From IMG/VR virus record IMGVR_UViG_3300032675_000001, positions 296,684 through 360,683 of that record: a DNA stretch of 64,000 nucleotides. One strand, written 5' to 3'. The notes below the pieces were generated by a model. The model made no database searches, was not told the origin of the DNA, and worked only from the letters and a program-made list of their open reading frames with translations. Both the position numbers and the translations under genes were made by a program. This document shows positions 1 through 64,000 of this stretch, one piece after another. Position 1 is the first letter of the stretch; every line of letters starts with the position of its first letter.

Positions 1-268
1 CATGACCAGTCAACGAACGGTCAATCAATCTGGAAAGCAAGTCGGAAAGTTCTTCCCATGGATTTTCAGCATTGATAATACCAGCAGATTCCGGAATCTG
101 CTTGATGCCGAAAGTAAGAAATGGATTATAGCAAGTGCGGATTCCATAAAGAAAACGCTGGGAAATTTCATTTCCAAGAATAGCGGCTTCATGCGCCTGC
201 CTGATCACATCTTCCTTGTGAAGGCGCGAATCGCTTTCATTCAGTTTCTTGAGCCAAGATGCAGACAC
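1..268 (-). CDS. lig: ATP-dependent DNA ligase, N-terminal part (runs off window)
   Basis: Not in ORF track. Manual translation from GTG at 268 after SD AGGAG: MSASWLKKLNESDSRLHKE...CYNPFLTFGIK...LIDRSLTGH, matching the T4 gp30-type ligase N-terminal pattern (YNP..TFG.K, L..R.LTG). Confidence 0.8.
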   Translation of the reverse strand, partial: MSASWLKKLNESDSRLHKEDVIRQAHEAAILGNEISQRFLYGIRTCYNPFLTFGIKQIPESAGIINAENPWEELSDLLSRLIDRSLTGH

Positions 269-291
269 GTAAAATCTCCTTAATATGCTTC

Positions 292-320
292 ACTATATAT
301 CAAAAAGATGTGCTTGTCAA
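292..320 (-). promoter_or_regulatory. sigma70-type early promoter
   Basis: TTGACA-N17-TATAGT upstream of ligase. Confidence 0.8.
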
Positions 321-526
321 TCTTGTTTGAGCAGCATCCATGTATATTCCTGTTCGGATATCCAAAAATCATCCGGCCAAGTTACGTCAGGGTAATCTCT
401 TAAGCGATATCCCCATTTAAACCACAGGGACTTTCCACTGCGTCCACACTTTCTTGGGAATAGAGAGAAATGCCGATCCCATTGCTGTTTGGGTTTATAA
501 ATATCATCACCAGAATAGAATGCCAT
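317..526 (-). CDS. hypothetical protein (69 aa), last gene of small-ORF array
   Basis: ATG at 526 overlaps TAA of upstream gene and follows GAGGTG SD. Confidence 0.75.
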   Translation of the reverse strand: MAFYSGDDIYKPKQQWDRHFSLFPRKCGRSGKSLWFKWGYRLRDYPDVTWPDDFWISEQEYTWMLLKQD

Positions 527-762
527 TACGACCACCTCAATAAAAATATCACAGCATCTTGTTCGGTGAAGAAACTGATTTCTTGCCAATCACAAATGCC
601 ATGGGAACCTCTTTTTGACAAATAAGACCTTGGATACTCTTGCTGCCACCGCGCCATAATGTCCTGAACAGTACTCATTGTCTTAAACTTATTGATTAAG
701 TTAAGCATTGCGTTCTGCGCTGCGCCTGCCTTCGCCATATTTACGTTAAGTGTGTAACTCAT
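526..762 (-). CDS. LRWS-family small protein
   Basis: C-terminus ISFFTEQDAVIFLLRWS; ATGA overlap at start. Confidence 0.8.
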   Translation of the reverse strand: MSYTLNVNMAKAGAAQNAMLNLINKFKTMSTVQDIMARWQQEYPRSYLSKRGSHGICDWQEISFFTEQDAVIFLLRWS

Positions 763-968
763 GACCAACTCAGGGTGACAAAGGTAGCAAGAGGATTCTC
801 GGTGTCATAGATTTCAACATATCCACCGAAATGCCCATTATTTACAGATTCAGAACGTGTTGTACAGCCGTTCTGCCACGTATTAGGACCCGAAGGACCA
901 AGTGATCTAGTCATAAGGTCGCTAATCTCTTTATACATCATTTTCGTATCTTTAAAATACAGTCTCAT
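759..968 (-). CDS. LRWS-family small protein
   Basis: C-terminus ATFVTLSWS; SD GAGGTG before ATG 968. Confidence 0.8.
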   Translation of the reverse strand: MRLYFKDTKMMYKEISDLMTRSLGPSGPNTWQNGCTTRSESVNNGHFGGYVEIYDTENPLATFVTLSWS

Positions 969-983
969 GACCACCTCAAAAAA

Positions 984-1190
984 CTATGAATGTAGCAGTG
1001 TTAAATATACCCAAGCTTTATCTGCTTCCTTAAAGGTACTATATGTTTTTGTAAAAAGCAAGGGAGAAGATATGATGTATGAAGTTGCAGCAGCATTCCA
1101 TTGGAACTTGGCCCCGCGTCCTCTACGCCGTTTAACCCTCTTCATCATAGTAAGTTTAGGATTGGACCTAATTACAGTTATCTTTTCCAT
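984..1190 (-). CDS. small protein in LRWS array (divergent member)
   Basis: TAATG overlap start; ends KAWVYLTLLHS. Confidence 0.7.
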   Translation of the reverse strand: MEKITVIRSNPKLTMMKRVKRRRGRGAKFQWNAAATSYIISSPLLFTKTYSTFKEADKAWVYLTLLHS

Positions 1191-1399
1191 TACGACCACC
1201 TCAACGCAAACCAAACAGCGTCCTCATCATCCACAAATTGCACAAACTTACCCTTCCAGCTTGGTCCGGGATAAAATCTATCCTTACAGTTTGGCCAACA
1301 CCAGTCTATTACTTCTTTCCTATCATGATGATTAAAATGCACATCGTGAAGTATTGGAACCTGAAGACCAAACTGTCCAATTGTTTTACAGGTAATCAT
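1190..1399 (-). CDS. LRWS-family small protein
   Basis: EVIDWC...FVQFVDDEDAVWFALRWS. Confidence 0.8.
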   Translation of the reverse strand: MITCKTIGQFGLQVPILHDVHFNHHDRKEVIDWCWPNCKDRFYPGPSWKGKFVQFVDDEDAVWFALRWS

Positions 1400-1605
1400 G
1401 TCCACCTCAACAGAAACCAAGCCAAATCACGATAGTTAATGAAACGAATGGAGAACAACCCATCGTCCCAAATGAACATATTGTTCTGTCTACACCACTT
1501 CTTAGCAGCATTTAGTGTATCTTGAACTTCTGACCAACGTTCCTCACCGAGATTATATTTCAGTTCTAGCCTATAAGGCTTACTATGTTCATGAACCCAT
1601 TTCAT
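1396..1605 (-). CDS. LRWS-family small protein
   Basis: AKKWC...IRFINYRDLAWFLLRWT. Confidence 0.8.
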   Translation of the reverse strand: MKWVHEHSKPYRLELKYNLGEERWSEVQDTLNAAKKWCRQNNMFIWDDGLFSIRFINYRDLAWFLLRWT

Positions 1606-1832
1606 GACCACCTCAAAACAAATAAAGTCATCTTGGATTCATCAGTAATATCAAGAAACCATCTGCGGGCTTTGCTGTCCCAATAAAGACGCCAACCAGT
1701 TCCACAACTGTCACACCAAAGTTCACCTGCATCAGCCGAAATGAGTGGTCCAACATTGTCATTTAACCATTCGTCAATGACACGAGACGGCATATCGGTG
1801 ATTACTGGGTAACTTGAAACATCTAAGATCAT
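1602..1832 (-). CDS. LRWS-family small protein
   Basis: IDEWL...DITDESKMTLFVLRWS. Confidence 0.8.
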   Translation of the reverse strand: MILDVSSYPVITDMPSRVIDEWLNDNVGPLISADAGELWCDSCGTGWRLYWDSKARRWFLDITDESKMTLFVLRWS

Positions 1833-2065
1833 GACCACATCATCCTAAAAAGCAATGCAACATTTTCGTCAGGTACTTCCACCCAACCATAAGTTTTTGA
1901 AGGAACCTCACAGTTATATCGCTCAGCCCATTCAAGAATCTCTTCTTTATTAGCAGCATAAAACTTTTCGTCAACCCAAAAAAAGGTTTTAACTGAAGGT
2001 TGGTAGGTGAAGCGAACACCCTGTTCCTTCAGTGTCCAGAGGCTCAGTGTCCAGAGGCAAGTCAT
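1829..2065 (-). CDS. LRWS-family small protein
   Basis: ILEWAE...VPDENVALLFRMMWS. Confidence 0.8.
   Translation of the reverse strand: MTCLWTLSLWTLKEQGVRFTYQPSVKTFFWVDEKFYAANKEEILEWAERYNCEVPSKTYGWVEVPDENVALLFRMMWS
2029..2058. repeat. perfect 15-bp tandem duplication (in frame)
   Basis: tcagtgtccagaggc x2, encoding CLWTL-SLWTL. Confidence 0.9.
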
Positions 2066-2268
2066 AGATACTTCAACGAAAAGGCTACATACCTTTTCTC
2101 ATCAATGATTTCAAACTGACGGTTTGCCCAGTCTACAAGACACAGACCAGCAGCAGGAACAATAACTTTGTTGATATACATATTACTGATACCAATACTT
2201 TTCCATTCATACCCGTTGTCAAACAACCATTTCATCAGATTGTTAAATGCCCACTCTGACATGTACAT
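2062..2268 (-). CDS. LRWS/LKY-family small protein
   Basis: LMKWLF...EIIDEKRYVAFSLKYL; ATGA coupling to next gene. Confidence 0.75.
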   Translation of the reverse strand: MYMSEWAFNNLMKWLFDNGYEWKSIGISNMYINKVIVPAAGLCLVDWANRQFEIIDEKRYVAFSLKYL

Positions 2269-2271
2269 GAG

Positions 2272-2463
2272 TCACCGCTGACGAAGCTTTTCGGTATCAC
2301 GGATGAACGAATGTGCCCAAAAGAAAAACAGTAAGAGATTCAACGCAATAGACCAGAAATGTGGGTGATTGTAATTATATGCGAGACTACTACTTGTAAT
2401 CAACAGGAACACGGCGTCCCAGATTACACACAGCCATGCGAAAAACTTTTGCCTATTAGTCAT
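2272..2463 (-). CDS. small 2-TM membrane protein
   Basis: two hydrophobic segments; gene-dense minus-strand run. Confidence 0.7.
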   Translation of the reverse strand: MTNRQKFFAWLCVIWDAVFLLITSSSLAYNYNHPHFWSIALNLLLFFFWAHSFIRDTEKLRQR

Positions 2464-2466
2464 TTT

Positions 2467-2694
2467 CTAATCTTTCAGTATAGTAAAGAGATCACCATAC
2501 TCGTATTCTAACACAACGCTATCCCTAAGTCTATAGTAGATTCGTCTGCGGTAGATTTTTTTGAGCCAAGTATATTTGTTCTCAACTTTAACGGGGAACC
2601 AAGCAAAATGATTTGCCCATTCGCCGCACGTCCTTTCACCAAATCCCCCATTACAAAAGTCTTTGATGATTGCTTCCCGTGCCCCGAAGATCAC
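2467..2694 (-). CDS. hypothetical protein
   Basis: HFAWFPVKV...WLKKIYRR, loosely similar to ORF 317-526 (HFSLFPRK..LWFKWGYR). Confidence 0.7.
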   Translation of the reverse strand: MIFGAREAIIKDFCNGGFGERTCGEWANHFAWFPVKVENKYTWLKKIYRRRIYYRLRDSVVLEYEYGDLFTILKD

Positions 2695-2697
2695 CGA

Positions 2698-2856
2698 TTA
2701 GTCTCCGCAAATCTGCTTAATCTCAGTCGCACTGCGATTGGATTGGGCATACGATTGCAGACAATCACTCTTGACATGTTCGGTATATCCGAGCGAACCA
2801 AACATTACCAAGAAGATGACCGCAATCGCAATCGCATACCATTTGAAATCGTCCAT
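2698..2856 (-). CDS. small membrane-anchored protein (52 aa)
   Basis: below ORF cutoff; MDDFKWYAIAIAVIFLVMFG...C...C fills the gap exactly. Confidence 0.65.
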   Translation of the reverse strand: MDDFKWYAIAIAVIFLVMFGSLGYTEHVKSDCLQSYAQSNRSATEIKQICGD

Positions 2857-2857
2857 T

Positions 2858-3505
2858 TTAAATCACCCTTACATAGTAAAGTTGAGTGGAATCTTCGCGG
2901 TGAGCCTTGACCTTACCCTCAATGTTCATGGTAGTGCCAGTGGCGACAAGACGCTTGAATCTGAAAAACACCGACTCGTTATCGGGAGTGATTCCAGTGA
3001 TGAAAAACGTGTCCCATGGTTGAGAATGGTTACAGCGAAGTACTTCAATCTCCAGTTGCACCTTGTCGCCAACTTGACCAATGTGACCATTAGCATCACG
3101 CAGCCGACGATTGATTGCAGCCTTTTTTTCATTGCGAAGATAGCAAGAAGGAAGCGAAGAAATAAACCCGACTTCAAACAGACCAACATCTTCGCTGTTG
3201 GCATATGCCATAGCTTTAGATTCAAACTCAGAGAGAACGCCGCCCTGCAAAATCTTGAAAGTAAGAGCCTGAAAATGACGAATGACATGCTCAGCCATTT
3301 CACAATCTTCATCACGGATGTCAAACTTTCCGTCGATAAAGTCGCGAGTCAGATACTTATTGGCAATACGCTTCTGATCACCATGTTCGTCATATTCACC
3401 CTGCTTGAGATATTCACCATTCACGCGGTGAGCAGCACATGCTGCATCAAACACTTTACGAGTGTTGAAGCGAATGGAAGCACCCGAAACACGAGAATAA
3501 GCCAT
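2858..3505 (-). CDS. hypothetical protein with probable C-terminal OB-fold
   Basis: G.VGDKV.LEIEV...IEGKVKAH..TQL pattern; SD AAGGA and own sigma70-like promoter at 3537-3565. Confidence 0.6.
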   Translation of the reverse strand: MAYSRVSGASIRFNTRKVFDAACAAHRVNGEYLKQGEYDEHGDQKRIANKYLTRDFIDGKFDIRDEDCEMAEHVIRHFQALTFKILQGGVLSEFESKAMAYANSEDVGLFEVGFISSLPSCYLRNEKKAAINRRLRDANGHIGQVGDKVQLEIEVLRCNHSQPWDTFFITGITPDNESVFFRFKRLVATGTTMNIEGKVKAHREDSTQLYYVRVI

Positions 3506-3571
3506 TTTGAAATCCTTTGTTAGAATCTATGGGTGGTATATAGACTAACACAAAACCTATGTCAACAGCTT

Positions 3572-4513
3572 TTATTCGGAGCCGTAACAATTATTTACTC
3601 CGGGTTCTCCGCCAATCAAGTCACCCAATGTCTGATTCCACTTTATGATACTGTCAGTATCATGAAACCTAGACCTCAACTCTTTTCTAACTTTTCTAAA
3701 ATCAAACCAGTCTTCTCTGCCAGTAATAGTAGTTTCCCAGCCAAAACTTTTGTGACGAAGTTCAAGGTTTCCGAATCCCATGTTTTCTAACATTCTTTTT
3801 TTGAGATATCGTATTTTTAAATTATCCCCATCAATATTATCTGGGTCCTCTTCATGAACTTTTATATGCTCTTTAATGAAGAAGATGTTGGATTCAAGGC
3901 TATGGCTTAGCATATTGCCTATGCCAGAAATGCCATTTTCTTGCATGAAAATGTCATAGAAGCAATATTCATGCCGAAGGGGGCTGTAAACTTTCCTACC
4001 TATATTAAGCTGTGGCCAAGTATAATCTCCGCCAATAACTGGACATGAAACACATTGTCCCAACAACCACATATGGGCAGCAACATGCGGCATGGTCAAT
4101 TTATAGGGTTCCATGTATTTTATGTGATCGCCGTTTCCAAAGAAGCTTTCTACATCTAAATCTATCAAAACATGCTTGATTTGGTTTTCTCTGCAAAACT
4201 TTTCTGCATAGTATAGATCATGCGTATTAAAGGGACTTTGTTTATATATAAGCCTCAGTGTCATTGCAACTACTGGGATTTTATTTTGTAAACATGATAT
4301 CAGTGAACATTCACTATCCAATCCTCCGCTGTATAAGATTTCTGCTGGAACATTTTTTCCATAAAAATGTTCAGCCATTGCGGATTGAACGGAATCAAAA
4401 TTTGAAATTTCGGTATCTGAAATTTCAGTAGTAAAGATGTTACGTTCAGGGCCGAACTCCATCGTATGTTTACGGTAGTTGTTCAGCCCTGAATGCCAAG
4501 TTTTTGCAGTCAT
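3572..4513 (-). CDS. PP-loop (asparagine synthase/adenine nucleotide alpha-hydrolase-like) protein
   Basis: YSGGLDSEC PP-loop motif; TAAATA 4 nt before ATG 4513. Confidence 0.6.
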   Translation of the reverse strand: MTAKTWHSGLNNYRKHTMEFGPERNIFTTEISDTEISNFDSVQSAMAEHFYGKNVPAEILYSGGLDSECSLISCLQNKIPVVAMTLRLIYKQSPFNTHDLYYAEKFCRENQIKHVLIDLDVESFFGNGDHIKYMEPYKLTMPHVAAHMWLLGQCVSCPVIGGDYTWPQLNIGRKVYSPLRHEYCFYDIFMQENGISGIGNMLSHSLESNIFFIKEHIKVHEEDPDNIDGDNLKIRYLKKRMLENMGFGNLELRHKSFGWETTITGREDWFDFRKVRKELRSRFHDTDSIIKWNQTLGDLIGGEPGVNNCYGSE

Positions 4514-4520
4514 CAAGTAT

Positions 4521-4820
4521 TTAACTGTTTTTGACGAGGTTCTTTACAATATCGTATTCTTCTGCTGCCTTTTTGAGAGCAGGATATTCTTCTTCAAGAG
4601 TTTTGCGATCAGTTTTCTTGTGTACTCGCTGGATTTCGCCATCTACAACTTCAAGCGAATAATCATAACCATTGAGACGATTAAGACAACGTTGGTAGCT
4701 GTTGGCTTGCGCTTTGTACATAGCAGCAAGAATTGGACTCTTTTCCTTTTCCTCGACTTTAGCCATTTCTCGCAGAAGTTCGATTTCTGCCTTCATTGCA
4801 TCTTCAATAGTGTAAGGCAT
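4521..4820 (-). CDS. hypothetical protein
   Basis: ORF with SD GAGGT. Confidence 0.7.
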   Translation of the reverse strand: MPYTIEDAMKAEIELLREMAKVEEKEKSPILAAMYKAQANSYQRCLNRLNGYDYSLEVVDGEIQRVHKKTDRKTLEEEYPALKKAAEEYDIVKNLVKNS

Positions 4821-4822
4821 GA

Positions 4823-5197
4823 TTACCTCATCTTCTTCAAACGACTAAACACGCCTTCACTGACTTCAAATTTGTCTTCGGTGTGGACACGAATATAATG
4901 TTCTTTCCATTGGGGATCAATACCTGAGCCGTCAACACGATAGTAGTTTGCTGGGCTGCAATTCATTTGTTTAGCCAACACCATCAACCAGTCATCACGA
5001 TCAACACGACCGACAATGCGATATTTGTTGCTGATGCAGATATACCCCTTTTCATGAAGCTGTGTAGCTTCACCCTTCTCTAGAAACTCTACAAGTTCAG
5101 GTGCAGGGTGCATCGCTGGACAATCTTTATCGCCATACTTGCAGGAGCCTTCGTAGTCACCCATGTTACAGTGAGCCATATGAACAGCGTAGGTCAT
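4823..5197 (-). CDS. hypothetical protein
   Basis: HC..G...CKYGD.DCP Cys/His motif at N-terminus; TAATG coupling. Confidence 0.7.
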   Translation of the reverse strand: MTYAVHMAHCNMGDYEGSCKYGDKDCPAMHPAPELVEFLEKGEATQLHEKGYICISNKYRIVGRVDRDDWLMVLAKQMNCSPANYYRVDGSGIDPQWKEHYIRVHTEDKFEVSEGVFSRLKKMR

Positions 5198-5601
5198 TAT
5201 TGTCCTCTCAACTTAGAGTTCAAGTAGTTTTTATACCAATCCTGCGTAGTTTGATACAGCAGTTGACGGCAATCATCATCCATTGTGTTTCTGTCGCCGG
5301 GACTCGCATCTTTTCCCAACTGAACATTAAGTCCATAGTCACCGTTTCCGACCCAAATGCTTACATCATCGCCGTGATTCATGTGGTAGTTATCAGTGCT
5401 CCAAGAAGTCGGATCAGTACGAATAGAGTAGACCACAGCACTTACAGCAGGATCATTGCACTTATCAATGTGAGTAGGAGCATCCTTTGCAATAGGATGA
5501 TGTGCGAATGGATTGGGAACGTATGCACAGCATAGAGCAACCACGAGCATTCCGCCTGCAAGGGAAAAAAATACTTTTTGGCGAGAAAAAATATTATCCA
5601 T
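5197..5601 (-). CDS. exported/membrane-anchored hypothetical protein
   Basis: N-terminal hydrophobic segment; TAATG coupling. Confidence 0.7.
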   Translation of the reverse strand: MDNIFSRQKVFFSLAGGMLVVALCCAYVPNPFAHHPIAKDAPTHIDKCNDPAVSAVVYSIRTDPTSWSTDNYHMNHGDDVSIWVGNGDYGLNVQLGKDASPGDRNTMDDDCRQLLYQTTQDWYKNYLNSKLRGQ

Positions 5602-5807
5602 TATTTGCGACTTTCCAGAATAGTATCACGCACCCATTCACGATCAATACTATCATAAATGGGAAGTTCACCAGAAGCAGAATATTTCCGATCCAGCTTG
5701 CGAGTAGCATCAACTACTTCGGTATAGGTAGCATCTACATCCCTATAGATGCCAGTCTTACCGTTGTAAAATTCAAGAACATAGTTGATAAAATCTTCGC
5801 GGTCCAT
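5601..5807 (-). CDS. hypothetical protein (68 aa)
   Basis: start reassigned to MDREDF (5807), directly after upstream stop. Confidence 0.7.
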   Translation of the reverse strand: MDREDFINYVLEFYNGKTGIYRDVDATYTEVVDATRKLDRKYSASGELPIYDSIDREWVRDTILESRK

Positions 5808-5808
5808 A

Positions 5809-5958
5809 TTACCAATCCTTCTTGGGGTGCTTATCCTTGCGCTTATAGCGCAGTTTGGATTCAACCGTTTTCGGCTTGAAGGGAGTGCCATGGGCATAAA
5901 GCTCCAGCGCACGAATCTTCGGGCGACATGCTTCAACCTTAATAACTTCTTTCTTCAT
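5809..5958 (-). CDS. small basic ArfA-like protein (49 aa)
   Basis: SD AGGAG; PFKPKTVESKLRYKRKDKH resembles the ArfA core F+.+VE..K..Y.RK.KH. Confidence 0.5.
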   Translation of the reverse strand: MKKEVIKVEACRPKIRALELYAHGTPFKPKTVESKLRYKRKDKHPKKDW

Positions 5959-5982
5959 GGCACTTCTCCTTTCTGTGCATTG

Positions 5983-6011
5983 CTTATACATGTGTTGATA
6001 TAGACTGTCAA
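5983..6011 (-). promoter_or_regulatory. sigma70-type early promoter
   Basis: TTGACA-N17-TATAAG. Confidence 0.75.
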
Positions 6012-6012
6012 C

Positions 6013-6042
6013 AAAAAAGTGCCAGAAGTTTCCTTCGGACAC
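6013..6042 (-). terminator. intrinsic terminator
   Basis: GTGTCCGAAG-GAAA-CTTCTGGCAC followed by T6 on minus strand. Confidence 0.7.
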
Positions 6043-6069
6043 TTTGCCGTTCTGGACGGTCCTGAGAAC

Positions 6070-6348
6070 TTACTTTTTTGGGGGATTACTGTTTACAAAG
6101 TCATACATTTTTTGAGCAGTTTCAAGGACCTTTTCAAGTCCGGGAAACTCTGGTGCGTTGACAGTAGTAACAAGTTGACCTGTTTTCTCATCGCGCTTTT
6201 GAGAAAGCTCCCAGCCCAAAAACTTTGCTTGATATTCAGCCTGAACTAAATCTTTAGCCATGTTTAGAATATCAGAACGAATCTCATAGCCATTCTTGGA
6301 TTGGTTGATTTTAAAATCTGGAAGTCCCGGAATTTTTTTATCACTCAC
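6070..6348 (-). CDS. conserved-type phage hypothetical protein
   Basis: NGYEIR.DIL.MAKD...FP.LE.VL..A..MYDFV. Confidence 0.75.
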   Translation of the reverse strand: MSDKKIPGLPDFKINQSKNGYEIRSDILNMAKDLVQAEYQAKFLGWELSQKRDEKTGQLVTTVNAPEFPGLEKVLETAQKMYDFVNSNPPKK

Positions 6349-6353
6349 TCTTG

Positions 6354-6413
6354 TTATCCTTCAATCTTTGGTTTGGAAAGGTATTCCCACTCATCTTGGG
6401 TATATGGCCACAT
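6354..6413 (-). CDS. putative 19-aa micropeptide
   Basis: AAGGAG SD before ATG; MWPYTQDEWEYLSKPKIEG. Confidence 0.5.
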   Translation of the reverse strand: MWPYTQDEWEYLSKPKIEG

Positions 6414-6423
6414 GACTATCTCC

Positions 6424-6528
6424 TTAGATTGCAAGGAGACCGTACAGTGCAAATAAGCATAGTCCCAAAATAGTAAAGTTGCCAACTTGTGCTAGTCTAC
6501 TAATGTTCTTGTTTGATAGAAAATTCAT
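6424..6528 (-). CDS. putative 34-aa single-TM peptide
   Basis: MNFLSNKNISRLAQVGNFTILGLCLFALYGLLAI fills the intergenic gap. Confidence 0.5.
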   Translation of the reverse strand: MNFLSNKNISRLAQVGNFTILGLCLFALYGLLAI

Positions 6529-6545
6529 AGGGGTTACATATCTGT

Positions 6546-6821
6546 TCATTTTATTTTCCTTTTGTGTGTAAGTGCGGAATCCACTGATTCCTTTGTTGAC
6601 TTAATCGCATCATTTAAAAACGATTTATTTGACACAATGCCGTATAGGTCATGTGCAGTCTTAAACGAAACGTCAACTGCCTTCTTGGTATATTCGGTTT
6701 GTGTTTCTACGAAATGGTTTAAAGTTTTCGCCAGTTCTTCGTGTTTTACAAAAGTATCAACTGCGATCTTTTTTGATGACTGAAATGCATCAATGGCTGT
6801 ATCGATAAGCATCTTAAACAT
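6546..6821 (-). CDS. helical hypothetical protein (phasin-like amphipathic pattern)
   Basis: start MFKMLID after SD AAGGA; late TAAATA at 6875-6880. Confidence 0.6.
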   Translation of the reverse strand: MFKMLIDTAIDAFQSSKKIAVDTFVKHEELAKTLNHFVETQTEYTKKAVDVSFKTAHDLYGIVSNKSFLNDAIKSTKESVDSALTHKRKIK

Positions 6822-6907
6822 AGTTATTTCCTTTTCTGTGTGTGTTGTGTGTTGTAGACCGAAATCTACGTGGCTATTTAGTCTTTGCTGCAATGCAAAA
6901 ACTTATA

Positions 6908-7309
6908 TTACTTACGAGATTCCAGATATTCTGTAAGTGTCCCGTAAAGTGTCATCATCATTGCGATCTTATGATCGTATATTCTGATGTATGGACCTTT
7001 GCGATCCTTCTCCCTATATACACCCAAATAGTATGGGCAGTCAAGCTTTTTGGTCACTTCCTTAATAAAGGCATCCCATTCTGCTCTATCAAACTTTCCT
7101 ATAGGAAACTCATAATGAGCAATCTTGGCAAGCTGAAATGCCTTCATTCCTTCTTCTGTCAAACGAAGGCCAGAACCACCCCTGCCAGTCACCCACCAGC
7201 GAAATAATAGCTTGTCTACCGTAAGTTCTTTCCAAACGTTTTCTTCAACATCTGGAACTTCTGAGAGAACCGTTTCTGTTATTTCTTTCTTTGTTTTAGG
7301 ATAGGTCAT
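6908..7309 (-). CDS. hypothetical protein
   Basis: ORF, overlapping operon structure. Confidence 0.75.
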   Translation of the reverse strand: MTYPKTKKEITETVLSEVPDVEENVWKELTVDKLLFRWWVTGRGGSGLRLTEEGMKAFQLAKIAHYEFPIGKFDRAEWDAFIKEVTKKLDCPYYLGVYREKDRKGPYIRIYDHKIAMMMTLYGTLTEYLESRK

Positions 7310-7595
7310 CAGGGTAAACTGTGCGCCCCGAGTTCATAAAGACCACCGTGAACTTGTCAGTTTTGAACTGTGCGTTCAGTTTGCGGCATAAGTTACGAGC
7401 ATGACCCGGATTAGAAAAACTGGTTTTCTTGTATTTGGGTGCAGCATCATTGGTTAGATAGTGTGATGACTTCAGATTGATAGGTTGATCATCATAGAAA
7501 ACTGCCCAAATACCTGCAGCTTCTACGATTTGATCACACTTATATGTTTTTTTGTCTACATATTCTAATAGTACGTTTGGTTGGGTTCTACTCAT
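7296..7595 (-). CDS. hypothetical protein
   Basis: ORF, ATGA coupling; KYKKTSFSNPGHA motif. Confidence 0.75.
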   Translation of the reverse strand: MSRTQPNVLLEYVDKKTYKCDQIVEAAGIWAVFYDDQPINLKSSHYLTNDAAPKYKKTSFSNPGHARNLCRKLNAQFKTDKFTVVFMNSGRTVYPDDLS

Positions 7596-7801
7596 TTAAA
7601 AGAGCCGCCTTTAATCTCTATTTGTATTACATCATTTGATTTATCATTCGTCTTGGCGCTACTCAACTCATACAAATCTGATAGTAACTTTGAAATCTCA
7701 TCACGTAATCCACGTGCTTCTGTGACAGGCAAAACAATGTCTTTTGATTGTTTTGACTCCATCAAAGTCATTTTATCAATGAATCGCTTAATATGAATCA
7801 T
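7592..7801 (-). CDS. hypothetical protein
   Basis: ORF; TAAATA 4 nt upstream of ATG. Confidence 0.7.
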   Translation of the reverse strand: MIHIKRFIDKMTLMESKQSKDIVLPVTEARGLRDEISKLLSDLYELSSAKTNDKSNDVIQIEIKGGSFK

Positions 7802-8256
7802 CAGGTATTTATCGCATTCTGTGCTTCGGTTTCAGTTTTATAGGGACCGGAATATTCATATCGTTGAATGAAGATATACTTAGGACAGAAAACTGCCTGT
7901 TTCACTCCATTCTGGTCCATAGCAAACCATCCAGCCGCATGAAGACATTTGCTTTTCTTTGTAGTTGTGAACAGATGAAGTCCACGCTTAACATCAAAGA
8001 TGGAGTTATAAATCTTTGCAGGAGTTGGGTATTGTGGATATGGCATTGCCACTTTAGTGTTATTAGACTTAAGTGGCTCAAAACGAATGTGAGTCTTTTT
8101 CTTCAACTCATTTGCATTATCAAACTGGAGGAAATTGCCGTTAAGCTGCACACCATAACCGGAATTGTTGGCTTCAATGTTGCCAACCTTCTTCTCGCCA
8201 TCAGTGACAATCCAGAATTGATTCTTGATGATTGGTTTTGCAATAAGTTCGGTCAT
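7801..8256 (-). CDS. hypothetical protein
   Basis: ORF, TAATG coupling. Confidence 0.75.
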   Translation of the reverse strand: MTELIAKPIIKNQFWIVTDGEKKVGNIEANNSGYGVQLNGNFLQFDNANELKKKTHIRFEPLKSNNTKVAMPYPQYPTPAKIYNSIFDVKRGLHLFTTTKKSKCLHAAGWFAMDQNGVKQAVFCPKYIFIQRYEYSGPYKTETEAQNAINT

Positions 8257-8393
8257 TATTGTTCCTTATTCTTTTTATTTGACTTGTACTTAGTGTAGAG
8301 ATATGCCCAAAAGAAAGTCCCGCAAAGAAAGCCAACTGCAAATGAGCCTAATACCCACTCAACAATGCTGCCGAAAGAAATCATAGTAATCAT
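8256..8393 (-). CDS. small single-TM protein
   Basis: ATGA overlap at 8393; hydrophobic stretch. Confidence 0.55.
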   Translation of the reverse strand: MITMISFGSIVEWVLGSFAVGFLCGTFFWAYLYTKYKSNKKNKEQ

Positions 8394-8608
8394 TGCACTA
8401 AAGTATCCCATACTAGTTCTGCATCCCTGACAACTGCCAGAGGAGAAACCCATCCATTGATAATCGCTTTATTCAGAAGTTCTTTATACTCGGAAGGGCA
8501 TTTATTTGAAATTTCAACACCTGCTCTGGTAGCCATTATACCCCCATCCTTAACCAAAAAGTTAGGATCACCGGGACGAATGGTTCTCAATGAAGTTTTG
8601 TAGCTCAT
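8390..8608 (-). CDS. hypothetical protein
   Basis: ORF, ATGA coupling. Confidence 0.7.
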   Translation of the reverse strand: MSYKTSLRTIRPGDPNFLVKDGGIMATRAGVEISNKCPSEYKELLNKAIINGWVSPLAVVRDAELVWDTLVQ

Positions 8609-9012
8609 TTGTGCATAACCTCTGCGCTGAGCATGATGAACAGGAACTCTTTTTCTTCCTCTTCATTGAGGACTCTTATACCAGTGCCAGCGCGATTCTT
8701 GGTGTACTCAAATGAGCCATCAGAATTCTGACGAACAACTGTGGTGGCTTCATATATCACGCTCATACCGGGCTTTTTAGGATATCTGTACCACTGTAGC
8801 TGACCCGATTCATTATACATTTCTACGTAATGCGGCTGCCAAACATGCTCCCAGTACAGGTGTGTATCAGATTCCATGTCCATCCAAACAGACTTACTTT
8901 TCTTCCTGTTCGTAGCTATATTGACTTCCATTCCCGGACGAAAACCTCTGTTTACGCTTTGGAAATCTTTCAACCAGTCAGACATTTTAACCCAATTAGT
9001 CATGGTATTCAT
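8605..9012 (-). CDS. hypothetical protein
   Basis: start reassigned to 9012 (GGGAG SD). Confidence 0.65.
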   Translation of the reverse strand: MNTMTNWVKMSDWLKDFQSVNRGFRPGMEVNIATNRKKSKSVWMDMESDTHLYWEHVWQPHYVEMYNESGQLQWYRYPKKPGMSVIYEATTVVRQNSDGSFEYTKNRAGTGIRVLNEEEEKEFLFIMLSAEVMHK

Positions 9013-9202
9013 TAATCTCCCCACGATTCCATGCTTCAACTGCCAGATTGGAACCCTCTCTGTACTCTCCGAAAATGAAACCATCTGTGTGCCTATCACA
9101 GTACTCACACACTACCATAGTATCACTGTCATCTGCATAGTTAGGCTCACACAAAATGGGAGTTTTGCTACAAACACATTTATTGAGTTCATAATCACCC
9201 AT
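8996..9202 (-). CDS. Lar-like (restriction alleviation) zinc-ribbon protein
   Basis: L.KC.C...P....V.C..C......A..AWN pattern typical of the Lar family. Confidence 0.55.
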   Translation of the reverse strand: MGDYELNKCVCSKTPILCEPNYADDSDTMVVCEYCDRHTDGFIFGEYREGSNLAVEAWNRGEINEYHD

Positions 9203-10196
9203 GAAGCACACCCTTATACGGGGAGTTCAGCCACTTTGCATATGCATCCGCCGATTCCGAAATGCGGTTGAGTTCATACTTACCACAGAACTTCATCAGG
9301 TGAATACCAACCTGAGGAGTTGTGATCAAACGAACATCACTGCGAATAACAGCGTCCACTGCATTCTTGATTTCTTCCGGCTGTGCGTTAAGATCAATCA
9401 GAGTGCGATTGCGTTCATAATCATCACGAACACGATGCTCTACTCCGTTGTGATCTGTCCACTTTTGCAGCATCAGATTATTCCAATGGAATCCCTGCTT
9501 GTTACGATCATTATATGCTTCTTTGATGCCCACAGAATTCTTGGAACCCTTTTCGCGAACACCGGGATAGGCACTGAACACATTATCGGTAGCATCGCCA
9601 CGAATGCACTTCTTGAACAGAAGGTATTCAGGGTCTTCAAGCAACTTGTGTTCCTTGGTTTTCTTGTCCTTTACCGGGCGATCACGGTCATCATAATACC
9701 CGTCCAGCTTGATCAACTGACCAGCAACACCGTTATATTGGTGAACATTTTCACTGATCAACTGCACAAAGTCAGTGTCGGAGGAAATGATAAAGTGATT
9801 ATCATTGGGATGAAGCCGAATAAACCGTGCGATCAAATCGTCTGCTTCTGCGTTTTCACAACGAAGAACAGAAGCATTGGTCTTTTCACGAAGAAAAGTT
9901 ACAAACTGATCATAGGTTTCCCAGAACATTTTGTTTTCTTCAATCTCTTTCTGAGATACCGTTGCTTCATCAATGGCACGGTTGGCCTTGTATGGCTTGT
10001 AGAAATCCTTACGCCATGAATGCCCCTCAAGGCAGAACACGACATGATCAATGCCAAATTTACGTACCATCTGGTTCACAGATGACAGCGTAAGATGCAT
10101 TGCCATACCAATCTTTTCCCATGTGTCTTGACTCTTTGAGGCAACATGACGTGCACGGAAAAAGGTGTTGGCTGTGTCAATCAGTGCGTAGTTCAT
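9195..10196 (-). CDS. rnh: RNase H / 5'-3' flap exonuclease (T4 rnh-like)
   Basis: LIDTAN, WRKDFY..YKANR, EADDLIA, SSDTDFVQL, GD.TDNV motifs. Confidence 0.92.
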   Translation of the reverse strand: MNYALIDTANTFFRARHVASKSQDTWEKIGMAMHLTLSSVNQMVRKFGIDHVVFCLEGHSWRKDFYKPYKANRAIDEATVSQKEIEENKMFWETYDQFVTFLREKTNASVLRCENAEADDLIARFIRLHPNDNHFIISSDTDFVQLISENVHQYNGVAGQLIKLDGYYDDRDRPVKDKKTKEHKLLEDPEYLLFKKCIRGDATDNVFSAYPGVREKGSKNSVGIKEAYNDRNKQGFHWNNLMLQKWTDHNGVEHRVRDDYERNRTLIDLNAQPEEIKNAVDAVIRSDVRLITTPQVGIHLMKFCGKYELNRISESADAYAKWLNSPYKGVLHG

Positions 10197-10221
10197 ATGA
10201 ATCCTTTGCTAATATCCGGAC

Positions 10222-10250
10222 ATTATACACATAATATGCGTATATGTCAA
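10222..10250 (-). promoter_or_regulatory. consensus sigma70 promoter
   Basis: TTGACA-N17-TATAAT. Confidence 0.9.
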
Positions 10251-10259
10251 GCATCAATA

Positions 10260-11009
10260 TCAACTTTCTTCAAACAAGTCATTATCAAGGACAGAAGGAG
10301 GGAAAATCCTTGCCTTTGCGATATCAAAGTACTTTTCTTCCTTTTCTATTCCGATAAAGCTTCTCCCGAGATTCTTGCAAGCAACACCGGTTGTTCCGGA
10401 ACCCATCGTGTTGTCCAAGACAACATCGTTGGGGTTGCTATAAGTGTTGATCAGGTATTCCATCAGTTGAACAGGTTTTTGTGTGGGGTGAAAGCCTTTT
10501 TCCTGTTTAAACCTTAGGACAGTTTTTGGGTAGCGAGTACCATCTGGGTTGTCACGGTGAACTGAGTTGGCACTGCCGTAAACTTCACCAATCTTAGCTT
10601 TGTCACTACTAAACCCTCTGTATGGAGTTCCCTGTGTCATTTGTGGATTGTACACCGTTTTCTGGCGACAAAAAACTACGATATTCTCATGTGACTTTAG
10701 GGGCATAGACTTAGCACACATAGGATTTGTTCCTTGAGGCTTTTCCCAAATCCATTCATACTTGAAGTGCTTGAGGTTGGAAGCGATCAATGTAGTGGTA
10801 AATGGCTGTGCAGCAGTAAAGACCATTGCAGCAGATTTCTTACATACACGATAATATTCGTCCCATAGTTGATCAAGGGGTAAAATACTATCCCACTTAC
10901 AGGCAGTAGTTCCATATGGAAGATCAACAAGTAGCAAATCAACCGAATCTTCGTCTAACGTCTTTAATATATCTAGACAATCACCATGTCTTAGATCAAA
11001 TGTTACCAT
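10260..11009 (-). CDS. N4-C/N6-A DNA methyltransferase, beta class
   Basis: motif IV DLPY near N-terminus; HPTQKP; motif I D..MGSGTTG near C-terminus. Confidence 0.92.
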   Translation of the reverse strand: MVTFDLRHGDCLDILKTLDEDSVDLLLVDLPYGTTACKWDSILPLDQLWDEYYRVCKKSAAMVFTAAQPFTTTLIASNLKHFKYEWIWEKPQGTNPMCAKSMPLKSHENIVVFCRQKTVYNPQMTQGTPYRGFSSDKAKIGEVYGSANSVHRDNPDGTRYPKTVLRFKQEKGFHPTQKPVQLMEYLINTYSNPNDVVLDNTMGSGTTGVACKNLGRSFIGIEKEEKYFDIAKARIFPPSVLDNDLFEES

Positions 11010-11554
11010 GTGGAAATATCTCTAGCCAGCCCAGAGTTTAAGAACTGATTGAACTTGTTGACTCCATTGAGCATGTAGTCATCATTACCACCGTCCTTGC
11101 CACCCTGCTGAACACTAAAGTAGTTTTTAATTTCACCGGTTGAATGTGCCTGAACAAAATCTGCCTTATCCATCCACACCACATGTGACTTGCTGATGTC
11201 TGGATTAATGCCAGCAAAAATGATACGATCCCAGTCTTTGGATACTGCAATGTGATTGAAGATAAAGCTGTTCTCGTCGCATTCGCCAGTTTTGCTGTTT
11301 GTCAGCGCGGCAGAAAACTTAATTTCCGTTTTGTATCCCTGAACAACTCGGTCATGACTTGCGTTAAATGGCTTCTCAACCGTCAAGTTATAGTCGGTAG
11401 CCAACATATCAGAAATAACATACTCTCCGAAGGAGCCTTTTTGCTTGTTTCCCATAGCCTTGTACCCTTCCATAAGTGTACCTTTCCATGGATCATTTAC
11501 GGCTTTTGCTAATACTGCTTGCGCACCGGGCCGTGCTAGTGCATTTTCAATCAT
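11003..11554 (-). CDS. putative PD-(D/E)xK nuclease (restriction endonuclease-like)
   Basis: KG.FGE...HD.....TEIKF catalytic-type pattern; overlaps MTase start. Confidence 0.6.
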   Translation of the reverse strand: MIENALARPGAQAVLAKAVNDPWKGTLMEGYKAMGNKQKGSFGEYVISDMLATDYNLTVEKPFNASHDRVVQGYKTEIKFSAALTNSKTGECDENSFIFNHIAVSKDWDRIIFAGINPDISKSHVVWMDKADFVQAHSTGEIKNYFSVQQGGKDGGNDDYMLNGVNKFNQFLNSGLARDISTW

Positions 11555-11578
11555 TAAATCTGTATTCCTTGTTAGAGT

Positions 11579-12031
11579 TTAACTTACTTCGGTGAATCCA
11601 TCGCCCAAATCCTTCTGGCGAATGATGCGAACATCATCACGTTTTTCAGGATCAGCGATTTCTTGTTCATATACCTCAAGCGCAATGTTTCGGCATACAG
11701 TCTGAAACCAACGATCAACGATCATCTGGTCTGTATCTTTTTTGTTGTATTTGTAGCCTTGCTTGATCAAGTTGATTACAAACTTGTCATTCCAATCAAG
11801 TTCAAACGAACCATTGTTGATGTCAGCCGGATCAAGGTCTACATTTAAAATAGCTACATAAGGCTCACCCCTAGAAGTCGCATATTCTTTGGGTGTTAAC
11901 TCTGGCTTAGTCTCTTTAGTTTTCCGAGGTGCCTTCACTTTAGGCATCGGCGGCTGTAGTTCCTTCTCAGGAAGCACAGATGCTGATGCATCGTCTTCCA
12001 TGGTTAACCATTTCTTAATTTTATCAAACAT
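11579..12031 (-). CDS. hypothetical protein
   Basis: start MFDKIKKW after GGGAG; GSFELDWND.F motif. Confidence 0.75.
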   Translation of the reverse strand: MFDKIKKWLTMEDDASASVLPEKELQPPMPKVKAPRKTKETKPELTPKEYATSRGEPYVAILNVDLDPADINNGSFELDWNDKFVINLIKQGYKYNKKDTDQMIVDRWFQTVCRNIALEVYEQEIADPEKRDDVRIIRQKDLGDGFTEVS

Positions 12032-12035
12032 ATTT

Positions 12036-12671
12036 TTATCTCCCGATAGTATATATCTGTCTTTTATCACCGTGTTCATAAACACCACAGTCATATTCTC
12101 CACAATCATTGCAGTATTCCCGATGAATAACTTCACCTTCAATCCACTGAGGGGGAACACGGTTGGTCCACCGAAGCAAATCGGTCTTACCGTGATTGTA
12201 GTAGTTACGGTAATTGGTGATAGGGTCCAGACTGATGATATATTCTTGTGCCATGCAAGATGGCATTTTAGTCAGTCCACTTTGCTTGATATTCTTGGGG
12301 GCACCCTTCAGTATGGTCCCCAGCTTATCAATAGTGAGATGAATACGAGAATAACGATGGGTATACTCACGACCAAGAGCAAGTAGATGAGAATAAAGCC
12401 AATCGTAATTTGCGCTAGACTCACGGACCCATGCTGCGGACGGATGATTAACATGAGTAGCAGAATAGATAATAGTATCAATAGCATCGGGGAGTTTCCA
12501 AACTTTCTTTTTGCGACCTGAGTCCGTTTTACCGACTTCTTCCACACCATCAAGAACGCGATGTGCAGTAGACAACAGTTGGGCGGTTTCAAGAATCATC
12601 TTGACTACATGGCGATCAACCATGTTACGAGCGGCAACTTCTGGATCATAATCAACATAGAAGATATTCAT
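12036..12671 (-). CDS. denV: pyrimidine-dimer DNA glycosylase-like (DenV family)
   Basis: MNIFY.D..P..AA....DRHVVKMILE.AQLLSTAH; H.NHPS..W.RES; YR.YY. Confidence 0.8.
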   Translation of the reverse strand: MNIFYVDYDPEVAARNMVDRHVVKMILETAQLLSTAHRVLDGVEEVGKTDSGRKKKVWKLPDAIDTIIYSATHVNHPSAAWVRESSANYDWLYSHLLALGREYTHRYSRIHLTIDKLGTILKGAPKNIKQSGLTKMPSCMAQEYIISLDPITNYRNYYNHGKTDLLRWTNRVPPQWIEGEVIHREYCNDCGEYDCGVYEHGDKRQIYTIGR

Positions 12672-12978
12672 GATACTATACTCACTTGTCTTTCTTGGTG
12701 GATTTATAGTACTTCCACGCCATGATAGACAAAGGAATCAACGATCCCAATGGAAGAATGATGCTAACACCGATCACGGCAGGATGAAGTGCCGATCCAA
12801 GTTTGCTACTTTTCTTTTTCAGTGTCACTTATAACTTCCTTATATTTACGTGCCAGCAATACGTGCAACACTGCACACACTACGAAAACACAGGCGCATA
12901 GTATGATGTCATTCATAATATAATCACTCTACACCAATATGACCACCGATGTCAAGACATATCATTCGTTTAGGTTTG

Positions 12979-13143
12979 TTAACCATTCCAATGATGTATT
13001 GCGTTTGCGATGATAAAGAAGTTAGTTACAAAGGCTTGAAGGACCAAGACTGTGCGAACCCAAGCAACCTTGTCGGATTCTTTATCACAGTCACTGGCCT
13101 TTTCGCCAAGCGCCTTAAACCAAATACGCTTAAATGTAGTCAT
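12979..13143 (-). CDS. small membrane protein
   Basis: W.KALGEKAS...E.D.VA.VRT...TNFFIIANAIHHW. Confidence 0.7.
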   Translation of the reverse strand: MTTFKRIWFKALGEKASDCDKESDKVAWVRTVLVLQAFVTNFFIIANAIHHWNG

Positions 13144-13561
13144 ATTCTCTTTTAAATCCCTCTGCGGTATAGATTTGTTCAACATCAAGACCATGTGCTT
13201 TATATCCTTCTTCCAGCATTTCTTGATAGTACATGTTAGGAGAAGAATAATGTACATATTCTCCAGTCATCTGATATACCATGGCCTCATGTTCTTTACC
13301 GTTCACTGTAACAGTGACATATTTCTTTCCGTAAAAGGAAGGGTAGCCTTCAAGGATGTCAAGTTCTTCCTCACATTCTGGAGTAATGTCCCACAACACA
13401 CATTGCGCAACGTCACCATAGCTGACTTCAACATCAGCTACTCCACGAAACACAAGACGGTGGTCCACAAGATCATACCTACCAATACTGACTGCATTAG
13501 GGCATCTCTGTGACATTTGATATATGTTGGTATTCATTCCATAAGCAAGCATTAAAGTCAA
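13130..13561 (-). CDS. gamma-glutamylcyclotransferase (GGCT/AIG2-like)
   Basis: AYGMNTN...M..RCP; LD.LEGYP.FY. Confidence 0.85.
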   Translation of the reverse strand: MTLMLAYGMNTNIYQMSQRCPNAVSIGRYDLVDHRLVFRGVADVEVSYGDVAQCVLWDITPECEEELDILEGYPSFYGKKYVTVTVNGKEHEAMVYQMTGEYVHYSSPNMYYQEMLEEGYKAHGLDVEQIYTAEGFKREYDYI

Positions 13562-13626
13562 CTATAATCTCCTATTGCTAAAAAGTTAATATATACTAAT
13601 TTAGAGTTAGCTGTCAAGAAAAAAGA

Positions 13627-13693
13627 TAAATAAAAATGTAGTTCGCGGAATTGGCGTTCCCAACTACTCTAATACTGCAACGGAGTATCAGTA
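13627..13693 (+). promoter_or_regulatory. late promoter plus two-hairpin leader of GIY-YIG gene
   Basis: TAAATA 13627-13632; GTAGTT..GGAA/TTCC.AACTAC hairpin; TACTG/CAGTA stem enclosing GGAG SD. Confidence 0.55.
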
Positions 13694-14293
13694 ATGACTA
13701 TTTATTATGTATATTCTTATCTAAGAAAAGATGGAAGTCCATATTACATCGGCAAAGGCAAAGGCGGAAGAGCATACGACCACAATCATGTAGTTCCTCT
13801 ACCTAAAGATCGTAATAGGATAGTTTTCTTAGAAAGAAATCTAACCAATGTCGGTGCGTTAGCACTGGAACGAAGGTACATACGATGGTATGGACGAAAA
13901 GATTTAGGAACCGGTATATTACGCAATCGTACTGATGGCGGAGACGGATTCTACTCTCTAGTGAGAACTGATAAGCACAAAAAGAATATATCCACTTCAC
14001 TCACTGGCATAAAGCGAGTTCCTTTATCTGAACAACGAAAAGCACACTTAAGTAAAGTACTGACTGGTGTTTCAAAGCCAGCTTCAAGCCGCCCCGGAGA
14101 ACTCAATCCGTTTTATGGAGCGAAACATTCTGAAAAGACCTTACTCATTCAGAGAGAAGCAAAAATAGGCGAAAAGAACGGAATGTTTGGAAGAAAACAA
14201 AAACGTATAGTGTGTCCACACTGCGAAAAAGATACCTCAGTGAATGTTTATGCTGCGTACCACGGAGATAAATGCCGAAAAAAAGCTATTTAA
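13694..14293 (+). CDS. GIY-YIG homing endonuclease with NUMOD3-like repeats
   Basis: YYVYSY...PYYIGKG...R; NRTDGGDG; G..NPFYG.KH motifs; C-terminal CPHC. Confidence 0.9.
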
Positions 14294-14501
14294 ACTTTCT
14301 TACTATTATCACCCCATATCTTAGAGAGGTTGTTTCACAGCCGATTCGCTTCAATGCAGCTTCGGCAAGATTAATCATTCTTATGCTATTTCCGCAGATT
14401 ATTGTTAATGGGAAACTGTCCTGATTCATAAGAACGAAGTTTTCCACCATCATATCTACGTCTTGATGTTTAACACCGTGAAGGTCAAGTTCATGTGACA
14501 T
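14286..14501 (-). CDS. stand-alone Smr-domain-like protein
   Basis: ELDLHG...IICGNS pattern (Smr DLHG..I.G). Confidence 0.65.
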
Positions 14502-14789
14502 TCACATTTCCTCTACTACTGGCTCATCACCCAGTCCATAAGTCACTCTGTATTCCTTTCCGTTGTGGTTATAGAAATACGTATGAGTTCGTTGATTGTT
14601 AGAATCCCCGTAATGTCCTATTAGCTTAAGAACTGTGAGCATGTGCTTTGCTTCGTCACCTTCAAGTTCTCGCGTTTCATGACCATGAATCTGACGTAGC
14701 CATTCACGTAGCTTTTCCGGAGGCCATTTCATTCTTTCTTCGGTCTGTTTACGAATAACTTCAATGATGCGCCTATTTCTTTCGCTCAT
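14502..14789 (-). CDS. hypothetical protein
   Basis: ORF. Confidence 0.7.
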   Translation of the reverse strand: MSERNRRIIEVIRKQTEERMKWPPEKLREWLRQIHGHETRELEGDEAKHMLTVLKLIGHYGDSNNQRTHTYFYNHNGKEYRVTYGLGDEPVVEEM

Positions 14790-15051
14790 TATTATTCCTT
14801 ACATAATACATTGCCATGACTAACCAGATAGTAGTCATTCCAGCAAGAGTGGCACCTGCAAACAATGAGAACCATTGATGCAGATGCCAGTAGAAATATA
14901 CGTTCCAGAATCCCCAAACAGCCCAAAAGAAGCTTGAAGGCCAAAATGTTCCCTTTACTGTTTTGTGCTTCCGAAGCGTAAAGATATTGATAGTTGCCGC
15001 TACCGCACCAAACGCTTCAAAGCTGCCATTGATTAAATCTGGTATGTTCAT
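14773..15051 (-). CDS. 3-TM PQ-loop/SemiSWEET-like membrane protein
   Basis: three TM helices, K..KG.....W..W..Y pattern. Confidence 0.55.
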   Translation of the reverse strand: MNIPDLINGSFEAFGAVAATINIFTLRKHKTVKGTFWPSSFFWAVWGFWNVYFYWHLHQWFSLFAGATLAGMTTIWLVMAMYYVRNNNERKK

Positions 15052-15281
15052 AAGTACTTCAATTTAAACCACAATTCATCTGCTTCTGCACGGAATTTCA
15101 AGCGATACTTGAAACACATTGAGACGGGATCGTATGCTTCTTCTAAGCCGTAATTGCCCGGAAAATGCTTCTGCGTTTCATTCAATACATACTGATACCG
15201 GTGAACTTCCTCGGCCTCAGTCAACCAGTTAACAGGACCGAGCTTATTCAGAAGTTCCTCAGGAGTCACGATAAATTCCAC
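15048..15281 (-). CDS. LKY/LRWS-family-like protein
   Basis: ends LKFRAEADELWFKLKYL with ATGA coupling; GTG start inferred. Confidence 0.6.
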   Translation of the reverse strand: MEFIVTPEELLNKLGPVNWLTEAEEVHRYQYVLNETQKHFPGNYGLEEAYDPVSMCFKYRLKFRAEADELWFKLKYL

Positions 15282-15289
15282 AATTATTT

Positions 15290-16360
15290 TTATGTAAATA
15301 CGCGATTGAACTGATTGTTGACACGAATGAATGTGGTGCATTTACTTAAGTGCTTAAGCTCGGCGGCACCGGTATAAGTACACGCGCTTCTTAGTCCGCC
15401 AAGAATGTCACGAATAGTATTTTCAACTGGTCCCTTGTATGGAATCTCTACAGTTCTGCCTTCGCTGCTACGATAGTCAGCAACTCCGCCATGATGTTTG
15501 TTCATGGCAGTTTCACTGCTCATCCCATAGAACTGCACACGGCGTTCACCCGTCAAGATAATATCAGCCTCATCACTATAATATCCAGTAGGCTTCCAAC
15601 GAGTAAACTGTGTGCCACCACCTTCATCATGACCGGCAAGCATTCCACCGAGCATTACGAAATCAGCACCTGCACCAAATGCCTTTGCTACATCGCCAGG
15701 ACAAGTACAACCGCCATCAGCAATAATATGACCTCCAAGACCGTGTGCTGCGTCTGCGCACTCGATAATTGCGGAAAGTTGTGGATAACCCACGCCAGTC
15801 TGGATACGAGTAGTACACACAGAACCGGGTCCAATACCCACCTTAATAATATCAGCGCCACGTAAAATTAACTCCTGAGTCATATCTGCGGTAACAACAT
15901 TGCCAGCAATGATAGTTTTATTGGGGTATAGTCCCCTAACCTTGGCAACAAAATCACCAAAATGTTCACTATACCCATTGGCAACATCAATACAGATAAA
16001 TTCAAACGGATACAGGGTCATCAAATCTTGAAGTTTTTGATAATCTGCATCACTTGTTCCTGTACTTACCGCAACATTACTAAAGTTGATATTCCCATCA
16101 TAAAGTTCAAAACCAGCAACATTGTAGCTTTTAACCAAGCAGGTAAACAAAGAGTTCTTGTTTAACTCTTCTGCCATAGCAAGGGTTCCAACCCCATCCA
16201 TGTTTGCCGCCATAATGGCAATCCCCCGCCATTCGGCACCGCTATGTTTGAACTTAAAATTTCGTTCTAAATTGACTTCCTTGCGACTAGAAAGAGTTGA
16301 CCGCTTTGGACGAATCAACACATCACTAAAGTCAAGAAGAATCTCATTTTCAATACGCAT
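15290..16360 (-). CDS. guaC: GMP reductase
   Basis: [17 protein letters not shown]; AANMDGVG; [10 protein letters not shown]; [11 protein letters not shown]; GGLRSACTY. Confidence 0.96.
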
Positions 16361-16438
16361 TAGTAACCCATTCTAAACTCATTACATTTAACACATCTCT
16401 GTGGTGTTGGATAAAGACCCCTATCAAGGAGGATATTT

Positions 16439-16675
16439 TTAACCATGCGTTTTGGCAGCTTCTTGTTCCCTCCAACGGGTATAATCAATCTCCCACTGGT
16501 TTTTCACTGCCTTGCCAGCGATAAATTTTTGGAACTGCCGATAGATGTAACTCTTGCTGCTGTAGAGTTCAGCCTCGTCAAAACGATAGCCGTACATGCT
16601 ACAAAAATCACGATACTTATCAAGATCGTCAAAGATTTGATTGATGTTCGTGTTTGGCTTAGTATTCTTAGACAT
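16439..16675 (-). CDS. hypothetical protein
   Basis: IFDDLD.YR.FC..YGY.FDEA.LY motif. Confidence 0.75.
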   Translation of the reverse strand: MSKNTKPNTNINQIFDDLDKYRDFCSMYGYRFDEAELYSSKSYIYRQFQKFIAGKAVKNQWEIDYTRWREQEAAKTHG

Positions 16676-16684
16676 TTATAATCC

Positions 16685-17071
16685 TTAGATTTTTAGGTTG
16701 TTTAAAGGTTGGGTTGTGTTGTAGGAAATCGTTACACCGTTACTTTCACTTTCGGATGCAGTGATAACGATGTCACGATTTGGGTAGCGAGTTGCAATAT
16801 ATTCATATAGCTCATCGCAGAGTTCTTCGCATGATTTATATGCCACACGAATAGCAGTATCATCAAAGAGGTTATTTAACCATCTTTTGTATGAATCTAT
16901 TTCAATCTCTTCGTCAGATTTGTCAAGCTCAAGCTGTATTCTGAAATCTATAATACGAGGATTGATACCAACACGAGGAGTGCTGATTTCAACCCACATA
17001 TTACGTTTCGCTTTGCTCTTTATCCTGTTGCGCGCATCTTGGAGAGCGGCACTTCGTTGTTCATCTATCAT
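16685..17071 (-). CDS. degenerate QueD/PTPS-like T-fold protein
   Basis: FR..LE...E.E...KRWL..L...KSCEEL.D.LY....RYP.R...I..SE...NG; no His residues. Confidence 0.55.
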   Translation of the reverse strand: MIDEQRSAALQDARNRIKSKAKRNMWVEISTPRVGINPRIIDFRIQLELDKSDEEIEIDSYKRWLNNLFDDTAIRVAYKSCEELCDELYEYIATRYPNRDIVITASESESNGVTISYNTTQPLNNLKI

Positions 17072-17118
17072 AATGTTCACACTATACCATGATGTTTAGG
17101 ATTAATCAACCGTTTTGG

Positions 17119-17493
17119 TCAACCAACTTTGACTTCATCCTTGATCAGAGCCTTAATGACACTGATTTGAGCCTTCTTCTCGTTGATTTGATCTAACAAA
17201 TCCTTGATGGCAGGACTAGTTTTAGCAAGTGCCTCAAGTTCATACTCTTCGTCACGCTTTTTCCTTGCCCATTCAAGAATGTTTTCAGCATCAGTGCTAA
17301 GACCAATACTTACATGACCGAGGTTCATATCTATCCACTGTTGACCATCGTTTACCTGAATGTTTTGCGTTGCGCTATTGAACCTCATATCACCAAGTCC
17401 AAGCGCACCAGAATAACTATTAAGATAGGTAGTGGGAGGAAAACCTCCATTAACCACAATATGTCGGTTACTTCCGCTGATACTTTTAAACAT
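17119..17493 (-). CDS. hypothetical protein
   Basis: G.MRFN...Q..QV.DG..W...L.WA..K; coupled to clamp gene (TGATG). Confidence 0.75.
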   Translation of the reverse strand: MFKSISGSNRHIVVNGGFPPTTYLNSYSGALGLGDMRFNSATQNIQVNDGQQWIDMNLGHVSIGLSTDAENILEWARKKRDEEYELEALAKTSPAIKDLLDQINEKKAQISVIKALIKDEVKVG

Positions 17494-18215
17494 CACTTCA
17501 CCGCTGGTAATAGATAACGCCACACTGAAAGACCACTGTCTACAGTGATTTCAATAACTCCCGCATCAGCAATGCGAACAACTTTGTCACCCGGCAAGTC
17601 CATGATTGCGAGGAAAACCTTCACTGGCCAGTTCCATGGCTTCGCAATCTTGCCGCTCACAGTTGATTGGAATACGAAGTTTCCGGAGTGTGTGGAAGGA
17701 TCACCAAAGTAAATCTTCAAGTCACCGTTTTCAGTCTTGGTCTTGAAATAAGCTTCTTCGCTGTTAGCCTGCGCCTGCTTTTTCAAACGCTGAATGTTGG
17801 CAACTAGCGGCTCAAACTCAACATCCCAAGAAGTTCCCTTAAAGGCTACATTCTTAACCTTTTCCTCAACAATCCCTTTTCCCATCAAACGATAATCGTT
17901 AACGAAGTCGCCAGTCTTGGTCTCAAAGTGAATAGCAGCAGGTGCAGTTGGATCAGATGAAGTCCCACGGGTGACATTGATGGTAGCATTATCATCATAG
18001 TCATCAAAGTTTACGATAGTCTTCAGCTTTGTCAAGTTTGGCATACCAAAAGTGCCAACAAAGTCTGCGAGAGGAGTCTTGAAGTTACCATAAACGATAA
18101 CGGTTCGGTCTTCCGAAGATGCAGTAATCTGAGTATCACTATCTGTTCCAGATACCTTCACAAGATCAACGAAACTGTGGGTATGCTGAATGATATCAAG
18201 CAAATAATCTTTCAT
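17493..18215 (-). CDS. DNA polymerase sliding clamp (gp45-like)
   Basis: 240 aa, two-domain beta-rich pattern ending Y.LPA, immediately downstream of DNA polymerase. Confidence 0.7.
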   Translation of the reverse strand: MKDYLLDIIQHTHSFVDLVKVSGTDSDTQITASSEDRTVIVYGNFKTPLADFVGTFGMPNLTKLKTIVNFDDYDDNATINVTRGTSSDPTAPAAIHFETKTGDFVNDYRLMGKGIVEEKVKNVAFKGTSWDVEFEPLVANIQRLKKQAQANSEEAYFKTKTENGDLKIYFGDPSTHSGNFVFQSTVSGKIAKPWNWPVKVFLAIMDLPGDKVVRIADAGVIEITVDSGLSVWRYLLPAVK

Positions 18216-18274
18216 TGTGTTTCCTTTTTATAGAATAATATTATACGAATGGAGGGTATAAGTCAATGTTTTTG

Positions 18275-21028
18275 TTAACCAAAACTGAAAAGATCATTGA
18301 ACGTGCTATTGGTGTCCGTATCTAAACGAAGGTCCCATTTTAAAACGCCAAGAAGGTTTTCAACCTTTTCGTCAACCAGCTTGCGTTCCATATCCTTATC
18401 ATCAAACGGAAGGTCAAGGAACCATTGTGGAAGCCTCAACTCATCAGTTGGATAAGCGATAGATGTAAAACCAAGAGGATTGGTCTTAAGAGAACACACT
18501 ACCACTTTCATACCATCAACGATCTTCTGGCTATAGTTGTCCCCATGCATCTTGCGTAAATAGTTGTAGTTTATGGCTGCTCTAGCGTGACCAACTCCAC
18601 ACTTGCCAGTTTTTTCAAACTCAATCGTATGATTGGTCAAGTTATTGACTGATTTTGGATTTCCTTTAGTCCAACTATCTTGTTCCGATAAGTGATTCTT
18701 GAAATCCTTGATTTTTTCAATAACTTCATCACGCTGCTTACCTTGCTGGATAACCATACAAAGGACATCCATCAGAAACTCTTGAATATACTTTGGTGTG
18801 TCAGAACGCTTCAATGCAACGCCCATGGCCTTTACCTTACCATATCCAATGTTTACGCCCTTCTTTTTGGCTTCTTCTGGATCAGTGATCAGATCATAGC
18901 GATCACCTTCCATGTCAAAGATATTGATGGCATAAATCTTCTTAGTGATGAAAATAGCACGATCACCGATCAACTCGCGACCAGCCTTAATGACTGAACC
19001 GTTCTTGCGTGGACAGTGAAATACGCGTTCCATGAATGCAGGGAAACTATCATTAGTCTGCTCTGCGATGTTGTCATAGAGTGCAACACAAGTATCCTTA
19101 TTCCATTCTACCTCACCCCTATCAATCTGATCCTTTAGCATAGGGTATGCAGTGAAGTAGCAAGAGTCAGTATCGCCATATACGATTGAACTACCTTCAT
19201 GGGTGTAGTTACCCTCAATGAGTTCATTGATCTTACTCATCATGTGGCGAGTAATCTGTCGACCAGATAAAGTAACTGACTGACCAATACGTTTATCGTA
19301 GAAACGGCAGTGTTCATTCAAAAGTGCGCCATATGCAGAGTTGAGTAGAATCTTACGAACAAGCTGTCGCTTATCATAATACTCAAATAACACCATATCA
19401 CCAGAAGATTTTGCTTCTTTGGCTTGCTTCTGAGTTGCCTTACGTTCTGAATACCAACGAGAAAGCAGACCCGGAATGACACCTTCTTTCTCATATGTAA
19501 AGATGGTGCCATTTGCTGAAAGAATGTAGGGGTTATTGCTATCAAAAACCATCTTCCAGATTTCGGCAGCAGACATTTCTACTGATCGTCCATCTTCATA
19601 ATCAACAATCAGCATGGTGCCACGCTCTTGATTCATAATAGCCGTATATTCAAGCGAGCCAAAGAGACCATCCCAAAGTAGTGCAGCAGTTATGCCCTTA
19701 TCTTCACCCTTTTTAGTCTTTTTCTTTTTCTTGGAAATGGCAATGCTCTTTTCCTTCATATAATGATCGGTAAGAGTTTGACGAACCTGAGCAACGATTG
19801 TCTCTGGAGACATGTTTAGTGCACGAATGTCTGATGGATACAGTGAGTTGATGTCAACTGCGCCAACATATTCATGCATACCTACCTGAGGATTGGCAAC
19901 GAATGCACCTGCAGCCTGCGTAGTGTCATTGGTTTCCTGTTCTCGTGTTTTATCAGGAATGATGAATCCACGCTCATGTGCTTCATTGACAACAGCCATC
20001 TCAATCATGGCCACAGAACCCATTGCAGTAGGTAGCAGCACGGTATTTTCGTGAGCCAGAGCGTTTGCAAGATCAAGAAACTTCGTCTTACGGTGAATCT
20101 TCACCATAAGCATAGTATCCTGTCGGTTATATTCAATGAACTTCTTAAAGTCTTGGTTATACAGTTGGTCTAATGAACCCTCATACTGAGTCTTGCGTTC
20201 ATTTACTTCCATTTCGCCAATAGAATCAAGTGAATAACTGTGGCGAGATTCATAGTTATACTTCTTGTATAACTGCAAATAGTCCATGTGAATACGACCA
20301 ACCAAGTCATAGGTGGACTCTTCCTTACCAAAGCGTTCATATGTTCTTACCTTAGGAAGTTGCCCAAGAAGACAGAACTTTCGTGTGTCATCCTTGGACA
20401 TAATACGAGTCACACGATTCACACAGTATGGAATATCGTATCCCTCTGAGTTCCATCCAGTGAGAACATCGGCATCTTCAATCAGTTCAAAGAATGTCTC
20501 AAACATTTCAATCTCAGAACGAAAAAGAAACGTATTGGGAAAATCATTGACCAACTCTTGCGCCGTCTCATCGGACATATGCTTCGGTGGGATGGCAAGT
20601 GTAATCAGTTGATCCAACCAATCCAAATACAACGAAATAGCTGTAACTGGATTGAATGGATCATCCGTTGGACTAAAACCTCTTTCGGGGTCAAAGTCCA
20701 CTTCAATATCGAAGAAGCATGTATGGAGTTTTGGAGGCTCTACGTTAAGGTAGTTGTCCGCCAAGCAGCGGAACACAACGTTGACATCGCTTTCAAACAA
20801 CTTCTTATTGCTGTGAATGCGTTTTTCTTTCTGAAACTCAGTACGTTTACGTGTTGAGAATCTGGAAAGAGAATCACCGAAGATAGAACGATACTTGCCC
20901 TTGTGGTCAGGATAATAGAGAACATAGTTTGTTGGATATTCTCTATATACCCGATTGCCCTCAGGAGTTCTTTCTACAACGTGAATGCGATCATCTTTTA
21001 TTGACAATACGGCATCAACGTAGCTCAT
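18275..21028 (-). CDS. family B DNA polymerase (gp43-like)
   Basis: Exo I FFDIE, Exo II GWNS.GYDIP, Exo III YN.QD; DINSLYPS, K..LNSAYG, YGDTDS. Confidence 0.97.
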   Translation of the reverse strand: MSYVDAVLSIKDDRIHVVERTPEGNRVYREYPTNYVLYYPDHKGKYRSIFGDSLSRFSTRKRTEFQKEKRIHSNKKLFESDVNVVFRCLADNYLNVEPPKLHTCFFDIEVDFDPERGFSPTDDPFNPVTAISLYLDWLDQLITLAIPPKHMSDETAQELVNDFPNTFLFRSEIEMFETFFELIEDADVLTGWNSEGYDIPYCVNRVTRIMSKDDTRKFCLLGQLPKVRTYERFGKEESTYDLVGRIHMDYLQLYKKYNYESRHSYSLDSIGEMEVNERKTQYEGSLDQLYNQDFKKFIEYNRQDTMLMVKIHRKTKFLDLANALAHENTVLLPTAMGSVAMIEMAVVNEAHERGFIIPDKTREQETNDTTQAAGAFVANPQVGMHEYVGAVDINSLYPSDIRALNMSPETIVAQVRQTLTDHYMKEKSIAISKKKKKTKKGEDKGITAALLWDGLFGSLEYTAIMNQERGTMLIVDYEDGRSVEMSAAEIWKMVFDSNNPYILSANGTIFTYEKEGVIPGLLSRWYSERKATQKQAKEAKSSGDMVLFEYYDKRQLVRKILLNSAYGALLNEHCRFYDKRIGQSVTLSGRQITRHMMSKINELIEGNYTHEGSSIVYGDTDSCYFTAYPMLKDQIDRGEVEWNKDTCVALYDNIAEQTNDSFPAFMERVFHCPRKNGSVIKAGRELIGDRAIFITKKIYAINIFDMEGDRYDLITDPEEAKKKGVNIGYGKVKAMGVALKRSDTPKYIQEFLMDVLCMVIQQGKQRDEVIEKIKDFKNHLSEQDSWTKGNPKSVNNLTNHTIEFEKTGKCGVGHARAAINYNYLRKMHGDNYSQKIVDGMKVVVCSLKTNPLGFTSIAYPTDELRLPQWFLDLPFDDKDMERKLVDEKVENLLGVLKWDLRLDTDTNSTFNDLFSFG

Positions 21029-21654
21029 TTTTTACTCTTACAATTATGGCCATGCCAGCGAATATAGTTACTATTTCCTTTTCCGATTTTACCACAGTAC
21101 TCACATTCCCATTCCTGATTTTTATATTGTTTAGGTTGTTTACTTGCGGTGCAGTTCTGACCGTGCCAGCGTTTTAGATTAGCAATATCAGATTCTATAC
21201 CACAGTTAAAGCAAGTTGCTCTTTTTCGGTTAAGAGCAGCTTTTCTGTTTTTAGCTCTGGTCTCCAGTGATCTTTTCTTTCCCGTTTGTATTTCAGACAT
21301 TTTTTTGGCAATACGTGGGTTTCGCATTGGGTTTTTGTCTCCGAGAAGATCAGGGCGTGGCCCTCCCTTCAGAAAATGGTGACTCCCATCAGCTATACGC
21401 CGTAAAGCATGATTTTTACTCAGCAGAGATATCTCTCCCGGTGTTTTTCCCATTCTTAGTGCTAAAAGAATACATGCGGCCCAATCACCTTGGCGATGAT
21501 GTATGTCATAATGTTCCTGTATCGAAATACACATGAGATTGCTAATTTTGTTGTTTAATTTGTTTCCATCTATATGATGAATATCATATGATCTACCATC
21601 TTTATCTTTTGGTATTGGACCATAATAAGATTCCCATAACTTTCTGTAGTTCAT
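21025..21654 (-). CDS. HNH homing endonuclease
   Basis: DIHHIDGN..NN...NL......H...H; C-terminal C..CG...RWH..NC zinc repeats; ATGA-coupled to polymerase. Confidence 0.9.
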   Translation of the reverse strand: MNYRKLWESYYGPIPKDKDGRSYDIHHIDGNKLNNKISNLMCISIQEHYDIHHRQGDWAACILLALRMGKTPGEISLLSKNHALRRIADGSHHFLKGGPRPDLLGDKNPMRNPRIAKKMSEIQTGKKRSLETRAKNRKAALNRKRATCFNCGIESDIANLKRWHGQNCTASKQPKQYKNQEWECEYCGKIGKGNSNYIRWHGHNCKSKK

Positions 21655-21759
21655 GAGAATACTCCGATTAGTAAGTGTAGTGTTGGGCTATCTGTGAATC
21701 GGCACAGAAAGGTAGCTACTGCTGTTCGCACAAAGATATTTATCAGAGTATTCACCGTA

Positions 21760-22014
21760 TCAGGTTTTACCCACCGTGGCTAGTATTGTATTTAGTTCCT
21801 CATTTTCCTCGTTCGTTTCATTCAAACGAGACTTATAAGCAATCTTGATAGCCTTCTTGAGGATGGATGGCTTGATTTCAAGTTCTTCTGCAATCGCCTT
21901 AACAGTGTCGTTAAGACCTTCATTGAGAGTTTCAACTTCCTGTAAAACGTTGATTCCCTCGTTGACGAGTTGAGTCAGTTTGAGCTTTGCTTCTGCATTA
22001 AAGTTACGTGACAT
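21760..22014 (-). CDS. dsDNA-binding protein (T4 DsbA-like)
   Basis: helical ~84 aa, L.D.VK.IAEEL.IKP..L.KAI.IAYK. Confidence 0.65.
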   Translation of the reverse strand: MSRNFNAEAKLKLTQLVNEGINVLQEVETLNEGLNDTVKAIAEELEIKPSILKKAIKIAYKSRLNETNEENEELNTILATVGKT

Positions 22015-22074
22015 ATTATCTCCTTGTTAGTCTAGTTATTATAGCAGACTGCGTAGAAAAGTAAAGGTTTTTGG

Positions 22075-22761
22075 TCAATCCATTTGATTAATTAGATTTT
22101 CAAGATCATTTAAAAGATTAATAGGTAAGGTTTCGGTGTATCCATCTGAACACTCATTCTTGGTAACTGCGCCATTGACATATCCAAAATGAGATTTGAT
22201 CTTAGATTCCCACTCAAGTCCCTTTTCTCCAGTATCAAAATCTTTTATATAATGTACAGTATATGCCCCATTCTTGGTCCGGTGACTGGCTAGTCTCCTT
22301 TTTAGATTAGTTGTCACCCCAAATTTAATAAAAGTATCAAATAGCAATACATAACCAGTTGATGGTTTAGTTGGATTAAATCCCTGTCCATTGCAGTTTG
22401 GGCATGGTGATTTTCTTTTTATACGATTTGGAACCACTGACCATGTATATCCACATGTAAGGTGGGTATGTGATATTTTTGAGTGTGTGCCATTATATTC
22501 TTCATTGACGATAAAATCTGGATTATTTAAACTCAACTGTTCTACATATTCATCATGTGTTAATTTTTGATTTCTAGCACACTTTGGACAGCCTCTTCCT
22601 ATTTTAATTTTTTCTGGTTTGGCCATCCACGTATGTCCACATCTGAGACTGGTGTATGATATTTTTGTAGTATTATTGATGTAGTTTTCGTTAACTATCA
22701 ATTCAGGTCTGTGTATACGTAAAAATTCTACGTATTCTTCATGTGTCATTTTTTTTCTCAT
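22075..22761 (-). CDS. putative homing endonuclease: 2 zinc-ribbon repeats + GIY-YIG-like domain
   Basis: CG.TW...C..C repeats; GY.L..IKFGVT....R...H...E; GYTET. Confidence 0.7.
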   Translation of the reverse strand: MRKKMTHEEYVEFLRIHRPELIVNENYINNTTKISYTSLRCGHTWMAKPEKIKIGRGCPKCARNQKLTHDEYVEQLSLNNPDFIVNEEYNGTHSKISHTHLTCGYTWSVVPNRIKRKSPCPNCNGQGFNPTKPSTGYVLLFDTFIKFGVTTNLKRRLASHRTKNGAYTVHYIKDFDTGEKGLEWESKIKSHFGYVNGAVTKNECSDGYTETLPINLLNDLENLINQMD

Positions 22762-22804
22762 ACCAATATGATATCAGATATCACGAAAAAGTAAACAGTT
22801 TTGG

Positions 22805-23293
22805 TCAACATAGTTGTTCAAGTTCTTCAAGTAGGAAAAGGGGTAGTGTCTCGGTATATCCACAGGGGCACATCTCTTTGGAAACTGCACCTTGGGGATA
22901 TCCAAAATGATTTTTTATTCGTTTTTCCCACTCAATAGCATCTTTTCCGTTAGTGAATGTTTTTGTATAATGCACCGTGTGTTTTCCGTTCTTTGCTCGG
23001 TGATCTTTTAGTCTGTTCTTTAATATGTTAGTAATACCATATTTTAAGAATCCATCAAAAATCAGAATATAAACGGTTACTGGCTTAGTGGGATCAAACT
23101 TGCATATACGACACATGGGACAGCCTCTCCCAGATTTAATATTGGTTGGTCGCGCCAGCCATTCATGTCCACAAGTAAGGTGGGTGTGTGATATTTTTGT
23201 TGCGGCATTGATATATCTACCGTTAACTACAAACTCTGGTCTATGTGTGCGGAGATATGCTTCGTATTCTTCCTGAGTTACCGTTTTTGTCAT
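22805..23293 (-). CDS. putative homing endonuclease, paralogue of 22075-22761
   Basis: one H..C..C..C ribbon + KYGIT..R..H..E..GYTET; similar promoter. Confidence 0.7.
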   Translation of the reverse strand: MTKTVTQEEYEAYLRTHRPEFVVNGRYINAATKISHTHLTCGHEWLARPTNIKSGRGCPMCRICKFDPTKPVTVYILIFDGFLKYGITNILKNRLKDHRAKNGKHTVHYTKTFTNGKDAIEWEKRIKNHFGYPQGAVSKEMCPCGYTETLPLFLLEELEQLC

Positions 23294-23340
23294 ACCATAA
23301 TGGTATCACATATCACAAAAAAGTAAACACTTTCGGGCAA

Positions 23341-23928
23341 TCACTGGAAAATGTGATGATTCTTTTCGCCGTAAATCTTGATGTATTTACCAGCTAACAT
23401 ATCAGCCATAGCCTCAATAGGACTACCGGGATAGCTGGCACCGGGCTTGATCATACCGATTTCATCTTGACGAACATGGACCAGTTCATGAAAAACTGTG
23501 CGTAGTATGTCAACAAGATTTCTGTCCTTGGCATAAACCCATACTGAACCTTGTCCCTGAACATGCCCACCAGTGTGATGATTGTCTTGGGCATCTTGTG
23601 TATCATAGCTAAGTTGAATTTTTGGTAGATGTTGAATGTGAAGTCTTCTGCCAGCCCATTCAGCAAACTTTCTGACTTCTTCTCCAAGATCATCAGTTGG
23701 GTTTCCGCTAGTTTCGTCTAAATCTCTAACGTCTTCAATCCAATCGGCGGGAACTTTATGGTAAGTTCTTTTAAAAATATCATGAAGTGCTTCATCGGTA
23801 AGTCTATGCTTTTTTGCAATGCTGCGAATCAATCTATCAATGGTATCATAATCATGCTTCTCCAAAGAAGGTAGTTTCTTGGCTAGTTCATGTGCAGCCG
23901 CTGCATGGATGATGTCTTCTGTTAACAT
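23341..23928 (-). CDS. HExxH zinc-metallopeptidase-like late protein
   Basis: RTVFHELVH.RQ...SPIE..A; TAAATA-N5-ATG. Confidence 0.65.
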   Translation of the reverse strand: MLTEDIIHAAAAHELAKKLPSLEKHDYDTIDRLIRSIAKKHRLTDEALHDIFKRTYHKVPADWIEDVRDLDETSGNPTDDLGEEVRKFAEWAGRRLHIQHLPKIQLSYDTQDAQDNHHTGGHVQGQGSVWVYAKDRNLVDILRTVFHELVHVRQDEIGMIKPGASYPGSPIEAMADMLAGKYIKIYGEKNHHIFQ

Positions 23929-23946
23929 GAATGTATTTATCCTACT

Positions 23947-23981
23947 AAAAACAATAACGGCGGAGAAATTAATCCCCGCCG
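23947..23981 (-). terminator. intrinsic terminator after OMP gene
   Basis: CGGCGGGGA/TCTCCGCCG stem followed by TTATTGTTTTT. Confidence 0.75.
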
Positions 23982-24004
23982 CCATCATTTGACTGTGAAC
24001 GCTA

Positions 24005-24481
24005 TTAGAAGCGAACAGAAGTCGTAGCAACTACGCCGTTGTTCTTGACACCGCCAAGATCAGTATGAGCATACTGAACACCAACTGAGAATGGTCCTAC
24101 AACATTCAAATCAACGCCCCCAGTTGCACGAAGCCCCTGAAGATTGTGTGCATGAAGATCGCGTAGGTTATCATAACCAAGACCAGCATATACAAGAGTA
24201 TAACCAGTCACTTCATAACCAAGACGAGCGCCAACATTGACATCGCGACGATCAAACACGTTGTCAAGGCCAGTTTCCAAACCAGCAGTGATCGGACCAA
24301 CAACCTTGGTGTCGTAACCGAGTTCAACACCATAAGTGAAGTCACGATTTGACGGAATGTTTGAGATGTCCTGATAACCAACTTCACCAGTTACGCGAGG
24401 ACCAACAAAGCTATCTGCCATTGCTGGAGCGGCAGTTGCGGCGGATACAGCCAATAGTGCTGCTGTGATTAACTTCTTCAT
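24005..24481 (-). CDS. 8-stranded outer-membrane beta-barrel protein
   Basis: signal peptide A-x-A, alternating beta strands, C-terminal VRF (BAM signal). Confidence 0.85.
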   Translation of the reverse strand: MKKLITAALLAVSAATAAPAMADSFVGPRVTGEVGYQDISNIPSNRDFTYGVELGYDTKVVGPITAGLETGLDNVFDRRDVNVGARLGYEVTGYTLVYAGLGYDNLRDLHAHNLQGLRATGGVDLNVVGPFSVGVQYAHTDLGGVKNNGVVATTSVRF

Positions 24482-24573
24482 ATTTTTCCTTTTTCTGTTT
24501 GAGGATTATTTCTCTAATCCAGTATCCTATATAGCATCAGATACATGAAATATCAAGCATTTTGGTCCACAAG

Positions 24574-26631
24574 TTATTTTGATGTTGCCCTGTACACCCC
24601 ATCCCAATCTCTAGGTTTTGGTGGATTCTGTTGTATCTCTTTGATCCTATCTTGCATCATTAAGTAATAAGATTTCAGTACGCCGTTCCAGTTATTTTCC
24701 ATAGCCTGTGCAAAACCCAATGCTCTGTTCCAAGCACCCATTCTATATGCATCCATGAATCGTTGATGTGCTAGTTGCGCTTTTGCGTCCTTGTGCTCCA
24801 ACACCGTATAGATTCTGGAAGGTTCTGTTTTGCCCTTGACTGCGATAAGATCAAGTTCAACGACCTGATACTTGTCTTTCACGTATTCTGCGGTTTTGGG
24901 ACCAATAATGATTTTAACCCCGTAAGGCTTGCTTTGACCTTCCAGCCTACTTGCGAGATTAACGCCATCACCCAGACAAGTATAATCAAACCGCTGGTCG
25001 CTGCCCATATTGCCGACAACAACAGTATCAGTATTAATACCGAGACCCATTCCAAAAGCTGGTACGCCTTCTTTTTTGACTTCATTGTTAAATTCCTCCA
25101 ATGCTTTCAACATCTGAAACGCTGTTTTTACTGCATCCAATGCGTGTTTCTCATTGTTTACAGGTGCGTTCCAGAATGCCATTTGAGCATCACCTATATA
25201 CTTATCAAGCGTACCTTTGTTCTCAAGAATTGCTTTGGTCATCGCTGTCATGTAGCGATTCATAATCTTGGTCAATCCTTGAACGTCCTTGCCATAATGT
25301 TCTGAGATTGTAGTGAAACCACGAACATCCGTGAACATGATGGACAGTTCTTGCTCAGTGCCTCCTAGCTGTAATAGTTCTGGTTGACGCTGTAGTTGTG
25401 CAACAAGATCAGGACTCAAATAAGTTCCAAACTGCTTCTTGATCTGCTGCTTTTGTAGAAACTCATTGATGAATTTTACACTGTAAACATGCAAATAAAT
25501 AATGAGAGCAGACAAGAAGTTGAATGAAATATCAAACAATATCTTATTATGACTATATAGATATACAGGAGTATAAGCATATCCGATCAGTAATATTCCA
25601 ATCCAAACAATGGAATATCTTAGATTAGACAAGCCTATAACTGCTAGTGAAAGAAGCACAAATGCCAGAAGATCAACCAGCCCAACCCAATTCGGAATTG
25701 ACACAGAATCCTGATTTATCAGAGTCTGAAGAATGCTGGCCTGAACCTGATGGGGCATTTTGGCACCAGCCGGAGTCGCTACTGGGTTTGCGATCCCGCT
25801 CGCAGTCACACCGAGTAGAACGATCTTTCCATCGAGACGAGGAATATTCTCGCCTACTTCAAACGATGAGAATTCGGAATTCGGATTAATAAACACACGA
25901 CCATATTCATCTGTAGGAATTTTACCAAACTGTGGAACACGAACAGCCTCAACACCAGTCTCATTTATTTTCGCTTGATAGCTTGGATCACCAGCAGCGA
26001 CACGCAACAGTTCTAAGGCGAACGAAGGGTAGTATTCGCCATTTGAAGTCCCTAATAAAGGCATTCGGCGCACAACCCCATCCGTCTCGGGAAGAGTTGT
26101 TGTTATGCCGACACCTACAGCGGATTGTTGAAGAACTGGAATGTTATCAAGAACACAAGGATAGTTCGGAAGAAACTGAGTTGGTTTCCCGTCACCGATT
26201 ACAGCAACACCTGTGCGGCGAGTCTGACGATTATCCCTAGTGCAATCGGTTGAAAGTGTTTGGCTAAGCACTACAGGGTGATTTGCTAACGCATTTGCAA
26301 AGGCATCATCACCATTGAATCTATCTTTTTCCGGATAGAGAATGGTGCTTCCAACAAGACCAGCATGACCATTATCGTAAATGTCATTGATAATCTTGGC
26401 ATAAGTGTCTCTAGGGAATGGATATTGTCCGTATTTTTCTATTGCTTTCTCGCCAATATTTGCAATGACGATTTGATCAGAATGTACAGGCTTGCCTAGC
26501 ATAAGATAATCATAAAACTTAAGCTTCATCGCATCAACTAGATACGGATTGGAAAGCTTGACGATAAGAAGTAATGTTAAAGTGAAAAGAGCCATCCAAG
26601 GACTCAATAGGATTTTTCGTAGTTTTTTCAT
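24574..26631 (-). CDS. CHASE2-domain class III adenylate cyclase
   Basis: N-term TM; CHASE2 (G.YPFPR, DGVVRR.P); 3 TM; MFTDVRGFT, DKYIGDA, GDGVNLASRLE; Lys/Thr-type ATP specificity. Confidence 0.93.
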   Translation of the reverse strand: MKKLRKILLSPWMALFTLTLLLIVKLSNPYLVDAMKLKFYDYLMLGKPVHSDQIVIANIGEKAIEKYGQYPFPRDTYAKIINDIYDNGHAGLVGSTILYPEKDRFNGDDAFANALANHPVVLSQTLSTDCTRDNRQTRRTGVAVIGDGKPTQFLPNYPCVLDNIPVLQQSAVGVGITTTLPETDGVVRRMPLLGTSNGEYYPSFALELLRVAAGDPSYQAKINETGVEAVRVPQFGKIPTDEYGRVFINPNSEFSSFEVGENIPRLDGKIVLLGVTASGIANPVATPAGAKMPHQVQASILQTLINQDSVSIPNWVGLVDLLAFVLLSLAVIGLSNLRYSIVWIGILLIGYAYTPVYLYSHNKILFDISFNFLSALIIYLHVYSVKFINEFLQKQQIKKQFGTYLSPDLVAQLQRQPELLQLGGTEQELSIMFTDVRGFTTISEHYGKDVQGLTKIMNRYMTAMTKAILENKGTLDKYIGDAQMAFWNAPVNNEKHALDAVKTAFQMLKALEEFNNEVKKEGVPAFGMGLGINTDTVVVGNMGSDQRFDYTCLGDGVNLASRLEGQSKPYGVKIIIGPKTAEYVKDKYQVVELDLIAVKGKTEPSRIYTVLEHKDAKAQLAHQRFMDAYRMGAWNRALGFAQAMENNWNGVLKSYYLMMQDRIKEIQQNPPKPRDWDGVYRATSK

Positions 26632-26641
26632 GGCTCTATCC

Positions 26642-27835
26642 TTAATGTTTTACATATGAATATCCAGTGCAGGTTCCAGTAGTACAAGTAATGCTCATTG
26701 ATGCGCTATCAGTAGTAGTAGGATTATCCTGAACGACAGTTACTCCGATATTTGAACTATTTAGCGTAAGAGAAAACATTTTCTGTGCAGTGCCAGCTTG
26801 TGTGGCACTTACCGTATTTCCACTAGTTGGTATATTAAGTTCTAAGAAGTGATTGCCCGTTCCAGTCTGTGATGTGGTGATGTTATTACCTGTTCCTGTA
26901 ACGTTCTGAAATAGATTTTGTCCACCTGATTGAGTGTTGTTCAATATGTTTGAGTTGCCGTTAATGATAGCCTGCTCATAGTTGGAGTTTCCTGCCTGAT
27001 TTACTGTCATATTATTTCCAGTTCCAACAATATTAGCTTCAACTAGGTTATGATATCCATTCAATGTTTGACCACCTTGTGTCACGTTCAAGCTATTTGA
27101 TGCACCGTTAATAACCAATGCTGTGCCATTAGGACCTCTTACAGCATTGTAATCACCTGTTTGAGTAACAGTTACACTAGTGTTATCTCCACCGTATTGA
27201 TTGATGTAGACAGTGTTATAACCTATAGTTGAGGTTTGGTTTATATAGTTCTGCTCTATTGAACTGATAACAGCAGGAGGATAAGTGGGTGCAGGAGGTG
27301 CCGCAGATTGTCCTGCTGCTAATGGAGTAGTTGAGCCACTGCCTGCAAAAGTATTTGTTTGCGCAACAGTTGGGTTTAGAGTACCAGTAAAGCTGAATCC
27401 ATTTGAGTTAGGGAATCCATAGTCAGTGCTGAAGACTGTGCCATTTAGATTGGCATTGGTGAAGAAAAAGAAATGATGTCCTAGACTGTCTGTTCCCTCA
27501 ACATCCAGTTTACCCGGACCAAGATCAGCCGCAACGGAACCATTGCTATTATACACAATCATTTCCCAGGGATAGCTAGGATTGCCACTAGCGATAAATC
27601 CGATATATTGCGTTGACGATAAGTGATAAGGTGATCCTGTGTTCCAAGAAGTGCCTATGCCACTTAGGCTATAGATTTGACAAGTTGTGGTATACAAGCA
27701 AGCACTGACATTCCATTGCGTGTCACTGAACTGTGCAGCACCGAACTCCAGATTGGAAAAAGAGGTTGCCATAGCAGGAACAGTGAATAACCTTAAACAT
27801 AGAATGAAAAGTAGAATCTTATTAAAGGTTTTCAT
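26642..27835 (-). CDS. secreted protein with N-terminal globular domain and C-terminal curlin-like repeats
   Basis: signal peptide; Pro linker APPAPTYPP; repeated Q-x-G-x-x-N. Confidence 0.7.
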   Translation of the reverse strand: MKTFNKILLFILCLRLFTVPAMATSFSNLEFGAAQFSDTQWNVSACLYTTTCQIYSLSGIGTSWNTGSPYHLSSTQYIGFIASGNPSYPWEMIVYNSNGSVAADLGPGKLDVEGTDSLGHHFFFFTNANLNGTVFSTDYGFPNSNGFSFTGTLNPTVAQTNTFAGSGSTTPLAAGQSAAPPAPTYPPAVISSIEQNYINQTSTIGYNTVYINQYGGDNTSVTVTQTGDYNAVRGPNGTALVINGASNSLNVTQGGQTLNGYHNLVEANIVGTGNNMTVNQAGNSNYEQAIINGNSNILNNTQSGGQNLFQNVTGTGNNITTSQTGTGNHFLELNIPTSGNTVSATQAGTAQKMFSLTLNSSNIGVTVVQDNPTTTDSASMSITCTTGTCTGYSYVKH

Positions 27836-28974
27836 TTGTTAGGTGCTCCATTCTGGACTATTGTTATTGTTCCTTGTGGTCTACCATCACCTTGATTAGT
27901 CCATTTTTGATTCATAAAGTTGTATGAATCTACCAGTCCATTTTGAGAAACCACTACCTGTACTTGTGTATTTAGCGGTAACCAAACAGTAGCAGCCTGC
28001 TCTTTGTCTTGAGAAAGTTCTGAATAAGCCCATCCTATTTGAACAAGTTTCTTGTTCAATACAGGAGAAACATTGGTGTGTATTGTTTGTTTTGGAAGAG
28101 TTGCATTGTTTTCCAAATAAACCTGTTCCAATTGATCTGGAGTAGCGGGCTTGGCAGCAATCAATACTGCAACTTCTTCAAATGGATCACCACCTGAGTC
28201 TGGGTCTTGGTTTGCATCAGCAGCCGCCTGTGAAGGGTTCAACGAAAGCTTCAATGCGTTTTTTGATATCTTGTTAAGACTATCACCAGAATCGGTAGTG
28301 GGTGCTGAAATCTGTAGTGTATTGTTTACCTGCTTCATTGTCATATTTACTTTGACCGGAGGAGCAGGTGGAGTGAAACTGTTTTCCACCATAGTTGCTT
28401 GGAAAGGTCTGGACAGAGTTACTACTCCAGCAGCAGTTAGAACCTCAATAGACCCGGTTGGGCATTCATCTGTTATCTTTGTGGGGTCCTTGTCATCATA
28501 ACAGCTAGGTAGTAGAATGACAGTTGTTTTGCCAGTTTCATCAACTGACATCAAAAAGTCTGTGCCACGAACACCAATCGTTGCAGTTGGAGTATGTATA
28601 TTAACACCACCGGGATTGCCATGTGCGATTTTACCAGATGCATATCGCACTGTACCTAATGCAACTTTAAGACCAAGCTTGCCTTTGTTTGAGTTTCCAC
28701 CATCATATACGAAGTCATCTATTACAAGCTTACTGTTTTCGGTGATATTAACCGTAGTGCTATCAATAAACGTGATCTTGAACTTACCTTGACTGTTGGT
28801 GGTGATCGTATCCATCTTTTCAATCCCGCTACCTTTAGCAGCAGGATGTATCGTATTTGATCTTTTGATTTGACCTCCGCCTCTAAAATCTGTTACCGAC
28901 CCGATTGATGCCATCGCAGGGGTCGATAATAGAAGTAATAGATTAATGGCCAGTCTTAATATTGAACGTGCCAT
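27832..28974 (-). CDS. FecR-domain periplasmic protein
   Basis: signal peptide; D.I.T......I.F.D.T...I.ENS.L; TPTATIGVRGTDF. Confidence 0.85.
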   Translation of the reverse strand: MARSILRLAINLLLLLSTPAMASIGSVTDFRGGGQIKRSNTIHPAAKGSGIEKMDTITTNSQGKFKITFIDSTTVNITENSKLVIDDFVYDGGNSNKGKLGLKVALGTVRYASGKIAHGNPGGVNIHTPTATIGVRGTDFLMSVDETGKTTVILLPSCYDDKDPTKITDECPTGSIEVLTAAGVVTLSRPFQATMVENSFTPPAPPVKVNMTMKQVNNTLQISAPTTDSGDSLNKISKNALKLSLNPSQAAADANQDPDSGGDPFEEVAVLIAAKPATPDQLEQVYLENNATLPKQTIHTNVSPVLNKKLVQIGWAYSELSQDKEQAATVWLPLNTQVQVVVSQNGLVDSYNFMNQKWTNQGDGRPQGTITIVQNGAPNK

Positions 28975-29749
28975 TGTTACCGGTACTCGTTATGTTGATT
29001 ACTGTTTCAGAAGCACCATACTGTTGAGTAGTAAGAGTGTTACCTGTTCCAGTAAAGCTGGCATATAGAGAGTGACCATATGTTCCACCGGCATCAGTTT
29101 GTGTCACGTTAGTAGTATTGTTGCTACCAGTGAACAATAATGTTTGTGACGAGTTAGGCGAGTTATCAGTTACAGTAAATGCGTTATTGTTGCCATTGGT
29201 GTTGATTGTTTGCGTAATATTTGCAGCAGACCCATGAAAATTCAATGAGTTGTTGTTACCATCAAATACAACATTAAGATTCAACTTATTACAGTTTGAA
29301 TCGCCCTGCTGTGTGCCACATGCAATGACAGCAGTATTATTATTACCAATCTGTTGAATAGTAGCAGTTGCGCCACTACCTGTTCCAGTAGAACCTACAA
29401 TACCCATTAGTAATGAGTTTGAATTGCCAGTTTGAATAACTGTAACAGTTTGATTGTCACCAGAAAGATAAATTGGATTTACCAAAGTACCTGTAATGTT
29501 AGATACACCTGTTTGTTGGATATTTACATTTACGTTATTACCTGACTGATCAATGTATACTTTATTTGTTGTTGCTACTGTGCCTGCTTCTGTTGCATTG
29601 GGTGAAGTTGCTACGATTGCAGGAGGATTTGGTGCAGTAGGAAGTACCGCAGTTGCTGGAGTGCCAGCATCAACTGATGCTGTTTGTGCAAACGCAGCAC
29701 TAGATACTAGCAACGAACCAAGAATTAATGCATATTTTATTATTTTCAT
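28943..29749 (-). CDS. curlin-like (CsgA/CsgB-type) repeat protein
   Basis: signal peptide; many ~22-aa N/Q/G/T-rich repeats (I.Q.G..N). Confidence 0.75.
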   Translation of the reverse strand: MKIIKYALILGSLLVSSAAFAQTASVDAGTPATAVLPTAPNPPAIVATSPNATEAGTVATTNKVYIDQSGNNVNVNIQQTGVSNITGTLVNPIYLSGDNQTVTVIQTGNSNSLLMGIVGSTGTGSGATATIQQIGNNNTAVIACGTQQGDSNCNKLNLNVVFDGNNNSLNFHGSAANITQTINTNGNNNAFTVTDNSPNSSQTLLFTGSNNTTNVTQTDAGGTYGHSLYASFTGTGNTLTTQQYGASETVINITSTGNNGTFNIKTGH

Positions 29750-29760
29750 CTTTGTAATCC

Positions 29761-30588
29761 TTACTTTGTTGTAGTTGTTTGTGCGGTTGCCTTAAAGTGC
29801 CAAAGCCCTTTCTTTTCGCCGCTCTTTATTAGTTCTGCTACACCGAGTTCAATGGCTGCTCTTATAGCATAACTTCCAGCTTCATTAGTCGTTTGTTGTC
29901 CATCAAGTTCAAATGCCTGTGTTCCCAAATCAAAGAGTTTAAACACTGTTATACCCTCTGAGGTAGACAAAACATTTTTATTGACAGTGACACTATCTAA
30001 TACTTCGCCGGTTTGTGTAGATACGAGTCGCATATTGATTACGACCATATCTTCACTGTATTGAGTATTCGGACCTATGCCTAGATAACGAACCCCATTA
30101 CCTCCTGTTTTAGTATCACTGTTATAATCAATGATACCACCTTCAATGATCAAGCCCGCTACCGTTAAAGGTGGCAGCGGTGTTGCTTTATCACCATATT
30201 CTTGTTCACGCATCTGACGAATAAGTTGACGTTCCTTTATGAGACTGTCAATACCCACACGTTCAACTGGTCTAAACCATTTGCCATTGTCAACATCTGA
30301 TAGAGTTTTAATAAGATATGCGTCAGCACCCTGAGTTACTGCGGTACTGAACGTGCTTAGAGTTGATGATGGCTTACGCTGTCCAGTCTTGTCAGTAAAT
30401 GCATATACTGCAACTGGAATCGGTGGACCTTCAGGATCAGGGATGCCCTTGAATACCTTTTCATTGGCAAACTTAGACACTACAGGCTTTGATCTAAGCA
30501 TTTCCGTGTCTTTGTTCAGTCTAGGGTGAATGCCTCCGATACAACCGGACAAAAGAAGCATTAATGGCAAAATCAATAGTTTTTTCAT
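29761..30588 (-). CDS. csgG: curli secretion channel CsgG
   Basis: lipobox LSGC; VAVY.F.DKTGQRKP; STAVTQGA; WF..VER.G...L.KERQ.IR; EGGII.Y. Confidence 0.95.
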   Translation of the reverse strand: MKKLLILPLMLLLSGCIGGIHPRLNKDTEMLRSKPVVSKFANEKVFKGIPDPEGPPIPVAVYAFTDKTGQRKPSSTLSTFSTAVTQGADAYLIKTLSDVDNGKWFRPVERVGIDSLIKERQLIRQMREQEYGDKATPLPPLTVAGLIIEGGIIDYNSDTKTGGNGVRYLGIGPNTQYSEDMVVINMRLVSTQTGEVLDSVTVNKNVLSTSEGITVFKLFDLGTQAFELDGQQTTNEAGSYAIRAAIELGVAELIKSGEKKGLWHFKATAQTTTTK

Positions 30589-30599
30589 GTCAAGGCTCC

Positions 30600-31055
30600 T
30601 TAAAACGCAAATGTCGCAATAGGAACATTGACCACTGTTTGATTGCCTGAACTGTCAACTACCGTGAGTTGCACATTGGTGCCTGTTTTTAGGTAACTAA
30701 TGGTGTTTCCATCTAGATTAAATGTTCCTGCGTTGGATGATCCTCCGGCTTGGAACAAGTTGTTTGACAACTGTGTTGCAAGCTGTGCATACACTTGTGA
30801 AGTAAACAGAGAAATAAACTTAGCTAGAGGAGTGTTTGATGCAGCAGCGGCGGCGGCTGCTTGAGCAGATGCTAATGCATTTGCATTTGAGGCAGCATTA
30901 GAAGACTCTAACGACTGCACCGAAAGTACATGGTTAGACCAGTTGATGCCATTAAATGAAGGGTCTTTAAACTGCTGAATCAGTGGATCAGCATGTGCCG
31001 TTCCTGCAATACTAAGTGCTGTGATTAGAGAAAGTGCTTTTAATATTTTTCTCAT
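30600..31055 (-). CDS. csgF: curli assembly component CsgF
   Basis: signal peptide then L..QFKDPSFNG (CsgF F.NP.FGG N-terminal motif); adjacent to csgG. Confidence 0.85.
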   Translation of the reverse strand: MRKILKALSLITALSIAGTAHADPLIQQFKDPSFNGINWSNHVLSVQSLESSNAASNANALASAQAAAAAAASNTPLAKFISLFTSQVYAQLATQLSNNLFQAGGSSNAGTFNLDGNTISYLKTGTNVQLTVVDSSGNQTVVNVPIATFAF

Positions 31056-31072
31056 TATTTCTCTCCAAATAT

Positions 31073-31402
31073 TTAACTACTTCCGCCAGAAGCCTCTTGA
31101 TCTGCTTCTTTGTGATGTACACGAGGTTGATTGATAATCTTTTCGGCCTCAACACGCTCATGTTCAATGGTCTTTCCGCGCAAGTGTAATACCGTATTAA
31201 CTTTTTGATTAAGTCTGATCAAGTCATTGTCTAGCATTCTGATACGATCAATCAGCGCGATCAGAACAGTGTTTGCTTCGCTGAGAACCGGCTTGACTTC
31301 TTTTGTCGCCCATTCCCAAACGTAGAACACGAAATATCCCATGCCGCCAGCAGCAATGATGGGGAATCCATACTTGTTTACTAGTTCTGCTATTTCACCC
31401 AT
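31073..31402 (-). CDS. small single-TM/coiled-coil protein
   Basis: YGFPIIAAGGMGYFVF..IALIDRIRMLDNDLIRL; paralogue of next gene. Confidence 0.8.
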   Translation of the reverse strand: MGEIAELVNKYGFPIIAAGGMGYFVFYVWEWATKEVKPVLSEANTVLIALIDRIRMLDNDLIRLNQKVNTVLHLRGKTIEHERVEAEKIINQPRVHHKEADQEASGGSS

Positions 31403-31686
31403 CAGTCGCGTCTCGCATCTGTCTTGCCATCAGCACGAGCGATTCGTTCAACATCTGGTCTTAAACCCAACGCATTTGAAACAACAGTGTCAATGCGAAT
31501 GACATCGTGATTCATAGTCTTAACACGATTGTCTAGTGCGGTGATGATACCAGCCATACCTTTTACGCTACCCGTGACACCAGCAAGAATAAACTTTAGG
31601 GTGAGGAACACAAAGTAACCAGCCCCTAATGCAGCCGCAATAGGAAATCCAACATCACCAATAACTTTAAAGATATCTGTACCCAT
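31402..31686 (-). CDS. small single-TM/coiled-coil protein
   Basis: VGFPIAAALGAGYFVF..TALDNRVKTMNHDVIRI; TGATG coupling. Confidence 0.8.
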   Translation of the reverse strand: MGTDIFKVIGDVGFPIAAALGAGYFVFLTLKFILAGVTGSVKGMAGIITALDNRVKTMNHDVIRIDTVVSNALGLRPDVERIARADGKTDARRD

Positions 31687-31699
31687 AAACCCTCATAAC

Positions 31700-31746
31700 A
31701 GTAAAACCCCAGTGTTTTGTTTACACTGAGGTGTTACTATTATTTA
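31700..31746 (-). promoter_or_regulatory. late promoter and leader hairpin of curli/cyclase operon
   Basis: TAAATA 31741-31746; 16-bp stem 31700-31738 with G-U pair valid only on minus strand. Confidence 0.6.
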
Positions 31747-31769
31747 GTCATTTTGGGTATTTTTAAGTA

Positions 31770-32081
31770 TCAGTAGATACTGCGTGGCATCTTTTCTTTT
31801 TGGGCAAAGTTGATCAGCGCATCAGTAAAGTCCATGGCGCTCTTGCAAGCCTGATTTTGCATGGCTTCACGATCAATCGGCTTGAGACCATTGTAAACAT
31901 CAAAGAAGGCGTGAATGGTCCGAAGAGGAATCTTCACCTTGTCCCCATCTTGGAAAACGATGTCGCGATTTCCACCAACATCAATGCTCTTGCGAAGCTG
32001 CATCGGAAGAACGGGAATCTTGTCGTAGTCGGGATCATTGATCAGAGCGTCTTCGTAGAATGCCTTAGTCATTGTGGTCAC
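31770..32081 (-). CDS. hypothetical early protein
   Basis: ORF with TTGACA promoter at ~32126 and AAAGG SD. Confidence 0.7.
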   Translation of the reverse strand: MTTMTKAFYEDALINDPDYDKIPVLPMQLRKSIDVGGNRDIVFQDGDKVKIPLRTIHAFFDVYNGLKPIDREAMQNQACKSAMDFTDALINFAQKEKMPRSIY

Positions 32082-32133
32082 CTTTCGTTTGTGATGACAG
32101 TCTTCTAAGGCATGTAAATCAACGTGTCAACAG

Positions 32134-33582
32134 TTATTTTTGAAAAAGTGAAAATAAATTCCCAGTGACATAGTTCTTATCTTGTCCAAACATACTATGT
32201 TGTAAATGCTTGATAATATCTGGGGTAAGGTGTCTTGCTCTCATTCCCCCACGAGGAAAAAGATGCACTTCTACTGGTTCATCGCCTTCAACCTTTTGAA
32301 TAGCCATCATGCGATTGCGCCCTTCATGACCACTGACTCTGGCATCTTTACTGAAGTCACCGTCTTCCCATTCTCGTGGAATATCTATGGTCAAAAAGGG
32401 TGAACCCAATGCTCCACCTTGTTCAATATGACCTGCAATGTGATCAACGCTTGTGGGATTGTTTAATCTGTGAGCAAGCTTTAAAAACATACTCGGTTTC
32501 ATCAAAACACGCAATCCCATGTAATCCACGTTAGCATTATATGGAACAGAACCAAGCCCGTTTTCGTTGTCTACTTTGTATTCATCAAGTTCTGATTCTT
32601 TTATGTCTTTTGGCATTGCATAAAAGATATGCTTACCTACAGCGGCAAGTTTTTTAGTTCCTTTTGCCCAATATGGATGAATATCTTTGGTGTGATAAAA
32701 GACTGCACCGTGTGTTGGGTCAGGAGCATGACCAGACATGATCTTCTTGGCAAGCTCATAGCTCTTGGCCCATAGCTTGTAATCAAGACCTTTGCCAGTG
32801 TTTTCAAGCTTCTTTAACCATGTATTGAAATCTTGACCACCGGGTGCTTTTCTGGACTTGATGATCTTATCAAGATGTTCCATTTCTTGTGCATATTTGT
32901 AGTTTGGATCGTTGTGGTTCCAGCAACTAAACTGACTTGGTTTTGTGGCAACACCAACAATACCTTGACCAAAACGTCTTGCGTGTGCCTTATCATTGGC
33001 GCGATTCTTAATGACATTACCGATTGCTAGCATACCATTTGCGCCTTGATCCCTTGCTTCTCCCCACATTGTGTGGGCAAGAATCTTAGTGGGGTCTTGG
33101 TGTACTGGTTGTGTTGCTGCTGGGAGATCAAAACGAACAACAGGATCAAACTGCTGCTGTTTATTGTGCATAGCCAATCCGCCTGCCGCCAAAGCCGCTG
33201 CGCCGCCTGCGGCTAGTGCACCCTTCTTAGCCCAATCGGGAAAAGCTTCATCAAGCGATTCATTCATACCTAAAGGAAGATTGGCAACATGCTGCAATGG
33301 AAGATTGACTAGTTTCAATGCACCACTCGCAAACTGTCTCCAGTAACCGGTATTATGAATATGCTGCATCATGTAATACAGATATCTTGCATCAAGAACA
33401 TCAGTAGCCGTTACCTTGATACCGATATTTTCTGGTGAATATTCCTTGGTTGGTGTGCCTACCGATTTGTCACTACCTTTGCGCTGAAGCCAGAAATCAG
33501 CATCAGGAAAGTTTGTCTTCACTGTTGCTAAATCTTTGAGCCTTACGCCAGCGGATTCTGTTATGAACTCTTTCGCTCTCAT
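32134..33582 (-). CDS. multidomain late protein: HsdS/TRD-like + SleB-type cell-wall hydrolase (Hydrolase_2) + ParB-like
   Basis: start MRAKEFITE; LAHTMWGEAR..G..GM.A...VI.NR, QFSCWN, DPT.GA.FYH, G.H.FY; C-term GHEGRNR. Confidence 0.75.
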   Translation of the reverse strand: MRAKEFITESAGVRLKDLATVKTNFPDADFWLQRKGSDKSVGTPTKEYSPENIGIKVTATDVLDARYLYYMMQHIHNTGYWRQFASGALKLVNLPLQHVANLPLGMNESLDEAFPDWAKKGALAAGGAAALAAGGLAMHNKQQQFDPVVRFDLPAATQPVHQDPTKILAHTMWGEARDQGANGMLAIGNVIKNRANDKAHARRFGQGIVGVATKPSQFSCWNHNDPNYKYAQEMEHLDKIIKSRKAPGGQDFNTWLKKLENTGKGLDYKLWAKSYELAKKIMSGHAPDPTHGAVFYHTKDIHPYWAKGTKKLAAVGKHIFYAMPKDIKESELDEYKVDNENGLGSVPYNANVDYMGLRVLMKPSMFLKLAHRLNNPTSVDHIAGHIEQGGALGSPFLTIDIPREWEDGDFSKDARVSGHEGRNRMMAIQKVEGDEPVEVHLFPRGGMRARHLTPDIIKHLQHSMFGQDKNYVTGNLFSLFQK

Positions 33583-35816
33583 TATCCAATCCGCTCTGCT
33601 CGTATATGTCGAGAATTCCAAGTTGGGTTTTCTCGTCTAGCGATATTTATTGCTTCTTCCGCACTTGAAGCAGTCACATTGGATATACCACTGGCGTCTC
33701 CTCTATGGACTCTCCATAACGCTGGTGCTGTTTCTGTATTTTCAGATGATGAAGTATTACCATTTTCTGCTTCTTCCCAGCGAGCATTAAATCGCATGAT
33801 CCAATTAATCTGAGCATCAGTTAGGTTTTCATAGTCTTGATCATGTGGGTCAACGTGAGGAAGACCTTGTTGATCGCACCATAGTTCATATTCACGAGTT
33901 AGTTGATCAATAGCTTGCGCTCTTGGTCCATCCTGTTGAGGAGCATATGCATTGACATCATCTGAAGGAGTAGGAGGTGTTTGGCGGCGACCGGGTTCGG
34001 CAACGTCAACAGAAATATTCTGTAGTGGCATAGTTCTCCACACGTGATTGCGAGCCGCCAGCCTATTATATGCCACTTCTGAATTGGGACCAGATGCGTA
34101 TGCAGGAGCAACTGAACCATCACGTGTCATAAATCTATATGTTGTTTCACCCTCGGCAGGCTCATCAAGAATGCCCTGTGGATCATTTTCACCAGATAGT
34201 ATCTTAGCTAGTTCATCGTTCGTTTTACGATTGTACTTCTTCTTTGCAAGAGCACCGGCAAGTTCTTCCTTATTAAGTTCACCGGCCATATATCTAGCAA
34301 ATAAACTCATTTCTGCCTTAGGGTCTTTTGGTTTAAGTAACTTATATAATCCCTTTAAGTATTCTTTACGATACTTCTGTGGATCACAAGCTGCATCAAG
34401 TGCTACGACAAATCTCAACACAGTATTTTCAATCTTACTAAAGTTAGAGTTTAACCAATCATTACCGGGACCACGAAACTCAACCCAGTTTTCTTTAGTA
34501 TTAATACTGGTGAACTTTCTGGTTGACCCATTATGAATAATCTTACTTGCTATTTCTTCCATATTACTGCGTAATTTTTCAAATAATCTTTCTGTTTCCT
34601 GTGGATTATCTTTTGCTTTATTTTTAATAATATCAAGTGCAGACTCACAGTAAGAGTTAGCTATACGACCAAACTGGTTAAGAACATACTGATCTCCGGA
34701 AAGAATAGCAAGCTTTACATAATCCAAGTTACTTTTACTATAGTTAGGAACACTTACGTTCATGTGTAAACCGCATGAACTATTAGTGTATGCACCAACG
34801 TCATCTGCCCATTCTTTAATCTTGGAGATATCATCAAACATTTCATCTACTGGCAGTGGAGGACTAATAAACTCTAATCCTGCCTCATCTGAACCATATG
34901 CTCTTAAACTAGAATCTGGTTCAATAGTATACCCATCAGATGTTCTGCGAGCACCGTGATATGATGAACTCCAGTTTACGCTGCGCCCGATGGCGTCTTC
35001 AAATCTGCTAGCGACTTCTTCAATGGATTCGCCGCCATTGTTGTTATATACTGGTTCAGGATCACTCCAGCGGGTCCATGCTAAATCATTATTACGGTTC
35101 ATTCGGTGATTATATACGTCATCCATATCATTGATACCGATGCTCTCTAGGAACTCTTCTTGATCAACCTCATCACGATCAAATCCGTATATGTATGGGC
35201 TATTTTCATCTGGGTCGGCTTCATCGTCTTCATCATAACTATAATAGTTTGGAATCATGTCGCCGTCTTTAAATGACTCGTATGCTTGATCGTAATAGTT
35301 GTAGCCAGCAGCATTGCCGGGTCTTTTCCATTCCTCATCGGCTACTTCTTCGTAATCTTCTTTAGTGGGAATACGATCACCCAATAGGTCTTCTGGTTTA
35401 TCTAGATAATCAGCAATATCTGATGGATCAGCATTTTTCTTAATCCAGTTTAAAAGATATTCCTTGCCTCTTTTTTCCCAATCTTTTTTGACATATGTTT
35501 CTAAATATTCATCAAACTTTTCTTCTAATACCCGTCTTAATTCGGCAATAGTGGATCGGGTATTGTGATCACGTTCATCAAAGAAATCAACAATGTCATC
35601 AATGCTTCTAGCAGGCTCATTTTCATCGTAACGTTCTGGGTCTTGGTAGTCTGGTTCATCATCCTCGGTGTTAACGTCAGGAACGATCATTTCAAACTCC
35701 ATACCAACCTTAGCATCAATCTGATTAGCCAGTTTTTTAAGGTTAGTAGGACTCATCTCCACTTCAAGGAGTTGTTGTTGTGCTTCGTATAGGTCAAGGA
35801 AATGTTTTGCTCTCAT
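33582..35816 (-). CDS. amidoligase (COOH-NH2 ligase family) protein
   Basis: VGMEFEM, EPDSSL, LEFISPP, CGLH.NVS, KF.SIN, VEFR. Confidence 0.8.
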   Translation of the reverse strand: MRAKHFLDLYEAQQQLLEVEMSPTNLKKLANQIDAKVGMEFEMIVPDVNTEDDEPDYQDPERYDENEPARSIDDIVDFFDERDHNTRSTIAELRRVLEEKFDEYLETYVKKDWEKRGKEYLLNWIKKNADPSDIADYLDKPEDLLGDRIPTKEDYEEVADEEWKRPGNAAGYNYYDQAYESFKDGDMIPNYYSYDEDDEADPDENSPYIYGFDRDEVDQEEFLESIGINDMDDVYNHRMNRNNDLAWTRWSDPEPVYNNNGGESIEEVASRFEDAIGRSVNWSSSYHGARRTSDGYTIEPDSSLRAYGSDEAGLEFISPPLPVDEMFDDISKIKEWADDVGAYTNSSCGLHMNVSVPNYSKSNLDYVKLAILSGDQYVLNQFGRIANSYCESALDIIKNKAKDNPQETERLFEKLRSNMEEIASKIIHNGSTRKFTSINTKENWVEFRGPGNDWLNSNFSKIENTVLRFVVALDAACDPQKYRKEYLKGLYKLLKPKDPKAEMSLFARYMAGELNKEELAGALAKKKYNRKTNDELAKILSGENDPQGILDEPAEGETTYRFMTRDGSVAPAYASGPNSEVAYNRLAARNHVWRTMPLQNISVDVAEPGRRQTPPTPSDDVNAYAPQQDGPRAQAIDQLTREYELWCDQQGLPHVDPHDQDYENLTDAQINWIMRFNARWEEAENGNTSSSENTETAPALWRVHRGDASGISNVTASSAEEAINIARRENPTWNSRHIRAERIG

Positions 35817-35843
35817 TGAGGTATTTATCAAACTTTAGGATTG

Positions 35844-38435
35844 TTATGATGAAACAGGACGAACCGCAAACACATCACGCGCCTGTGATGGTGTTAGCCC
35901 GTGGCTACCAAGATTTACATAATCACGCAATCTTACGATTGCATCATGCTCGCTTCTTGCCGGAAATACTGAACCTGGAACCGGCTGATTGGTTCTAGTG
36001 TCAATCAAATGATATGGTTTAGGTGCTTCTGCCAATCTTTGGTTCTGTCTTATAACATAACCTTCTGCATAACGTGGATCGAACTCCTGTCTAACCGCAG
36101 TTACAGACCCAGCAGGGAATTTTTCATAATCCAGTTTGGTAGCTATATCTGACGCTTCTTCTTCGGATTTAGCTACCACATAATCATACCCATTCATATT
36201 ATGAACACGATACATTTTAATGTCGGAAGGGTCAATGGGATTTGCGTCAATTTCTTCACGTTCTTTACGCTGACGAATCATGTCTTCTTGTGCTCTTTTG
36301 TATGCTTCAACACTGTTATCAGAAGGACTATCTTCATATACATGACATGCAATATTATTTTCACTAATGCTAGGTTCTATCTGCTTAGCAATAGCGGTTG
36401 CTTCATCAACACTTTTTGCAGCTATATAACCATTGAAGCGTTCTCTCCATATAACCGAGGCAAATTCTCTGACAATAAATATTTTTTCACGGCTTAGCCA
36501 CTTTTCAGCAAATGCAAGTTTTTCGTTTTGAAGATTCAATAAGTTTCTTGCATCCCTAAGTGATAACAATCTGTCCAGTTCAGAGACTCTAATATCGACC
36601 GCGCTAGATGGTATTTTTGCGAACGGAGATTCAATAGTTTTAACAATGTTCTCAGCCTCCTCTTCCGACTTAGCAAGAACAAGCATTACTTTACTATTAT
36701 ATTCTATCTTATATTCTTTAAGTTCACTATCAACATCAATATGATGTCTTTTAACGGTTACATACTGTACAGTATTTTTATTGAATATTTTTGGCTCATA
36801 TCCTTGTGCAGCCTTCAATGCCTCCGCACCATTATCTACTTGAGGAGTATTCTTGATGTAAACAGTGTGATGCTTTTCACCATCATCATAAATGACTTCC
36901 CAATCACCATCATCTACTTGATCATCATTAAGCCTAATAACACCATTTTTTGACAAACGATCTGCTTTTTTGAACATCAGTTCATCAGCATATCTTTGTT
37001 TAGTGATGTCACCAGCCATATATTTTGCAAACAAACTCGTTTGTTCACTTTTTTGAGTTGATGGAAGTGCTTTATACAATGCCTTCAAGTATTCTTTACG
37101 ATACTTTTGTGGATCACATGCGGCATCAAGTGCCACTACATATCTAAGCACGGTGTTTTTAAGTTTATCTATATTATCATCAAGCCAATTATTTCCAGGT
37201 GCGCGGATTTCAACCCATCCTGACTTAGTATTGACGCTTGTGTATTTGTCAGTGTTTCCGGAATGTAGGACCTTACTTGCTATTTCTTCCATTCCTGATC
37301 GTAGTTTCGTGAGTAATTGTTCTACCTTTTTTTGATCGGTTGCTCTATCTTTAATGATTTCAAGTGATGATTCTGCATAATACCATCCCGTTCTTCCGAA
37401 AATTTCAAGAACATGTTCATCACCAGACAATAATACAAGTTTTACCCAATCAAGTTTGTCGCGACTATAATTTGGCACGCTAATGTTTACGTGAAGACCA
37501 CAATCTGAATTGGTTTTGCAACCGTAATCTTTTGCCCATTCAATTATCTTGTCCATGTCATCAAACGTTTCCGTTATTCCCGGTGGTGGAGTTGGACTGA
37601 TCAATTCCAGCCCATCATATCCATCTATGGGATTTTTGTCACCGACACTAGAATCTCTTTCTAAAGAATATCCGTCTGGTCTTCTTGGAGCAGAGTGATA
37701 GCTTGTTCCAACATAAACTTTTTTTCCTAAAGCGGATGAAATTTCCTCACCAACTTCATCGATGGAAACATTCCCTTGAGTAGGATATGTCCAGTGTGGC
37801 CAAGTAATGTCTGCTCTTCTCAGATTACGAATAACATCCGACATGTTTCTGATACCAATGGAACGTAAAAAGTCTTGTTGACTTAAGTTAACATAATCAT
37901 ATCCATCCATAAACTCTTCACGGGCATCATCGTAATAAGAATCTTCCTCATCCCAAGACTTTTTTGCTGCTTCTTTATAGTCTTCTGGAGTTGGTTCATA
38001 TTCTTCTTCGTCGTTTACTTCTCTTTCCAAATATTCAGCAATGTCTTCATCTGATACGTTGTTTTTGATCCAGTAGTATAACTCTTGTTTACCATCGGAT
38101 GCCCAGATTTCAATTTTTTGTTCATCTGCCCATTCACGAAATCTTTCTTCAAGTTCTTCACGCAAGTCATTGATTTCACTTCTGCCATTATAATCACCAT
38201 CATGAAAGAAGTTACAAATGTCATCAATGTCATTTGCGCGTTCGTCGGCATCCCAATCTTCTTCCCGATCAGCATCCTCATCGTTTCCCTCTACATCAGG
38301 GACAAACATTTCATATTCAATGCCAACTTTAGCATCAACATTGCTAGCAAGCTTCTTTAGGTTTGAAGGAGACATTTCTACTTCAAATAGTTGTTGCTGT
38401 GCCTCATAAAGGTCAAGGAAGTGTTTTGCTCTCAC
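35844..38435 (-). CDS. amidoligase protein, tandem paralogue
   Basis: VGIEYEM, ERDSSV, LELISP, CGLHVNIS, KY.SVN, VEIR; N-terminus nearly identical to 33582-35816. Confidence 0.8.
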   Translation of the reverse strand: MRAKHFLDLYEAQQQLFEVEMSPSNLKKLASNVDAKVGIEYEMFVPDVEGNDEDADREEDWDADERANDIDDICNFFHDGDYNGRSEINDLREELEERFREWADEQKIEIWASDGKQELYYWIKNNVSDEDIAEYLEREVNDEEEYEPTPEDYKEAAKKSWDEEDSYYDDAREEFMDGYDYVNLSQQDFLRSIGIRNMSDVIRNLRRADITWPHWTYPTQGNVSIDEVGEEISSALGKKVYVGTSYHSAPRRPDGYSLERDSSVGDKNPIDGYDGLELISPTPPPGITETFDDMDKIIEWAKDYGCKTNSDCGLHVNISVPNYSRDKLDWVKLVLLSGDEHVLEIFGRTGWYYAESSLEIIKDRATDQKKVEQLLTKLRSGMEEIASKVLHSGNTDKYTSVNTKSGWVEIRAPGNNWLDDNIDKLKNTVLRYVVALDAACDPQKYRKEYLKALYKALPSTQKSEQTSLFAKYMAGDITKQRYADELMFKKADRLSKNGVIRLNDDQVDDGDWEVIYDDGEKHHTVYIKNTPQVDNGAEALKAAQGYEPKIFNKNTVQYVTVKRHHIDVDSELKEYKIEYNSKVMLVLAKSEEEAENIVKTIESPFAKIPSSAVDIRVSELDRLLSLRDARNLLNLQNEKLAFAEKWLSREKIFIVREFASVIWRERFNGYIAAKSVDEATAIAKQIEPSISENNIACHVYEDSPSDNSVEAYKRAQEDMIRQRKEREEIDANPIDPSDIKMYRVHNMNGYDYVVAKSEEEASDIATKLDYEKFPAGSVTAVRQEFDPRYAEGYVIRQNQRLAEAPKPYHLIDTRTNQPVPGSVFPARSEHDAIVRLRDYVNLGSHGLTPSQARDVFAVRPVSS

Positions 38436-38438
38436 GTG

Positions 38439-38882
38439 TTATGCTCGCGAAGTTTTAAGAATTGAACGCAACATCCAGTTATGCTTACCATGAGCATCAA
38501 TGCGTTCTGCAATGAAGTTTGCAATACCTTGCTCATCCGCGTCTTCTGCAAGATGAAATGCTTCTTTCCACATTGCAAGTAATCTCTGATTATCTTCGTA
38601 GAGTTCTTGCATCATCAACTCTGCACGAGGAATCTTTATTTGGTCCTGTATCTGGCTTAACTCAGAAAAACGAACAAGGCTACCTGGAGCATATGAATCA
38701 AGTTGACGAATCATTTCGGCAGTACGATCAATAGAGTTATCATACACTTCTGAATATAGTTCATCAAGAAACTTGTGATATTGAGGGAAATCAGCGCCTT
38801 CAATATTCCAATGAAAGTTTTGCGTTTTGATTGAAAACGCATAAGATGTTGCTAATAGTGTTTTCAGTGCGTCAGCGAGCAT
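38439..38882 (-). CDS. dps: Dps/ferritin-like protein
   Basis: NFHWNIEG.DF..YH..L.E.Y.E....D..AE; WMLRS. Confidence 0.9.
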   Translation of the reverse strand: MLADALKTLLATSYAFSIKTQNFHWNIEGADFPQYHKFLDELYSEVYDNSIDRTAEMIRQLDSYAPGSLVRFSELSQIQDQIKIPRAELMMQELYEDNQRLLAMWKEAFHLAEDADEQGIANFIAERIDAHGKHNWMLRSILKTSRA

Positions 38883-38905
38883 TGATATAATCCTTATTGG
38901 ACTAT

Positions 38906-40447
38906 TTATGCTTCCTCATTCACATCAACATACTTAATAGGCTTATGTGACATCGCTGCTGCCAATGCTCTGTGGTGTCCATCAATGATTCTATCACCTG
39001 CAAGCACTATTATTTGCTGGGAAAGATTAGGATTATTTTGATAATCAGATACTATAGCTTCCTGTTCAGGTTGCATTTTATAAAACAAATCTTCTAAATC
39101 ATCAACACCATATTGATTTGATAGTACCTGTTCCAACACAAATGGTTGAATGGTATGAACAGTAAATGGTATATCAAAGTCATTATCACCTACAAAGTTC
39201 CAAATCATTTCATCATGATCAGGATAAGCACCATCATAAATGTCTGATAGAGTTATAGTTTGGTTGCCTACACTTTCATATGTGCTGGCTAATGTTCTTC
39301 GCTGTCCACGACCATGATGCTTAGTATATTGATGTTCTTGCTCATATGTGGTTGGACCACCCACCATTGCTCCACCACTGTTACCTGCTGATCCACCACC
39401 TAACCCAGTGCTTACTGTTTCATTCTGGACATAGCTGTGCCCTCTACGTGCAGGGTCCCAATCACCATTATCATCGTCACTATCATCAACATCAAGATAG
39501 CTATTATTGCCCCATGTGTCATAATCCTGATCATCGTGATCATCTTGATAGCCATGGTGTTTATGATCATCAAGCATATCAAGTGCATCATATAGTTGAT
39601 GAAGCGGAACCCCAGCGTGAGAATATCCTATTTTGACCATTTGAATATATTGTCTTGATGGAACTGTTCCTTGCACCCGTCTAAGTGTATAAGGAGTCAT
39701 TACATAAACTTCTGCTACATATTTCTCGCCATCACAGTATACGGGATATGTTCTACGATCATATAGCTCTGGATACCCTTCAACCTGATCAAGTTGACTT
39801 ATAATACGTCTATCAACTTCCCATAAGCAGCCATAAACTTTACTACCGCTATGTGGTTCTACGTTTGCATATTGATACATTACATATTCAAAGTTGCGAA
39901 GTTCGGCAACTCCAATCAGATGAATACCTTCCATGTTATTTGGATCACACAGCATACCATAACTGAAATAGTATGTCGGAAGTCCCCCTGCCTCGTGTAG
40001 TTCTTGATTGCTAGAAACGTCTTTTGGTGCATTTTCTATCTGTTCAAGTGGAAGACCGTGTTCTGTATATCCTTCCTCACAACTTTCAACATACCATTCT
40101 GGTGTATCTGGTTTGTTTTTATGAGTAGGGTCCATGATATAAGTCATTGCTCTTACTGGACCATGTTCTGTGTCTATTTGGACTGGGACACGATTATATG
40201 CTTTATGCAATCCTTCATCATGATCCAACTCTTTTAGGTCTTTGGTATTGACTCTCCAAAGAATGCCGTAGCATTGTGTATCATCTTCATTTTCAAGATC
40301 AGCATAGTGACGGAATACAAGTTTAAAGTTCTTCAATACACCTTTGCCGAGCAGCTTGGCAGAAGGGCATCGTTCTTTCATGATATGAGTATTTGTGTTG
40401 TGACCATATGCAAAGTAGTTAATGGTTTCAACTTCATCTGCTCTCAC
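38906..40447 (-). CDS. tandem GGCT domains + C-terminal ParB/Srx-like domain
   Basis: start reassigned to GTG 40447 (MRADEV); YFAYGHN, YFSYGML, LD..EG..Y.R twice; IIDGHHR. Confidence 0.8.
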   Translation of the reverse strand: MRADEVETINYFAYGHNTNTHIMKERCPSAKLLGKGVLKNFKLVFRHYADLENEDDTQCYGILWRVNTKDLKELDHDEGLHKAYNRVPVQIDTEHGPVRAMTYIMDPTHKNKPDTPEWYVESCEEGYTEHGLPLEQIENAPKDVSSNQELHEAGGLPTYYFSYGMLCDPNNMEGIHLIGVAELRNFEYVMYQYANVEPHSGSKVYGCLWEVDRRIISQLDQVEGYPELYDRRTYPVYCDGEKYVAEVYVMTPYTLRRVQGTVPSRQYIQMVKIGYSHAGVPLHQLYDALDMLDDHKHHGYQDDHDDQDYDTWGNNSYLDVDDSDDDNGDWDPARRGHSYVQNETVSTGLGGGSAGNSGGAMVGGPTTYEQEHQYTKHHGRGQRRTLASTYESVGNQTITLSDIYDGAYPDHDEMIWNFVGDNDFDIPFTVHTIQPFVLEQVLSNQYGVDDLEDLFYKMQPEQEAIVSDYQNNPNLSQQIIVLAGDRIIDGHHRALAAAMSHKPIKYVDVNEEA

Positions 40448-40451
40448 GTGA

Positions 40452-40973
40452 TCAGCCCTTTGTCCACAATAACAAGTTATAGTTTCCACGACTGCTGGTC
40501 CAACTATCACCAGTCTTTTTGAAACCACCAAACTGCAGTAGTTTATTTATGGTAGTATTTTCTTCACGAGTAGTTGCGAATATTGGCGCATTAGTACTAC
40601 GAACAAGATTGCGGCACAAATATATGCCTACTCCTCTTGTACGATATTCTGATTTCACGAATGCATAACCGATTTCTAGGTTATAACGTCTTTCCAATTC
40701 TGGAACATTAGCTTCAATGAATACTTTGTGACGATAGACATTGATTGGATTTTTTAATGCAATAACGCCAACCGCCCTATCACCATCCATTGCATATGCA
40801 ATGCTCTCTGCATTTCTGAGATTCTTGTCTACAACGACCATATCAACTTCTGAACCTTCGGCAATCAACTGTGATAGTTGTGCCATTACATTGCGGCTAA
40901 TGTTACTCGCATTTCCGATATGATATTGAATAGTGGTTGTCTGATCTTCAAACAGGAACTCAAATGCTCTCAC
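40452..40973 (-). CDS. GNAT acetyltransferase
   Basis: EIGYAFV..EYR.RGVG; N......L...GF. Confidence 0.8.
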   Translation of the reverse strand: MRAFEFLFEDQTTTIQYHIGNASNISRNVMAQLSQLIAEGSEVDMVVVDKNLRNAESIAYAMDGDRAVGVIALKNPINVYRHKVFIEANVPELERRYNLEIGYAFVKSEYRTRGVGIYLCRNLVRSTNAPIFATTREENTTINKLLQFGGFKKTGDSWTSSRGNYNLLLWTKG

Positions 40974-42018
40974 CAGTTATTCCTTTTAGAATAGCACTTT
41001 CCTTTTTCATATGAGTTCCAGCCATCTTTGGTTTGAACTTGCGATATGATTGGCCAGCATAACCGCCTTGACCCATACCGCCGCCATATGAAGTGTCTTC
41101 TTCAAGTTCTCCATCTGCTTGACTGCCATCACAGTCATAATCACAGTTAACATCTCCACAATAGTCGCACTCAATCCATCCTACACCATGTCTGTGTTCA
41201 TCGTCATGTTGTTTTGAGAATGCATCTTTGTATTTGTCGTATTCTGTTTTTTTCTTTTTAAACGGAACCACATCGCCTTCATCCAACTCGCCAGCAGGAT
41301 GGGCGCGATAAGAAGTTGCGTTGTCAAAACTATCAAACTCATTGAGTTTTCCAGCAGGCTTTATTTTTACTTGACGCCATCCACCTTCTTGATAACCGAC
41401 TGCTGGGTAATCTGGATTCTCACTGATGGCACCTCTAAATGATCTATCCTTTAGACCACCATAAGGATTCACTGCTGGGGTTTTTTCTGCTGCAAAACGC
41501 ATATCAGTGTCTTCACCGAAATAAAGATTCTTCATTTCTTCTTCGGCGGCTGCGATAGTGTTTAGTGTATTAGCAAGTTGCTTGACGTTGTATGCAGCAG
41601 CTTTGAATGAACCTTTACTAATGTCATTTGCTAATGCAGTGGCTTCACCATGTGCTTTCTTCTTTAATCGTGATAGACTCATTGTTCCGGCACCACCAAG
41701 AATAGCAACTTCTGGATCGTCCTTATCATGACCTACAATAACGCCTTCTTTTACAGGAACACAAATATCCTTGCCGTCTTTGGTTCCAGCATATCTTTTG
41801 CCTTTCCAGCAACGCTTGCCGTCTGCACCCTTTTTGGCTTCTGTCTCATGCATTTCCTGCTTGATTTCAATCTTTTTGTTAGGGAACTTTACTCGCAACC
41901 TGTCTGCATCTTTTCTTGCTTCGGCTTGGTTGGCATATTTGGTTGAAGGCTTTCCATCAATATAGATAACCGAAACACTTTCAGATTCGTCAATAAGCCC
42001 CTTGATGATTGAACTCAT
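40960..42018 (-). CDS. modular late protein (probable head-internal)
   Basis: short modules separated by [ILV]xE; CWKG..Y.G.K....CVP module. Confidence 0.65.
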   Translation of the reverse strand: MSSIIKGLIDESESVSVIYIDGKPSTKYANQAEARKDADRLRVKFPNKKIEIKQEMHETEAKKGADGKRCWKGKRYAGTKDGKDICVPVKEGVIVGHDKDDPEVAILGGAGTMSLSRLKKKAHGEATALANDISKGSFKAAAYNVKQLANTLNTIAAAEEEMKNLYFGEDTDMRFAAEKTPAVNPYGGLKDRSFRGAISENPDYPAVGYQEGGWRQVKIKPAGKLNEFDSFDNATSYRAHPAGELDEGDVVPFKKKKTEYDKYKDAFSKQHDDEHRHGVGWIECDYCGDVNCDYDCDGSQADGELEEDTSYGGGMGQGGYAGQSYRKFKPKMAGTHMKKESAILKGITGESI

Positions 42019-42019
42019 T

Positions 42020-42691
42020 TTACTTACCCTTTTTGTGGTTTCTGTTGTTTAAATATCCACGTTTGTTGGCAGTTGCCCAAGCAATATCAGTTGCCTTGTC
42101 TTTTGACTTTCCTGCTTCACGTTCTGACTTGGCAATGTGCTTTACCATGCGATCAACTTTGGCACCTTCAAACGCTACACCACCAGCGATAGTTCCACCA
42201 TTTGGAATAGATTCAAAAGGCTTACCCGCATCCTGTTGACTTGCAAGATACTGCATTGTAGATGACATCATAGCCTTGATGCCACCGATCTTTTCTGATA
42301 CCCATTCAGGGAACTGATCTTTGTCAGAAAGTCTCTTTTCTAGTTCTGATGCTAGACGAACAATAGTGCGAAGGCTGTTTTTAAGGGTTTCACCTTCGTG
42401 TTCAGCTTTATCTGGATCATGAGGAACAAAGCCCGTTCTAGTATTACGGCCTTGACCGGGAACTACGATAATGTCTTCTTCATCAAGATGTGCTTCTGAA
42501 ACTTTCTTGGACTCACTGATAGAGTTGGCATAAGGACCCTTCTTCTTAGCCTTGCCCTTCATAACTTTAGATGCAGGTTGAAGTCCAGGAACATCTACAG
42601 ATTCCTTGGTTCTCTTTTGTGTAGTCATTGGCATCGCAACTGTTGCAACTGATCCTGCACACGTAGATTCGAAGATATCACTAATTTTCAT
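42020..42691 (-). CDS. modular late protein (probable head-internal)
   Basis: MKISDIFE start; late TAAATA 42715-42720; AWATANK C-terminal module. Confidence 0.65.
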   Translation of the reverse strand: MKISDIFESTCAGSVATVAMPMTTQKRTKESVDVPGLQPASKVMKGKAKKKGPYANSISESKKVSEAHLDEEDIIVVPGQGRNTRTGFVPHDPDKAEHEGETLKNSLRTIVRLASELEKRLSDKDQFPEWVSEKIGGIKAMMSSTMQYLASQQDAGKPFESIPNGGTIAGGVAFEGAKVDRMVKHIAKSEREAGKSKDKATDIAWATANKRGYLNNRNHKKGK

Positions 42692-42728
42692 TTATTAAAT
42701 CCTTGCTGATCTAGTATTTATCAAAAAC

Positions 42729-42757
42729 AAAAAAAGAGCCTCCATTTCTGGAGGCTC
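42729..42757 (-). terminator. intrinsic terminator
   Basis: GAGCCTCCA-GAAA-TGGAGGCTC followed by T7. Confidence 0.9.
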
Positions 42758-42784
42758 AAGTTTGCGCTAACTTATATTAATCTA

Positions 42785-43759
42785 TTAGGCTGCTTTCTTG
42801 GCCTTAGCCTTAGTTGCCTTTACTGGGGTTGCGATTCCAGCGGCAGTCAATGCTGCGGCTGTGGCATCTTCTGGTGCCGGTGCTGCTGCAGCCTCTGCCG
42901 CTGCCCTCTGTTGCTGTGCTTCAACGAACATCGGTCCAACAGTGTTGAGCAAGTGTTCCTGATTTTCCATACAGAATACATACGAACCAGAGTGGCGAAG
43001 CAATACGCGCTTGTCAACCCAGATACGACCACCAAGATCGCGCCAGTTTTCACAGAAAGTCCAGTCTTCAGAATAGTAACGATTCTGACGAACTGCGGTG
43101 TCGAAGTAGGTCTTTAAGTACTGATCGTACTTTGGATCAAGACCAATGTCATTCTTATACTGCTTTACAGCAGGATGTGCATTGAGCTTTTCAAAGACAT
43201 GCTTCTTCATGAGAAGGAAGCCTGTACCAGCCTTTGAAACTTCCTGAAGTCCATCTGGACCTTCTTCGGCACCTTCAAACCCGTTAACAACCCACTTGAT
43301 GGGCATAGTCTTCATTGGGTACAAACCACCGATAACGTCAACGTCCCTGTTCAAGAGGACCAGCAAATGCCAAGGTTCCCAACCGATATCAGCGTCAACG
43401 AAGAACAAGTGTGTTGCATCGGGCATGTCTAAAAACTTAGCAGTAAGAGTGTTACGTGCTCTGCTGATAAGAGATTCGTTTACCATTGTCTCAAGAGTCC
43501 AGTCAATGCCCAACTGGCGAGCAGTATTTGCCCACTTGATGAATGACATAAAAGTTGATTCAGTCAACATGCCGCCGTAGCAAGGCATTGCGATATGAAC
43601 CTTAGTTGTGCGAAGGAAGTCAACGTTAACTTGAATCTGTCCTTCTTGTGGCTGCTGTTCCTGAGCAGCCTGTTCAGCAATTTCCTGTACCTTTTCGACT
43701 GGAACAGTGCGTTCTTCGCCATTAGGTGCAATATTCTTAGTAGTTGGTTTACGTGCCAT
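42785..43759 (-). CDS. GT-A fold glycosyltransferase
   Basis: PCYGG, ESLISRARN, FFVDADI (DxD), GTGF, SEDW.FC. Confidence 0.85.
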   Translation of the reverse strand: MARKPTTKNIAPNGEERTVPVEKVQEIAEQAAQEQQPQEGQIQVNVDFLRTTKVHIAMPCYGGMLTESTFMSFIKWANTARQLGIDWTLETMVNESLISRARNTLTAKFLDMPDATHLFFVDADIGWEPWHLLVLLNRDVDVIGGLYPMKTMPIKWVVNGFEGAEEGPDGLQEVSKAGTGFLLMKKHVFEKLNAHPAVKQYKNDIGLDPKYDQYLKTYFDTAVRQNRYYSEDWTFCENWRDLGGRIWVDKRVLLRHSGSYVFCMENQEHLLNTVGPMFVEAQQQRAAAEAAAAPAPEDATAAALTAAGIATPVKATKAKAKKAA

Positions 43760-43817
43760 GTAGTCCTCTTCTTGTTGTAAACTATAAAGATATTTACATC
43801 GTGAAGAGGGGGTGAAA

Positions 43818-45134
43818 TTATTTTTCTTCTAAATAATCCACACTTTCATCTACTTTTTCAGGCTTTTGGGCAACTACTTTTGGTGCTTCCGGTTCTGGGG
43901 ATTTTTTGCTATCAACCTGGTCCTGTAGAGCATTGACACGCTTCATGAGCAGATTGATTTCTTTATCTTGACGCTTATCATCTTCTTCTGAGTGCATGAT
44001 ACTGCGCATCACGAAGCGAAGGAATGCCTGTTGCTTTGATGGCGCTGAAGGATAATGTGTTCTTGCAAACGCAGCAGTCTTGTGAAATTCTGGGTGAGTA
44101 TACAGTCTCTCAAACTCATCATCACTGACTATGTTTCCTTTGTCGTGCTTTTCTTCTGGAAGAAATCTAATCTCTGATCCATTGATCAAATAGAATCCAT
44201 CACCTAAAGATTCCATAACATCTTCGTTTTTTGGCTTCTTGTGGTGCTTCTTCATATTGATGGCAATAGCGGCCTGTTGAGCGGCATTTGCTGCTTCTTC
44301 CACGCTTTCATTCGGAACACAGTTAGGAACAGTTTTGCCATTCTTCTTTTTATTTCCAACTGGCTTGTAGCCTTTCCAGCATGGGTTGGTGTTTTTTAAT
44401 GTCTTCTTAGCCTCGCTAAGTAGTTCAAAAAACTTTGCCTTCTGTTCAAGTGTTGCTTCACTTAATAGTGGCTTTATCTTATTAACCAACTCTCTCACAC
44501 TTTCGGTGATTTGCAAGTTATTGTCAAATGTTTGCTTCATGTGCTGAGCCGCATCACCATACAAATCGGTGAGGATTCTTAACTTAGTTCTATCATTGGC
44601 ACCAGCATATGCTTTGCGAATAGCACTTGCATCACGCATAGTCTTGCCAGCAATTGGAAACTCTTGAACATCCGTAGTCATAACATAAGCATGACCAGTT
44701 CCCGGTGTTCCTTTAGTCATTGGTTGCAGATTCAGAGTTGCTTCCTTGGTGAATGGCTGCATATAACTTGGCTGACCATTCTTTGTTGGCTTGAATGAAA
44801 AGCGAGCGTCCTCATTCATGTCCTTTCCACTCACACCAAATACCAATGCAGTCTTGGTAGGGTCCATTCCCTTGCTTTGAAGGTGATTGGCATATTCCAT
44901 TGCGTTATATGGATTGCGGACAATCAAAATGTTCTTTGCAGGAATACCCAAAGTCTTAGCCATTCTCGCACGATCTTCTGCCAAAAATGGGCTATCAGGT
45001 TGTTCCTGTTTTGCTGAAATGGCAAGCAGTGTATTAGGCAAGCCAAACTTTTCAGCAAGCTGTTTGAAACTTGCTGCATGTCCCTTATGAAATGGGTGGA
45101 AACGCCCAGGCATCACTGCAATTATATTTTTCAT
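43818..45134 (-). CDS. HIGH-family nucleotidyl(cytidylyl)transferase fused to extra modules
   Basis: PGRFHPFHKGH, ASAIR; then CWKGY...VPNCVP and EAANAAQQAAIAI.MKK modules. Confidence 0.8.
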   Translation of the reverse strand: MKNIIAVMPGRFHPFHKGHAASFKQLAEKFGLPNTLLAISAKQEQPDSPFLAEDRARMAKTLGIPAKNILIVRNPYNAMEYANHLQSKGMDPTKTALVFGVSGKDMNEDARFSFKPTKNGQPSYMQPFTKEATLNLQPMTKGTPGTGHAYVMTTDVQEFPIAGKTMRDASAIRKAYAGANDRTKLRILTDLYGDAAQHMKQTFDNNLQITESVRELVNKIKPLLSEATLEQKAKFFELLSEAKKTLKNTNPCWKGYKPVGNKKKNGKTVPNCVPNESVEEAANAAQQAAIAINMKKHHKKPKNEDVMESLGDGFYLINGSEIRFLPEEKHDKGNIVSDDEFERLYTHPEFHKTAAFARTHYPSAPSKQQAFLRFVMRSIMHSEEDDKRQDKEINLLMKRVNALQDQVDSKKSPEPEAPKVVAQKPEKVDESVDYLEEK

Positions 45135-45865
45135 GGTTTATCCTTACATTTGTCGCCATGGAATCTTGCATACATATTATTGGCAAATGATCTTTCGCAA
45201 TACTGGCATGTTGTTCTATGTTTTCGTGATCTCTCTAGACATGCTTCTAAATGGCGTTCCGGAACGCCATTTCTGTGCATCGGATTAATATATCCTTCTG
45301 AATTTGTCAATTCTTTAATCTTTTTACTGATTTTATTTTTAGTAGAATCTGTTATTGTTTGTTTGGATCGTTTTTCTCGCATTAAGATTTTGGTACTGTC
45401 AGTGTGCGTTTTGTTACTCATTCCTGTTGTTTTGCCACGTTTATCGATTGCATCTTGATGCTTAGTTTTCACGACCGGATCATACATTGGGTTGTTCAGA
45501 GTCATTCTCTGAGACATTTCTTTTTTCGCCAGTTCCATGACATAGGAATATGTTCTGCTGTTGGTTTTGTATCTCTCTGATTGATGTTTATTTCCAGAAT
45601 ATGTCATTCGTCTAATAGCATATATCATTTTACTTTTTGCTTGACCAGACGTAATTTTTGTTAACAAGCGATGACATATGAAATGTTCCTTAGGTGTTAA
45701 CTGGACTAAATTTTCCTTAGAGTTAGACCCCCCTAGTGATTTTGGAATAATATGATGAATTTCTGAATATCTATCTGGTGCCAATGTTCTTTTCTTGGCA
45801 AAAGATATGACACTATAATATACTGCAGTATATTTGTTGTTCAGAAATTCATCAAACATTTTCAT
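45131..45865 (-). CDS. HNH homing endonuclease
   Basis: EIHHIIPKSLGGSN...NLV.LT.KEHFI.H.LL; NUMOD3-like repeats. Confidence 0.9.
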   Translation of the reverse strand: MKMFDEFLNNKYTAVYYSVISFAKKRTLAPDRYSEIHHIIPKSLGGSNSKENLVQLTPKEHFICHRLLTKITSGQAKSKMIYAIRRMTYSGNKHQSERYKTNSRTYSYVMELAKKEMSQRMTLNNPMYDPVVKTKHQDAIDKRGKTTGMSNKTHTDSTKILMREKRSKQTITDSTKNKISKKIKELTNSEGYINPMHRNGVPERHLEACLERSRKHRTTCQYCERSFANNMYARFHGDKCKDKP

Positions 45866-45876
45866 TTCATTCCCTC

Positions 45877-46263
45877 TTAATATGAAAGCTTGACGAAATT
45901 CACACCACCGCCTTGGAAATCTTCTATAACGGCTCTCATATACACAAAAGTGCCTTCAATGTTGGTATAGGTAGAAGCGTTTGATGCAAGCTGTGCTGCC
46001 GAGTTAGGAGTAGCATTGGCATTGGCATCAAGCTCATATACGCTAAACCAATCTGTTTCTTGTGGATTTGTAGCAAGAGTTGCTTCAATGATAATGTTAC
46101 CTGTGCAGTTTGTCAAGCTAAGATTTACGGTTTGTAAATCTTGATTGCTGAGGTAATATGAAGCGGCAGGCTGCGCATTACCTTCTACAGTGTATGGTGC
46201 GCCGTTGCCCGGATTTATGTAGGGAGTTTGTGGTAATAGGATCAGGGTAGTTGCTTGTGCCAT
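45877..46263 (-). CDS. probable virion structural protein
   Basis: beta-rich, G.I.IEATL..P...DWF...G.FVY.RA; late operon. Confidence 0.6.
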   Translation of the reverse strand: MAQATTLILLPQTPYINPGNGAPYTVEGNAQPAASYYLSNQDLQTVNLSLTNCTGNIIIEATLATNPQETDWFSVYELDANANATPNSAAQLASNASTYTNIEGTFVYMRAVIEDFQGGGVNFVKLSY

Positions 46264-46427
46264 TATGCCGTTTCCACTTCTACCAAGACCCCATCACCCA
46301 CGAGTTCTTGTGTTACTTGTTCTAATGCAGCGTATACTTCGTCAGTGAGGATGTCTGTTGCATCTTCGCTGTCTCTGACAAGCTTACTAAGCTTGATTAC
46401 GAGAACATTTTCAACTAACTTTGCCAT
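46263..46427 (-). CDS. 54-aa hypothetical protein
   Basis: below cutoff; MAKLVENVLVIKLSKLVRD...LVEVETA, GGAG SD, TAATG coupling, TAAATA 46450-46455. Confidence 0.7.
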   Translation of the reverse strand: MAKLVENVLVIKLSKLVRDSEDATDILTDEVYAALEQVTQELVGDGVLVEVETA

Positions 46428-46457
46428 GAAATACTCCAATTATATGGAGTATTTATC

Positions 46458-47153
46458 TTAGTCTGGACGCTTTTCCAATTTGAAAGATTTACCAGTAATA
46501 TTAGGAAACAAAAGATGCATCATAGTCAACACTGATTCATTATTGTAATCAATTGTGCAGTTATCTCGCAACCAAATACGCTTGTATCCACTAGTAGACC
46601 TTAACCAGTTTTCAAGCGGAAGATTGCAATAAAGATCAGGAGTCCTTCTTACGTAGTCTAGAAGTTCTTCTCTAATCTCAAGTTCTACCCTCTTGTTCTT
46701 CAAATGCAATCTATACTTAAACTTTGGTTCTTTTGCAAAATACTTTACCCCAGCAGGCATGAGTTTAACTTCCGTGATTGTTGCAGCTTGGCTAATCTTT
46801 TTTACACCATCAAAAAGAGTAATGTCATTAGAAAAAAATGAAATGCTATCTCGTTCGTGTCGAGTTCCAGTATCAGGTTCGTTATTGAATTTCTTTTTGA
46901 ATGCTAGTATTTTTCCTAATTTTTTATACTCTGCTTCTGTCGGGTGAACAAATTCTGCTAACTGATACTTTTCCTTATTCAGTTCGTGAAACGTAGCATC
47001 ATATTCGATTCGTTCCCTTAATTCTTTTATGCTATTGCACCAGTACGCAAGATATAGAAACGGATGACTGATAGCAACTCTGTACTTATATTTGCTATAG
47101 TACAGAGTGCTACGTTGCTCAACCTTCAACTTCAATGATGCCATCTTCGCCAA
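46458..47153 (-). CDS. hypothetical protein (two internal KYKY/KFKY repeats)
   Basis: ORF overlapping clpA end. Confidence 0.7.
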   Translation of the reverse strand: MAKMASLKLKVEQRSTLYYSKYKYRVAISHPFLYLAYWCNSIKELRERIEYDATFHELNKEKYQLAEFVHPTEAEYKKLGKILAFKKKFNNEPDTGTRHERDSISFFSNDITLFDGVKKISQAATITEVKLMPAGVKYFAKEPKFKYRLHLKNKRVELEIREELLDYVRRTPDLYCNLPLENWLRSTSGYKRIWLRDNCTIDYNNESVLTMMHLLFPNITGKSFKLEKRPD

Positions 47154-49386
47154 CTCGTGCGGTTTGCTTTACGGTAACATCAAAGACAATCTGACCATCT
47201 TCCATGTTAGCCATGATGTTCGCATCCTTGATACGTTCAAAGAGAATCTTCTTTGAAAGCGGAACACGAATGAGTTCATCAATCTTACGACCAAGCGGAC
47301 GAGCACCCATCTTGGGATCATATCCCTTATCAGCAAGGTAATCAATCACAGGCTCACTCAGGTTAAGAGTGATATTGTGCTTTTCGTTGAGCGGCTTCTT
47401 CACATCTTCCAAGAACTTCACAACGATCTTCTTAATTGAAAGCGTATCCAACTTGTTGAACTTGCAGACAAGATCAAGACGATTACGGAACTCAGGCTTG
47501 AAGAACTGCTTCAGTGCCTTATCGTCTTCTCCGGTCTTTTCAAGATCACCAAAGCCGATATTGTTACGTTCATTGTCAGCCGAACCCAAGTTTGAAGTAA
47601 GAATGATGATCGTGTTCTTGCACGACACTTCCTTACCGTTGGAGCCAGTGATACGACCTTCATCAAGCATCTGCAAGAAGATGTTGAAAATATCAGGATG
47701 TGCCTTTTCAACTTCGTCAAACAGAAGAATAGAATGCGGGTTCTTGCTCAAGTCTGAAATCAAACGTCCACCTTGAACCTGTGAATCGCTGAAGCCAACA
47801 TAACCTGGGGGAGGACCGATCAAGCTGCTTACGCTGTGCTTCTCACTGTATTCCGACATGTCATACTTGTGAAGCGGCATATCCAAGTTCTTGGACAGCA
47901 ACTTTGCCAACTCTGTTTTACCAGTTCCCGTTGGACCCAAGAACAAGAAGCTCGCAATCGGCTTCTTTTCGTTACCGATCCCCGCAAACGAGACATATAC
48001 ACGCTCAAGAACATCGTTGACGGTCTTATCCTGACCATACAGCTTGTCCTTGACGTTTGCTTCAAGATTCTGAACACGATCCATGTTGTCTCCGCTAAGT
48101 TTATCAGCAGGTACACCAGTGAACTTTTCAACCTGTTCGTGAATCAACTTCTTAGTAATGATTGCTTCATCGTTGCCAAGAACCTTCTGCTTCGCACAAG
48201 CGGCATCAAGCAAGTCAATAGCCTTGTCAGGGTTCTTGCGATCATGAATATACCGGGCAGCACTATCAACAGCAGCTTCAACGGCTTCCTGAGTGATGTT
48301 CACATTATGGAAGTCATTCAATCGTGCAGACAGACCACTCAAAATGCGAATGGTAGAGTCGTGCGAAGGCTCGTCAATGCTGACGCGATAAAAACGGCGC
48401 ATCAAAGCACGGTCCTTCTCAAAAGACTCGTAAAACTCTTCCCACGTGGTAGAAGCAATGACCTTGAGAGTACCCTTAGTGATAGCAGGCTTGATCATGC
48501 TCGCAAAGTCAGGACCGCTGTTGCCAGCATTCCCTGCACCCTGCATAGTATGCGCTTCGTCAATGAAGAGAATCGCCTTCTTCTTGGCATTCAATGCTTC
48601 AAGAACGTTCTTGATCTTTTCCTCAAAGTCACCGCGATAACGCGAACCAGCCAGCAACGAACCAACTTCAAGCGAGTAAAGTTCATGGTCAAGCAAGAAG
48701 TCAGGAACTTCCTTGTTTACGATTGCCTGTGCAATACCTTCTGCGATTGCAGTCTTACCAACGCCCGGATCACCAACCATAAGCACGTTAGACTTGAAAC
48801 GCTTGGCGAGAACATTGACAATATCATCAATCTCAGTAGCACGACCGATCACCGGCTCAAGCTTTTCATCACGAGCAAGCTGAGTGAGATTGATAGTATA
48901 TTCTTCAAGGATTTCATCAGCCTGAGAATCACTGATGGTGCTGCTTGAAACTCCGCCCTTGTAGTTCTTTTCCCAATGACGAACAAAATCAGTCTTGGTG
49001 ATGCCGTACTTTAGCAAAAAGTAATGAGCATGTGAGTTGCCCTCACTTGCAATAGAAAGATACAGATCAATCGTGGTAACCTGACGGCGACCTGTAAAAA
49101 GAACCTGCGTAACTGAACGATTCATCACACGTTCAAGCGCATTAGTCTTGCGTGGATTGCAGTTTGGATCAGTGGATTCGATTGCATGAAGAGAGTTTAC
49201 ATATGCCTCAACTTCAGAAATCATAAGATCAGTGTCAACATTGAACTGATTCATGCACTTTTTGAACGGTGGGTGAGTGATCAGTGCCAGCAATAGATGC
49301 TCAATCGTGCAATACTGATGCTGACGAGTCTTTGCAGCCTCAACTGCGCGTTCAATAATATTTTCAATTTCAGGTGACGTTTGCAA
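47119..49386 (-). CDS. clpA: ATP-dependent Clp protease ATPase subunit
   Basis: Clp-N EHLLLAL; GDPGVGKT/FIDE; GPTGTGKT/FDEVEKAH; IGF-type loop (NIGFG); no ClpB middle domain. Confidence 0.93.
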   Translation of the reverse strand: MQTSPEIENIIERAVEAAKTRQHQYCTIEHLLLALITHPPFKKCMNQFNVDTDLMISEVEAYVNSLHAIESTDPNCNPRKTNALERVMNRSVTQVLFTGRRQVTTIDLYLSIASEGNSHAHYFLLKYGITKTDFVRHWEKNYKGGVSSSTISDSQADEILEEYTINLTQLARDEKLEPVIGRATEIDDIVNVLAKRFKSNVLMVGDPGVGKTAIAEGIAQAIVNKEVPDFLLDHELYSLEVGSLLAGSRYRGDFEEKIKNVLEALNAKKKAILFIDEAHTMQGAGNAGNSGPDFASMIKPAITKGTLKVIASTTWEEFYESFEKDRALMRRFYRVSIDEPSHDSTIRILSGLSARLNDFHNVNITQEAVEAAVDSAARYIHDRKNPDKAIDLLDAACAKQKVLGNDEAIITKKLIHEQVEKFTGVPADKLSGDNMDRVQNLEANVKDKLYGQDKTVNDVLERVYVSFAGIGNEKKPIASFLFLGPTGTGKTELAKLLSKNLDMPLHKYDMSEYSEKHSVSSLIGPPPGYVGFSDSQVQGGRLISDLSKNPHSILLFDEVEKAHPDIFNIFLQMLDEGRITGSNGKEVSCKNTIIILTSNLGSADNERNNIGFGDLEKTGEDDKALKQFFKPEFRNRLDLVCKFNKLDTLSIKKIVVKFLEDVKKPLNEKHNITLNLSEPVIDYLADKGYDPKMGARPLGRKIDELIRVPLSKKILFERIKDANIMANMEDGQIVFDVTVKQTARVGEDGIIEVEG

Positions 49387-49397
49387 TTTTAAATCCT

Positions 49398-50186
49398 TTA
49401 GGTAGTTTGGTTACGCTTGATACTTTCAATGACATCAATGCTTACATTATCAGGAATGAATGGTTTTAGCAAGAGAATTTGATCACCATATTGCCCATTT
49501 TGCATAGGCATACCGTAACCGGGCAGTCTAATTTGCTGATACGGTTGGGTTTTTTCATGAATTTTCACTTCAATTTTTTTTCCACCAATCGTGTCAACTT
49601 CTACCACAGTTCCGACGATAAGATCGAGAACTGAAATAGAAAGATTTGAGTAAAGATCGTATCCTTTACGATCAAAACGCAAATCTGGCATAACGATAAA
49701 CTCTACCAAGAGAGTTGCATCGTCAATGACACCTTCATAACGTATTTGGCTACCAGAGTCAACACCTTTTGGTACCTTGATGGTGATGAGTTTTGTTCCG
49801 TTAGGCGTATTGGCCTGTAGGAAGTGTTCTGCACCATTGTATGCGTCAATGAGTGAGACTGTCACTCTAGTTCTGTATGTAGGCTTTTGTGGCTGTCTCT
49901 GATGCATGTTTTGACCAAAAACCTGACTGAACAGACTATCAATATCAAAACCATTGACATTAAAGTTGAATCCACCCGGCATTCCGTTAAACTGTGGTTG
50001 CGGGTTATCATATTGTGACTTTTTAGCAGGGTCGCTTAATGTTTCGTATGCCGTGCTAATTTCTTGAAATTTTGCTAGATCACCACCCTTATCAGGATGA
50101 TGCTGCATTGCTAGTTTACGATATGCTTTTTTGATTTCTTCTGGGGAAGCATCTCGCGATACTCCCAGTGTGTTATAATGATCCAT
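49398..50186 (-). CDS. dnaJ: DnaJ-class co-chaperone (type II/CbpA-like)
   Basis: J-domain with HPD, G/F region, C-terminal domain, no zinc finger; start may be 50186 or 50192. Confidence 0.9.
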
Positions 50187-50221
50187 TTTCATATCCTAAC
50201 ACACTGGGAGTTGAATGTCAA
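50161..50221 (-). promoter_or_regulatory. sigma70 promoter overlapping a perfect 15-bp inverted repeat around the dnaJ start
   Basis: TTGACA-N17-TAGGAT; arms 50161-50175 and 50197-50211. Confidence 0.75.
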
Positions 50222-50225
50222 TATA

Positions 50226-51218
50226 TTAGTGGAATCCACCAAGTCCTGAACTGCCCGGTAACCCACTGGCACCCGGCAAGCCGCCACTCATACCTAAGCC
50301 ACCTGACATGCCACTTGTGTTAGCCAATCCAGTTGGAGCAGGAGGTGCTGGCGGAGCGATTCCTACTGGTGCAGGAGTTGCTGTTGAATTAGTAGATACA
50401 CCCTGAATCTTTTCTTGAGTACGACCATATGCTGCAATACCAAGAACGGCACCCATCGCAACGTGGAACAATCCAGCGCCCTGTAAAGTAAGCGGTTGCC
50501 ACTGTACATTTACTGCGCCGTGAAAGATTGCCTGTACGATTGACCAAAGAATAGGAGCAATAACAAAGTCAAATACGCAAACGCCCATATACATCCAGCC
50601 CATAACTGGACGCCACTTTTTGTTGATCCAGTCTTCGTTGGTATTGGCTACTAGAACATCAGCACCTTGTGCAGCATTATTTCCTGCGCTGGTCATGTTC
50701 CCCTGAACGACTACGCCCATGCCCATCTGGCCACCCATTTGACCGCCCATGCCTCCAGACATACCGCCCATGCCCATGCCTCCAGACATACCGCCCATGC
50801 CCATGCCTCCAGACATACCGCCCATGCCCATGCCGCCCATACCACTGCCTTGCGTGACACCGACTCCCACGGACATCCCGCTGCCCATGCTGCTTCCGAA
50901 CCCACTACTAGATGGTGGATTTGTTTGATTGGCCGCTACATTCATTTGTTGCATGTGTTGCAACATATCCGGATCGTTAGTGAGTGATGCAACATGCTCA
51001 TCATTTTTACCAACGATTTGCATGTGCTCATCATTATCTTTTGTTGCTAATGCAGCAGGTTCGGATGATGGCTTAGGTGCGGTGTCTTCATCGTCATCTG
51101 GCTGACCATCATCGTCTCCGTCTGTTTGACTTGGCATCGGAGCACTCTGAGGTGGAACACCCTGAGTTGGGTCAGTTGTACCTGGAATTCCTTGTGTCGC
51201 GTCCTGTGTGTCATCCAT
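50226..51218 (-). CDS. 3TM-holin-like membrane protein with long low-complexity termini
   Basis: WINKKWRP.MGW.Y...C.FDF...P; WQPLTLQG.GLFH.AMGAVLG...GRT.EK. Confidence 0.7.
   Translation of the reverse strand: MDDTQDATQGIPGTTDPTQGVPPQSAPMPSQTDGDDDGQPDDDEDTAPKPSSEPAALATKDNDEHMQIVGKNDEHVASLTNDPDMLQHMQQMNVAANQTNPPSSSGFGSSMGSGMSVGVGVTQGSGMGGMGMGGMSGGMGMGGMSGGMGMGGMSGGMGGQMGGQMGMGVVVQGNMTSAGNNAAQGADVLVANTNEDWINKKWRPVMGWMYMGVCVFDFVIAPILWSIVQAIFHGAVNVQWQPLTLQGAGLFHVAMGAVLGIAAYGRTQEKIQGVSTNSTATPAPVGIAPPAPPAPTGLANTSGMSGGLGMSGGLPGASGLPGSSGLGGFH
50745..50834. repeat. 27-bp tandem repeat x3.3 (GGMGMGGMS)
   Basis: gcccatgcctccagacataccgcccat repeated perfectly. Confidence 0.9.
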
Positions 51219-51221
51219 AAA

Positions 51222-51764
51222 TTACATTCCTGCCATTGCTTTTAAGTTCTTGATGTATTCATCGTTATTGTGGCCCGCAGTTACCGGTTCAATCCCAGCA
51301 CGTTTGCGAACTTCATTTAATTCTTCGTCAGTTTCATGGGCTTCTTTGTACTCACCGGGATTCAGAATCATTTTACTTCCGATTATTTCAGGGTCTGCAT
51401 CATAACCTTCATTGTCAATCTCAACTGTCCAGTCTTTTAACTTATACCCAGTTAATGTTTGTAAATCAGATAATAGTCTGCAAATTCTTTCAGGTACTTT
51501 CGTTCTGCGTTCCATTTCAACGAATACCAGATATTTTCCCGGCTCGATTTCACCGTCACTAATACTTGCGTCTAATACAAAATCATATCCTCTCTCAAAC
51601 CAAGAGACTAAATCTTGACCGGCAAGTTCCGAATATACTGTAAAAGCAAGAGTTACTATAGCAGCATCGCTTCCCATTTTTGCAGCATATTCATCGACAG
51701 ATACCTTATCACCCATCTGCCCTTCCATGTCCATATAATCTAGGTTTTCGTTAAGAATAGCCAT
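51222..51764 (-). CDS. conserved-type late hypothetical protein
   Basis: DE...KMG.D...F......DLV.W.E.GY.FVLDA..S.GE...Y.VFVE. Confidence 0.75.
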   Translation of the reverse strand: MAILNENLDYMDMEGQMGDKVSVDEYAAKMGSDAAIVTLAFTVYSELAGQDLVSWFERGYDFVLDASISDGEIEPGKYLVFVEMERRTKVPERICRLLSDLQTLTGYKLKDWTVEIDNEGYDADPEIIGSKMILNPGEYKEAHETDEELNEVRKRAGIEPVTAGHNNDEYIKNLKAMAGM

Positions 51765-51766
51765 AG

Positions 51767-52378
51767 TTAACCCTGTGGTGCAGCGGAAGGTGGCATTGCT
51801 GCTTGTTGAGCCATTGGTTGATTTTGGTCTTGCATTGTTTCTGCACCGTGTTCTTGACTGTCCATTTCATCAAGGTCTTCGTTGTATGCATCTTCAATGT
51901 CTGAAAGGTCAATAGTTTGATCAGCAAGATCAATTGATCCTTCTTTGATGTCATTCATGAGTTCAATTGGAATCTTGATTTCAACAAACCAAACTTTGCG
52001 TTTTTTCATTTTTGGATATCTGGTTCCCGGAACAAAATCTTCATAGTCTTGTACTTCTACAGGAACTTCAAGTTCTGACTTTCCAAATGTTACTTTGCAT
52101 CCAATCGCATCCAATCTCAGTGCGCCTCGTGGATCAGGCATCAACTTGTAAGGCCACATGAAAGTACATTTGCAAGAATATCTGCCGACAACTGGACCAT
52201 CTACAAGTTCACCAATGAGCCAATTTTTGTATGCGTACAGGTCTGCTTCGTCCAATACTCGCTCAAAGTCAAGTAAGGTGGACATGGAGCCATCGCTCAT
52301 GTAAACGTTCTTAATCGTATCAACAATGCTTACGAAGTTAACGTCATTAAAGAATTTATCTGCTGGTAAACTAGTCAT
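51767..52378 (-). CDS. conserved-type late hypothetical protein
   Basis: L.DFERVLD..DLY.Y.NW..GELV.GP...MPDP.G..RL; TAAATA-N5-ATG. Confidence 0.75.
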   Translation of the reverse strand: MTSLPADKFFNDVNFVSIVDTIKNVYMSDGSMSTLLDFERVLDEADLYAYKNWLIGELVDGPVVGRYSCKCTFMWPYKLMPDPRGALRLDAIGCKVTFGKSELEVPVEVQDYEDFVPGTRYPKMKKRKVWFVEIKIPIELMNDIKEGSIDLADQTIDLSDIEDAYNEDLDEMDSQEHGAETMQDQNQPMAQQAAMPPSAAPQG

Positions 52379-52559
52379 ACGAGTATTTATCTTTTTAGGA
52401 CTATTGCAAGGAATTCGGTAGAATTCTTGCAGCGTAGATTAGTATTTATCCCGTGAAACTATTTTACTGTTGCTGATAGTTTACACATTCTGAATATCTA
52501 AGTATCTATGAGAGCAAGTTGTGCTTCTCAATAACGGTGTATCAGATTAGGAGAATCAT

Positions 52560-53339
52560 GTGACCAAACGCAAAACAAGCGCACTTAGACAGAAAGACAC
52601 CCGTTCTGGAAGAAGATATCAAGATAACGAAAGTAAGGCACATTACATGAAGGAATCAAAGACTATCGACTTCACCCAAGCCCAACCCAAAAGACAAACG
52701 AAACCAGTAGAGTTAGTGCCTCAGAGCATAAATCAGGAAAAATATATTATAGCATTGACAGACCCTGAAACAGACATCGTAGTGGTTAGTGGACCAGCGG
52801 GTACCGGCAAAACATACCTCGCTATGTTAGCAGCTATCAAAGCAATGAGACAAGGAGACTGTGATAAGATATTACTTACAAGACCAGCAGTTGCAGTTGA
52901 TGATGAAAGGCATGGGTTTCTACCCGGCGATTTGAATCAAAAAATGGAACCGTGGGTTAGACCTCTATTTGACGTATTAAGAGAGTTCTATAACACAAAA
53001 GAACTTGAATATATGGTTGAAGAACAAATTATCGAAATCGCTCCGCTCGCATTTTGCCGTGGACGTAACTTCAAGCACAGTTGGATCATTTTAGATGAAG
53101 CACAGAATGCTACACCTAGCCAGATGAAAATGCTAATGACTAGAATTGGTGAGGGCAGTAAGATAGTCATTACTGGAGATGTAGAACAGACTGATCGTAG
53201 AACACCTGAAAACGGCTTGTTAGACCTCACGCACAAGATTCAAAAGTACAATGTGCCCGGAATGAAGGCTTGTCAATTTGATACTAAAGATATTAGAAGA
53301 CATGAAATCATTGAACACATTTTGAATATGTATTCATAA
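52560..53339 (+). CDS. phoH: PhoH-family ATPase
   Basis: GPAGTGKT, RPAV, GFLPG, RGR.F, DEAQN, GD..Q.D. Confidence 0.95.
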   Translation: MTKRKTSALRQKDTRSGRRYQDNESKAHYMKESKTIDFTQAQPKRQTKPVELVPQSINQEKYIIALTDPETDIVVVSGPAGTGKTYLAMLAAIKAMRQGDCDKILLTRPAVAVDDERHGFLPGDLNQKMEPWVRPLFDVLREFYNTKELEYMVEEQIIEIAPLAFCRGRNFKHSWIILDEAQNATPSQMKMLMTRIGEGSKIVITGDVEQTDRRTPENGLLDLTHKIQKYNVPGMKACQFDTKDIRRHEIIEHILNMYS

Positions 53340-53341
53340 AG

Positions 53342-53365
53342 TTAACGGGGCGAAAGCCCCGTTAA
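53342..53365. terminator. bidirectional terminator between convergent genes
   Basis: TTAACGGGGC-GAAA-GCCCCGTTAA. Confidence 0.85.
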
Positions 53366-53368
53366 TAA

Positions 53369-53650
53369 TTACTTTCTGCCCTTTTTCTGTTCAGCCATAG
53401 TAATCGGTGCTTCCCGATCAAGTTGCCCAATCAGATTAGGATAAATTTTCAAATAATATTCACGCAGCTTTGCAAAGTCAGCGTCATGTTCCTTGCCTTC
53501 AATCACTGACTTGACAATAGTTTTCGTACCAAAGTCAACAATGACATTGGCATTCTCTTTGTCACGAGGAGTGACGTTTTTGGAGACAGAAACGATTTCA
53601 TCAATTCTGCCATTTGTCTTTCTTAAGAAACTTACTAAAAGATATCGCAT
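53369..53650 (-). CDS. hypothetical protein
   Basis: MRYLLVSF start, TAATG coupling. Confidence 0.75.
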   Translation of the reverse strand: MRYLLVSFLRKTNGRIDEIVSVSKNVTPRDKENANVIVDFGTKTIVKSVIEGKEHDADFAKLREYYLKIYPNLIGQLDREAPITMAEQKKGRK

Positions 53651-53928
53651 TAATGTTCCTCCCAACAGTTTTTTTCATAGTCCCAGTGACGCTTATCGTA
53701 AAAATTGATCATGAAAAAATGCCTAAACAGTTCAATTTCAAACATCAATCCTGCATGATCACGTCCATATGGTGAAAAGTCTAGTGACAAACCGATTAAA
53801 CTATTTCCACCTTGACTCATTTGGACTTCTAGATTCTTGTTCTTACTTAGCTTCCATGTCTTTTCAATATAATCTTTTTGTTTGATTTCTTTGAAAGGCC
53901 AGCTAAGATTGAACCCTAAACGGATCAT
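53650..53928 (-). CDS. hypothetical protein
   Basis: DHAGL...FYD.RHWD. Confidence 0.75.
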   Translation of the reverse strand: MIRLGFNLSWPFKEIKQKDYIEKTWKLSKNKNLEVQMSQGGNSLIGLSLDFSPYGRDHAGLMFEIELFRHFFMINFYDKRHWDYEKNCWEEH

Positions 53929-53940
53929 GCTGTTAATACC

Positions 53941-54870
53941 TCATATAGTAGTTAATTCGCAAAGTGTTGCTGCCATACTGATTTCGGGAATACCAACGAG
54001 CGGCAGATTTGCTAGCCCATTACGAATAGTAATGATAGCAGCATCCTTTTTCTCGGTAGTGTTGCCCCATAGATCAAGATTGTCATACATCCATCGGTAA
54101 CAGTCTTCAATACGAGTAGGATACAGTGAAATGTATTGCAACAACTGCTGGCGACCTTCAAGAATCTTCCCAGACTTAAAAAGTTCTGTAGCAGCAACAA
54201 GAAGTTCATCTTCTCCACTACCGGTTGACTGCGGTTTGTTCAGTGTTCCACTCGTGGAGTTCTGTTGCAACTGATTAAGACACTTGCGTAGATCAGGATA
54301 TGAACTACGCACATATGTATCAAGATCATCCAAATCAAACTCAATCCCCTCATTGAGCAACACAGTGGCTGCACGAGTGGTGAAGTCAGTCATGTCTGGT
54401 TTAGCAATATGAAACTTGTAGCAGCGGCTTTCACGCAATGCCGCAATGATCTTATGCTCATAGTTGCAAGTAAGAATATAACGCACCGTGTCAGCATATG
54501 CTTCCATATCATTACGAAGTGCCGCCTGTGATGCCTGTGTCAAGTAGTCTGCTTCGTCTAGCAAAACTACCTTGAACTTACCGAATGGCATAGTCTGCAC
54601 GAAGCCATTGATCTTGTCGCGTAGGAAATCAATGCCGTTTTCTCTGGAAGCATTGATTTCAAGAACATCATATTCTTCTACGTCAAGTGCCTTAATAAGG
54701 ACTTTAGCGAGTGTAGTTTTGCCAGTGCCGGGATCACCAGATAGAAGCAGGTGTGGAATAGTTCCTTCTTGAATCCAATGTTCTACTTGCTTCTTCTGAT
54801 TCTCATTAACAAATACATATTCATCAATAGATACAGGTCTATACTTCTCAACCCAAAGTTGATTTTTCAT
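53941..54870 (-). CDS. clamp loader AAA+ subunit (gp44/RFC-like)
   Basis: LWVEKYRP, GDPGTGKTT, INAS, LDEAD, SRC. Confidence 0.93.
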   Translation of the reverse strand: MKNQLWVEKYRPVSIDEYVFVNENQKKQVEHWIQEGTIPHLLLSGDPGTGKTTLAKVLIKALDVEEYDVLEINASRENGIDFLRDKINGFVQTMPFGKFKVVLLDEADYLTQASQAALRNDMEAYADTVRYILTCNYEHKIIAALRESRCYKFHIAKPDMTDFTTRAATVLLNEGIEFDLDDLDTYVRSSYPDLRKCLNQLQQNSTSGTLNKPQSTGSGEDELLVAATELFKSGKILEGRQQLLQYISLYPTRIEDCYRWMYDNLDLWGNTTEKKDAAIITIRNGLANLPLVGIPEISMAATLCELTTI

Positions 54871-54897
54871 ATTTCACTTTCATTTGTTTGAGATTGT

Positions 54898-54926
54898 ATT
54901 CTATATGATTTTGGGGAAAATGTCAA
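54898..54926 (-). promoter_or_regulatory. sigma70-type promoter
   Basis: TTGACA-N17-TAGAAT. Confidence 0.8.
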
Positions 54927-54929
54927 GAG

Positions 54930-54989
54930 TTTTGGGAAGTGGGGGCAGTTGCATAGCACTCCGCCAAAATGTTTATCCACTCCCCAAAA
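54930..54989 (-). other. nested stem-loop downstream of groES
   Basis: 13-bp outer stem and GGCGG/CTGCC inner stem, with G-U pairs valid on minus strand. Confidence 0.5.
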
Positions 54990-54993
54990 ACCT

Positions 54994-55368
54994 TTAATAA
55001 TCTACACCTGTCATAGTGTAGTCTTCAACTTTTTCTTTACTTATTAACAAAATATCATTAGGGTCTACTTTACGGATGACTTTCTCGCCGTCTTCGTCTT
55101 CAATGGTTTGACCACGTGACCAGCGACCGTGTGCTATCATAATATAATCGCCTACTTCTATATCTTCTTTTGATTTAGGTCCTACTGCATATACCTGTGC
55201 CCAACGGGGACGGATACCTGCACTTTTCATATCGTCATCTAGCAAAATGAGTCCACCCCGACTTAGACGTTCTCTGAACTCCATTCCATGAACTAGGATA
55301 TGATCTCCTAATGCACGGAACTCACTTTTTTTAAATACTGATTTAGTTAAGTTACGTTTTTCAGCCAT
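54994..55368 (-). CDS. groES: GroES-like co-chaperonin
   Basis: AL.D.ILV...GGLIL....V.AVGP....VGD.I. Confidence 0.85.
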   Translation of the reverse strand: MAEKRNLTKSVFKKSEFRALGDHILVHGMEFRERLSRGGLILLDDDMKSAGIRPRWAQVYAVGPKSKEDIEVGDYIMIAHGRWSRGQTIEDEDGEKVIRKVDPNDILLISKEKVEDYTMTGVDY

Positions 55369-55370
55369 TG

Positions 55371-55724
55371 TTATTTAGACTTTTTACTCGTAGTTGTGGC
55401 AGTTTGTTGCGCCTTGATTTGCTCAACTTCCGCCGAATCATCGTCATCAAAGCCAAGATCATCTGCAGTGAATTCTTCTTCCATCTGATCGGCAGCAGCA
55501 GGAGTTGCATTTTTTGCAACGTTATTGACTGCACGATTTGAAACAGTCTTCTGATATGCCTGTGATGCTCTTTGAGTTACGGGAACAATAATTTTTCCTT
55601 TTGCGTCAATCTGATCGCCTCTAGCGTTAACGCTCATGTTGCCCACTGCACGAGTGCGCTCATTTCTTGCTGCCAATGCAGCCATATCTAAGCTTTTTCC
55701 TTGTGCTGTTCTATATGATGCCAT
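55371..55724 (-). CDS. late hypothetical protein
   Basis: YRTAQGK.LDM..L...NE..RAVGNM.VNARGD; TAAATA 55745-55750. Confidence 0.75.
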   Translation of the reverse strand: MASYRTAQGKSLDMAALAARNERTRAVGNMSVNARGDQIDAKGKIIVPVTQRASQAYQKTVSNRAVNNVAKNATPAAADQMEEEFTADDLGFDDDDSAEVEQIKAQQTATTTSKKSK

Positions 55725-55765
55725 TGTAAATCTCCTTTACCTTGTATTTATGTTTTTGAAATTTG

Positions 55766-56272
55766 TTACTTCAAAAACTCATGTATGGAGAGGTCATAAT
55801 AGAGTGAGTTTATTTTGTGTATCCCGATTAGATATAGCACAAAACTACTGACACTGGAACCACGACCAACGCCCCATACGATGTTGTGCTTACGCATAGT
55901 GTCAACGAGATATTTAAGATACCTTAGGAGCATGAACATGTCGCGTTCTTGATAGAGCAAAAGTTCTTCCCCTGCTCTTTGTAATTCTGCTTCATCTGCA
56001 CATTGATCTAATACGAATTTTGCGATATCAAAGTCACGATATTCGTCAGGAATAAACCATCTGTTTCTTAGTTCTTCGTCAAACTCTTTAACAGTTTGTG
56101 AGCTTGGTTCATATTGTATTAGATGGGGAATTTTCTGCAAGTCTAGACCGACATCAAACTTAATCTGCTCTGCAACGAGAACATTCTTAAGTTCAATGTC
56201 GGGGTTGGTTAGATATAGATCACATAGGTCTTGCTCTGTGTATATCTGTTGACCAAACTTATCTGTAAGCAT
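55766..56272 (-). CDS. stand-alone fragment homologous to DNA polymerase III alpha (DnaE)
   Basis: R..EEL.....LVD......WGVGRGSSV.S.VLYLIG.H.I..L.Y.L...EFL. Confidence 0.8.
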   Translation of the reverse strand: MLTDKFGQQIYTEQDLCDLYLTNPDIELKNVLVAEQIKFDVGLDLQKIPHLIQYEPSSQTVKEFDEELRNRWFIPDEYRDFDIAKFVLDQCADEAELQRAGEELLLYQERDMFMLLRYLKYLVDTMRKHNIVWGVGRGSSVSSFVLYLIGIHKINSLYYDLSIHEFLK

Positions 56273-56274
56273 TC

Positions 56275-56556
56275 TTATACTATAACACGCTCTTCGTGAA
56301 TTGTCAAGCCATAAGCTTTTGCAATATGCATATGGTATTCAACTGCCTCTTCCCAATTGCGGTGACGAGCGATAACTTCGCTGTCTTCTTTGGTAAACAG
56401 ACAGCTTTCAAAATTATAATCTACAGGATGGTACAGCGTCCCATCAAGACACGACAGTTCCACAGTAGATAACCATTTCTGACTATCACGAAGGATATCA
56501 AACAGATCATCATTTTTACTGACGATTTGCCGCCTCTGTTGGATTTGGTAGGTCAT
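56275..56556 (-). CDS. hypothetical protein
   Basis: STV.L...FES..F......R...WEEA...H. Confidence 0.7.
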   Translation of the reverse strand: MTYQIQQRRQIVSKNDDLFDILRDSQKWLSTVELSCLDGTLYHPVDYNFESCLFTKEDSEVIARHRNWEEAVEYHMHIAKAYGLTIHEERVIV

Positions 56557-56954
56557 GACACTTCTTTCATTCGTTCTTTAGTGGTTACCCAGAACACGAG
56601 TTCATCAACTCGTGTGCCATTGACCCACCATTCTTTGATGCCATCTTCCCGCTCAATAGCAGGACCATCTTCCCGATGCCGTTTGCCATTCAGATACCAG
56701 TAATTGTCGCCGTTTTCATATTCAACAGCAGGGCCATCCTCGCGATGGAGATGTCCATTCAGATACCACCAATTGGTGCCATCTATCATTACAATAGCAG
56801 GGCCATCCTCGCGGTGAAGTTTGTCATTCAGATACCAGTAATTGTCGCCGTTTTCATATTCAACAGCAGGGCCATCCTCGCGATGGAGATGTCCATTCAG
56901 ATACCACTTCTTGATCCCATGTTTTATTATTTTCATTGTGGGTTGTTCAGACAT
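56553..56954 (-). CDS. WYLNG-HREDGPA repeat protein (MORN-like variant)
   Basis: four 23-aa repeats. Confidence 0.85.
   Translation of the reverse strand: MSEQPTMKIIKHGIKKWYLNGHLHREDGPAVEYENGDNYWYLNDKLHREDGPAIVMIDGTNWWYLNGHLHREDGPAVEYENGDNYWYLNGKRHREDGPAIEREDGIKEWWVNGTRVDELVFWVTTKERMKEVS
56687..56907. repeat. identical 83-bp direct repeats, period 138 bp
   Basis: 56687-56769 = 56825-56907. Confidence 0.9.
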
Positions 56955-57352
56955 CACGCCACCTCCACAAGATAAGCCTTGATAGAGCCATACTTGAGGC
57001 CCAGTTCATGTTCGAGGATTTCCCAACCATAGAACTTGAGTTCGTCGGTGGTGATACCTTCTGCATCAGCGATGATGTAGATGGCATCTTCGGTGGTGGT
57101 CTGAATCACGATATCACGAACTTCAAACACGCGGGCAAGGAAGCGATTCCAGTTCTTCTCTTTCTGCACGATTTCTTCTTCAATGATCTGATCAAGGCGA
57201 ACAGAAAGGCTCTGCACCTCAGCGTCAAACTCTTCCACCGACGCAAACGTGTGACCACGAGGACGAAAGCCGTATACGTCCTTGTAGAGGTCCGAATAGA
57301 TAGAACCGTCATGCGAGTTGGTCAGGCGATCAATGTCAGAGAGAGTAAGCAT
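56954..57352 (-). CDS. hypothetical early protein
   Basis: YSDLYKDVYGFRPRG; AAGGAG SD; TTGACA promoter ~57405. Confidence 0.75.
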   Translation of the reverse strand: MLTLSDIDRLTNSHDGSIYSDLYKDVYGFRPRGHTFASVEEFDAEVQSLSVRLDQIIEEEIVQKEKNWNRFLARVFEVRDIVIQTTTEDAIYIIADAEGITTDELKFYGWEILEHELGLKYGSIKAYLVEVA

Positions 57353-57419
57353 TTCAAATCTCCTTGTGTTCCGATGAATCACGTATAATCGGGAGAAATG
57401 CGTCTGTCAACAGCTATTT

Positions 57420-57971
57420 TTATTTTTTTGATTGCCACTGCAAATTTATATCAGACCATTTTACGTCACTGAAAAGCTTCACAACATTGTCGTTCTTGGG
57501 ACATTTCTTGTCATTGTCGCTTAAACAAATATTTGCACGGTTCCACCAATTTTTTCCATTAAACGTGCTTTCCGCGATTTCTGACACAATGCTGTATCTC
57601 ACACCTTCACTAAGTGATGAACCAAAAACCATGTCAGTGATCTTCATACGACCTTCCATGATGGCGTTTAGTTTTTGAAGCAGAATCATTCCTATGATCT
57701 GATCATATGGTTCTTCTGGAAGTTCACAAACTCTGATATTTGCAGACTTATATAGGTTGATCTGATCGGTAAGTTTGGAATCAACGAATACAGAACTCTG
57801 AATTACCTGATTAACATAATATATTAACCTCTCCATCGCTATGCTTTGTTCATAGGCGGATTCGGTTTCTATCAGTATGCTTAGCATCATGTCATACGTA
57901 TTGATGTGAAATTCATTCTCAAAGTGTATACCACACTGAAAATAGAAATCTTTCTCAATTCTTGTGTTCAT
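57420..57971 (-). CDS. hypothetical protein
   Basis: LPEEPYDQIIG..L..KLNAI.EGR. Confidence 0.75.
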   Translation of the reverse strand: MNTRIEKDFYFQCGIHFENEFHINTYDMMLSILIETESAYEQSIAMERLIYYVNQVIQSSVFVDSKLTDQINLYKSANIRVCELPEEPYDQIIGMILLQKLNAIMEGRMKITDMVFGSSLSEGVRYSIVSEIAESTFNGKNWWNRANICLSDNDKKCPKNDNVVKLFSDVKWSDINLQWQSKK

Positions 57972-58206
57972 TGTCCGACTGTATCTTGATTTTAGAATTC
58001 AAATTTTGCTTTTCAAACAGTTCATCCATCTTTTTACGATGTTGATTTTTATAGGTTTCCATGGCCATTTGAATTTGATGCATGAGAGGCCCATTCTGTG
58101 TTTTATAAGCAAATGTCAACTTGGCTGTAAGCTTGGTGATTACTTCTTGAAGTTCTTCCAATGTTTTAGTCTCAAGTTCCTTTTTGTTAATGAACGGATG
58201 TTCCAT
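57955..58206 (-). CDS. small coiled-coil protein
   Basis: start MEHPFI directly after upstream stop. Confidence 0.7.
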   Translation of the reverse strand: MEHPFINKKELETKTLEELQEVITKLTAKLTFAYKTQNGPLMHQIQMAMETYKNQHRKKMDELFEKQNLNSKIKIQSDNEHKN

Positions 58207-58210
58207 GGTA

Positions 58211-59239
58211 TTACCAAGTTTGCAATGGAATACGAGTCCAAATGTTGGAGCCGATATAATATGTAGCAGTTGCAGAGCCATTTGCAGTAGATAATGCGAA
58301 CACGCTTCCTGCGCTACCGCTTGAGCGAGTAGCACTTATTGTGATGTTTGGAGCCGCAGCATTGGACAGAACATAATAAACAGTGTTGGCAACCAAACCA
58401 CCAAATACGTTTCCAGTGAAAACGATTGGAGCATTATTTGCAAGATTGGTTGTGCTGCTTAATGTGATGAGATTTCCGGTAGCATATGTATTTGTTGCAG
58501 TCACTGCATAAGCAGTAGAGTTGTAACTTCCCGTGCAAACATAAATGTAGTTAGCATCAACTGCTACAGTGCCAGCAGTATCACCTTGTAGACCTGTTGG
58601 AGCAGGAGTGCGCTGCTGAACTTCTGTTGACTGGAATGGTCGGTTCAATGGCTCTACGAGAATGGTATTACCGCAGTCTAATGATGAAAACTTATATTCA
58701 AGCAGAGTTGTGTTTGCTGGTGCAGTTATCGTTGGATATCCGCCAACGTTAGCATAGTTTTCAAGAAGAGTAGTACCAAAGTTACTTCCAGTGTTGGAAA
58801 CACATGCTGTAGGCAACTGAATAGTTGCATTTGCAGTTGATACAGTCAAACGTAGAATGACATTGCTTTCAGTATTGGTAGGAGACCAGTTACCAAACTG
58901 AAGTATAGTATTTCCGGTAATCGCACCGTACTGAACATCAGCTTGATTTACGTTTACCAACACTGTTCCAGCCAATGAATTACCCAAGTTATATGATGTT
59001 GCCCTAAACCCACTGGTTGATGCATTGCTGATGAGAGTGTTTGCCATGTCATTGTTCAATGACGTATTATTCAATGCAGCTTTCACAACTACTTTGGTCT
59101 GTAAGTCAGTGATTTCTGTTGCCGCAGTGTTTAACTGTGCAGTAATCTGAGTGAAGTTATCTCTGAAACCCTGAGTGCTATTGTTCACTCCGGGAACAGG
59201 ATAATTGTTATTGATTCCGTTTGTATTGATCTGGCTCAT
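58211..59239 (-). CDS. virion structural (baseplate/tail-associated) protein
   Basis: YPVPG.NN.TQGFRDNF; G..G....D.NYIYVC; late promoter 59259-59264. Confidence 0.75.
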   Translation of the reverse strand: MSQINTNGINNNYPVPGVNNSTQGFRDNFTQITAQLNTAATEITDLQTKVVVKAALNNTSLNNDMANTLISNASTSGFRATSYNLGNSLAGTVLVNVNQADVQYGAITGNTILQFGNWSPTNTESNVILRLTVSTANATIQLPTACVSNTGSNFGTTLLENYANVGGYPTITAPANTTLLEYKFSSLDCGNTILVEPLNRPFQSTEVQQRTPAPTGLQGDTAGTVAVDANYIYVCTGSYNSTAYAVTATNTYATGNLITLSSTTNLANNAPIVFTGNVFGGLVANTVYYVLSNAAAPNITISATRSSGSAGSVFALSTANGSATATYYIGSNIWTRIPLQTW

Positions 59240-59289
59240 ATTTCTCTATTCCGTAATGTATTTAGTTTTCTCAACATTGGTGTTAAAAT

Positions 59290-62157
59290 TCACTGATCTA
59301 GCTGAGTTTGGTTAGGTAAAATAGTTTCCTGTGGGAACAAGACATAAAAATCATCAGAATCAACTGGAGATGGCGTAGGTGTGGCACTTGGTAATCCTGT
59401 CCATGCAGGAGGATTGACATTGCTATCATAATTATATGTAGTGCTCTTATCCACGCTAAATCTATCAATCTTAAAATTGATCATGTTTAGGGTCTGCAGT
59501 TCACCTACTGGATTTAGCCAATTGTTTTGAATCTGGTATTGAATATACTGCGCATAGCTTCCAGTAGTTCCATTTGGCAATGTAGTAGTTCCCGGTAAAC
59601 AATAAGCTATCACCCATGCTGGTGTAAATCCAAGCGTTGATCCATCTTTTTGTTGACTCGACATCCAAGCAGGGAGAATACCTATGGCATTCTGATCACC
59701 AAGGTAATTTTCTACCTGTTGTCTCATGTTTGACAAAGAATTGGGATATAAATTTTGTGCATAACCAGGTGTCAAACTTGTGTAATAATCTTTAGGATCG
59801 GTCCATGCCACAAATGACATGCTTCCAGTTGCATTTGTAAGAGTGACTGGCGTTCCATCTTCTGACATGGAGATAGTGAACTGAGTTCCATTTAAAATGC
59901 TCAGTACATAATATGTGGTGTTAGTATTGACTCCACCAAATGGCGTCCCATTAAAGATTATGTAGTCATTGACATTCAATCCTTCAGTAGAATCGCAAGT
60001 TATCAAGTTAGTAGATGAAAATGTTTGAGTGATCGTCCCATCCATGGTGTTTGTACCACCAATATAGCTTGAGAAAATGTCAACTTCCGAGGAATACCAT
60101 GGTCCTAGATTCAACGTAATAGGAAACGGCCATCGCACTTCTTTAGAAACACTGGTTCCATATGGAATAACATTGTTTGTTTGTGAATCTGTACTATAAC
60201 TACTATAGTTTTGATTAACATTTGAAGGGTTTACCAAATTGTCAATGACACGACTATACACTACTTCATAGATAATATTTCCATTGGAATCTCTTGCTAC
60301 AGCAGTGTCAATTTCACCAAGAGTAATGTTTCTCCAATAGTGATTTTCAGTTACTGCCGCAATATATTGATCCATGTTACTGGCGTTTATCCCATATGCA
60401 TGTTCATAAATCACATCAGTTGCTACACCGAAGTTTGGATCGTCGCCGCGATATATCATTGATGGTGGAATAAGATTGGTGTTTGTCAACAATGAATTTA
60501 TGAGGTTTCTATCAGAAGTGCTTGGTGTGCATTTAATATACAACGTGTCCGCAGGATGTGCATATTCTTGATATACAGTCAGGGTGAATGTTTGCTGAGA
60601 GTTAATAACTGGATATAATGGTGAATATGCTTCTGCTGTGAACGTGAAGACAGATGATTCACCTTGAGCCAGAAATTGATCAGTTGGTTGATATGGTATA
60701 TCTCCTATAATATCTCCGCTTTCAAGTAGTATCAGATTGGGTGGCAAAGAACCTTCTACCAATCTATATGAAAGATCAACATCGGATGTTGCGGATATAT
60801 TTAGAATGCTTGCAGTTCCATTATTTACTTGACCAAGATCAGCATCAGTTAGCCAAATGATATTTCCATTAATTGAATTTGCGACATTCATGGAGAAGTT
60901 GAATGTTGCTGATGCTATATTTGTATTATTAGTTTTAACTACAGAAACACTAAAGATGAACTGACCTATGCTACCATCAGCAATTATTGGTGTTCCAGTT
61001 ATCCATCCAGTTGTAGGGTCTCCGACAAGTCCCAGTGGCAAGTTGGAATACAAGTAAGTGAGTTGATTTCCATCAAAGTCATGGCCCAAAATTTTAAAAG
61101 CCACGAAATCATTACTCGTAAACTGAGTGATGTAGGCATATTGTGATGGTGCATATGTGTTGCCGTTTGAGTCTGGCGGTAATACATAATATCCAAACTC
61201 CTGAGGATTGCTACTTAAATTAAACGTTTCCGGTCTAGTATTGAATATTGTTGGTATTCTAGAATTTGGACCTAAACCAAGCCCACCTTGACTTACTGGT
61301 GTGTTTTGATTTATTACAGTAATGCTATACGTAACAATGTCATTTCCGAGCGGACTAACAAGTTTAAGAATGAACGAATAAGTTTGTATCGTGGGTGCAC
61401 CTTGATCAACTGGTGACAGTGTGGATGTCATATAACCAACGCCATCAGACAATATTGCGTTTTGACCTCCTGCTGTATACGAAATTGTAAAAGTGCTTTG
61501 ATCAATCACCGATGAGATGTAATATATTTGCCCTGCTCCAACTCCACCAAATACGTTTCCAGTAAATATGACAGGTCTTCCAACAGAAAACCCAGAAGTA
61601 CTTAGACAAATTAATGTGTTATTTGAAACTGCTACTACTCCCGTAACAACAGACGGTAAAGTAACATCTATAACAGGCGGTTGAGCATAGCCCCTGATGA
61701 TTCCTGCTTCGTTTATTTCTAATCCCGGTGGCAAACTTCCTTCAACTACAGTGATTATTACTTCATTGGTAGATACTGGATTATTGTAGGCTACTGGCAG
61801 TTCCACCCAAGTACTGTCATTAGTTGTGTATATATTACCAGAAGGAGCAACAAATGATGGTGCAGAAGCTCCCGAGACTACAAGATTGAATGTTATATCT
61901 TTGATATTTTGAAGATTATCGGTTGCTCTTACAACAAATGGATACGTTGTATTAAACGAAACAATTGTTGGTGAACCTTTAATCAAGCCGGAAGAAGTCA
62001 TGACTAAGCCAGGAGGCAAACTACCACTTATGATCGCATACGATACAGTTACTGCAGGCAATACCGCAGAAGCAGACAACTGAATTGGTTGTATTGCAGT
62101 CAATGCCGGAACAACTCCGAGTGATCCTGCTGGTGTATTCCAAACTGGCTGTGCCAT
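59290..62157 (-). CDS. large baseplate/tail protein with Ig-like (putative Ig) repeats
   Basis: repeated Y....GSLPPGL.....G.I.G.P; W.T..G.LG. Confidence 0.75.
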   Translation of the reverse strand: MAQPVWNTPAGSLGVVPALTAIQPIQLSASAVLPAVTVSYAIISGSLPPGLVMTSSGLIKGSPTIVSFNTTYPFVVRATDNLQNIKDITFNLVVSGASAPSFVAPSGNIYTTNDSTWVELPVAYNNPVSTNEVIITVVEGSLPPGLEINEAGIIRGYAQPPVIDVTLPSVVTGVVAVSNNTLICLSTSGFSVGRPVIFTGNVFGGVGAGQIYYISSVIDQSTFTISYTAGGQNAILSDGVGYMTSTLSPVDQGAPTIQTYSFILKLVSPLGNDIVTYSITVINQNTPVSQGGLGLGPNSRIPTIFNTRPETFNLSSNPQEFGYYVLPPDSNGNTYAPSQYAYITQFTSNDFVAFKILGHDFDGNQLTYLYSNLPLGLVGDPTTGWITGTPIIADGSIGQFIFSVSVVKTNNTNIASATFNFSMNVANSINGNIIWLTDADLGQVNNGTASILNISATSDVDLSYRLVEGSLPPNLILLESGDIIGDIPYQPTDQFLAQGESSVFTFTAEAYSPLYPVINSQQTFTLTVYQEYAHPADTLYIKCTPSTSDRNLINSLLTNTNLIPPSMIYRGDDPNFGVATDVIYEHAYGINASNMDQYIAAVTENHYWRNITLGEIDTAVARDSNGNIIYEVVYSRVIDNLVNPSNVNQNYSSYSTDSQTNNVIPYGTSVSKEVRWPFPITLNLGPWYSSEVDIFSSYIGGTNTMDGTITQTFSSTNLITCDSTEGLNVNDYIIFNGTPFGGVNTNTTYYVLSILNGTQFTISMSEDGTPVTLTNATGSMSFVAWTDPKDYYTSLTPGYAQNLYPNSLSNMRQQVENYLGDQNAIGILPAWMSSQQKDGSTLGFTPAWVIAYCLPGTTTLPNGTTGSYAQYIQYQIQNNWLNPVGELQTLNMINFKIDRFSVDKSTTYNYDSNVNPPAWTGLPSATPTPSPVDSDDFYVLFPQETILPNQTQLDQ

Positions 62158-62165
62158 ATTATTCC

Positions 62166-62792
62166 TTAACTATTATGAGTGATTGAACCAAGAGCAAGAA
62201 GATATAATCTCTTTCTATCTTCAATACCTATTGTACCACCATTAATGCGACGAGTTAACATTACGAAGTTGTCAGTATCACAATATGCATTAAGTTTATT
62301 TACATACCAGAACCAACCAGCAGAAGCTGTAGCTCCAGCAGCAGTTTCCATGTATGCAGCAGTATCTTCAACGGATTTGCCTATTGAGTTTGCAAAGCGA
62401 GTATAGTTGTCGCGACCTGTCAACTGGATAAGTCCACGACCATGAAACATCCATCCATCACCTGAAGCTTCATCACCATTGCCCATACGATTTGCATATA
62501 CGCGATTGGCGATCTTTTCTGGTTTACGCTCGTATTCCATAGCGAGGGACATTGATGGGAAATACTTGTGGAAGGTCTTCATCAATGAAGCAGCCTTGTA
62601 CTTCAAGTTTTCCTTGGTTGCGGTGAAACCTCCCGATTCGTGTGCAACCTGTGCAACAAATGCTGCCTCACGTTTTGGGTTTTCAAGCATGTCATAATGT
62701 TTAGCAACATCATTTAGTGGGTCTACGAACATTTGAAGTATTGCTTCATGAGTATGTGGACACATATGCTGTAGCAGTTCTAAAGTAATCAT
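62166..62792 (-). CDS. glycoside hydrolase family 19 endolysin
   Basis: AAF.AQ..HESGGF..ENL.Y; ANRVY..RMGNG; GRGLIQLTGR.NY; RRINGG..G..DR. Confidence 0.92.
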   Translation of the reverse strand: MITLELLQHMCPHTHEAILQMFVDPLNDVAKHYDMLENPKREAAFVAQVAHESGGFTATKENLKYKAASLMKTFHKYFPSMSLAMEYERKPEKIANRVYANRMGNGDEASGDGWMFHGRGLIQLTGRDNYTRFANSIGKSVEDTAAYMETAAGATASAGWFWYVNKLNAYCDTDNFVMLTRRINGGTIGIEDRKRLYLLALGSITHNS

Positions 62793-62803
62793 AATCTTTC
62801 CTC

Positions 62804-62959
62804 TTATGGACGGCCTTGACCGCGATATTTTTTATAACTAGCACGCTTTCTTTTGTTCATAGTGCTAAACTTAATGGAACCGAGTCCAATAGTTGTCTTT
62901 CCCTTATGGTTATTAGAGAAACTAATCTTGCCTGGTGCATTAGATGTTACTTTAGCCAT
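62804..62959 (-). CDS. small basic protein (51 aa)
   Basis: below cutoff; AAGGA SD; ends MNKRKRASYKKYRGQGRP. Confidence 0.7.
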   Translation of the reverse strand: MAKVTSNAPGKISFSNNHKGKTTIGLGSIKFSTMNKRKRASYKKYRGQGRP

Positions 62960-62972
62960 TTATATTCCTTCC

Positions 62973-64000
62973 TTAGCTATAAGTTGCGCCAACCGTGTAC
63001 CACTGGGTTGTTGTTGGTGCGATGAATTGTAAAGTTGCACTGTTGCCCGGTTGCGTAAATGCAGCATTTGTAGTCAACAGATTAATTGCTGCGCCCGATG
63101 CTGGGTAAACCGCAAGAGAATTCGCAGAAGTGTTGGTGATAGTGATTACCATACCCGGTATTGCTGTAGGGAGAATAACTCCATTTCCTGTATTTACAGT
63201 GCTCACAATGTTCATTTCTTTGGTAATTGCTGTTGCGGTTCCTTGTGTAGAGCCAGCAGCAGTAATTCCAGTACTTACTGAACGAATGTGGTAATTTGTA
63301 GCAACAAAATTATTAGCAGATACGTTTCCGGATGCTGTTACTGATGAGAATGTTCCTGTTACGTTTGCAGCATTGATGCCAGTCAAGTTTGCTGCTGAAA
63401 GTCCTGATGAGAATGTGGCCGACCAAGTTCCAGAGGTTATATTACCTACAGTTACTAAATTGCTAGCAGTTGTAATATTTGGCTGAGAAGCCGTATACAC
63501 TGTTCCAGAAACAAGCGCATTTCCAACTTGTCCAGATACGTTAGCACCCGGAATAGATGTAAGACCAGAACCAGAGCCGTAGAATGCACCAGTATTGGAA
63601 ATTACATTCGGCGCTGTTATATTACCACTTGAACCGAGAGAAGTTAGTGTGCCAACAGAAGTTACATTTGGCTGCGATGCAGTTGTTAATGTGCCAGTCA
63701 ACAGTGATGCGCCAATTGTTCCGGAGTTGGCATAAATGTTTGCACTTGTAGTAATATTACCAGAAGACACGAGTCCAGTTAATGTACCAACTGATGTGAT
63801 ATTAGGTTGAGCATTTGTTGTTACTGTTCCAGCAGTGGTTGCAGTTCCGGCGCTCGTTGCGTAAGTTGCGTTTGCTACATTTCCAGTGACGTTTGCGCCT
63901 GTAATAGAGCTAAGTGCTGCACCATTACCGAAGTGATTTGCAGTGACATTAGCACCAGAAATGTTACCTGTTACTGCAAGTGAAGTCAAAGTGCCAACTG
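62973..64000 (-). CDS. tail fibre-like protein, C-terminal part
   Basis: repeated QPNITSVGTL.SL...GNI motifs; Gly/Ser/Thr/Asn rich; starts outside window. Confidence 0.8.
   Translation of the reverse strand, partial: VGTLTSLAVTGNISGANVTANHFGNGAALSSITGANVTGNVANATYATSAGTATTAGTVTTNAQPNITSVGTLTGLVSSGNITTSANIYANSGTIGASLLTGTLTTASQPNVTSVGTLTSLGSSGNITAPNVISNTGAFYGSGSGLTSIPGANVSGQVGNALVSGTVYTASQPNITTASNLVTVGNITSGTWSATFSSGLSAANLTGINAANVTGTFSSVTASGNVSANNFVATNYHIRSVSTGITAAGSTQGTATAITKEMNIVSTVNTGNGVILPTAIPGMVITITNTSANSLAVYPASGAAINLLTTNAAFTQPGNSATLQFIAPTTTQWYTVGATYS

What the first reader, a model, noticed from the sequence alone, without database searches (positions are those of the whole stretch)
317..2268. 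Cassette-like array of ~70-aa paralogues joined by a conserved triple-function 15-mer (TTGAGGTGGTCATGA)
Seen: nine back-to-back ORFs of 207-237 nt (four exactly 210 nt). Their bodies are highly divergent, but most share W-centred helices and a C-terminal (F/I)..E..A..F.LRW(S/T) or LKYL. The conserved protein end is encoded by TTG AGG TGG TC(A/G) TGA/TAA, which also holds the Shine-Dalgarno (GAGGTG) and overlaps the next ATG. Copies or variants lie at ~526, 759, 965, 1190, 1396, 1602 and 1829. Inference: each gene carries its downstream neighbour's RBS, so units are self-assembling, expression-ready modules that can be shuffled, added or lost by recombination at the junction. This resembles an integron-like diversifying array of small effectors (e.g. 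anti-defence or host-takeover proteins) with no integrase in view.
Basis: partly seen in the sequence, partly recalled or inferred. Interest (0 to 1): 0.8.

Follow-up and report, generated by a model that had tools for sequence, protein, structure and literature searches.

The report
Recombining coupled small-gene array in phage
A freshwater jumbo phage carries a run of nine tiny back-to-back genes in which the last four codons of each gene also form the ribosome-binding site and start of the next gene; comparison with related phages shows whole genes added, lost or swapped exactly at these joints, so the array looks like an enzyme-free gene-shuffling platform for an uncharacterised protein family.

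Summary
The genes lie on the minus strand. Nine ORFs of 207-237 nt sit at 317-2268, and seven copies of the TTGAGGTGGTCATGA-like 15-mer lie at their joints.

Six ORFs (P2, P5-P9) belong to a large unannotated phage protein family: 344 clusters at 50% identity, with no Pfam, PHROG or NCBIfam model. It has a confident beta-beta-beta-alpha-beta-beta-alpha fold and ends in ...F.LRW+1 residue. P1, P3 and P4 share only the tail, or nothing.

The 15-mer has several roles. The LRW tail is kept at protein level even where no downstream gene is coupled. The codons TTG-AGG-TGG are kept because they spell a Shine-Dalgarno site 5 nt before an ATGA stop/start overlap. AGG makes up 19 of 20 Arg codons at that position against 5% genome-wide.

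The closest relative (DNA polymerase 94% identical) has the same cassettes in the same order, with four whole-cassette insertions or replacements. Every breakpoint lies inside a junction. An unrelated pair of 98%-identical phages shows the same pattern. One cassette (P5) is 88% identical to a cassette in a 512-kb phage that shares no other array DNA.

"Integron-like" is only an analogy: there is no integrase and no attC. The closest known parallel is PeSL-mediated shuffling in T4-type phages. Protein function remains unknown.

The parts
317..526 (-). P1, 69 aa, last gene of the array. It ends ...WMLLKQD with no LRW tail and no downstream coupled gene. It is a paralogue of N11 (2467-2694), not of the LRW family.
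   Evidence: (blastp against N11, 9e-5); orthologue T16 in L141 is 88% identical with dN/dS 0.23
526..762 (-). P2, 78 aa, LRW-tail family member. It ends FLLRWS, and its stop TAA overlaps the ATG of P1 (TAATG).
   Evidence: E 1e-11; orthologue T12 in L141 is 96% identical at protein level and 97% at nucleotide level
759..968 (-). P3, 69 aa. It ends FVTLSWS with an ATGA overlap onto P2. Orthologues occur in all four syntenic arrays. Only the last 13 residues resemble the family.
984..1190 (-). P4, 68 aa, basic (pI 10.8). It has a degenerate tail ...AWVYLTLLHS and stops 15 nt before the P3 start. The tail resembles L008 Q10 and L141 T13. P4 is absent from the closest relative.
1190..1399 (-). 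P5, 69 aa, the best family member. It ends FALRWS with a TAATG overlap. The AF2 model has pLDDT 89.8. P5 is absent from the closest relative but 88% identical at nucleotide level to cassette Q8 of a 512-kb phage contig.
1396..1605 (-). P6, 69 aa, family member. It ends FLLRWT with an ATGA overlap.
   Evidence: orthologue T7 is 93% identical with dN/dS 0.09
1602..1832 (-). P7, 76 aa, family member. It ends FVLRWS with an ATGA overlap.
1829..2065 (-). P8, 78 aa, family member. It ends FRMMWS with an ATGA overlap. It carries a 15-nt tandem duplication at 2029-2058.
2062..2268 (-). P9, 68 aa, family member of the ...FSLKYL tail variant (TTGAAGTATCTATGA) with an ATGA overlap.
   Evidence: (E 1e-4)
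526..540 (-). Junction P2|P1: TTGAGGTGGTCGTAA(TG).
759..773 (-). Junction P3|P2: CTGAGTTGGTCATGA. It is the breakpoint of the T11 insertion/deletion relative to L141.
965..979 (-). An exact 15-mer lying in the 15-nt spacer after the P4 stop. Here it acts only as the ribosome-binding site and start of P3 and does not encode a protein tail.
1190..1204 (-). Junction P5|P4: TTGAGGTGGTCGTAA(TG).
1396..1410 (-). Junction P6|P5: TTGAGGTGGACATGA. It is the breakpoint of the replacement of P5+P4 by T8+T9.
1602..1616 (-). Junction P7|P6, an exact 15-mer. A metagenome contig from another study diverges exactly here.
1829..1843 (-). Junction P8|P7: ATGATGTGGTCATGA. It is the breakpoint of the T5 insertion/deletion relative to L141.
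292..320 (-). Sigma-70-like promoter (TTGACA, 17 nt, TATAGT; 11 of 12 matches) immediately after the P1 stop and ahead of the DNA ligase gene. It marks the 3' end of the array's transcription unit.
   Evidence: ligase identified from relatives
2272..3505 (-). Tightly packed upstream genes on the same strand: a 215-aa conserved anchor (2858-3505), N12 (2698-2856, transmembrane), N11 (2467-2694, P1 paralogue) and N10 (2272-2463, transmembrane). They are probably in the same operon as the array.
15048..15341 (-). A probable solitary family member. It ends ...ELWFKLKYL, with an ATGA overlap onto a membrane-protein gene (14773-15051).
   Evidence: E 0.008

Best explanation
The region is a polycistronic, translationally coupled array of small genes in a hyperplastic region of a roughly 360-kb freshwater jumbo phage. 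It lies between a conserved 215-aa gene and the DNA ligase gene. Most of the genes belong to one large uncharacterised phage protein family. This family has a 45-50 residue alpha/beta module (helix with ..I..WC..NC.., two strands, then helix ..DA..F.LRW) placed at the extreme C-terminus, under a variable N-terminal part.

In this low-GC phage lineage the tail L-R-W-x is written as TTG AGG TGG nnA TGA. The same letters give GAGGUGGUC, which can form nine consecutive pairs (one of them G-U) with the 3' end of 16S rRNA. They also give an AUG that overlaps the stop codon. A ribosome finishing one gene is therefore handed directly to the next.

Because every cassette ends in the same 10-35 nt, these joints also act as short homologies. 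Recombination or template switching at them deletes, inserts or replaces whole cassettes in frame, leaving the newcomer with a ready ribosome-binding site. This happens within a genome and between co-infecting phages.

Shown here: the gene structure, the family, the codon bias, the purifying selection, the breakpoints at junctions and the cassette-limited homology between genomes. Inferred: actual coupling of translation, the recombination enzyme or pathway (probably the phage's own homologous-recombination or replication machinery), and the role of the proteins. My best guess for the role is a stable scaffold with diversified surfaces that binds varied host or rival targets early in infection, such as host take-over or counter-defence. 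I put that part at about 0.3.
For: Structure and chance: seven of eight 15-mer hits lie at ORF ends inside 1.5 kb. Six of eight joints have 1- or 4-nt overlaps.

Real genes: dN/dS is 0.09-0.38 for seven orthologous pairs against the closest relative. The AF2 model of P5 has pLDDT 89.8.

Family: a profile finds 344 clusters at E<=1e-3 among 1.84 billion representatives. Nearly all are 55-110 aa with the domain at the C-terminus, and 51 of the top 150 end in LRWS. Among 120 IMG/VR loci found with the exact 15-mer, 104 hold at least one family ORF, 83 hold at least three, and 123 of 180 15-mers sit at the stop of a family ORF.

Dual constraint: AGG is 5.1% of Arg codons in the window's long genes but 19 of 20 at tail position -3 (binomial p 5e-24). 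Third-position information is high only in the last four codons. In IMG/VR arrays, after removing exact 15-mers, AGG is 160 of 217 when a downstream start overlaps and 11 of 36 when it does not (Fisher p 1e-6). Yet 60 of 106 uncoupled members keep L[RK]W. L008 Q11 encodes LRWS as CTA CGA TGG AGT. The cultured phage Phosso has about 10 members ending FKLRWS or FKLAWS, encoded CTC CGC TGG TCT with no overlap. The intergenic 15-mer at 965-979 keeps the ribosome-binding site without coding.

Recombination at joints: window against L141 (DNA polymerase 94% identical) gives the order P9, P8, [T5], P7, P6, [T8 T9 instead of P5 P4], P3, [T11], P2, [T13-15], P1, with homology switching inside the junction core. 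L086 and L091 (98% identical) differ by indels of 3 and 2 cassettes, with crossovers inside TTTATATTGAGGTGGTCATGA. Ten cassette-limited hits of at least 80% identity occur between otherwise unlike arrays.

Horizontal spread: P5 and L008 Q8 are 88% identical over 236 nt, bounded by the joints, and this is the only array DNA shared. dS is 0.33 for P5/Q8 and 0.10-0.64 for array cassettes, against 1.0-1.2 for the polymerase, exonuclease and methylase genes.
Against: There is no expression or ribosome data. No RNA run was found to hold the sequence.

Homology at the joints is very short, with a 10-15 nt identical core and up to about 35 nt of partial similarity. Classical homologous recombination would be inefficient there. 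The breakpoints could also be fixed by selection for in-frame, expressible products rather than by a preference of the recombination process.

All sampled copies of the window's own strain are identical across this region. Variation is therefore seen only between lineages, not as ongoing rearrangement.

Three of the nine ORFs are not demonstrable family members.

No functional clue exists. There is no match in PDB, Pfam, PHROGs, NCBIfam or PADLOC. pI ranges from 4.3 to 10.8. The host, and hence its anti-Shine-Dalgarno sequence, is unknown.
Confidence: 0.7

Rival explanations
1. This is ordinary tandem duplication followed by divergence. The junction is similar only because the copies share ancestry and each needs a ribosome-binding site. 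It plays no part in rearrangement, and differences between phages reflect differential loss and fast divergence.
For: The members are paralogues with a common tail. ATGA overlaps with varied Shine-Dalgarno sequences are common elsewhere in the window. The order of shared cassettes is collinear in all syntenic arrays.
Against: Neighbouring cassettes are unrelated while a shared one is 88-98% identical, and the homology stops within a few nucleotides of the joint. dS of array cassettes is 2-10 times lower than that of core genes in the same genome pair. Non-family genes such as T15, P3 and P1 sit inside arrays.
Confidence: 0.1
2. This is an integron-like system. A dedicated site-specific recombinase, encoded elsewhere in the 360-kb genome or by the host, recognises the 15-mer and inserts or excises cassettes.
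For: The boundaries are precise and in frame, a conserved sequence sits at every joint, and single cassettes are shared between genomes. Only 64 of about 360 kb was inspected.
Against: No tyrosine or serine recombinase was found in 30 large ORFs of the window or in the gene calls of eight flanking loci. There are no attC-like imperfect palindromes and no spacer between cassettes. The conserved letters are fully explained by the protein tail, the Shine-Dalgarno site and the start/stop overlap. The same protein family in Phosso lacks the 15-mer.
Confidence: 0.03
3. The cassettes are mainly selfish. A small ORF whose tail supplies a ribosome-binding site and a recombination handle spreads and persists in phage hyperplastic regions with little benefit to the phage.
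For: The family is very abundant and patchy, with up to 16 members per array. Turnover is rapid between close relatives. No recognisable function was found.
Against: Purifying selection acts on the proteins (dN/dS 0.09-0.38). The fold and core residues are conserved across hundreds of clusters. The family also persists in Phosso without the junction device.
Confidence: 0.15
4. The ORFs are not real genes, and the repeated motif belongs to a non-coding repeat or RNA element.
For: The ORFs are short and have no database annotation.
Against: dN/dS is below 0.4. The fold prediction is confident. There are hundreds of homologous clusters. Only the last four codons show third-position conservation. 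There is no Rfam match.
Confidence: 0.01

Closest known systems
PeSL (promoter-early stem-loop) cassettes that mediate modular shuffling in hyperplastic regions of T4-type phages (Arbiol et al. 2010, PMC2839356; Comeau et al. 2014, PMC4122927)
   Same: Both involve short conserved expression signals repeated between small, mostly unknown-function genes in variable regions flanked by core genes. In both, insertions, deletions and replacements between close relatives have breakpoints in the repeated signal, and the incoming gene arrives with its expression signal (PMC2839356 abstract).
   Different: Here the repeat is not a promoter plus terminator in an intergenic spacer. No such sites lie between cassettes. 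The repeat is a coding tail, a Shine-Dalgarno site and an overlapping stop/start, so it acts on translation rather than transcription. The shuffled genes mostly belong to one protein family. Minicircles were not tested.
Integron gene-cassette arrays
   Same: Both are head-to-tail arrays of small, apparently promoterless cassettes read in one direction. Content varies between relatives and single cassettes are shared between genomes.
   Different: There is no IntI and no attI or attC. Cassettes overlap instead of being separated by recombination sites. Boundaries are explained by short homology.
Translational coupling at overlapping stop/start codons (AUGA, UAAUG) with the Shine-Dalgarno site inside the upstream gene, as in the E. 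coli trp operon and many phage operons (textbook knowledge)
   Same: The geometry is the same. About 25 other overlapping gene pairs occur in this window.
   Different: The Shine-Dalgarno-bearing codons are the conserved signature of a protein family and are repeated almost letter for letter across hundreds of cassettes and many genomes. The other overlaps in the window use heterogeneous sequences.
Lineage-specific expansions of small proteins in jumbo phages, such as the roughly 35 zinc-ribbon copies in Bacillus phage G (Iyer et al. 2021, PMC7824862)
   Same: Both are many paralogous small proteins in a giant phage genome.
   Different: This family is not described there. It has no Pfam, PHROG or NCBIfam model. 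It is organised as coupled arrays with cassette turnover.

Membership tests
Integron | An IntI-type tyrosine recombinase gene next to the array | tested here: not met
   Pfam scans of 30 large ORFs of the window found none. Precomputed Pfam labels on the flanks of eight related loci show none. The rest of the roughly 360-kb genome was not seen.
Integron | attC recombination sites (imperfect inverted repeats) separating cassettes | tested here: not met
   Cassettes overlap by 1-4 nt. The repeat search finds only the direct junction repeats and no boundary-associated inverted repeats.
Integron | Promoterless cassettes expressed from a common upstream promoter | tested here: inconclusive
   There is no strong sigma-70-like site on the minus strand inside 317-2268. 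The best site (11 of 12 matches) lies just after the array. This is a consensus scan only, with no RNA data.
PeSL-type modular shuffling in T4-type hyperplastic regions | A sigma-70-like early promoter plus stem-loop terminator flanking each ORF | tested here: not met
   There are no intergenic spacers, and no promoter/terminator pairs between cassettes.
PeSL-type modular shuffling in T4-type hyperplastic regions | Indels and replacements between close relatives with breakpoints in the repeated motif | tested here: met
   Window against L141 has four sites. L086 against L091 has two sites.
PeSL-type modular shuffling in T4-type hyperplastic regions | A variable region bracketed by conserved core genes | tested here: met
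   The 215-aa gene and the DNA ligase bracket arrays of 9, 14, 5 and 6 cassettes in four lineages.
PeSL-type modular shuffling in T4-type hyperplastic regions | Excised minicircles | not testable with these tools
   This needs PCR or long reads from infected cells.
Translationally coupled overlapping genes | The stop codon overlaps the next start (ATGA or TAATG) | tested here: met
   Six of eight joints in the window show this, as do 462 of 568 family ORFs in IMG/VR arrays.
Translationally coupled overlapping genes | A Shine-Dalgarno site inside the upstream ORF at working distance, under selection | tested here: met
   GAGGTGGTC lies 5 nt before the ATG. AGG is 19 of 20 against a 5% background. 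AGG is 74% when coupled and 31% when uncoupled. Pairing to 16S rRNA is inferred from the conserved bacterial 3' end, and the host is unknown.
Translationally coupled overlapping genes | Downstream translation depends on upstream translation | not testable with these tools
   This needs reporter assays.
LRW-tail small-protein family (defined here) | A significant match to the family profile with the domain at the C-terminus | tested here: met
   P5 scores 2.5e-18, P2 1e-11, P6 7e-10, P7 5e-7, P8 1e-6 and P9 1e-4. This is not met for P1, P3 and P4 (E>0.1; profile-profile comparison aligns only the last 13 residues of P3 and nothing of P1).
LRW-tail small-protein family (defined here) | A shared fold among members | tested here: inconclusive
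   The P5 model is confident (pLDDT 89.8, beta-beta-beta-alpha-beta-beta-alpha). Its best structural neighbours are uncharacterised phage proteins, including one from Atu_ph07. The P3 model, built from three sequences, has pLDDT 65 with a compatible beta-alpha-beta-beta-(alpha) order but is unreliable.

The most novel reading that the evidence does not exclude
The LRW-tail family would be a self-propagating cassette system. Its conserved 3' end would have evolved as a portable plug that ends one protein, starts translation of the next, and gives co-infecting phages a short handle for swapping single genes in frame. In effect this would be an integrase-free counterpart of the integron, letting freshwater jumbo phages assemble changing sets of small target-binding proteins such as counter-defence or host take-over factors.
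Probability: 0.25. Interest if true: 0.8.

Novelty: new variant of a known kind. Interest (0 to 1): 0.6.

Why it matters
Hyperplastic regions full of tiny unknown genes are where phages keep much of their host-specific and counter-defence equipment, and how these regions turn over is poorly understood.

This array adds a second, translation-level version of the 'mobile regulatory cassette' idea known from T4-type phages. One 15-nt sequence is held in place by three overlapping needs: a protein tail, a ribosome-binding site and a stop/start overlap. The same sequence marks where whole genes are gained, lost and exchanged between phages.

The analysis also defines a large protein family with hundreds of clusters and arrays of up to 16 members. 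The family is common in lake phages, present in the cultured phage Phosso and probably in Atu_ph07 (structural match only), and has no model in Pfam, PHROGs or NCBIfam. The exact 15-mer is a practical search tag for such arrays in metagenomes.

Tried and rejected
- **Nucleotide search:** a search of the region against 50,697 phage records found nothing, and neither did a protein search with the QueC-like neighbour.
- **Family libraries:** Pfam, PHROGs and PADLOC on the nine proteins, and Pfam, PHROGs and NCBIfam on 114 family members, gave only chance-level hits.
- **Structure searches:** a PDB sequence profile search and Foldseek against PDB gave nothing significant. The best Foldseek hit was secretin N0/N1-like with TM 0.53 and E 0.5. 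The PDB profile hit, a DNA-entry nuclease inhibitor, had E 0.65.
- **ESM Atlas:** it returned only unnamed viral clusters.
- **tblastn in cultured phages:** family members found one weak Phosso hit and otherwise only self hits, because the family is too divergent.
- **Rfam:** no RNA family in 1-4600.
- **Literature:** text searches for the tail motif and for jumbo-phage paralogue arrays found nothing relevant.
- **Small genes beyond the ligase in L011:** they are not family members.
- **First neighbour-based count of cassette-limited sharing:** it found only one case because weak members were not counted as neighbours. It was replaced by a DNA-based test.
- **Metagenome contigs laid on the window:** they gave only weak hints of variants. 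One was a joint 546->1396 with a 24-nt side. The other was a loose end exactly at 1602.
- **Diversity-generating retroelement and attC ideas:** both were dropped. No template-like long repeats or inverted repeats were found.
Full report
**What is there.** The window is part of a roughly 360-kb uncultured jumbo phage (IMG/VR UViG_3300032675_000001) from lake-water metagenomes. Its family-B DNA polymerase is 45% identical to those of Agrobacterium phage Atu_ph07 and Sinorhizobium phage Phosso. It belongs to a very large freshwater clade with polymerases 75-94% identical.

The finding lies on the minus strand. With ATG starts there are nine ORFs of 207-237 nt, four of them exactly 210 nt: P1 317-526, P2 526-762, P3 759-968, P4 984-1190, P5 1190-1399, P6 1396-1605, P7 1602-1832, P8 1829-2065 and P9 2062-2268.

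Six of the eight internal joints are ATGA or TAATG stop/start overlaps. The 15-mer, with up to 2 mismatches, occurs seven times, always at an ORF boundary. The other 62 kb contain a single 3-mismatch hit. The array follows three tightly packed small genes and a conserved 215-aa gene. It is followed by a sigma-70-like promoter (11 of 12 matches) and the DNA ligase gene.

**Are they paralogues?** Pairwise similarity is confined to the last 17 residues or so. I built a profile from the C-terminal 50 residues of 36 cassettes, taken from the window and three related arrays. It found 344 clusters at 50% identity with E<=1e-3 among 1.84 billion representatives. Nearly all are proteins of 55-110 aa with the match at the extreme C-terminus.

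The consensus is ..I..WC..NC.G.W....F.F..E.DA..F.LRW followed by one residue, and 51 of the best 150 end in LRWS. With a 114-sequence alignment, P5 folds with mean pLDDT 89.8 as beta-beta-beta-alpha-beta-beta-alpha. Foldseek finds no significant solved structure. It does find uncharacterised proteins of uncultured phages and one from Atu_ph07. No Pfam, PHROG, NCBIfam, PADLOC or PDB sequence match exists.

Against the broad profile, P5, P2, P6, P7, P8 and P9 are members (E from 2.5e-18 to 1e-4). P3 and P4 match only in the tail. P1 is instead a paralogue of the upstream gene N11. A three-sequence model of P3 is too weak to judge its fold. A probable solitary member lies at 15048-15341.

**The 15-mer has several functions, and the constraints can be separated.** AGG makes up 5.1% of Arg codons in 16 long genes of the window. 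At tail position -3 it is 19 of 20 Arg codons across four arrays (p 5e-24), and TTG is 25 of 34 Leu codons against 23%. These copies are related, so the p-values overstate their independence.

Third-codon-position information is 1.3-1.6 bits in the TTG and AGG codons, about 1.0 and 0.7 bits in the next two, but only 0.2-0.5 bits in conserved codons upstream. Nucleotide-level constraint is therefore limited to about 15 nt.

In 568 family ORFs from 120 IMG/VR loci, 462 have an overlapping downstream start. After removing the ORFs that end in the exact 15-mer used to find the loci, Arg before Trp is AGG in 160 of 217 coupled tails and in 11 of 36 uncoupled tails (odds ratio 6.4, p 1e-6). Still, 60 of 106 uncoupled members end in L[RK]W+1.

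Three natural controls agree:
- L008 Q11 encodes LRWS as CTA CGA TGG AGT, where the next start lies elsewhere.
- Phosso has about ten members ending FKLRWS or FKLAWS, written CTC CGC TGG TCT TGA, with no overlap.
- At window 965-979 an exact 15-mer lies in a spacer after the stop of P4. There it encodes nothing and only precedes the ATG of P3.

The tail is thus a protein signature in its own right. In this lineage its codons have been fixed so that they also spell GAGGUGGUC 5 nt before the AUG. From the conserved bacterial 16S 3' end, this can form nine consecutive pairs with one G-U; this is an inference, since the host is unknown. The free last residue is almost always encoded nnA, which completes ATGA.

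All sampled copies of the window's own strain are identical here. I reached the closest different genome (L141, a 343,794-bp contig, polymerase 94% identical) by walking from the polymerase.

Between the same anchor genes L141 has 14 cassettes. In order they are P9, P8, T5, P7, P6, T8, T9, P3, T11, P2, T13, T14, T15 and P1. Shared cassettes are collinear and 83-97% identical in DNA. The differences are three whole-cassette insertions or deletions and one replacement (P5+P4 against T8+T9).

At all four sites the homology stops at a junction. At P8|P7 and P3|P2 the window sequence matches one L141 joint up to the core ..TGGTCATGA and another L141 joint from it onward. More distant syntenic arrays (L013 with 5 cassettes, L006 with 6) share only P3 and P8 orthologues.

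An independent pair of contigs that are 98% identical (L086 and L091) differ by deletions or insertions of three and two cassettes. The crossovers lie inside the 21-25 nt TTTATATTGAGGTGGTCATGA. A DNA-level screen found ten cases in which at least 80% identity covers one cassette and ends within a few nucleotides of its stop codon.

**Exchange between genomes.** P5, which L141 lacks, is 88% identical over 236 nt to cassette Q8 of a 16-member array in a 512-kb contig. That array sits in a different genomic context, between tail-fibre genes and a UDP-glucose dehydrogenase. P5/Q8 is the only nucleotide-level match between that 12-kb locus and the whole 64-kb window, and the match ends at both joints.

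The polymerase of that contig is not among the 120 best matches, all at least 75% identical, so the two genomes are distant; this is an inference. Synonymous divergence is 0.33 for P5/Q8 and 0.10-0.64 for window/L141 cassette pairs. It is 1.0-1.2 for the polymerase, exonuclease and methylase genes of the window/L141 pair. The array has therefore exchanged DNA more recently than the core genome. dN/dS of 0.09-0.38 shows that the cassettes are expressed proteins under purifying selection, though less strict than on core genes (0.02-0.06).

**Interpretation.** The best-supported model is a translationally coupled operon of small genes. Its conserved tail, ribosome-binding site and start joint also serve as the short homology at which recombination or template switching removes, adds or replaces whole cassettes in frame, both within and between phages.

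It does not support an integron-type mechanism:
- No integrase was found in 30 large ORFs of the window or in related flanks.
- No attC-like inverted repeats were found.
- Cassettes overlap rather than being spaced.
- No reordering was seen.

The closest known system is PeSL-mediated modular shuffling in T4-type phages (PMC2839356, PMC4122927). The difference is that the repeated signal here is translational and coding rather than a promoter-terminator pair, and the cassettes mostly belong to one family.

**Function.** This is unknown. The conserved residues are aromatic or hydrophobic core positions plus a helix cap, while the N-terminal parts and surface charge vary widely (pI 4.3-10.8). This fits a stable scaffold with diversified binding surfaces, and the turnover pattern fits accessory or conflict genes. 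That remains an inference, at about 0.3.

**Limits.** There are no expression data. The host is unknown. Only 64 of about 360 kb was inspected. Breakpoint concentration at joints could be sharpened by selection for in-frame products. The metagenome-contig hints of variants in another lake study are weak.

Noticed in passing
window 2029-2058 (-), inside P8: A perfect 15-nt tandem duplication (TCAGTGTCCAGAGGC twice) adds five residues (LWTLS/LWTLK) near the N-terminus of P8. The orthologues in L013 and L141 lack it.
   Followed up: partly
window 15048-15341 (-): A probable solitary member of the same family. It ends ...ELWFKLKYL with an ATGA overlap onto a membrane-protein gene (14773-15051), next to an IMPDH/GMP-reductase-like gene (15290-16360).
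   Followed up: partly
window 24005-31055 (-): The phage encodes a cluster of cell-envelope and signalling genes: CsgF (30600-31055), CsgG (29761-30588), a FecR-domain protein (27832-28974), a CHASE2-adenylate/guanylate cyclase (24574-26631) and an outer-membrane beta-barrel protein (24005-24481). The cluster is conserved in the closest relative L139. Curli-secretion homologues in a phage are unusual.
   Followed up: partly
window 3572-4516 (-): A QueC-like (weak Pfam hit) 314-aa gene upstream of the 215-aa anchor. It is present in the window and in L005/L006 but absent at the same place in L013 and L141, so it is another presence/absence difference in this variable region.
   Followed up: partly
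window 317-526 and 2467-2694 (-): P1 and N11 are paralogues of a different small family (W..HF..FP.K...W..Y.R...EYEY..LLK.D) and sit at or near the two ends of the LRW array (N10 lies between N11 and P9). N11 has weak hits to several PHROGs of unknown function.
   Followed up: partly
window 21025-21654 (-): An HNH endonuclease gene overlaps the start of the DNA polymerase gene by 4 nt. The closest relative L139 appears to have different small genes at that place, so this may be a mobile homing endonuclease.
   Followed up: no
window 47119-50192 (-): ClpB-like double-AAA chaperone (755 aa) and DnaJ (264 aa) genes lie side by side. Further along are an amidoligase-domain protein (33582-35831) and a tandem GGACT/AIG2 protein (38906-40531).
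   Followed up: no
L138 (Sinorhizobium phage Phosso) 2821-3189: A tRNA-Arg(CCT), which reads AGG, lies directly upstream of a family member in Phosso. The window itself has no tRNA genes.
   Followed up: no
window 1602, 1396-1420, 546 (run X17): In a freshwater metagenome from another study, one contig matches the window from 1602 onward and is preceded by 255 nt of unlike sequence. Another shows a weak joint 546->1396. Both end at junction 15-mers, hinting at array variants of this phage in nature.
   Followed up: partly
family members P0009-P0158; Pfam PF07068: Two family members and an ESM-Atlas neighbour cluster give weak hits to the Pfam Gp23 major-capsid model. The cause may be small-ORF contamination of that model's seed, or chance.
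   Followed up: no
P0013, P0018, P0023, P0065, P0148: Some database proteins of 140-180 aa contain two family domains in tandem. They look like two adjacent cassettes fused by loss of the stop at a joint.
   Followed up: no

What the first reader, a model, noticed from the sequence alone, without database searches (positions are those of the whole stretch)
965..986. Orphan LRWS junction outside any reading frame
Seen: ORF 984-1190 stops at TAG (984-986), yet a perfect TTTTTGAGGTGGTCATGA follows it. In that frame a TAA lies only a few codons upstream, so here the motif encodes no protein end. Inference: it is the remnant of a deleted or replaced member whose junction was kept. This supports selection on, or recombination at, the DNA/RNA motif rather than only on the LRWS peptide.
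Basis: partly seen in the sequence, partly recalled or inferred. Interest (0 to 1): 0.6.

Follow-up and report, generated by a model that had tools for sequence, protein, structure and literature searches.

The report
Leftover gene junction, now ribosome site
An 18-base motif that normally both ends one small phage gene and starts the next sits here between two genes, coding for nothing, and most likely works only as the ribosome-binding site and start codon of the downstream gene; it is a scar of gene-cassette swapping in a lake jumbo phage, and its mechanism is ordinary.

Summary
On the minus strand, ORF 984-1190 stops at TAG (986-984). One base later comes TTTTTGAGGTGGTCATGA (982-965). In that frame a TAA (1003-1001) lies 11 codons before the TGA.

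The motif is the standard junction of a tandem array of small paralogous genes in a 360-kb T4-type lake phage. Normally it is read twice. It encodes Leu-Arg-Trp-Ser-stop of gene n. It also carries a Shine-Dalgarno site (GAGGTGGTC, 9 predicted pairs with the 16S tail), 5 bases of spacing and an ATGA stop/start overlap for gene n+1.

Here only the second role remains: ATG 968-966 opens a conserved 69-aa gene. ORF984 has its own decayed junction (LLHS-TAG), which is conserved in orthologues and has no Shine-Dalgarno site.

There is no sequencing error. Contigs from four lake runs and five other assemblies are identical at this site.

A relative has a full family member ending in frame at this slot. 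Homology blocks between strains start and stop at the junction motifs.

The peptide is also under selection elsewhere in the family. This is an ordinary mechanism in a modestly interesting setting.

The parts
965..982 (-). Orphan junction motif TTTTTGAGGTGGTCATGA. It is non-coding here.
   Evidence: Exact match. TAA lies 11 codons upstream in its frame. It is identical in L004, L013 and L014-L016 and in contigs of four runs.
969..977 (-). Shine-Dalgarno element GAGGTGGTC
   Evidence: Predicted 9-bp duplex with an E. coli-type 16S 3' tail, -15.5 kcal/mol. GAGG lies 5 nt before the ATG, within the spacing range of this genome's other genes.
966..968 (-). ATG start codon of the downstream gene
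   Evidence: Orthologues start at the same ATG (L017 TAATGAGACTG; L005 ..ATGAGATTATAT).
759..968 (-). Downstream gene (69 aa, begins MRLYF, ends LSWS-stop). It is served by the orphan motif.
   Evidence: Orthologues at 96%, 87% and 79% identity. dN/dS about 0.17 against L017.
984..1190 (-). ORF984 (68 aa), a family member with a divergent end ..AWVYLTLLHS-TAG
   Evidence: Orthologues at 99%, 76% and 57% identity end LLHS, LVHS and LKY. dN/dS about 0.23 against L009.
984..998 (-). ORF984's own decayed junction CTGCTACATTCATAG, with no Shine-Dalgarno site and no ATG
   Evidence: It is homologous to CTGGTGCACTCATGA (an ATGA overlap) in the 76% orthologue. Duplex with the 16S tail is only -1.6 kcal/mol.
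1188..1207 (-). Canonical junction upstream of ORF984 (..ALRWS-stop, TAATG overlap)
   Evidence: Homology with L014-L016 begins exactly here.
759..776 (-). Junction after the MRLYF gene (CTGAGTTGGTCATGA, LSWS-stop with ATGA overlap)
   Evidence: Homology with L014-L017 ends exactly here.
524..543 (-). Canonical junction (LLRWS-stop, TAATG overlap)
1396..1413 (-). Junction variant (LLRWT-stop, ATGA overlap)
1602..1619 (-). Canonical junction (VLRWS-stop, ATGA overlap)
1829..1846 (-). Junction variant (RMMWS-stop, ATGA overlap)
317..2268 (-). Gap-free tandem array of nine small paralogous genes (68-78 aa). It lies between small membrane-like ORFs and the DNA ligase gene.
   Evidence: A syntenic but reshuffled array exists in a 57% relative, L005.

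Best explanation
[quoted passage not shown] At normal junctions the same letters are also the last codons (Leu-Arg-Trp-Ser-stop) of the upstream family member, with the stop overlapping the next start (ATGA or TAATG). That arrangement couples the genes translationally.

At this slot the upstream neighbour is ORF984. Its lineage had already lost the canonical end (LLHS/LVHS) and has no Shine-Dalgarno site of its own. When ORF984 came to lie in front of MRLYF by cassette rearrangement, the last ~18 bases of the previous neighbour, or equivalently MRLYF's own leader, stayed. They were kept by selection because MRLYF would otherwise lack a ribosome-binding site.

Shown: the anatomy, conservation, frames, absence of sequencing error, the alternative occupant in a relative, and breakpoints at junctions. 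Inferred: ribosome binding, translational coupling, and the order of events.
For: 1. Anatomy. TAG, one T, then the motif with its ATG. Every other copy in the genome sits at a stop/start overlap of family genes.

2. Shine-Dalgarno quality. Predicted duplex with the 16S tail is -15.5 kcal/mol over 9 contiguous pairs. ORF984's own end gives -1.6 and a generic AAGGAG gives -9.2. This genome's long ORFs use AGGAG, GGAG and GAGG 5-9 nt before the ATG.

3. Both flanking genes are real. They have orthologues and dN/dS of 0.23 and 0.17.

4. ORF984's LLHS/LVHS end is ancestral. The 76% orthologue ends CTGGTGCACTCATGA with its own ATGA overlap onto a different neighbour.

5. The slot holds other occupants in relatives. 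In L017 a 95-aa member ends in frame ..LLRYS-stop with TAATG onto MRLYF. In L005 a ..WFILKEL-stop member precedes MRLYF.

6. Mosaic boundaries. Window versus L014-L016 is 98.4% identical only over 1205-759. Window versus L017 is homologous only over 982-759, starting exactly at the orphan motif.

7. Wider census. Across 51 loci, 50% of 222 internal ends of homology blocks lie within 5 nt of a junction motif, against 10% for random points.

8. Nucleotide constraint beyond the peptide. TTG is used in 228 of 305 ends and AGG in 239 of 305. The last codon is NNA in at least 238 of 305, whatever the residue, which gives the A of ATGA. In strain L013 the Ser codon has become a stop at two junctions while the Shine-Dalgarno site and ATG are intact.

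9. No indel or variant in the contigs of four runs.
Against: - No expression or ribosome data exist; no RNA run holds the locus. The host, and therefore its 16S tail, is unknown.
- A 9-bp Shine-Dalgarno duplex that ends right at the ATG is unusually long. Very strong sites can slow ribosome clearance.
- Canonical DNA is sometimes kept without a coupled start: 19 of 574 sites, for example the lone member in front of an HNH gene. So the Shine-Dalgarno function is not the only force keeping the letters.
- Breakpoints at gene borders are also what selection for intact genes would leave after random recombination. Recombination at the motif is therefore not proven.
- The join TCATAG-T-motif is not what a precise motif-to-motif exchange would give.
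Confidence: 0.8

Rival explanations
1. Sequencing or assembly indel: ORF984 really runs on in frame to ..LRWS-stop and the orphan is an artefact.
For: A similar orphan in another contig (L084) is explained by a 1-base shift in a T run (..MTFFY-stop, with the TGA inside TTGAGG). The family normally ends in LRWS.
Against: The TAG precedes the T6 run, and the 14 bases where an indel would have to lie hold no homopolymer. The sequence is identical in contigs of 4 runs from 3 studies and in L004, L013 and L014-L016. The 76% orthologue keeps His-Ser-stop at the same position. A fused protein would be 5-6 residues longer than the family alignment allows.
Confidence: 0.02
2. The motif is ORF984's own original LRWS end, pushed out of frame by a 19-base insertion that carries a stop.
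For: The paralogue in the second array ends ..EKAWVYLTLRWS-stop. Relative to it, ORF984 has 19 extra bases between ..YLT and TTGAGGTGGTCAT.
Against: Orthologues at 76% identity end CTGGTGCACTCATGA, codon for codon in the place of TTGAGGTGGTCATGA, with an ATGA overlap and no second motif behind. LLHS/LVHS is therefore the diverged junction itself, not an insert. Homology with L017 starts at the orphan motif and travels with MRLYF, not with ORF984.
Confidence: 0.06
3. The motif is mainly a recombination site or a binding site for a phage- or host-encoded factor (as was left open for start-associated sequences), not merely a Shine-Dalgarno site. The orphan is kept for that role.
For: The motif is conserved as exact 21-specified-base DNA in at least 118 IMG/VR stretches, with up to 20 copies in 11.6 kb. 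Breakpoints are enriched at motifs. The DNA is kept at 19 ORF ends without a coupled start. One coexisting contig shares only the junction motifs with the window (X17 record 3).
Against: Every conserved letter is already explained by the Leu-Arg-Trp codons, 16S pairing and the ATGA overlap. There is no hairpin or inverted repeat (z -0.05) and no promoter or terminator at the site. Fifteen to 24 bases is short for efficient homologous exchange. No recombinase is linked to the arrays.
Confidence: 0.1
4. Programmed +1 frameshift or stop bypass gives ORF984 an LRWS tail in a fraction of ribosomes.
For: The LRWS frame is +1 to ORF984 and is open from TAA 1003-1001. A stop codon next to a strong Shine-Dalgarno site loosely recalls prfB.
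Against: There is no slippery codon: a tRNA on UCA cannot re-pair on CAU. The Shine-Dalgarno site lies downstream of the stop, not 3 nt upstream as in prfB. The orthologue in L009 has no second frame to shift into. There is no stimulatory RNA structure.
Confidence: 0.02

Closest known systems
Translational coupling by overlapping stop/start (ATGA, TAATG) with the Shine-Dalgarno site inside the upstream gene's last codons (textbook operon feature; my own knowledge)
   Same: The stop of gene n overlaps the start of gene n+1. GAGG lies 5 nt before the ATG. The Shine-Dalgarno site constrains the last codons of the upstream gene.
   Different: Here one near-identical 15-24-base junction is reused at hundreds of junctions of one fast-evolving small-protein family (494 of 574 sites). 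At the orphan copy the coding role is lost and the stop lies 15 nt upstream.
PeSL cassettes (promoter-early stem-loops) of T4-type phages (Arbiol et al. 2010, PMC2839356; Comeau et al. 2014, PMC4122927)
   Same: The phage is T4-type (Gp23 capsid). Variable regions full of small ORFans are flanked by a repeated regulatory motif. Insertions and replacements between close strains are bounded by the motif.
   Different: PeSLs are ~100-bp intergenic units made of a sigma-70 promoter and a terminator hairpin. This motif is 15-24 bases, acts in translation, mostly lies inside coding sequence, and has no promoter or hairpin. Mini-circles were not tested here.
Start-associated sequences (SAS) of Cluster K mycobacteriophages (Pope et al. 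2011, PMC3203893)
   Same: Both are short asymmetric repeats in one orientation, placed a few bases before start codons of non-structural genes. Both contain a Shine-Dalgarno core, prefer ATG, and sometimes contain the stop of the upstream gene.
   Different: The sequence differs (GGGATAGGAGCCC versus TTGAGGTGGTCATGA). SAS precede genes of many unrelated families, whereas this motif is tied to one family's C-terminus. All its letters can pair with 16S or are codons, so no extra factor is needed.
Conserved boundary or linker sequences in mosaic phage genomes (modular theory; discussed in PMC3974807, which cites earlier work)
   Same: Short conserved sequences at gene borders coincide with the ends of exchanged modules.
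   Different: In this case the boundary sequence has an obvious function of its own and is dual-coded. Whether it targets recombination or merely survives selection is unresolved, as in the classical debate.

Membership tests
Shine-Dalgarno ribosome-binding site with coupled start | Purine-rich stretch complementary to the 3' end of 16S rRNA | tested here: met
The host's own 16S is unknown.
Shine-Dalgarno ribosome-binding site with coupled start | Spacing to the start codon in the range used by the genome's other genes | tested here: met
   GAGG is followed by 5 nt and then ATG. The GAGG spacing histogram of 260 long ORFs peaks at 5-7 nt.
Shine-Dalgarno ribosome-binding site with coupled start | The start codon opens a conserved, selected ORF | tested here: met
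   MRLYF orthologues at 79-96% identity, the same ATG, dN/dS about 0.17.
Shine-Dalgarno ribosome-binding site with coupled start | Ribosome binding or initiation shown experimentally | not testable with these tools
   No RNA run holds the locus. The host is uncultured.
Coding C-terminus of the LRWS small-protein family | Motif read in frame as the last codons of an ORF of 35 or more codons | tested here: not met
   TAA lies 11 codons upstream. By contrast 513 of 574 GAGGTGG sites in related loci are ORF ends.
PeSL cassette (T4-type phages) | Sigma-70-like early promoter plus terminator stem-loop within the repeat | tested here: not met
   No promoter-like or terminator-like site at 960-1000. 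RNA fold z-score is -0.05.
PeSL cassette (T4-type phages) | Repeat flanks genes that differ between close strains | tested here: met
   Block ends at window 1205, 982 and 759. 50% against 10% of ends lie within 5 nt of a motif.
Start-associated sequence (Cluster K) | 13-bp consensus GGGATAGGAGCCC | tested here: not met
   The sequence differs by inspection (PMC3203893).
Integron-like attC cassette site | Imperfect inverted repeats that fold into a hairpin recombination site | tested here: not met
   No inverted repeat or stable fold. Presence of an integrase was not examined.
Programmed frameshift site | Slippery codon with re-pairing in the new frame plus a stimulator | tested here: not met
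   CAT TCA TAG T offers no re-pairing. The Shine-Dalgarno site is downstream of the stop. There is no RNA structure.

The most novel reading that the evidence does not exclude
The dual-coded junction (Leu-Arg-Trp codons, extended Shine-Dalgarno site and ATGA overlap) may be the recombination substrate of a cassette system in T4-type lake jumbo phages. Small genes would be excised, inserted and swapped by exchange within the 15-24-base motif, so that each arrives ready-coupled for translation. This would be a translational counterpart of PeSL shuffling. Orphan copies such as this one would be the scars of imprecise events.
Probability: 0.3. Interest if true: 0.55.

Novelty: new member of a known kind. 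Interest (0 to 1): 0.33.

Why it matters
For this locus, the finding settles annotation. The motif is not a broken gene or an error. ORF984 ends at the TAG and the next gene starts at ATG 968-966.

More broadly, the array shows cleanly that a short sequence can be selected at two levels at once. At the peptide level, Leu-Arg/Lys-aromatic forms the end of a C-terminal helix. At the mRNA level, it is a Shine-Dalgarno site and an overlapping start. The rare orphan copies separate the two.

The junction is very common in uncultured lake phages: at least 118 IMG/VR stretches, and arrays of 20 or more copies. Strain-level breakpoints pile up at it. That makes these arrays a good natural system for an old question: are phage mosaic boundaries targeted by short homologies, or only filtered by selection?

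Tried and rejected
- Phage database searches found nothing. I tried megablast of window 1-4000 and tblastn of four proteins against 50,697 GenBank phage records. The phage and the family are known only from metagenomes.
- Pfam and PHROGs scans of the nine array proteins gave nothing credible. A profile of 37 family members against PDB sequences gave nothing. The ESM Atlas returned only unnamed viral clusters.
- The AlphaFold model is weak (pLDDT 66). I used it only to say that LRW ends a C-terminal helix, and ran no fold search on it.
- My first idea was that a 19-base insertion had displaced ORF984's own LRWS end. I rejected it after finding the orthologues.
- A sequencing indel is rejected.
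- RNA structure at the site is rejected, as are a promoter or terminator at the site.
- A +1 frameshift is rejected by inspection.
- My first breakpoint census used a faulty pattern and is void. One search is the corrected run.
- I did not run the large representative-protein search. It was not needed, because no claim here rests on absence of relatives.

Full report
**What is there**

The window is the last 64 kb of a 360,683-bp virus record. The record has direct terminal repeats, a CheckV completeness estimate of 100%, and a T4-type major capsid protein (Gp23, 327 bits). It has no close or distant match among 50,697 GenBank phage records. It is abundant in lake-water metagenomes.

Window 317-2268 carries a gap-free tandem array of nine small genes (68-78 aa) on the minus strand. 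The array lies between small membrane-like ORFs and a DNA ligase gene. The proteins are only about 20% identical to each other. They share a Trp-containing helix and a C-terminal module: a beta-strand, acidic residues, then ..(A)xWFxLRWS. A modest AlphaFold model (pLDDT 66) places LRW at the end of the C-terminal helix. No Pfam, PHROG or PDB family matches.

**The junction**

At most gene borders the DNA reads TTGAGGTGGTC followed by ATGA or by (A/G)TAATG. These letters carry two messages:
- the last codons and stop of gene n;
- for gene n+1, a Shine-Dalgarno element, 5 bases of spacing and an ATG that overlaps the stop.

GAGGUGGUC can form nine contiguous pairs (one G-U) with an E. coli-type 16S 3' tail, at a predicted -15.5 kcal/mol. 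A perfect complement, GAGGUGAUC, would place UGA in the LRWS frame. Trp (UGG) is therefore the nearest sense solution; this point is my inference. The genome's long ORFs use AGGAG, GGAG or GAGG 5-9 nt before the ATG.

**The finding itself**

ORF984 (ATG 1190-1188) stops at TAG 986-984. After one T comes the exact 18-mer, at 982-965. In its frame a TAA (1003-1001) lies 11 codons upstream, so this copy ends no protein. ATG 968-966, inside the motif, opens a 69-aa gene that begins MRLYF. This gene has orthologues at 96%, 87% and 79% identity that use the same start. Its dN/dS is about 0.17.

ORF984 is also a real gene. It has orthologues at 99%, 76% and 57% identity and a dN/dS of about 0.23. Its odd end is old. 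The 76% orthologue ends ..YLTLVHS with CTGGTGCACTCATGA, which aligns codon for codon with the canonical junction and keeps an ATGA overlap onto a different downstream gene. The window's CTGCTACATTCATAG is therefore ORF984's own decayed junction. It has no ATG and essentially no pairing with 16S (-1.6 kcal/mol). Without the extra motif, MRLYF would have no ribosome-binding site.

**Not an artefact**

The TAG precedes the T6 run, so an indel in that run could not fuse the frames. Contigs from four lake runs (three studies) cover the site with no difference and no indel. An IMG/VR contig (L004), a Logan contig (L013) and three ENA contigs (L014-L016) carry the same TAG, T run and motif.

**How it probably arose**

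The arrays are reshuffled between close relatives.
- Against L014-L016 the window is 98.4% identical only from 1205 to 759. This block runs from the junction in front of ORF984 to the ATGA after MRLYF, with unrelated cassettes on both sides.
- Against L017 homology runs only from 982 to 759, starting exactly at the orphan motif.
- In L017 the slot before MRLYF holds a full 95-aa family member ending in frame ..ALLRYS-stop, with a TAATG overlap.
- In a 57% relative (L005) a ..WFILKEL-stop member sits there.
- In L009-L012 the ORF984 orthologue sits in the counterpart of this genome's second array.

The join next to ORF984 (TCATAG, T, motif) is not what a precise motif-to-motif exchange would give, so the event was probably imprecise.

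**How general it is**

One 11.6-kb locus holds up to 20 copies, and several of the contigs are 240-400 kb long.

The census covered 119 sequences: the loci fetched in that scan plus this genome, 1.39 Mb in all. It found 574 GAGGTGG sites:
- 494 are both the end of an ORF and the start of the next;
- 19 are ORF ends without a coupled start;
- 5 (3 distinct cases, including this one) are orphans followed by a start;
- 6 are orphans without a start;
- 50 fall outside these classes.

One other orphan (L030) looks like ours: a family gene with its own end..FAMRWN-stop, then a 30-base spacer, then the canonical motif. The third (L084) is a 1-base shift in a T run.

**Two levels of selection**

Among 305 family ends that did not match the scan pattern, Leu is TTG in 228 and Arg is AGG in 239. 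Genome-wide usage of these codons is 21% and 7%. The last codon is NNA in at least 238, whatever the residue, which supplies the A of ATGA. In strain L013 the Ser codon has become a stop at two junctions while the Shine-Dalgarno site and the ATG are untouched. All of this is selection at the nucleotide level.

The peptide is selected too. Arg is kept with AGA or CGN codons in 66 ends. The common variants are conservative (LKWS, LRYS, LKYS, LRFS). One member of this genome writes SLRWS as CTAAGATGGAGTTAA.

**Recombination at the motif**

Of 222 internal ends of homology blocks (at least 90% identical) inside arrays of 51 loci, 50% lie within 5 nt of a junction motif, against 10% of random nearby points. 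This fits exchange at the motif. It is also what selection for intact genes would leave after random recombination, and the ends are not independent events. I treat targeted recombination as possible, not shown.

**Comparison with known systems**

The mechanism is ordinary Shine-Dalgarno-led, coupled translation. As a repeated regulatory motif bounding variable ORFans in a T4-type phage, it resembles PeSLs (PMC2839356). It lacks their promoter and hairpin. As a conserved repeat a few bases before start codons, it resembles the start-associated sequences of Cluster K mycobacteriophages (PMC3203893), but the sequence differs and it is tied to one protein family. It also fits the older notion of conserved boundary sequences in mosaic phages (PMC3974807).

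**Verdict**

The mechanism is ordinary: a ribosome-binding site and start codon left over from a cassette junction. The setting is a widespread dual-coded junction that may guide cassette shuffling, which is of moderate interest.

Noticed in passing
G000:C1:108447-111213 (L001 2448-5214, minus strand): A second array of about ten family genes (66-156 aa) uses the same junction. It lies between two radical-SAM-like ORFs (410 and 493 aa). One junction encodes SLRWS with different codons (CTAAGATGGAGTTAA), and the next gene starts 10 nt inside it.
   Followed up: partly
L002 1973-2173 (+) and 2233-2990 (+) = G000:C1 ~222973-223990: A lone family member ends with the canonical DNA (TTGAGGTGGTCATAA) but has no coupled start. 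It is followed by an HNH-type endonuclease gene with its own GAGGT site. The endonuclease may have inserted at a former junction.
   Followed up: no
L013 2740-2760 and 3160-3172: In a ~95% identical strain, the Ser codon of two junctions has mutated to a stop (TGGTAGTAATG; TGGTAATGAG). This shortens the proteins by one residue while the Shine-Dalgarno site and ATG stay intact.
   Followed up: partly
window 292-320 (-): A near-consensus sigma-70 promoter (TTGACA, 17 nt, TATAGT; 11 of 12 positions) has a -35 box that overlaps the stop codon of the last array gene. It lies just upstream of the DNA ligase gene (2-268, minus strand).
   Followed up: no
window 2029-2058 (-): A 15-base tandem duplication (CAGTGTCCAGAGGC plus one base, twice) lies at the 5' end of gene 1832-2065 and gives the repeated peptide LWTLSLWTL.
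   Followed up: no
window 24574-26631 (-): The phage encodes a 685-aa protein with a CHASE2 sensor domain and an adenylate/guanylate cyclase domain (Pfam E 4e-38 and 1e-21). Nearby are a ClpB-like double AAA+ ATPase (47119-49386), an amidoligase-domain protein and a tandem GGACT/AIG2 protein. This is an unusual cargo for a T4-type phage.
   Followed up: no
Read-laying run X17, record 3: A 1,212-base contig from the same lake sample matches the window only at three junction motifs (523-546, 1396-1420, 1602-1622), in a different order. It is a coexisting array built from other cassettes. Contigs of runs X19 and X20 also tend to break near junctions.
   Followed up: partly
L089 (IMGVR_UViG_3300044613_002694): This locus holds 20 exact copies of the 24-base junction pattern within 11.6 kb, and the same 94-kb contig has 6 more in two other stretches. 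It is the densest array seen.
   Followed up: no

What the first reader, a model, noticed from the sequence alone, without database searches (positions are those of the whole stretch)
4513..56307. Pervasive leaderless-mRNA architecture from both early and late promoters
Seen: TAAATA-N5-ATG at 23928, 35816 and 52378; TAAATA-N4-ATG at 4513 and 7801. Sigma70 -10 boxes lie exactly 6 nt before the ATG at 22761, 23293, 50186 and 56272. Where an SD-like sequence exists at these starts it would lie upstream of the predicted +1. Known: T4 late and sigma70 transcripts start ~6-7 nt after these boxes, and leaderless mRNAs are common in Alphaproteobacteria. Inference: at least nine genes start transcription at or next to the A of AUG. 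This could keep them translated when SD-dependent initiation is compromised, and it means several ORF-track starts are too long.
Basis: partly seen in the sequence, partly recalled or inferred. Interest (0 to 1): 0.65.

Follow-up and report, generated by a model that had tools for sequence, protein, structure and literature searches.

The report
Promoters abutting start codons: leaderless phage genes
In this uncultured 361-kb lake-water jumbo phage and its relatives, dozens of genes have a host-type or T4-type late promoter placed so that transcription should begin at the A of the ATG, a conserved layout that strongly implies leaderless mRNAs but has not been confirmed by RNA mapping.

Summary
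All nine sites exist as described, on the minus strand.

The pattern is far above chance:
- Genome-wide, TAAATA is followed by an ORF-opening ATG after exactly 5 nt 21 times and after 4 nt 7 times, against about 3 at other spacings.
- Strong TTGACA-N17-TAnnnT promoters end exactly 6 nt before an ATG 7 times, against about 0.5.
- GTG and TTG show no peak. T4 and ten cultured relatives show none either.

These genes lack Shine-Dalgarno sequences (5/25 versus 247/365), although SD is the norm in this phage. Their first 40 nt are less structured.

The layout is conserved while surrounding sequence has diverged:
- 53 of 54 distinct upstream contexts of the gene at 52378 keep TAAATA-N4/5-ATG.
- 49 of 50 contexts of the gene at 56272 keep the -10 box 5-7 nt before ATG.

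A gp55-type late sigma factor is encoded. An alpha-type tmRNA points to an alphaproteobacterial host.

No RNA data exist, so transcription starts are inferred. About 40 of 390 genes (11%) fit the pattern. Site 4513 is weak, 7801 may instead be translationally coupled, and 22761 and 23293 are paralogs.

Leaderless mRNAs are known. Leaderless use of T4-type late promoters across a whole clade appears undescribed.

The parts
56279..56307 (-). Sigma70-type promoter TTGACA (56302-56307), 17-nt spacer, TG-extended -10 TATAGT (56279-56284). Six nt then separate it from ATG 56272.
   Evidence: In 50 distinct ortholog contexts the best promoter ends 6 nt before ATG in 43, 5 nt in 5 and 7 nt in 1.
55766..56272 (-). 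Predicted leaderless early gene, 168 aa, DNA-polymerase-related (phrog_11127). No SD.
   Evidence: Orthologs align from residue 1.
50193..50221 (-). Sigma70-type promoter TTGACA-N17-TAGGAT with TG, 6 nt before ATG 50186. The AGGA inside the -10 box is not a conserved SD.
   Evidence: Nearly all close homologs (53-61% identity) have TTGACA-N17-TAnnnT 5-6 nt before ATG without AGGA.
49398..50186 (-). Predicted leaderless early gene, 262 aa, with an HPD (J-domain-like) motif. The mechanical ORF start at 50192 is 2 codons too long.
52384..52391 (-). T4-type late box GATAAATA, 5 nt before ATG 52378, in a 181-nt divergent intergenic region.
   Evidence: 53 of 54 distinct ortholog contexts keep an in-frame TAAATA-N4 (19) or N5 (34)-ATG.
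51767..52378 (-). Predicted leaderless late gene, 203 aa, virion structural protein (phrog_12928, E 4e-33).
35822..35829 (-). Late box GATAAATA, 5 nt before ATG 35816.
   Evidence: The only relative found has GATAAATA 22 nt upstream with a TAAGGA SD and a GTG start.
33582..35816 (-). Predicted leaderless late gene, 744 aa. The mechanical TTG start at 35831 is 5 codons too long.
23934..23941 (-). Late box GATAAATA, 5 nt before ATG 23928.
   Evidence: 18 of 48 distinct family contexts have TAAATA 4-7 nt before the ATG.
23949..23990 (-). Terminator-like 18-bp hairpin (-26.2 kcal/mol, z -5.4) with a U-rich 3' side. It ends 20 nt before ATG 23928 and so leaves room only for the late box.
23341..23928 (-). 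Predicted leaderless late gene, 195 aa. The mechanical TTG start at 24030 is 34 codons too long and would run through the hairpin.
22768..22795 (-). Weaker sigma70-like promoter TTTACT-N16-(TG)TATCAT, 6 nt before ATG 22761. It contains GTGATAT/TGATATC repeats.
22075..22761 (-). HNH homing endonuclease gene, 228 aa, no SD.
   Evidence: (phrog_681, E 8e-42).
23300..23327 (-). Paralogous copy of the promoter at 22768-22795: TTTACT-N16-(TG)TACCAT, 6 nt before ATG 23293.
22805..23293 (-). Second HNH homing endonuclease gene, 162 aa, tandem paralog.
7806..7813 (-). Late box GATAAATA, 4 nt before ATG 7801. The ATG overlaps the TGA stop of the upstream ORF (TGATG).
7592..7801 (-). 69-aa ORF with no family hit. 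It is either leaderless or translationally coupled.
4518..4524 (-). Weakest site: TTAAATA, 4 nt before ATG 4513. The TAA of the box is the stop codon of ORF 4521-4820.
   Evidence: One relative at 57% identity keeps TTAAATA-N4-ATG, and one at 46% has an AGAGGA SD instead.
3572..4513 (-). 313-aa gene of unknown function. The mechanical TTG start at 4516 is 1 codon too long.

Best explanation
The window belongs to a complete 360,683-bp jumbo phage of the T4 superfamily, from lake-water metagenomes, probably infecting an alphaproteobacterium.

About 40 of its roughly 390 genes are built as leaderless transcription units.
- For early and DNA-metabolism genes, a host sigma70 promoter (TTGACA, 17 bp, often TG-extended TAnnnT) sits so that its -10 hexamer ends 6 nt before the ATG.
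- For late genes (virion proteins and others), the phage's T4-type late box (G/C/A)ATAAATA(C), read by a phage gp55-like sigma factor, ends 5 nt (sometimes 4) before the ATG.

In both cases the canonical start site is the A of the ATG. The mRNA would then begin with AUG, carry no Shine-Dalgarno sequence, and be bound through its 5'-terminal AUG by ribosomes and initiator tRNA.

Shown here: the sequence geometry, its statistics, the SD depletion, the ATG exclusivity, the low 5' structure, the late sigma gene, and the conservation.

Inferred: the actual 5' ends and the mode of translation.

A likely consequence, also inferred: these genes are translated only from mRNAs made at their own promoter. 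Read-through transcripts would carry the same AUG internally without an SD.
For: Spacing peaks:
- TAAATA to ATG: 21 sites at N5 and 7 at N4, against a background of 2.9.
- Sigma70 promoters (at least 10/12): 7 at N6, against 0.48.
- The peaks are specific to ATG.
- A blind positional scan finds TTGAC at -35 and TAAAT at -11 relative to ATG.

SD and mRNA features:
- SD is the norm in this phage (GGAG/AGGA peak at -12 to -10).
- Only 5 of 25 box-N4/5 genes have any SD, against 247 of 365 others (Fisher 3e-6). Where an SD-like word is present it lies upstream of the box.
- The first 40 nt of predicted leaderless mRNAs are less structured (-2.2 versus -3.9 kcal/mol, P 4e-4).
- The base before the ATG is a pyrimidine in 84% of 84 distinct N5 contexts.

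Context leaves no room for another promoter:
- Strong hairpins followed by a T-run sit directly upstream of the box at window 23928 and at genome 27881 and 248687.
- A tRNA-His gene ends 30 nt before genome 231533.
- Four sites lie in divergent intergenic regions.

The boxes are the same element as leadered late promoters. The flanking preferences are shared (A at the position before TAAATA, C after it), and the leadered class carries SDs.

Machinery and gene functions:
- A late sigma gene is present (phrog_12791, E 3e-74).
- N6 genes encode dNMP kinase, exonuclease, primase, a phosphohydrolase and a polymerase-related protein.
- N5 genes include virion structural and baseplate proteins.

Conservation in IMG/VR relatives at 60-88% protein identity, with otherwise diverged upstream DNA: 53/54 contexts, 49/50 contexts, and nine further gene families nearby.

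Controls: T4 has no ATAAATA closer than 12 nt to an ORF-opening ATG, with its peak at 25-29 nt. Ten cultured T4-superfamily phages show no excess.

Literature:
- Box position -13 to -6 (PMC1524935).
- Pribnow box 6-8 nt from starts as the leaderless signature (PMC6028130).
- AUG identity, zero leader and accessible 5' end as the determinants of leaderless translation in Caulobacter (PMC8459731).
- 375 leaderless mRNAs in Caulobacter and 171 in S. meliloti (PMC4117421).
Against: - No 5' end has been measured. No RNA run holds this phage.
- The start-site distance for this phage's late polymerase is taken from T4, and no gp33 or gp45 homolog was detected.
- N4 sites need a start one base nearer the box than the T4 rule. 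N6 late sites would leave a 1-nt leader or need a shift the other way.
- Most box-N4/5 genes (24 of 28) follow a co-directional gene at a short gap. In some (4513, 7801) the upstream stop codon overlaps the box or the ATG, so reinitiation could also explain the missing SD.
- The host is unknown, so its capacity for leaderless translation is assumed.
- My gene calls are home-made (dicodon scoring). 118 genes had no SD by my rule, so absence of SD alone is not specific.
Confidence: 0.75

Rival explanations
1. Translational coupling. The genes are internal cistrons of longer mRNAs and are translated by termination-reinitiation from the upstream gene. That would explain why no SD is needed. The nearby boxes would serve other purposes or be incidental.
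For: 24 of 28 box-N4/5 genes are co-directional with an upstream gene, many at gaps of 4-40 nt. At 7801 the ATG overlaps the upstream TGA. At 4513 the TAA of the box is the upstream stop.
Against: - It does not explain the exact N5/N4 or N6 spacing, the full bipartite -35/-10 promoters, or the shared flanking consensus with leadered late boxes.
- It does not explain conservation of the box-to-ATG distance in 53/54 and 49/50 contexts.
- It cannot apply to sites behind terminator hairpins, behind a tRNA gene, or in divergent intergenic regions.
Confidence: 0.1
2. The A/T-rich boxes act on the RNA as SD-independent translation enhancers (for example S1-binding sites) inside longer leaders. Transcription would start further upstream.
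For: The motifs are A/U-rich and sit where an SD would normally be. Non-SD initiation exists in many bacteria (PMC6028130, PMC4117421).
Against: - The early class keeps a TTGACA hexamer 17 bp upstream of the -10 box, literally at -35 from the ATG. That has no meaning for an RNA element.
- The late box is identical to the one found 17-24 nt upstream of SD-led genes.
- Three sites follow strong hairpins plus a T-run by about 15-20 nt.
Confidence: 0.07
3. Short-leader variant. Transcription starts 1-5 nt upstream of the AUG rather than on it, because this phage's polymerases start closer to the box than the T4 and E. coli rules predict.
For: Both N4 and N5 (and some N6) occur among orthologs of one gene, so the spacing is not absolutely fixed. 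The start distance has not been measured for this phage.
Against: - Sharp modes lie exactly at the canonical distances for two unrelated promoter types.
- There is a pyrimidine at -1 and A at +1 in N5 sites.
- In Caulobacter each added 5' nucleotide roughly halves leaderless translation (PMC8459731), so selection should favour zero leader.
Confidence: 0.06
4. Chance, or an artefact of choosing starts.
For: The number of sigma70-like matches in the window is no higher than in shuffled sequence. TAAATA is a common word in a genome of 41% GC.
Against: - Poisson P is 7e-12 and 8e-7 for the two peaks.
- There are no peaks for GTG or TTG, in T4, or in ten other phages.
- Conservation across more than 50 diverged contexts.
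- Ortholog alignments begin at residue 1 of these ATGs.
Confidence: 0.02

Closest known systems
Leaderless mRNAs of bacteria, recognised computationally by a Pribnow box 6-8 nt from the start codon (GeneMarkS-2 group C; mapped in Caulobacter crescentus, Sinorhizobium meliloti and Mycobacterium). The phage example is lambda cI from PRM (recalled from memory).
   Same: - -10 hexamer 6 nt before the ATG.
- No SD.
- ATG strongly preferred.
- Unstructured 5' coding end.
- Mixture with SD-led genes in the same genome (PMC6028130, PMC4117421, PMC8459731).
   Different: Here it is a lytic jumbo phage using the layout for about 11% of its genes. A second, phage-specific promoter class does the same. 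5' ends are not mapped.
T4-type late promoters (TATAAATA at -13 to -6, read by gp55 with gp33 and the gp45 clamp), and the ATAAATA late motif of Rak2-like jumbo phages CBB and GAP32.
   Same: - Same core box with A or C tolerated at its first position.
- A gp55-like sigma gene is present.
- The boxes precede virion genes.
- As in CBB, no gp33 or gp45 homolog is detectable (PMC1524935, PMC5259590).
   Different: In T4 the box lies 12-30 nt from the ATG with an SD in between. In this phage about a third of late boxes abut the ATG at N4/5. No excess of this spacing is seen in CBB, RaK2, KVP40, S-PM2, Syn9, Atu_ph07, Phosso, XaC1, Serratia BF or Vibrio 2.275.O.
Late-transcript-specific translation of T4 genes e, soc, 49 and I-TevI. 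In these, a hairpin hides the SD or AUG in read-through early transcripts, and the late promoter starts inside the hairpin.
   Same: The possible outcome is the same: protein is made only from the mRNA started at the gene's own (late) promoter. Homing endonuclease genes are among the users in both: four HNH genes here (window 22761 and 23293; genome 177895 and 181257; PMC3014915).
   Different: The means differ. There is no sequestering hairpin here. Instead the SD is absent and a 5'-terminal AUG would be used. This functional parallel is inferred and was not tested.

Membership tests
Leaderless mRNA (bacterial) | Promoter -10 element at the fixed short distance (6-8 nt) from the start codon that puts +1 on the start codon | tested here: met
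   N6 peak for sigma70 promoters. N5/N4 peak for the late box, whose published position is -13 to -6 (PMC1524935, PMC6028130).
Leaderless mRNA (bacterial) | No Shine-Dalgarno sequence downstream of the predicted +1 | tested here: met
   By construction there is no room for one. In addition only 5/25 have any SD-like word within 20 nt, against 247/365 other genes.
Leaderless mRNA (bacterial) | Preference for AUG as the 5'-terminal start codon | tested here: met
   The peaks exist for ATG only, not for GTG or TTG, which make up 18% of SD-led starts.
Leaderless mRNA (bacterial) | Accessible, weakly structured 5' end | tested here: met
   Mean MFE of +1 to +40 is -2.2 versus -3.9 kcal/mol for SD-led genes, P 4e-4.
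Leaderless mRNA (bacterial) | [quoted passage not shown] | not testable with these tools
   Only DNA runs (lake-water metagenomes) hold this sequence.
Leaderless mRNA (bacterial) | Translation from that AUG (ribosome footprints or N-terminal peptide) | not testable with these tools
   Uncultured phage. Indirect support only: ortholog alignments start at residue 1.
T4-type late promoter | TATAAATA-like box | tested here: met
   Consensus (G/C/A)ATAAATA(C), shared by the ATG-abutting and the leadered classes.
T4-type late promoter | Phage-encoded gp55 late sigma factor | tested here: met
   G000:C1:155692-156585. T4 gp55 matches at E 1.5e-6. phrog_12791 'sigma factor for late transcription' matches at E 3e-74.
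T4-type late promoter | gp33 co-activator and gp45 sliding clamp | tested here: inconclusive
   No match to T4 gp33 or gp45 by single-sequence search. The same absence is reported for phage CBB (PMC5259590). Divergent analogs cannot be excluded.
T4-type late promoter | Precedes late (virion) genes | tested here: met
   Virion structural proteins at window 52378 and at genome 16976 and 57571; baseplate wedge at 146946. HNH endonucleases and genes of unknown function are also preceded by the box.
Sigma70 promoter | -35 TTGACA, 16-18 bp spacer, -10 TAnnnT | tested here: met
   Matches of 10-12 out of 12 at 50186 and 56272 and at seven further genome sites. Only 9/12 at 22761 and 8/12 at 23293.
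Sigma70 promoter | Activity as a promoter | not testable with these tools
   Conservation of both hexamers and the spacer across 50 contexts is indirect support.

The most novel reading that the evidence does not exclude
A widespread uncultured clade of freshwater T4-superfamily jumbo phages uses leaderless placement as a promoter-gated translation switch.

A gene that abuts its own sigma70 or gp55-type promoter would be translated only from the mRNA born at that promoter. Read-through transcripts from upstream units would carry the AUG internally without an SD and stay silent.

This would replace the SD-sequestering hairpins that T4 uses for e, soc, 49 and I-TevI. It would be the first case of T4-type late promoters making leaderless mRNAs. 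A phage-encoded initiator-like tRNA may assist.
Probability: 0.35. Interest if true: 0.7.

Novelty: new variant of a known kind. Interest (0 to 1): 0.6.

Why it matters
If the 5' ends are where the geometry predicts, this would matter in four ways.
- It shows that a phage-specific sigma factor of the T4 type can be harnessed to make leaderless mRNAs. The T4 post-transcriptional review does not mention this at all (no occurrence of 'leaderless' in PMC3014915), and no searched paper pairs it with TATAAATA.
- It affects annotation. Gene callers that look for an SD will misplace these starts. Four of the nine mechanical ORF starts in the window are too long.
- It offers a compact way to tie translation to promoter choice in densely packed phage genomes.
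- It gives a sequence-only handle (the box-to-ATG spacing histogram) for recognising this expression mode, and probably the host type, in metagenomic phages. More than 200 related contigs in IMG/VR share the conserved examples.

Tried and rejected
- **RNA evidence.** The one run search returned only DNA metagenomes. Read laying was therefore not used, because contigs of DNA runs cannot show a transcription start.
- **Near-identity search.** It found no close record among deposited phages.
- **Same peak in cultured relatives.** Not found in Phosso, Atu_ph07, Vibrio 2.275.O, XaC1, Serratia BF, CBB, RaK2, KVP40, S-PM2 or Syn9, nor in T4. Those scans used the word alone without an ORF filter, so a small class could be missed.
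- **Accessory factors that might favour leaderless mRNAs.** No gp33, gp45, RegB or ribosomal protein S21 was found. Only a sub-threshold S1-like hit appeared.
- **Terminator scan.** The simple scan did not list the hairpin upstream of 23928. Folding shows it clearly.
- **Counting promoter-like sites.** Uninformative, because matches are no more frequent than in shuffles.
- **Internal and other sites.** TAAATA-N5-ATG at window 28338 lies 217 codons inside an ORF and was discarded. N3 sites (for example window 55368) are at background frequency and were not counted.
- **Literature.** Searches for leaderless together with T4-like late promoters, gp55, TATAAATA, jumbo phages or cyanophages found no prior description. 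phiKZ dRNA-seq found no leaderless transcripts (PMC8244752), and AR9 UTRs are 26-491 nt (PMC5312081).
- **Tools not needed.** The large protein searches, structure prediction and complex prediction were not used.

Full report
**What the window is**

The 64-kb window is the last 64 kb (296,684-360,683) of a single-contig virus record of 360,683 bp. The record has direct terminal repeats, 41.1% GC, and is rated complete.

It occurs in many lake-water and freshwater metagenomes and in no RNA run. No deposited phage is close at the DNA level.

Its DNA polymerase is 45-46% identical to those of Sinorhizobium phage Phosso and Agrobacterium phage Atu_ph07. It is about 42% identical to Rak2-like and other jumbo phages.

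The genome carries 43 tRNA genes and a permuted tmRNA that scores as alpha_tmRNA (65.8 bits, cut-off 50). An alphaproteobacterial host is therefore likely, though not shown.

Nearly all genes of the window lie on the minus strand. All nine sites of the finding are minus-strand starts.

**The observation**

Every motif is present as described. Five ATGs are preceded by TAAATA at 5 nt (23928, 35816, 52378) or 4 nt (4513, 7801). Four of these five have the fuller form GATAAATAC.

Four ATGs (22761, 23293, 50186, 56272) are preceded by a TAnnnT hexamer ending exactly 6 nt upstream, with a -35 hexamer 16-17 bp further up. The sites at 50186 and 56272 have perfect TTGACA, a 17-bp spacer and a TG-extended -10. 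The scan tool finds them independently.

**Is it more than chance?**

| Test | Peak | Background |
|---|---|---|
| TAAATA to ATG opening at least 50 codons | 21 at N5, 7 at N4 | about 3, with a second broad hump at 17-24 nt |
| Sigma70 promoters matching at least 10/12 | 7 at N6 | 0.48 per spacing |

Poisson tails are 7e-12 and 8e-7. GTG, TTG, CTG and ATT show no peak at these spacings.

A blind scan of all 5-mers at all offsets upstream of the first ATG of 387 called genes returns three kinds of fixed-position signal. These are the SD words at -13 to -10, TTGAC/TGACA at -35/-34, and TAAAT at -11.

With the same script, T4 has no ATAAATA closer than 12 nt to an ORF-opening ATG, and its peak lies at 25-29 nt.

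**What goes with the spacing**

- **SD use.** SD-led initiation is the norm in this phage. Yet only 5 of 25 genes with TAAATA-N4/5-ATG have any SD-like word near a candidate start, against 247 of 365 other genes.
- **Other no-SD genes.** The list of genes without SD contains many further cases of a full sigma70 promoter ending 6 nt before the ATG. Examples are at genome 12869, 25800, 34244, 39837, 41905, 226498, 259451 and 289157.
- **5' structure.** The predicted 5' ends are less structured than the same region of SD-led genes.
- **Start-site preference.** In 84 distinct N5 contexts the base before the ATG is a pyrimidine in 84% and G in 1%. This is the usual preference at a start site (pyrimidine at -1, purine at +1; the rule is recalled from memory).
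- **Match to Caulobacter rules.** AUG identity, zero leader and accessibility are the three features that set leaderless translation efficiency in Caulobacter (PMC8459731).

**Are the boxes promoters?**

- The ATG-abutting boxes share flanking preferences with the boxes that sit 17-24 nt upstream of SD-led genes (A before TAAATA, C after it).
- The phage encodes a gp55-type late sigma factor.
- The N5/N4 genes include virion structural and baseplate proteins. The N6 genes encode dNMP kinase, exonuclease, primase, a phosphohydrolase and a polymerase-related protein. This is what late and early classes should look like.
- Context often leaves no room for any other promoter. A strong hairpin ends 20 nt before ATG 23928. 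Hairpins followed by a T-run directly precede the box at genome 27881 and 248687. A tRNA-His gene ends 30 nt before genome 231533. Four sites, including 52378, lie in divergent intergenic regions.
- The published position of the T4 late box is -13 to -6 (PMC1524935). A -10 hexamer spans -12 to -7. So N5 and N6 respectively put +1 on the A of the ATG.
- A Pribnow box 6-8 nt from gene starts is the signature used by GeneMarkS-2 to call leaderless transcription (PMC6028130).

**Conservation**

IMG/VR holds hundreds of related contigs.

- **Virion gene at 52378.** 53 of 54 distinct upstream contexts (60-88% protein identity, upstream DNA otherwise unalignable) keep an in-frame TAAATA-N5 (34) or N4 (19)-ATG.
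- **Gene at 56272.** The best sigma70 promoter ends 6 nt before the ATG in 43 of 50 distinct contexts, 5 nt in 5, and 7 nt in 1.
- **Gene at 50186.** Nearly all close homologs keep the promoter at 5-6 nt but not the AGGA that happens to lie inside its TAGGAT box. That AGGA is therefore not a conserved SD.
- **Gene at 23928.** Its family keeps the box at 4-7 nt in 18 of 48 contexts.
- **Gene at 35816.** Its one relative has the late box 22 nt upstream with a TAAGGA SD and a GTG start. This natural contrast fits the rule that only leadered versions tolerate GTG.
- **Gene at 4513.** It has few relatives. One keeps TTAAATA-N4-ATG and one has an SD instead.
- **Other families.** Near the 52378 orthologs, nine further gene families show the same layout.
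- **Cultured phages.** Ten cultured T4-superfamily phages show no excess of the spacing. The trait seems specific to this uncultured clade.

**Grading the nine sites**

| Grade | Sites | Reason |
|---|---|---|
| Strong | 56272, 50186, 52378, 23928, 35816 | Consensus motifs, plus conservation and/or constraining upstream context |
| Moderate | 22761, 23293 | -35 is only TTTACT with a 16-bp spacer; the two are tandem paralogs, so one event |
| Moderate | 7801 | Consensus box, but the ATG overlaps the upstream TGA; the 69-aa ORF has no known relatives |
| Weak | 4513 | T at the box position where none of 24 other sites has T; the TAA of the box is the upstream stop codon |

Genome-wide I count 28 late-type and about 13-15 sigma70-type cases among roughly 390 genes. 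That is about 11% of genes, and roughly a third of late boxes that face a gene.

**How it most likely works**

Host RNA polymerase with sigma70 (early), or with the phage late sigma (late), would start on the A of the ATG. The mRNA would have no 5' UTR, and ribosomes would bind the 5'-terminal AUG with initiator tRNA.

This is efficient in alphaproteobacteria. Caulobacter has 375 leaderless mRNAs translated as well as leadered ones, and S. meliloti has 171 (PMC4117421).

Because most of these genes follow another gene on the same strand, read-through RNAs would carry the AUG internally without an SD. Protein would then be made only from the gene's own promoter.

T4 reaches the same end for e, soc, 49 and I-TevI with hairpins that hide the SD in early transcripts (PMC3014915). 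It is notable that four HNH endonuclease genes here use the leaderless layout. This gating idea is inference.

I found no RegB or S21 gene.

**Novelty**

Leaderless mRNAs and their promoter-distance signature are known, and phage examples exist. I found no report of T4-type late promoters producing leaderless mRNAs. The CBB paper describes the ATAAATA late motif in Rak2-like phages without such a feature (PMC5259590). phiKZ and AR9 have none (PMC8244752, PMC5312081). I therefore rate it a new variant of a known kind, resting on strong but indirect evidence.

**Limits**

- No RNA data exist for this phage.
- Gene calls are home-made.
- Start distances are borrowed from T4 and E. coli.
- The host is inferred only.
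- No alternative genetic code was used.

Noticed in passing
G000:C1:78913-79297 (minus strand; outside the window), locus L374 364-708: The phage carries a permuted (two-piece) tmRNA with tag ANDNSTMDIALAA. It scores as alpha_tmRNA (RF01849, 65.8 bits, cut-off 50) and as tmRNA_permuted (RF04321, 85.5 bits). This hints at an alphaproteobacterial host.
   Followed up: partly
G000:C1:216380-255641 (outside the window): A cluster of 43 tRNA genes. It includes a CUA-anticodon (amber-suppressor-like) tRNA at 216380-216454 and three CAT-anticodon tRNAs. The one at 254579-254657 has an unpaired C1/A72 at the top of the acceptor stem, which is the hallmark of a bacterial initiator tRNA. That could be relevant to leaderless initiation.
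   Followed up: partly
window 22075-23327 (minus strand): Two tandem paralogous HNH homing-endonuclease genes next to the DNA polymerase gene (18275-21028). Each has a copy of the same promoter region, which holds GTGATAT/TGATATC repeats that look like an operator.
   Followed up: partly
G000:C1:91776-91829 (outside the window): Two divergent genes are separated by a palindrome, ATAAATATCATATGATATTTAT-like, that holds a late box on each strand. These are back-to-back late promoters sharing one symmetric sequence.
   Followed up: no
Loci L216-L265 (distant homologs of window gene 49398-50186): In other IMG/VR phages the homologous J-domain-like gene is preceded, about 20 nt upstream, by a conserved hairpin (GGTATAGTATAAT..ACTATACC plus a T-run). 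The hairpin contains the -10 box of a TTGACA-N17-TATAAT promoter, so promoter and terminator-like stem overlap.
   Followed up: no
Loci L005-L009 (closest relatives of window gene 51767-52378): This is the only ortholog group without the ATG-abutting box. It has a one-base variant (TTAATA) in that place and a second intact GATAAATA 26 nt upstream. It looks like a recent switch from leaderless to leadered.
   Followed up: no
N4 versus N5 sites, this genome and loci L005-L368: N4 sites often have G directly before the ATG (37% of 38 contexts; 5 of 7 in this genome), whereas N5 sites almost never do (1% of 84). Unexplained. It may reflect start-site choice when the spacing is one base short.
   Followed up: partly
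window 55368 (minus strand): CTAAATA-N3-ATG precedes a 124-aa gene without SD. N3 is at background frequency genome-wide, so it was not counted, but it may be a further member of the class.
   Followed up: no
G000:C1:270143-270325 (minus strand; outside the window): A 72-aa ORF with a weak, sub-threshold S1-domain match (14.3 bits, cut-off 22). It lies directly upstream of a predicted leaderless late gene at 270094.
   Followed up: no
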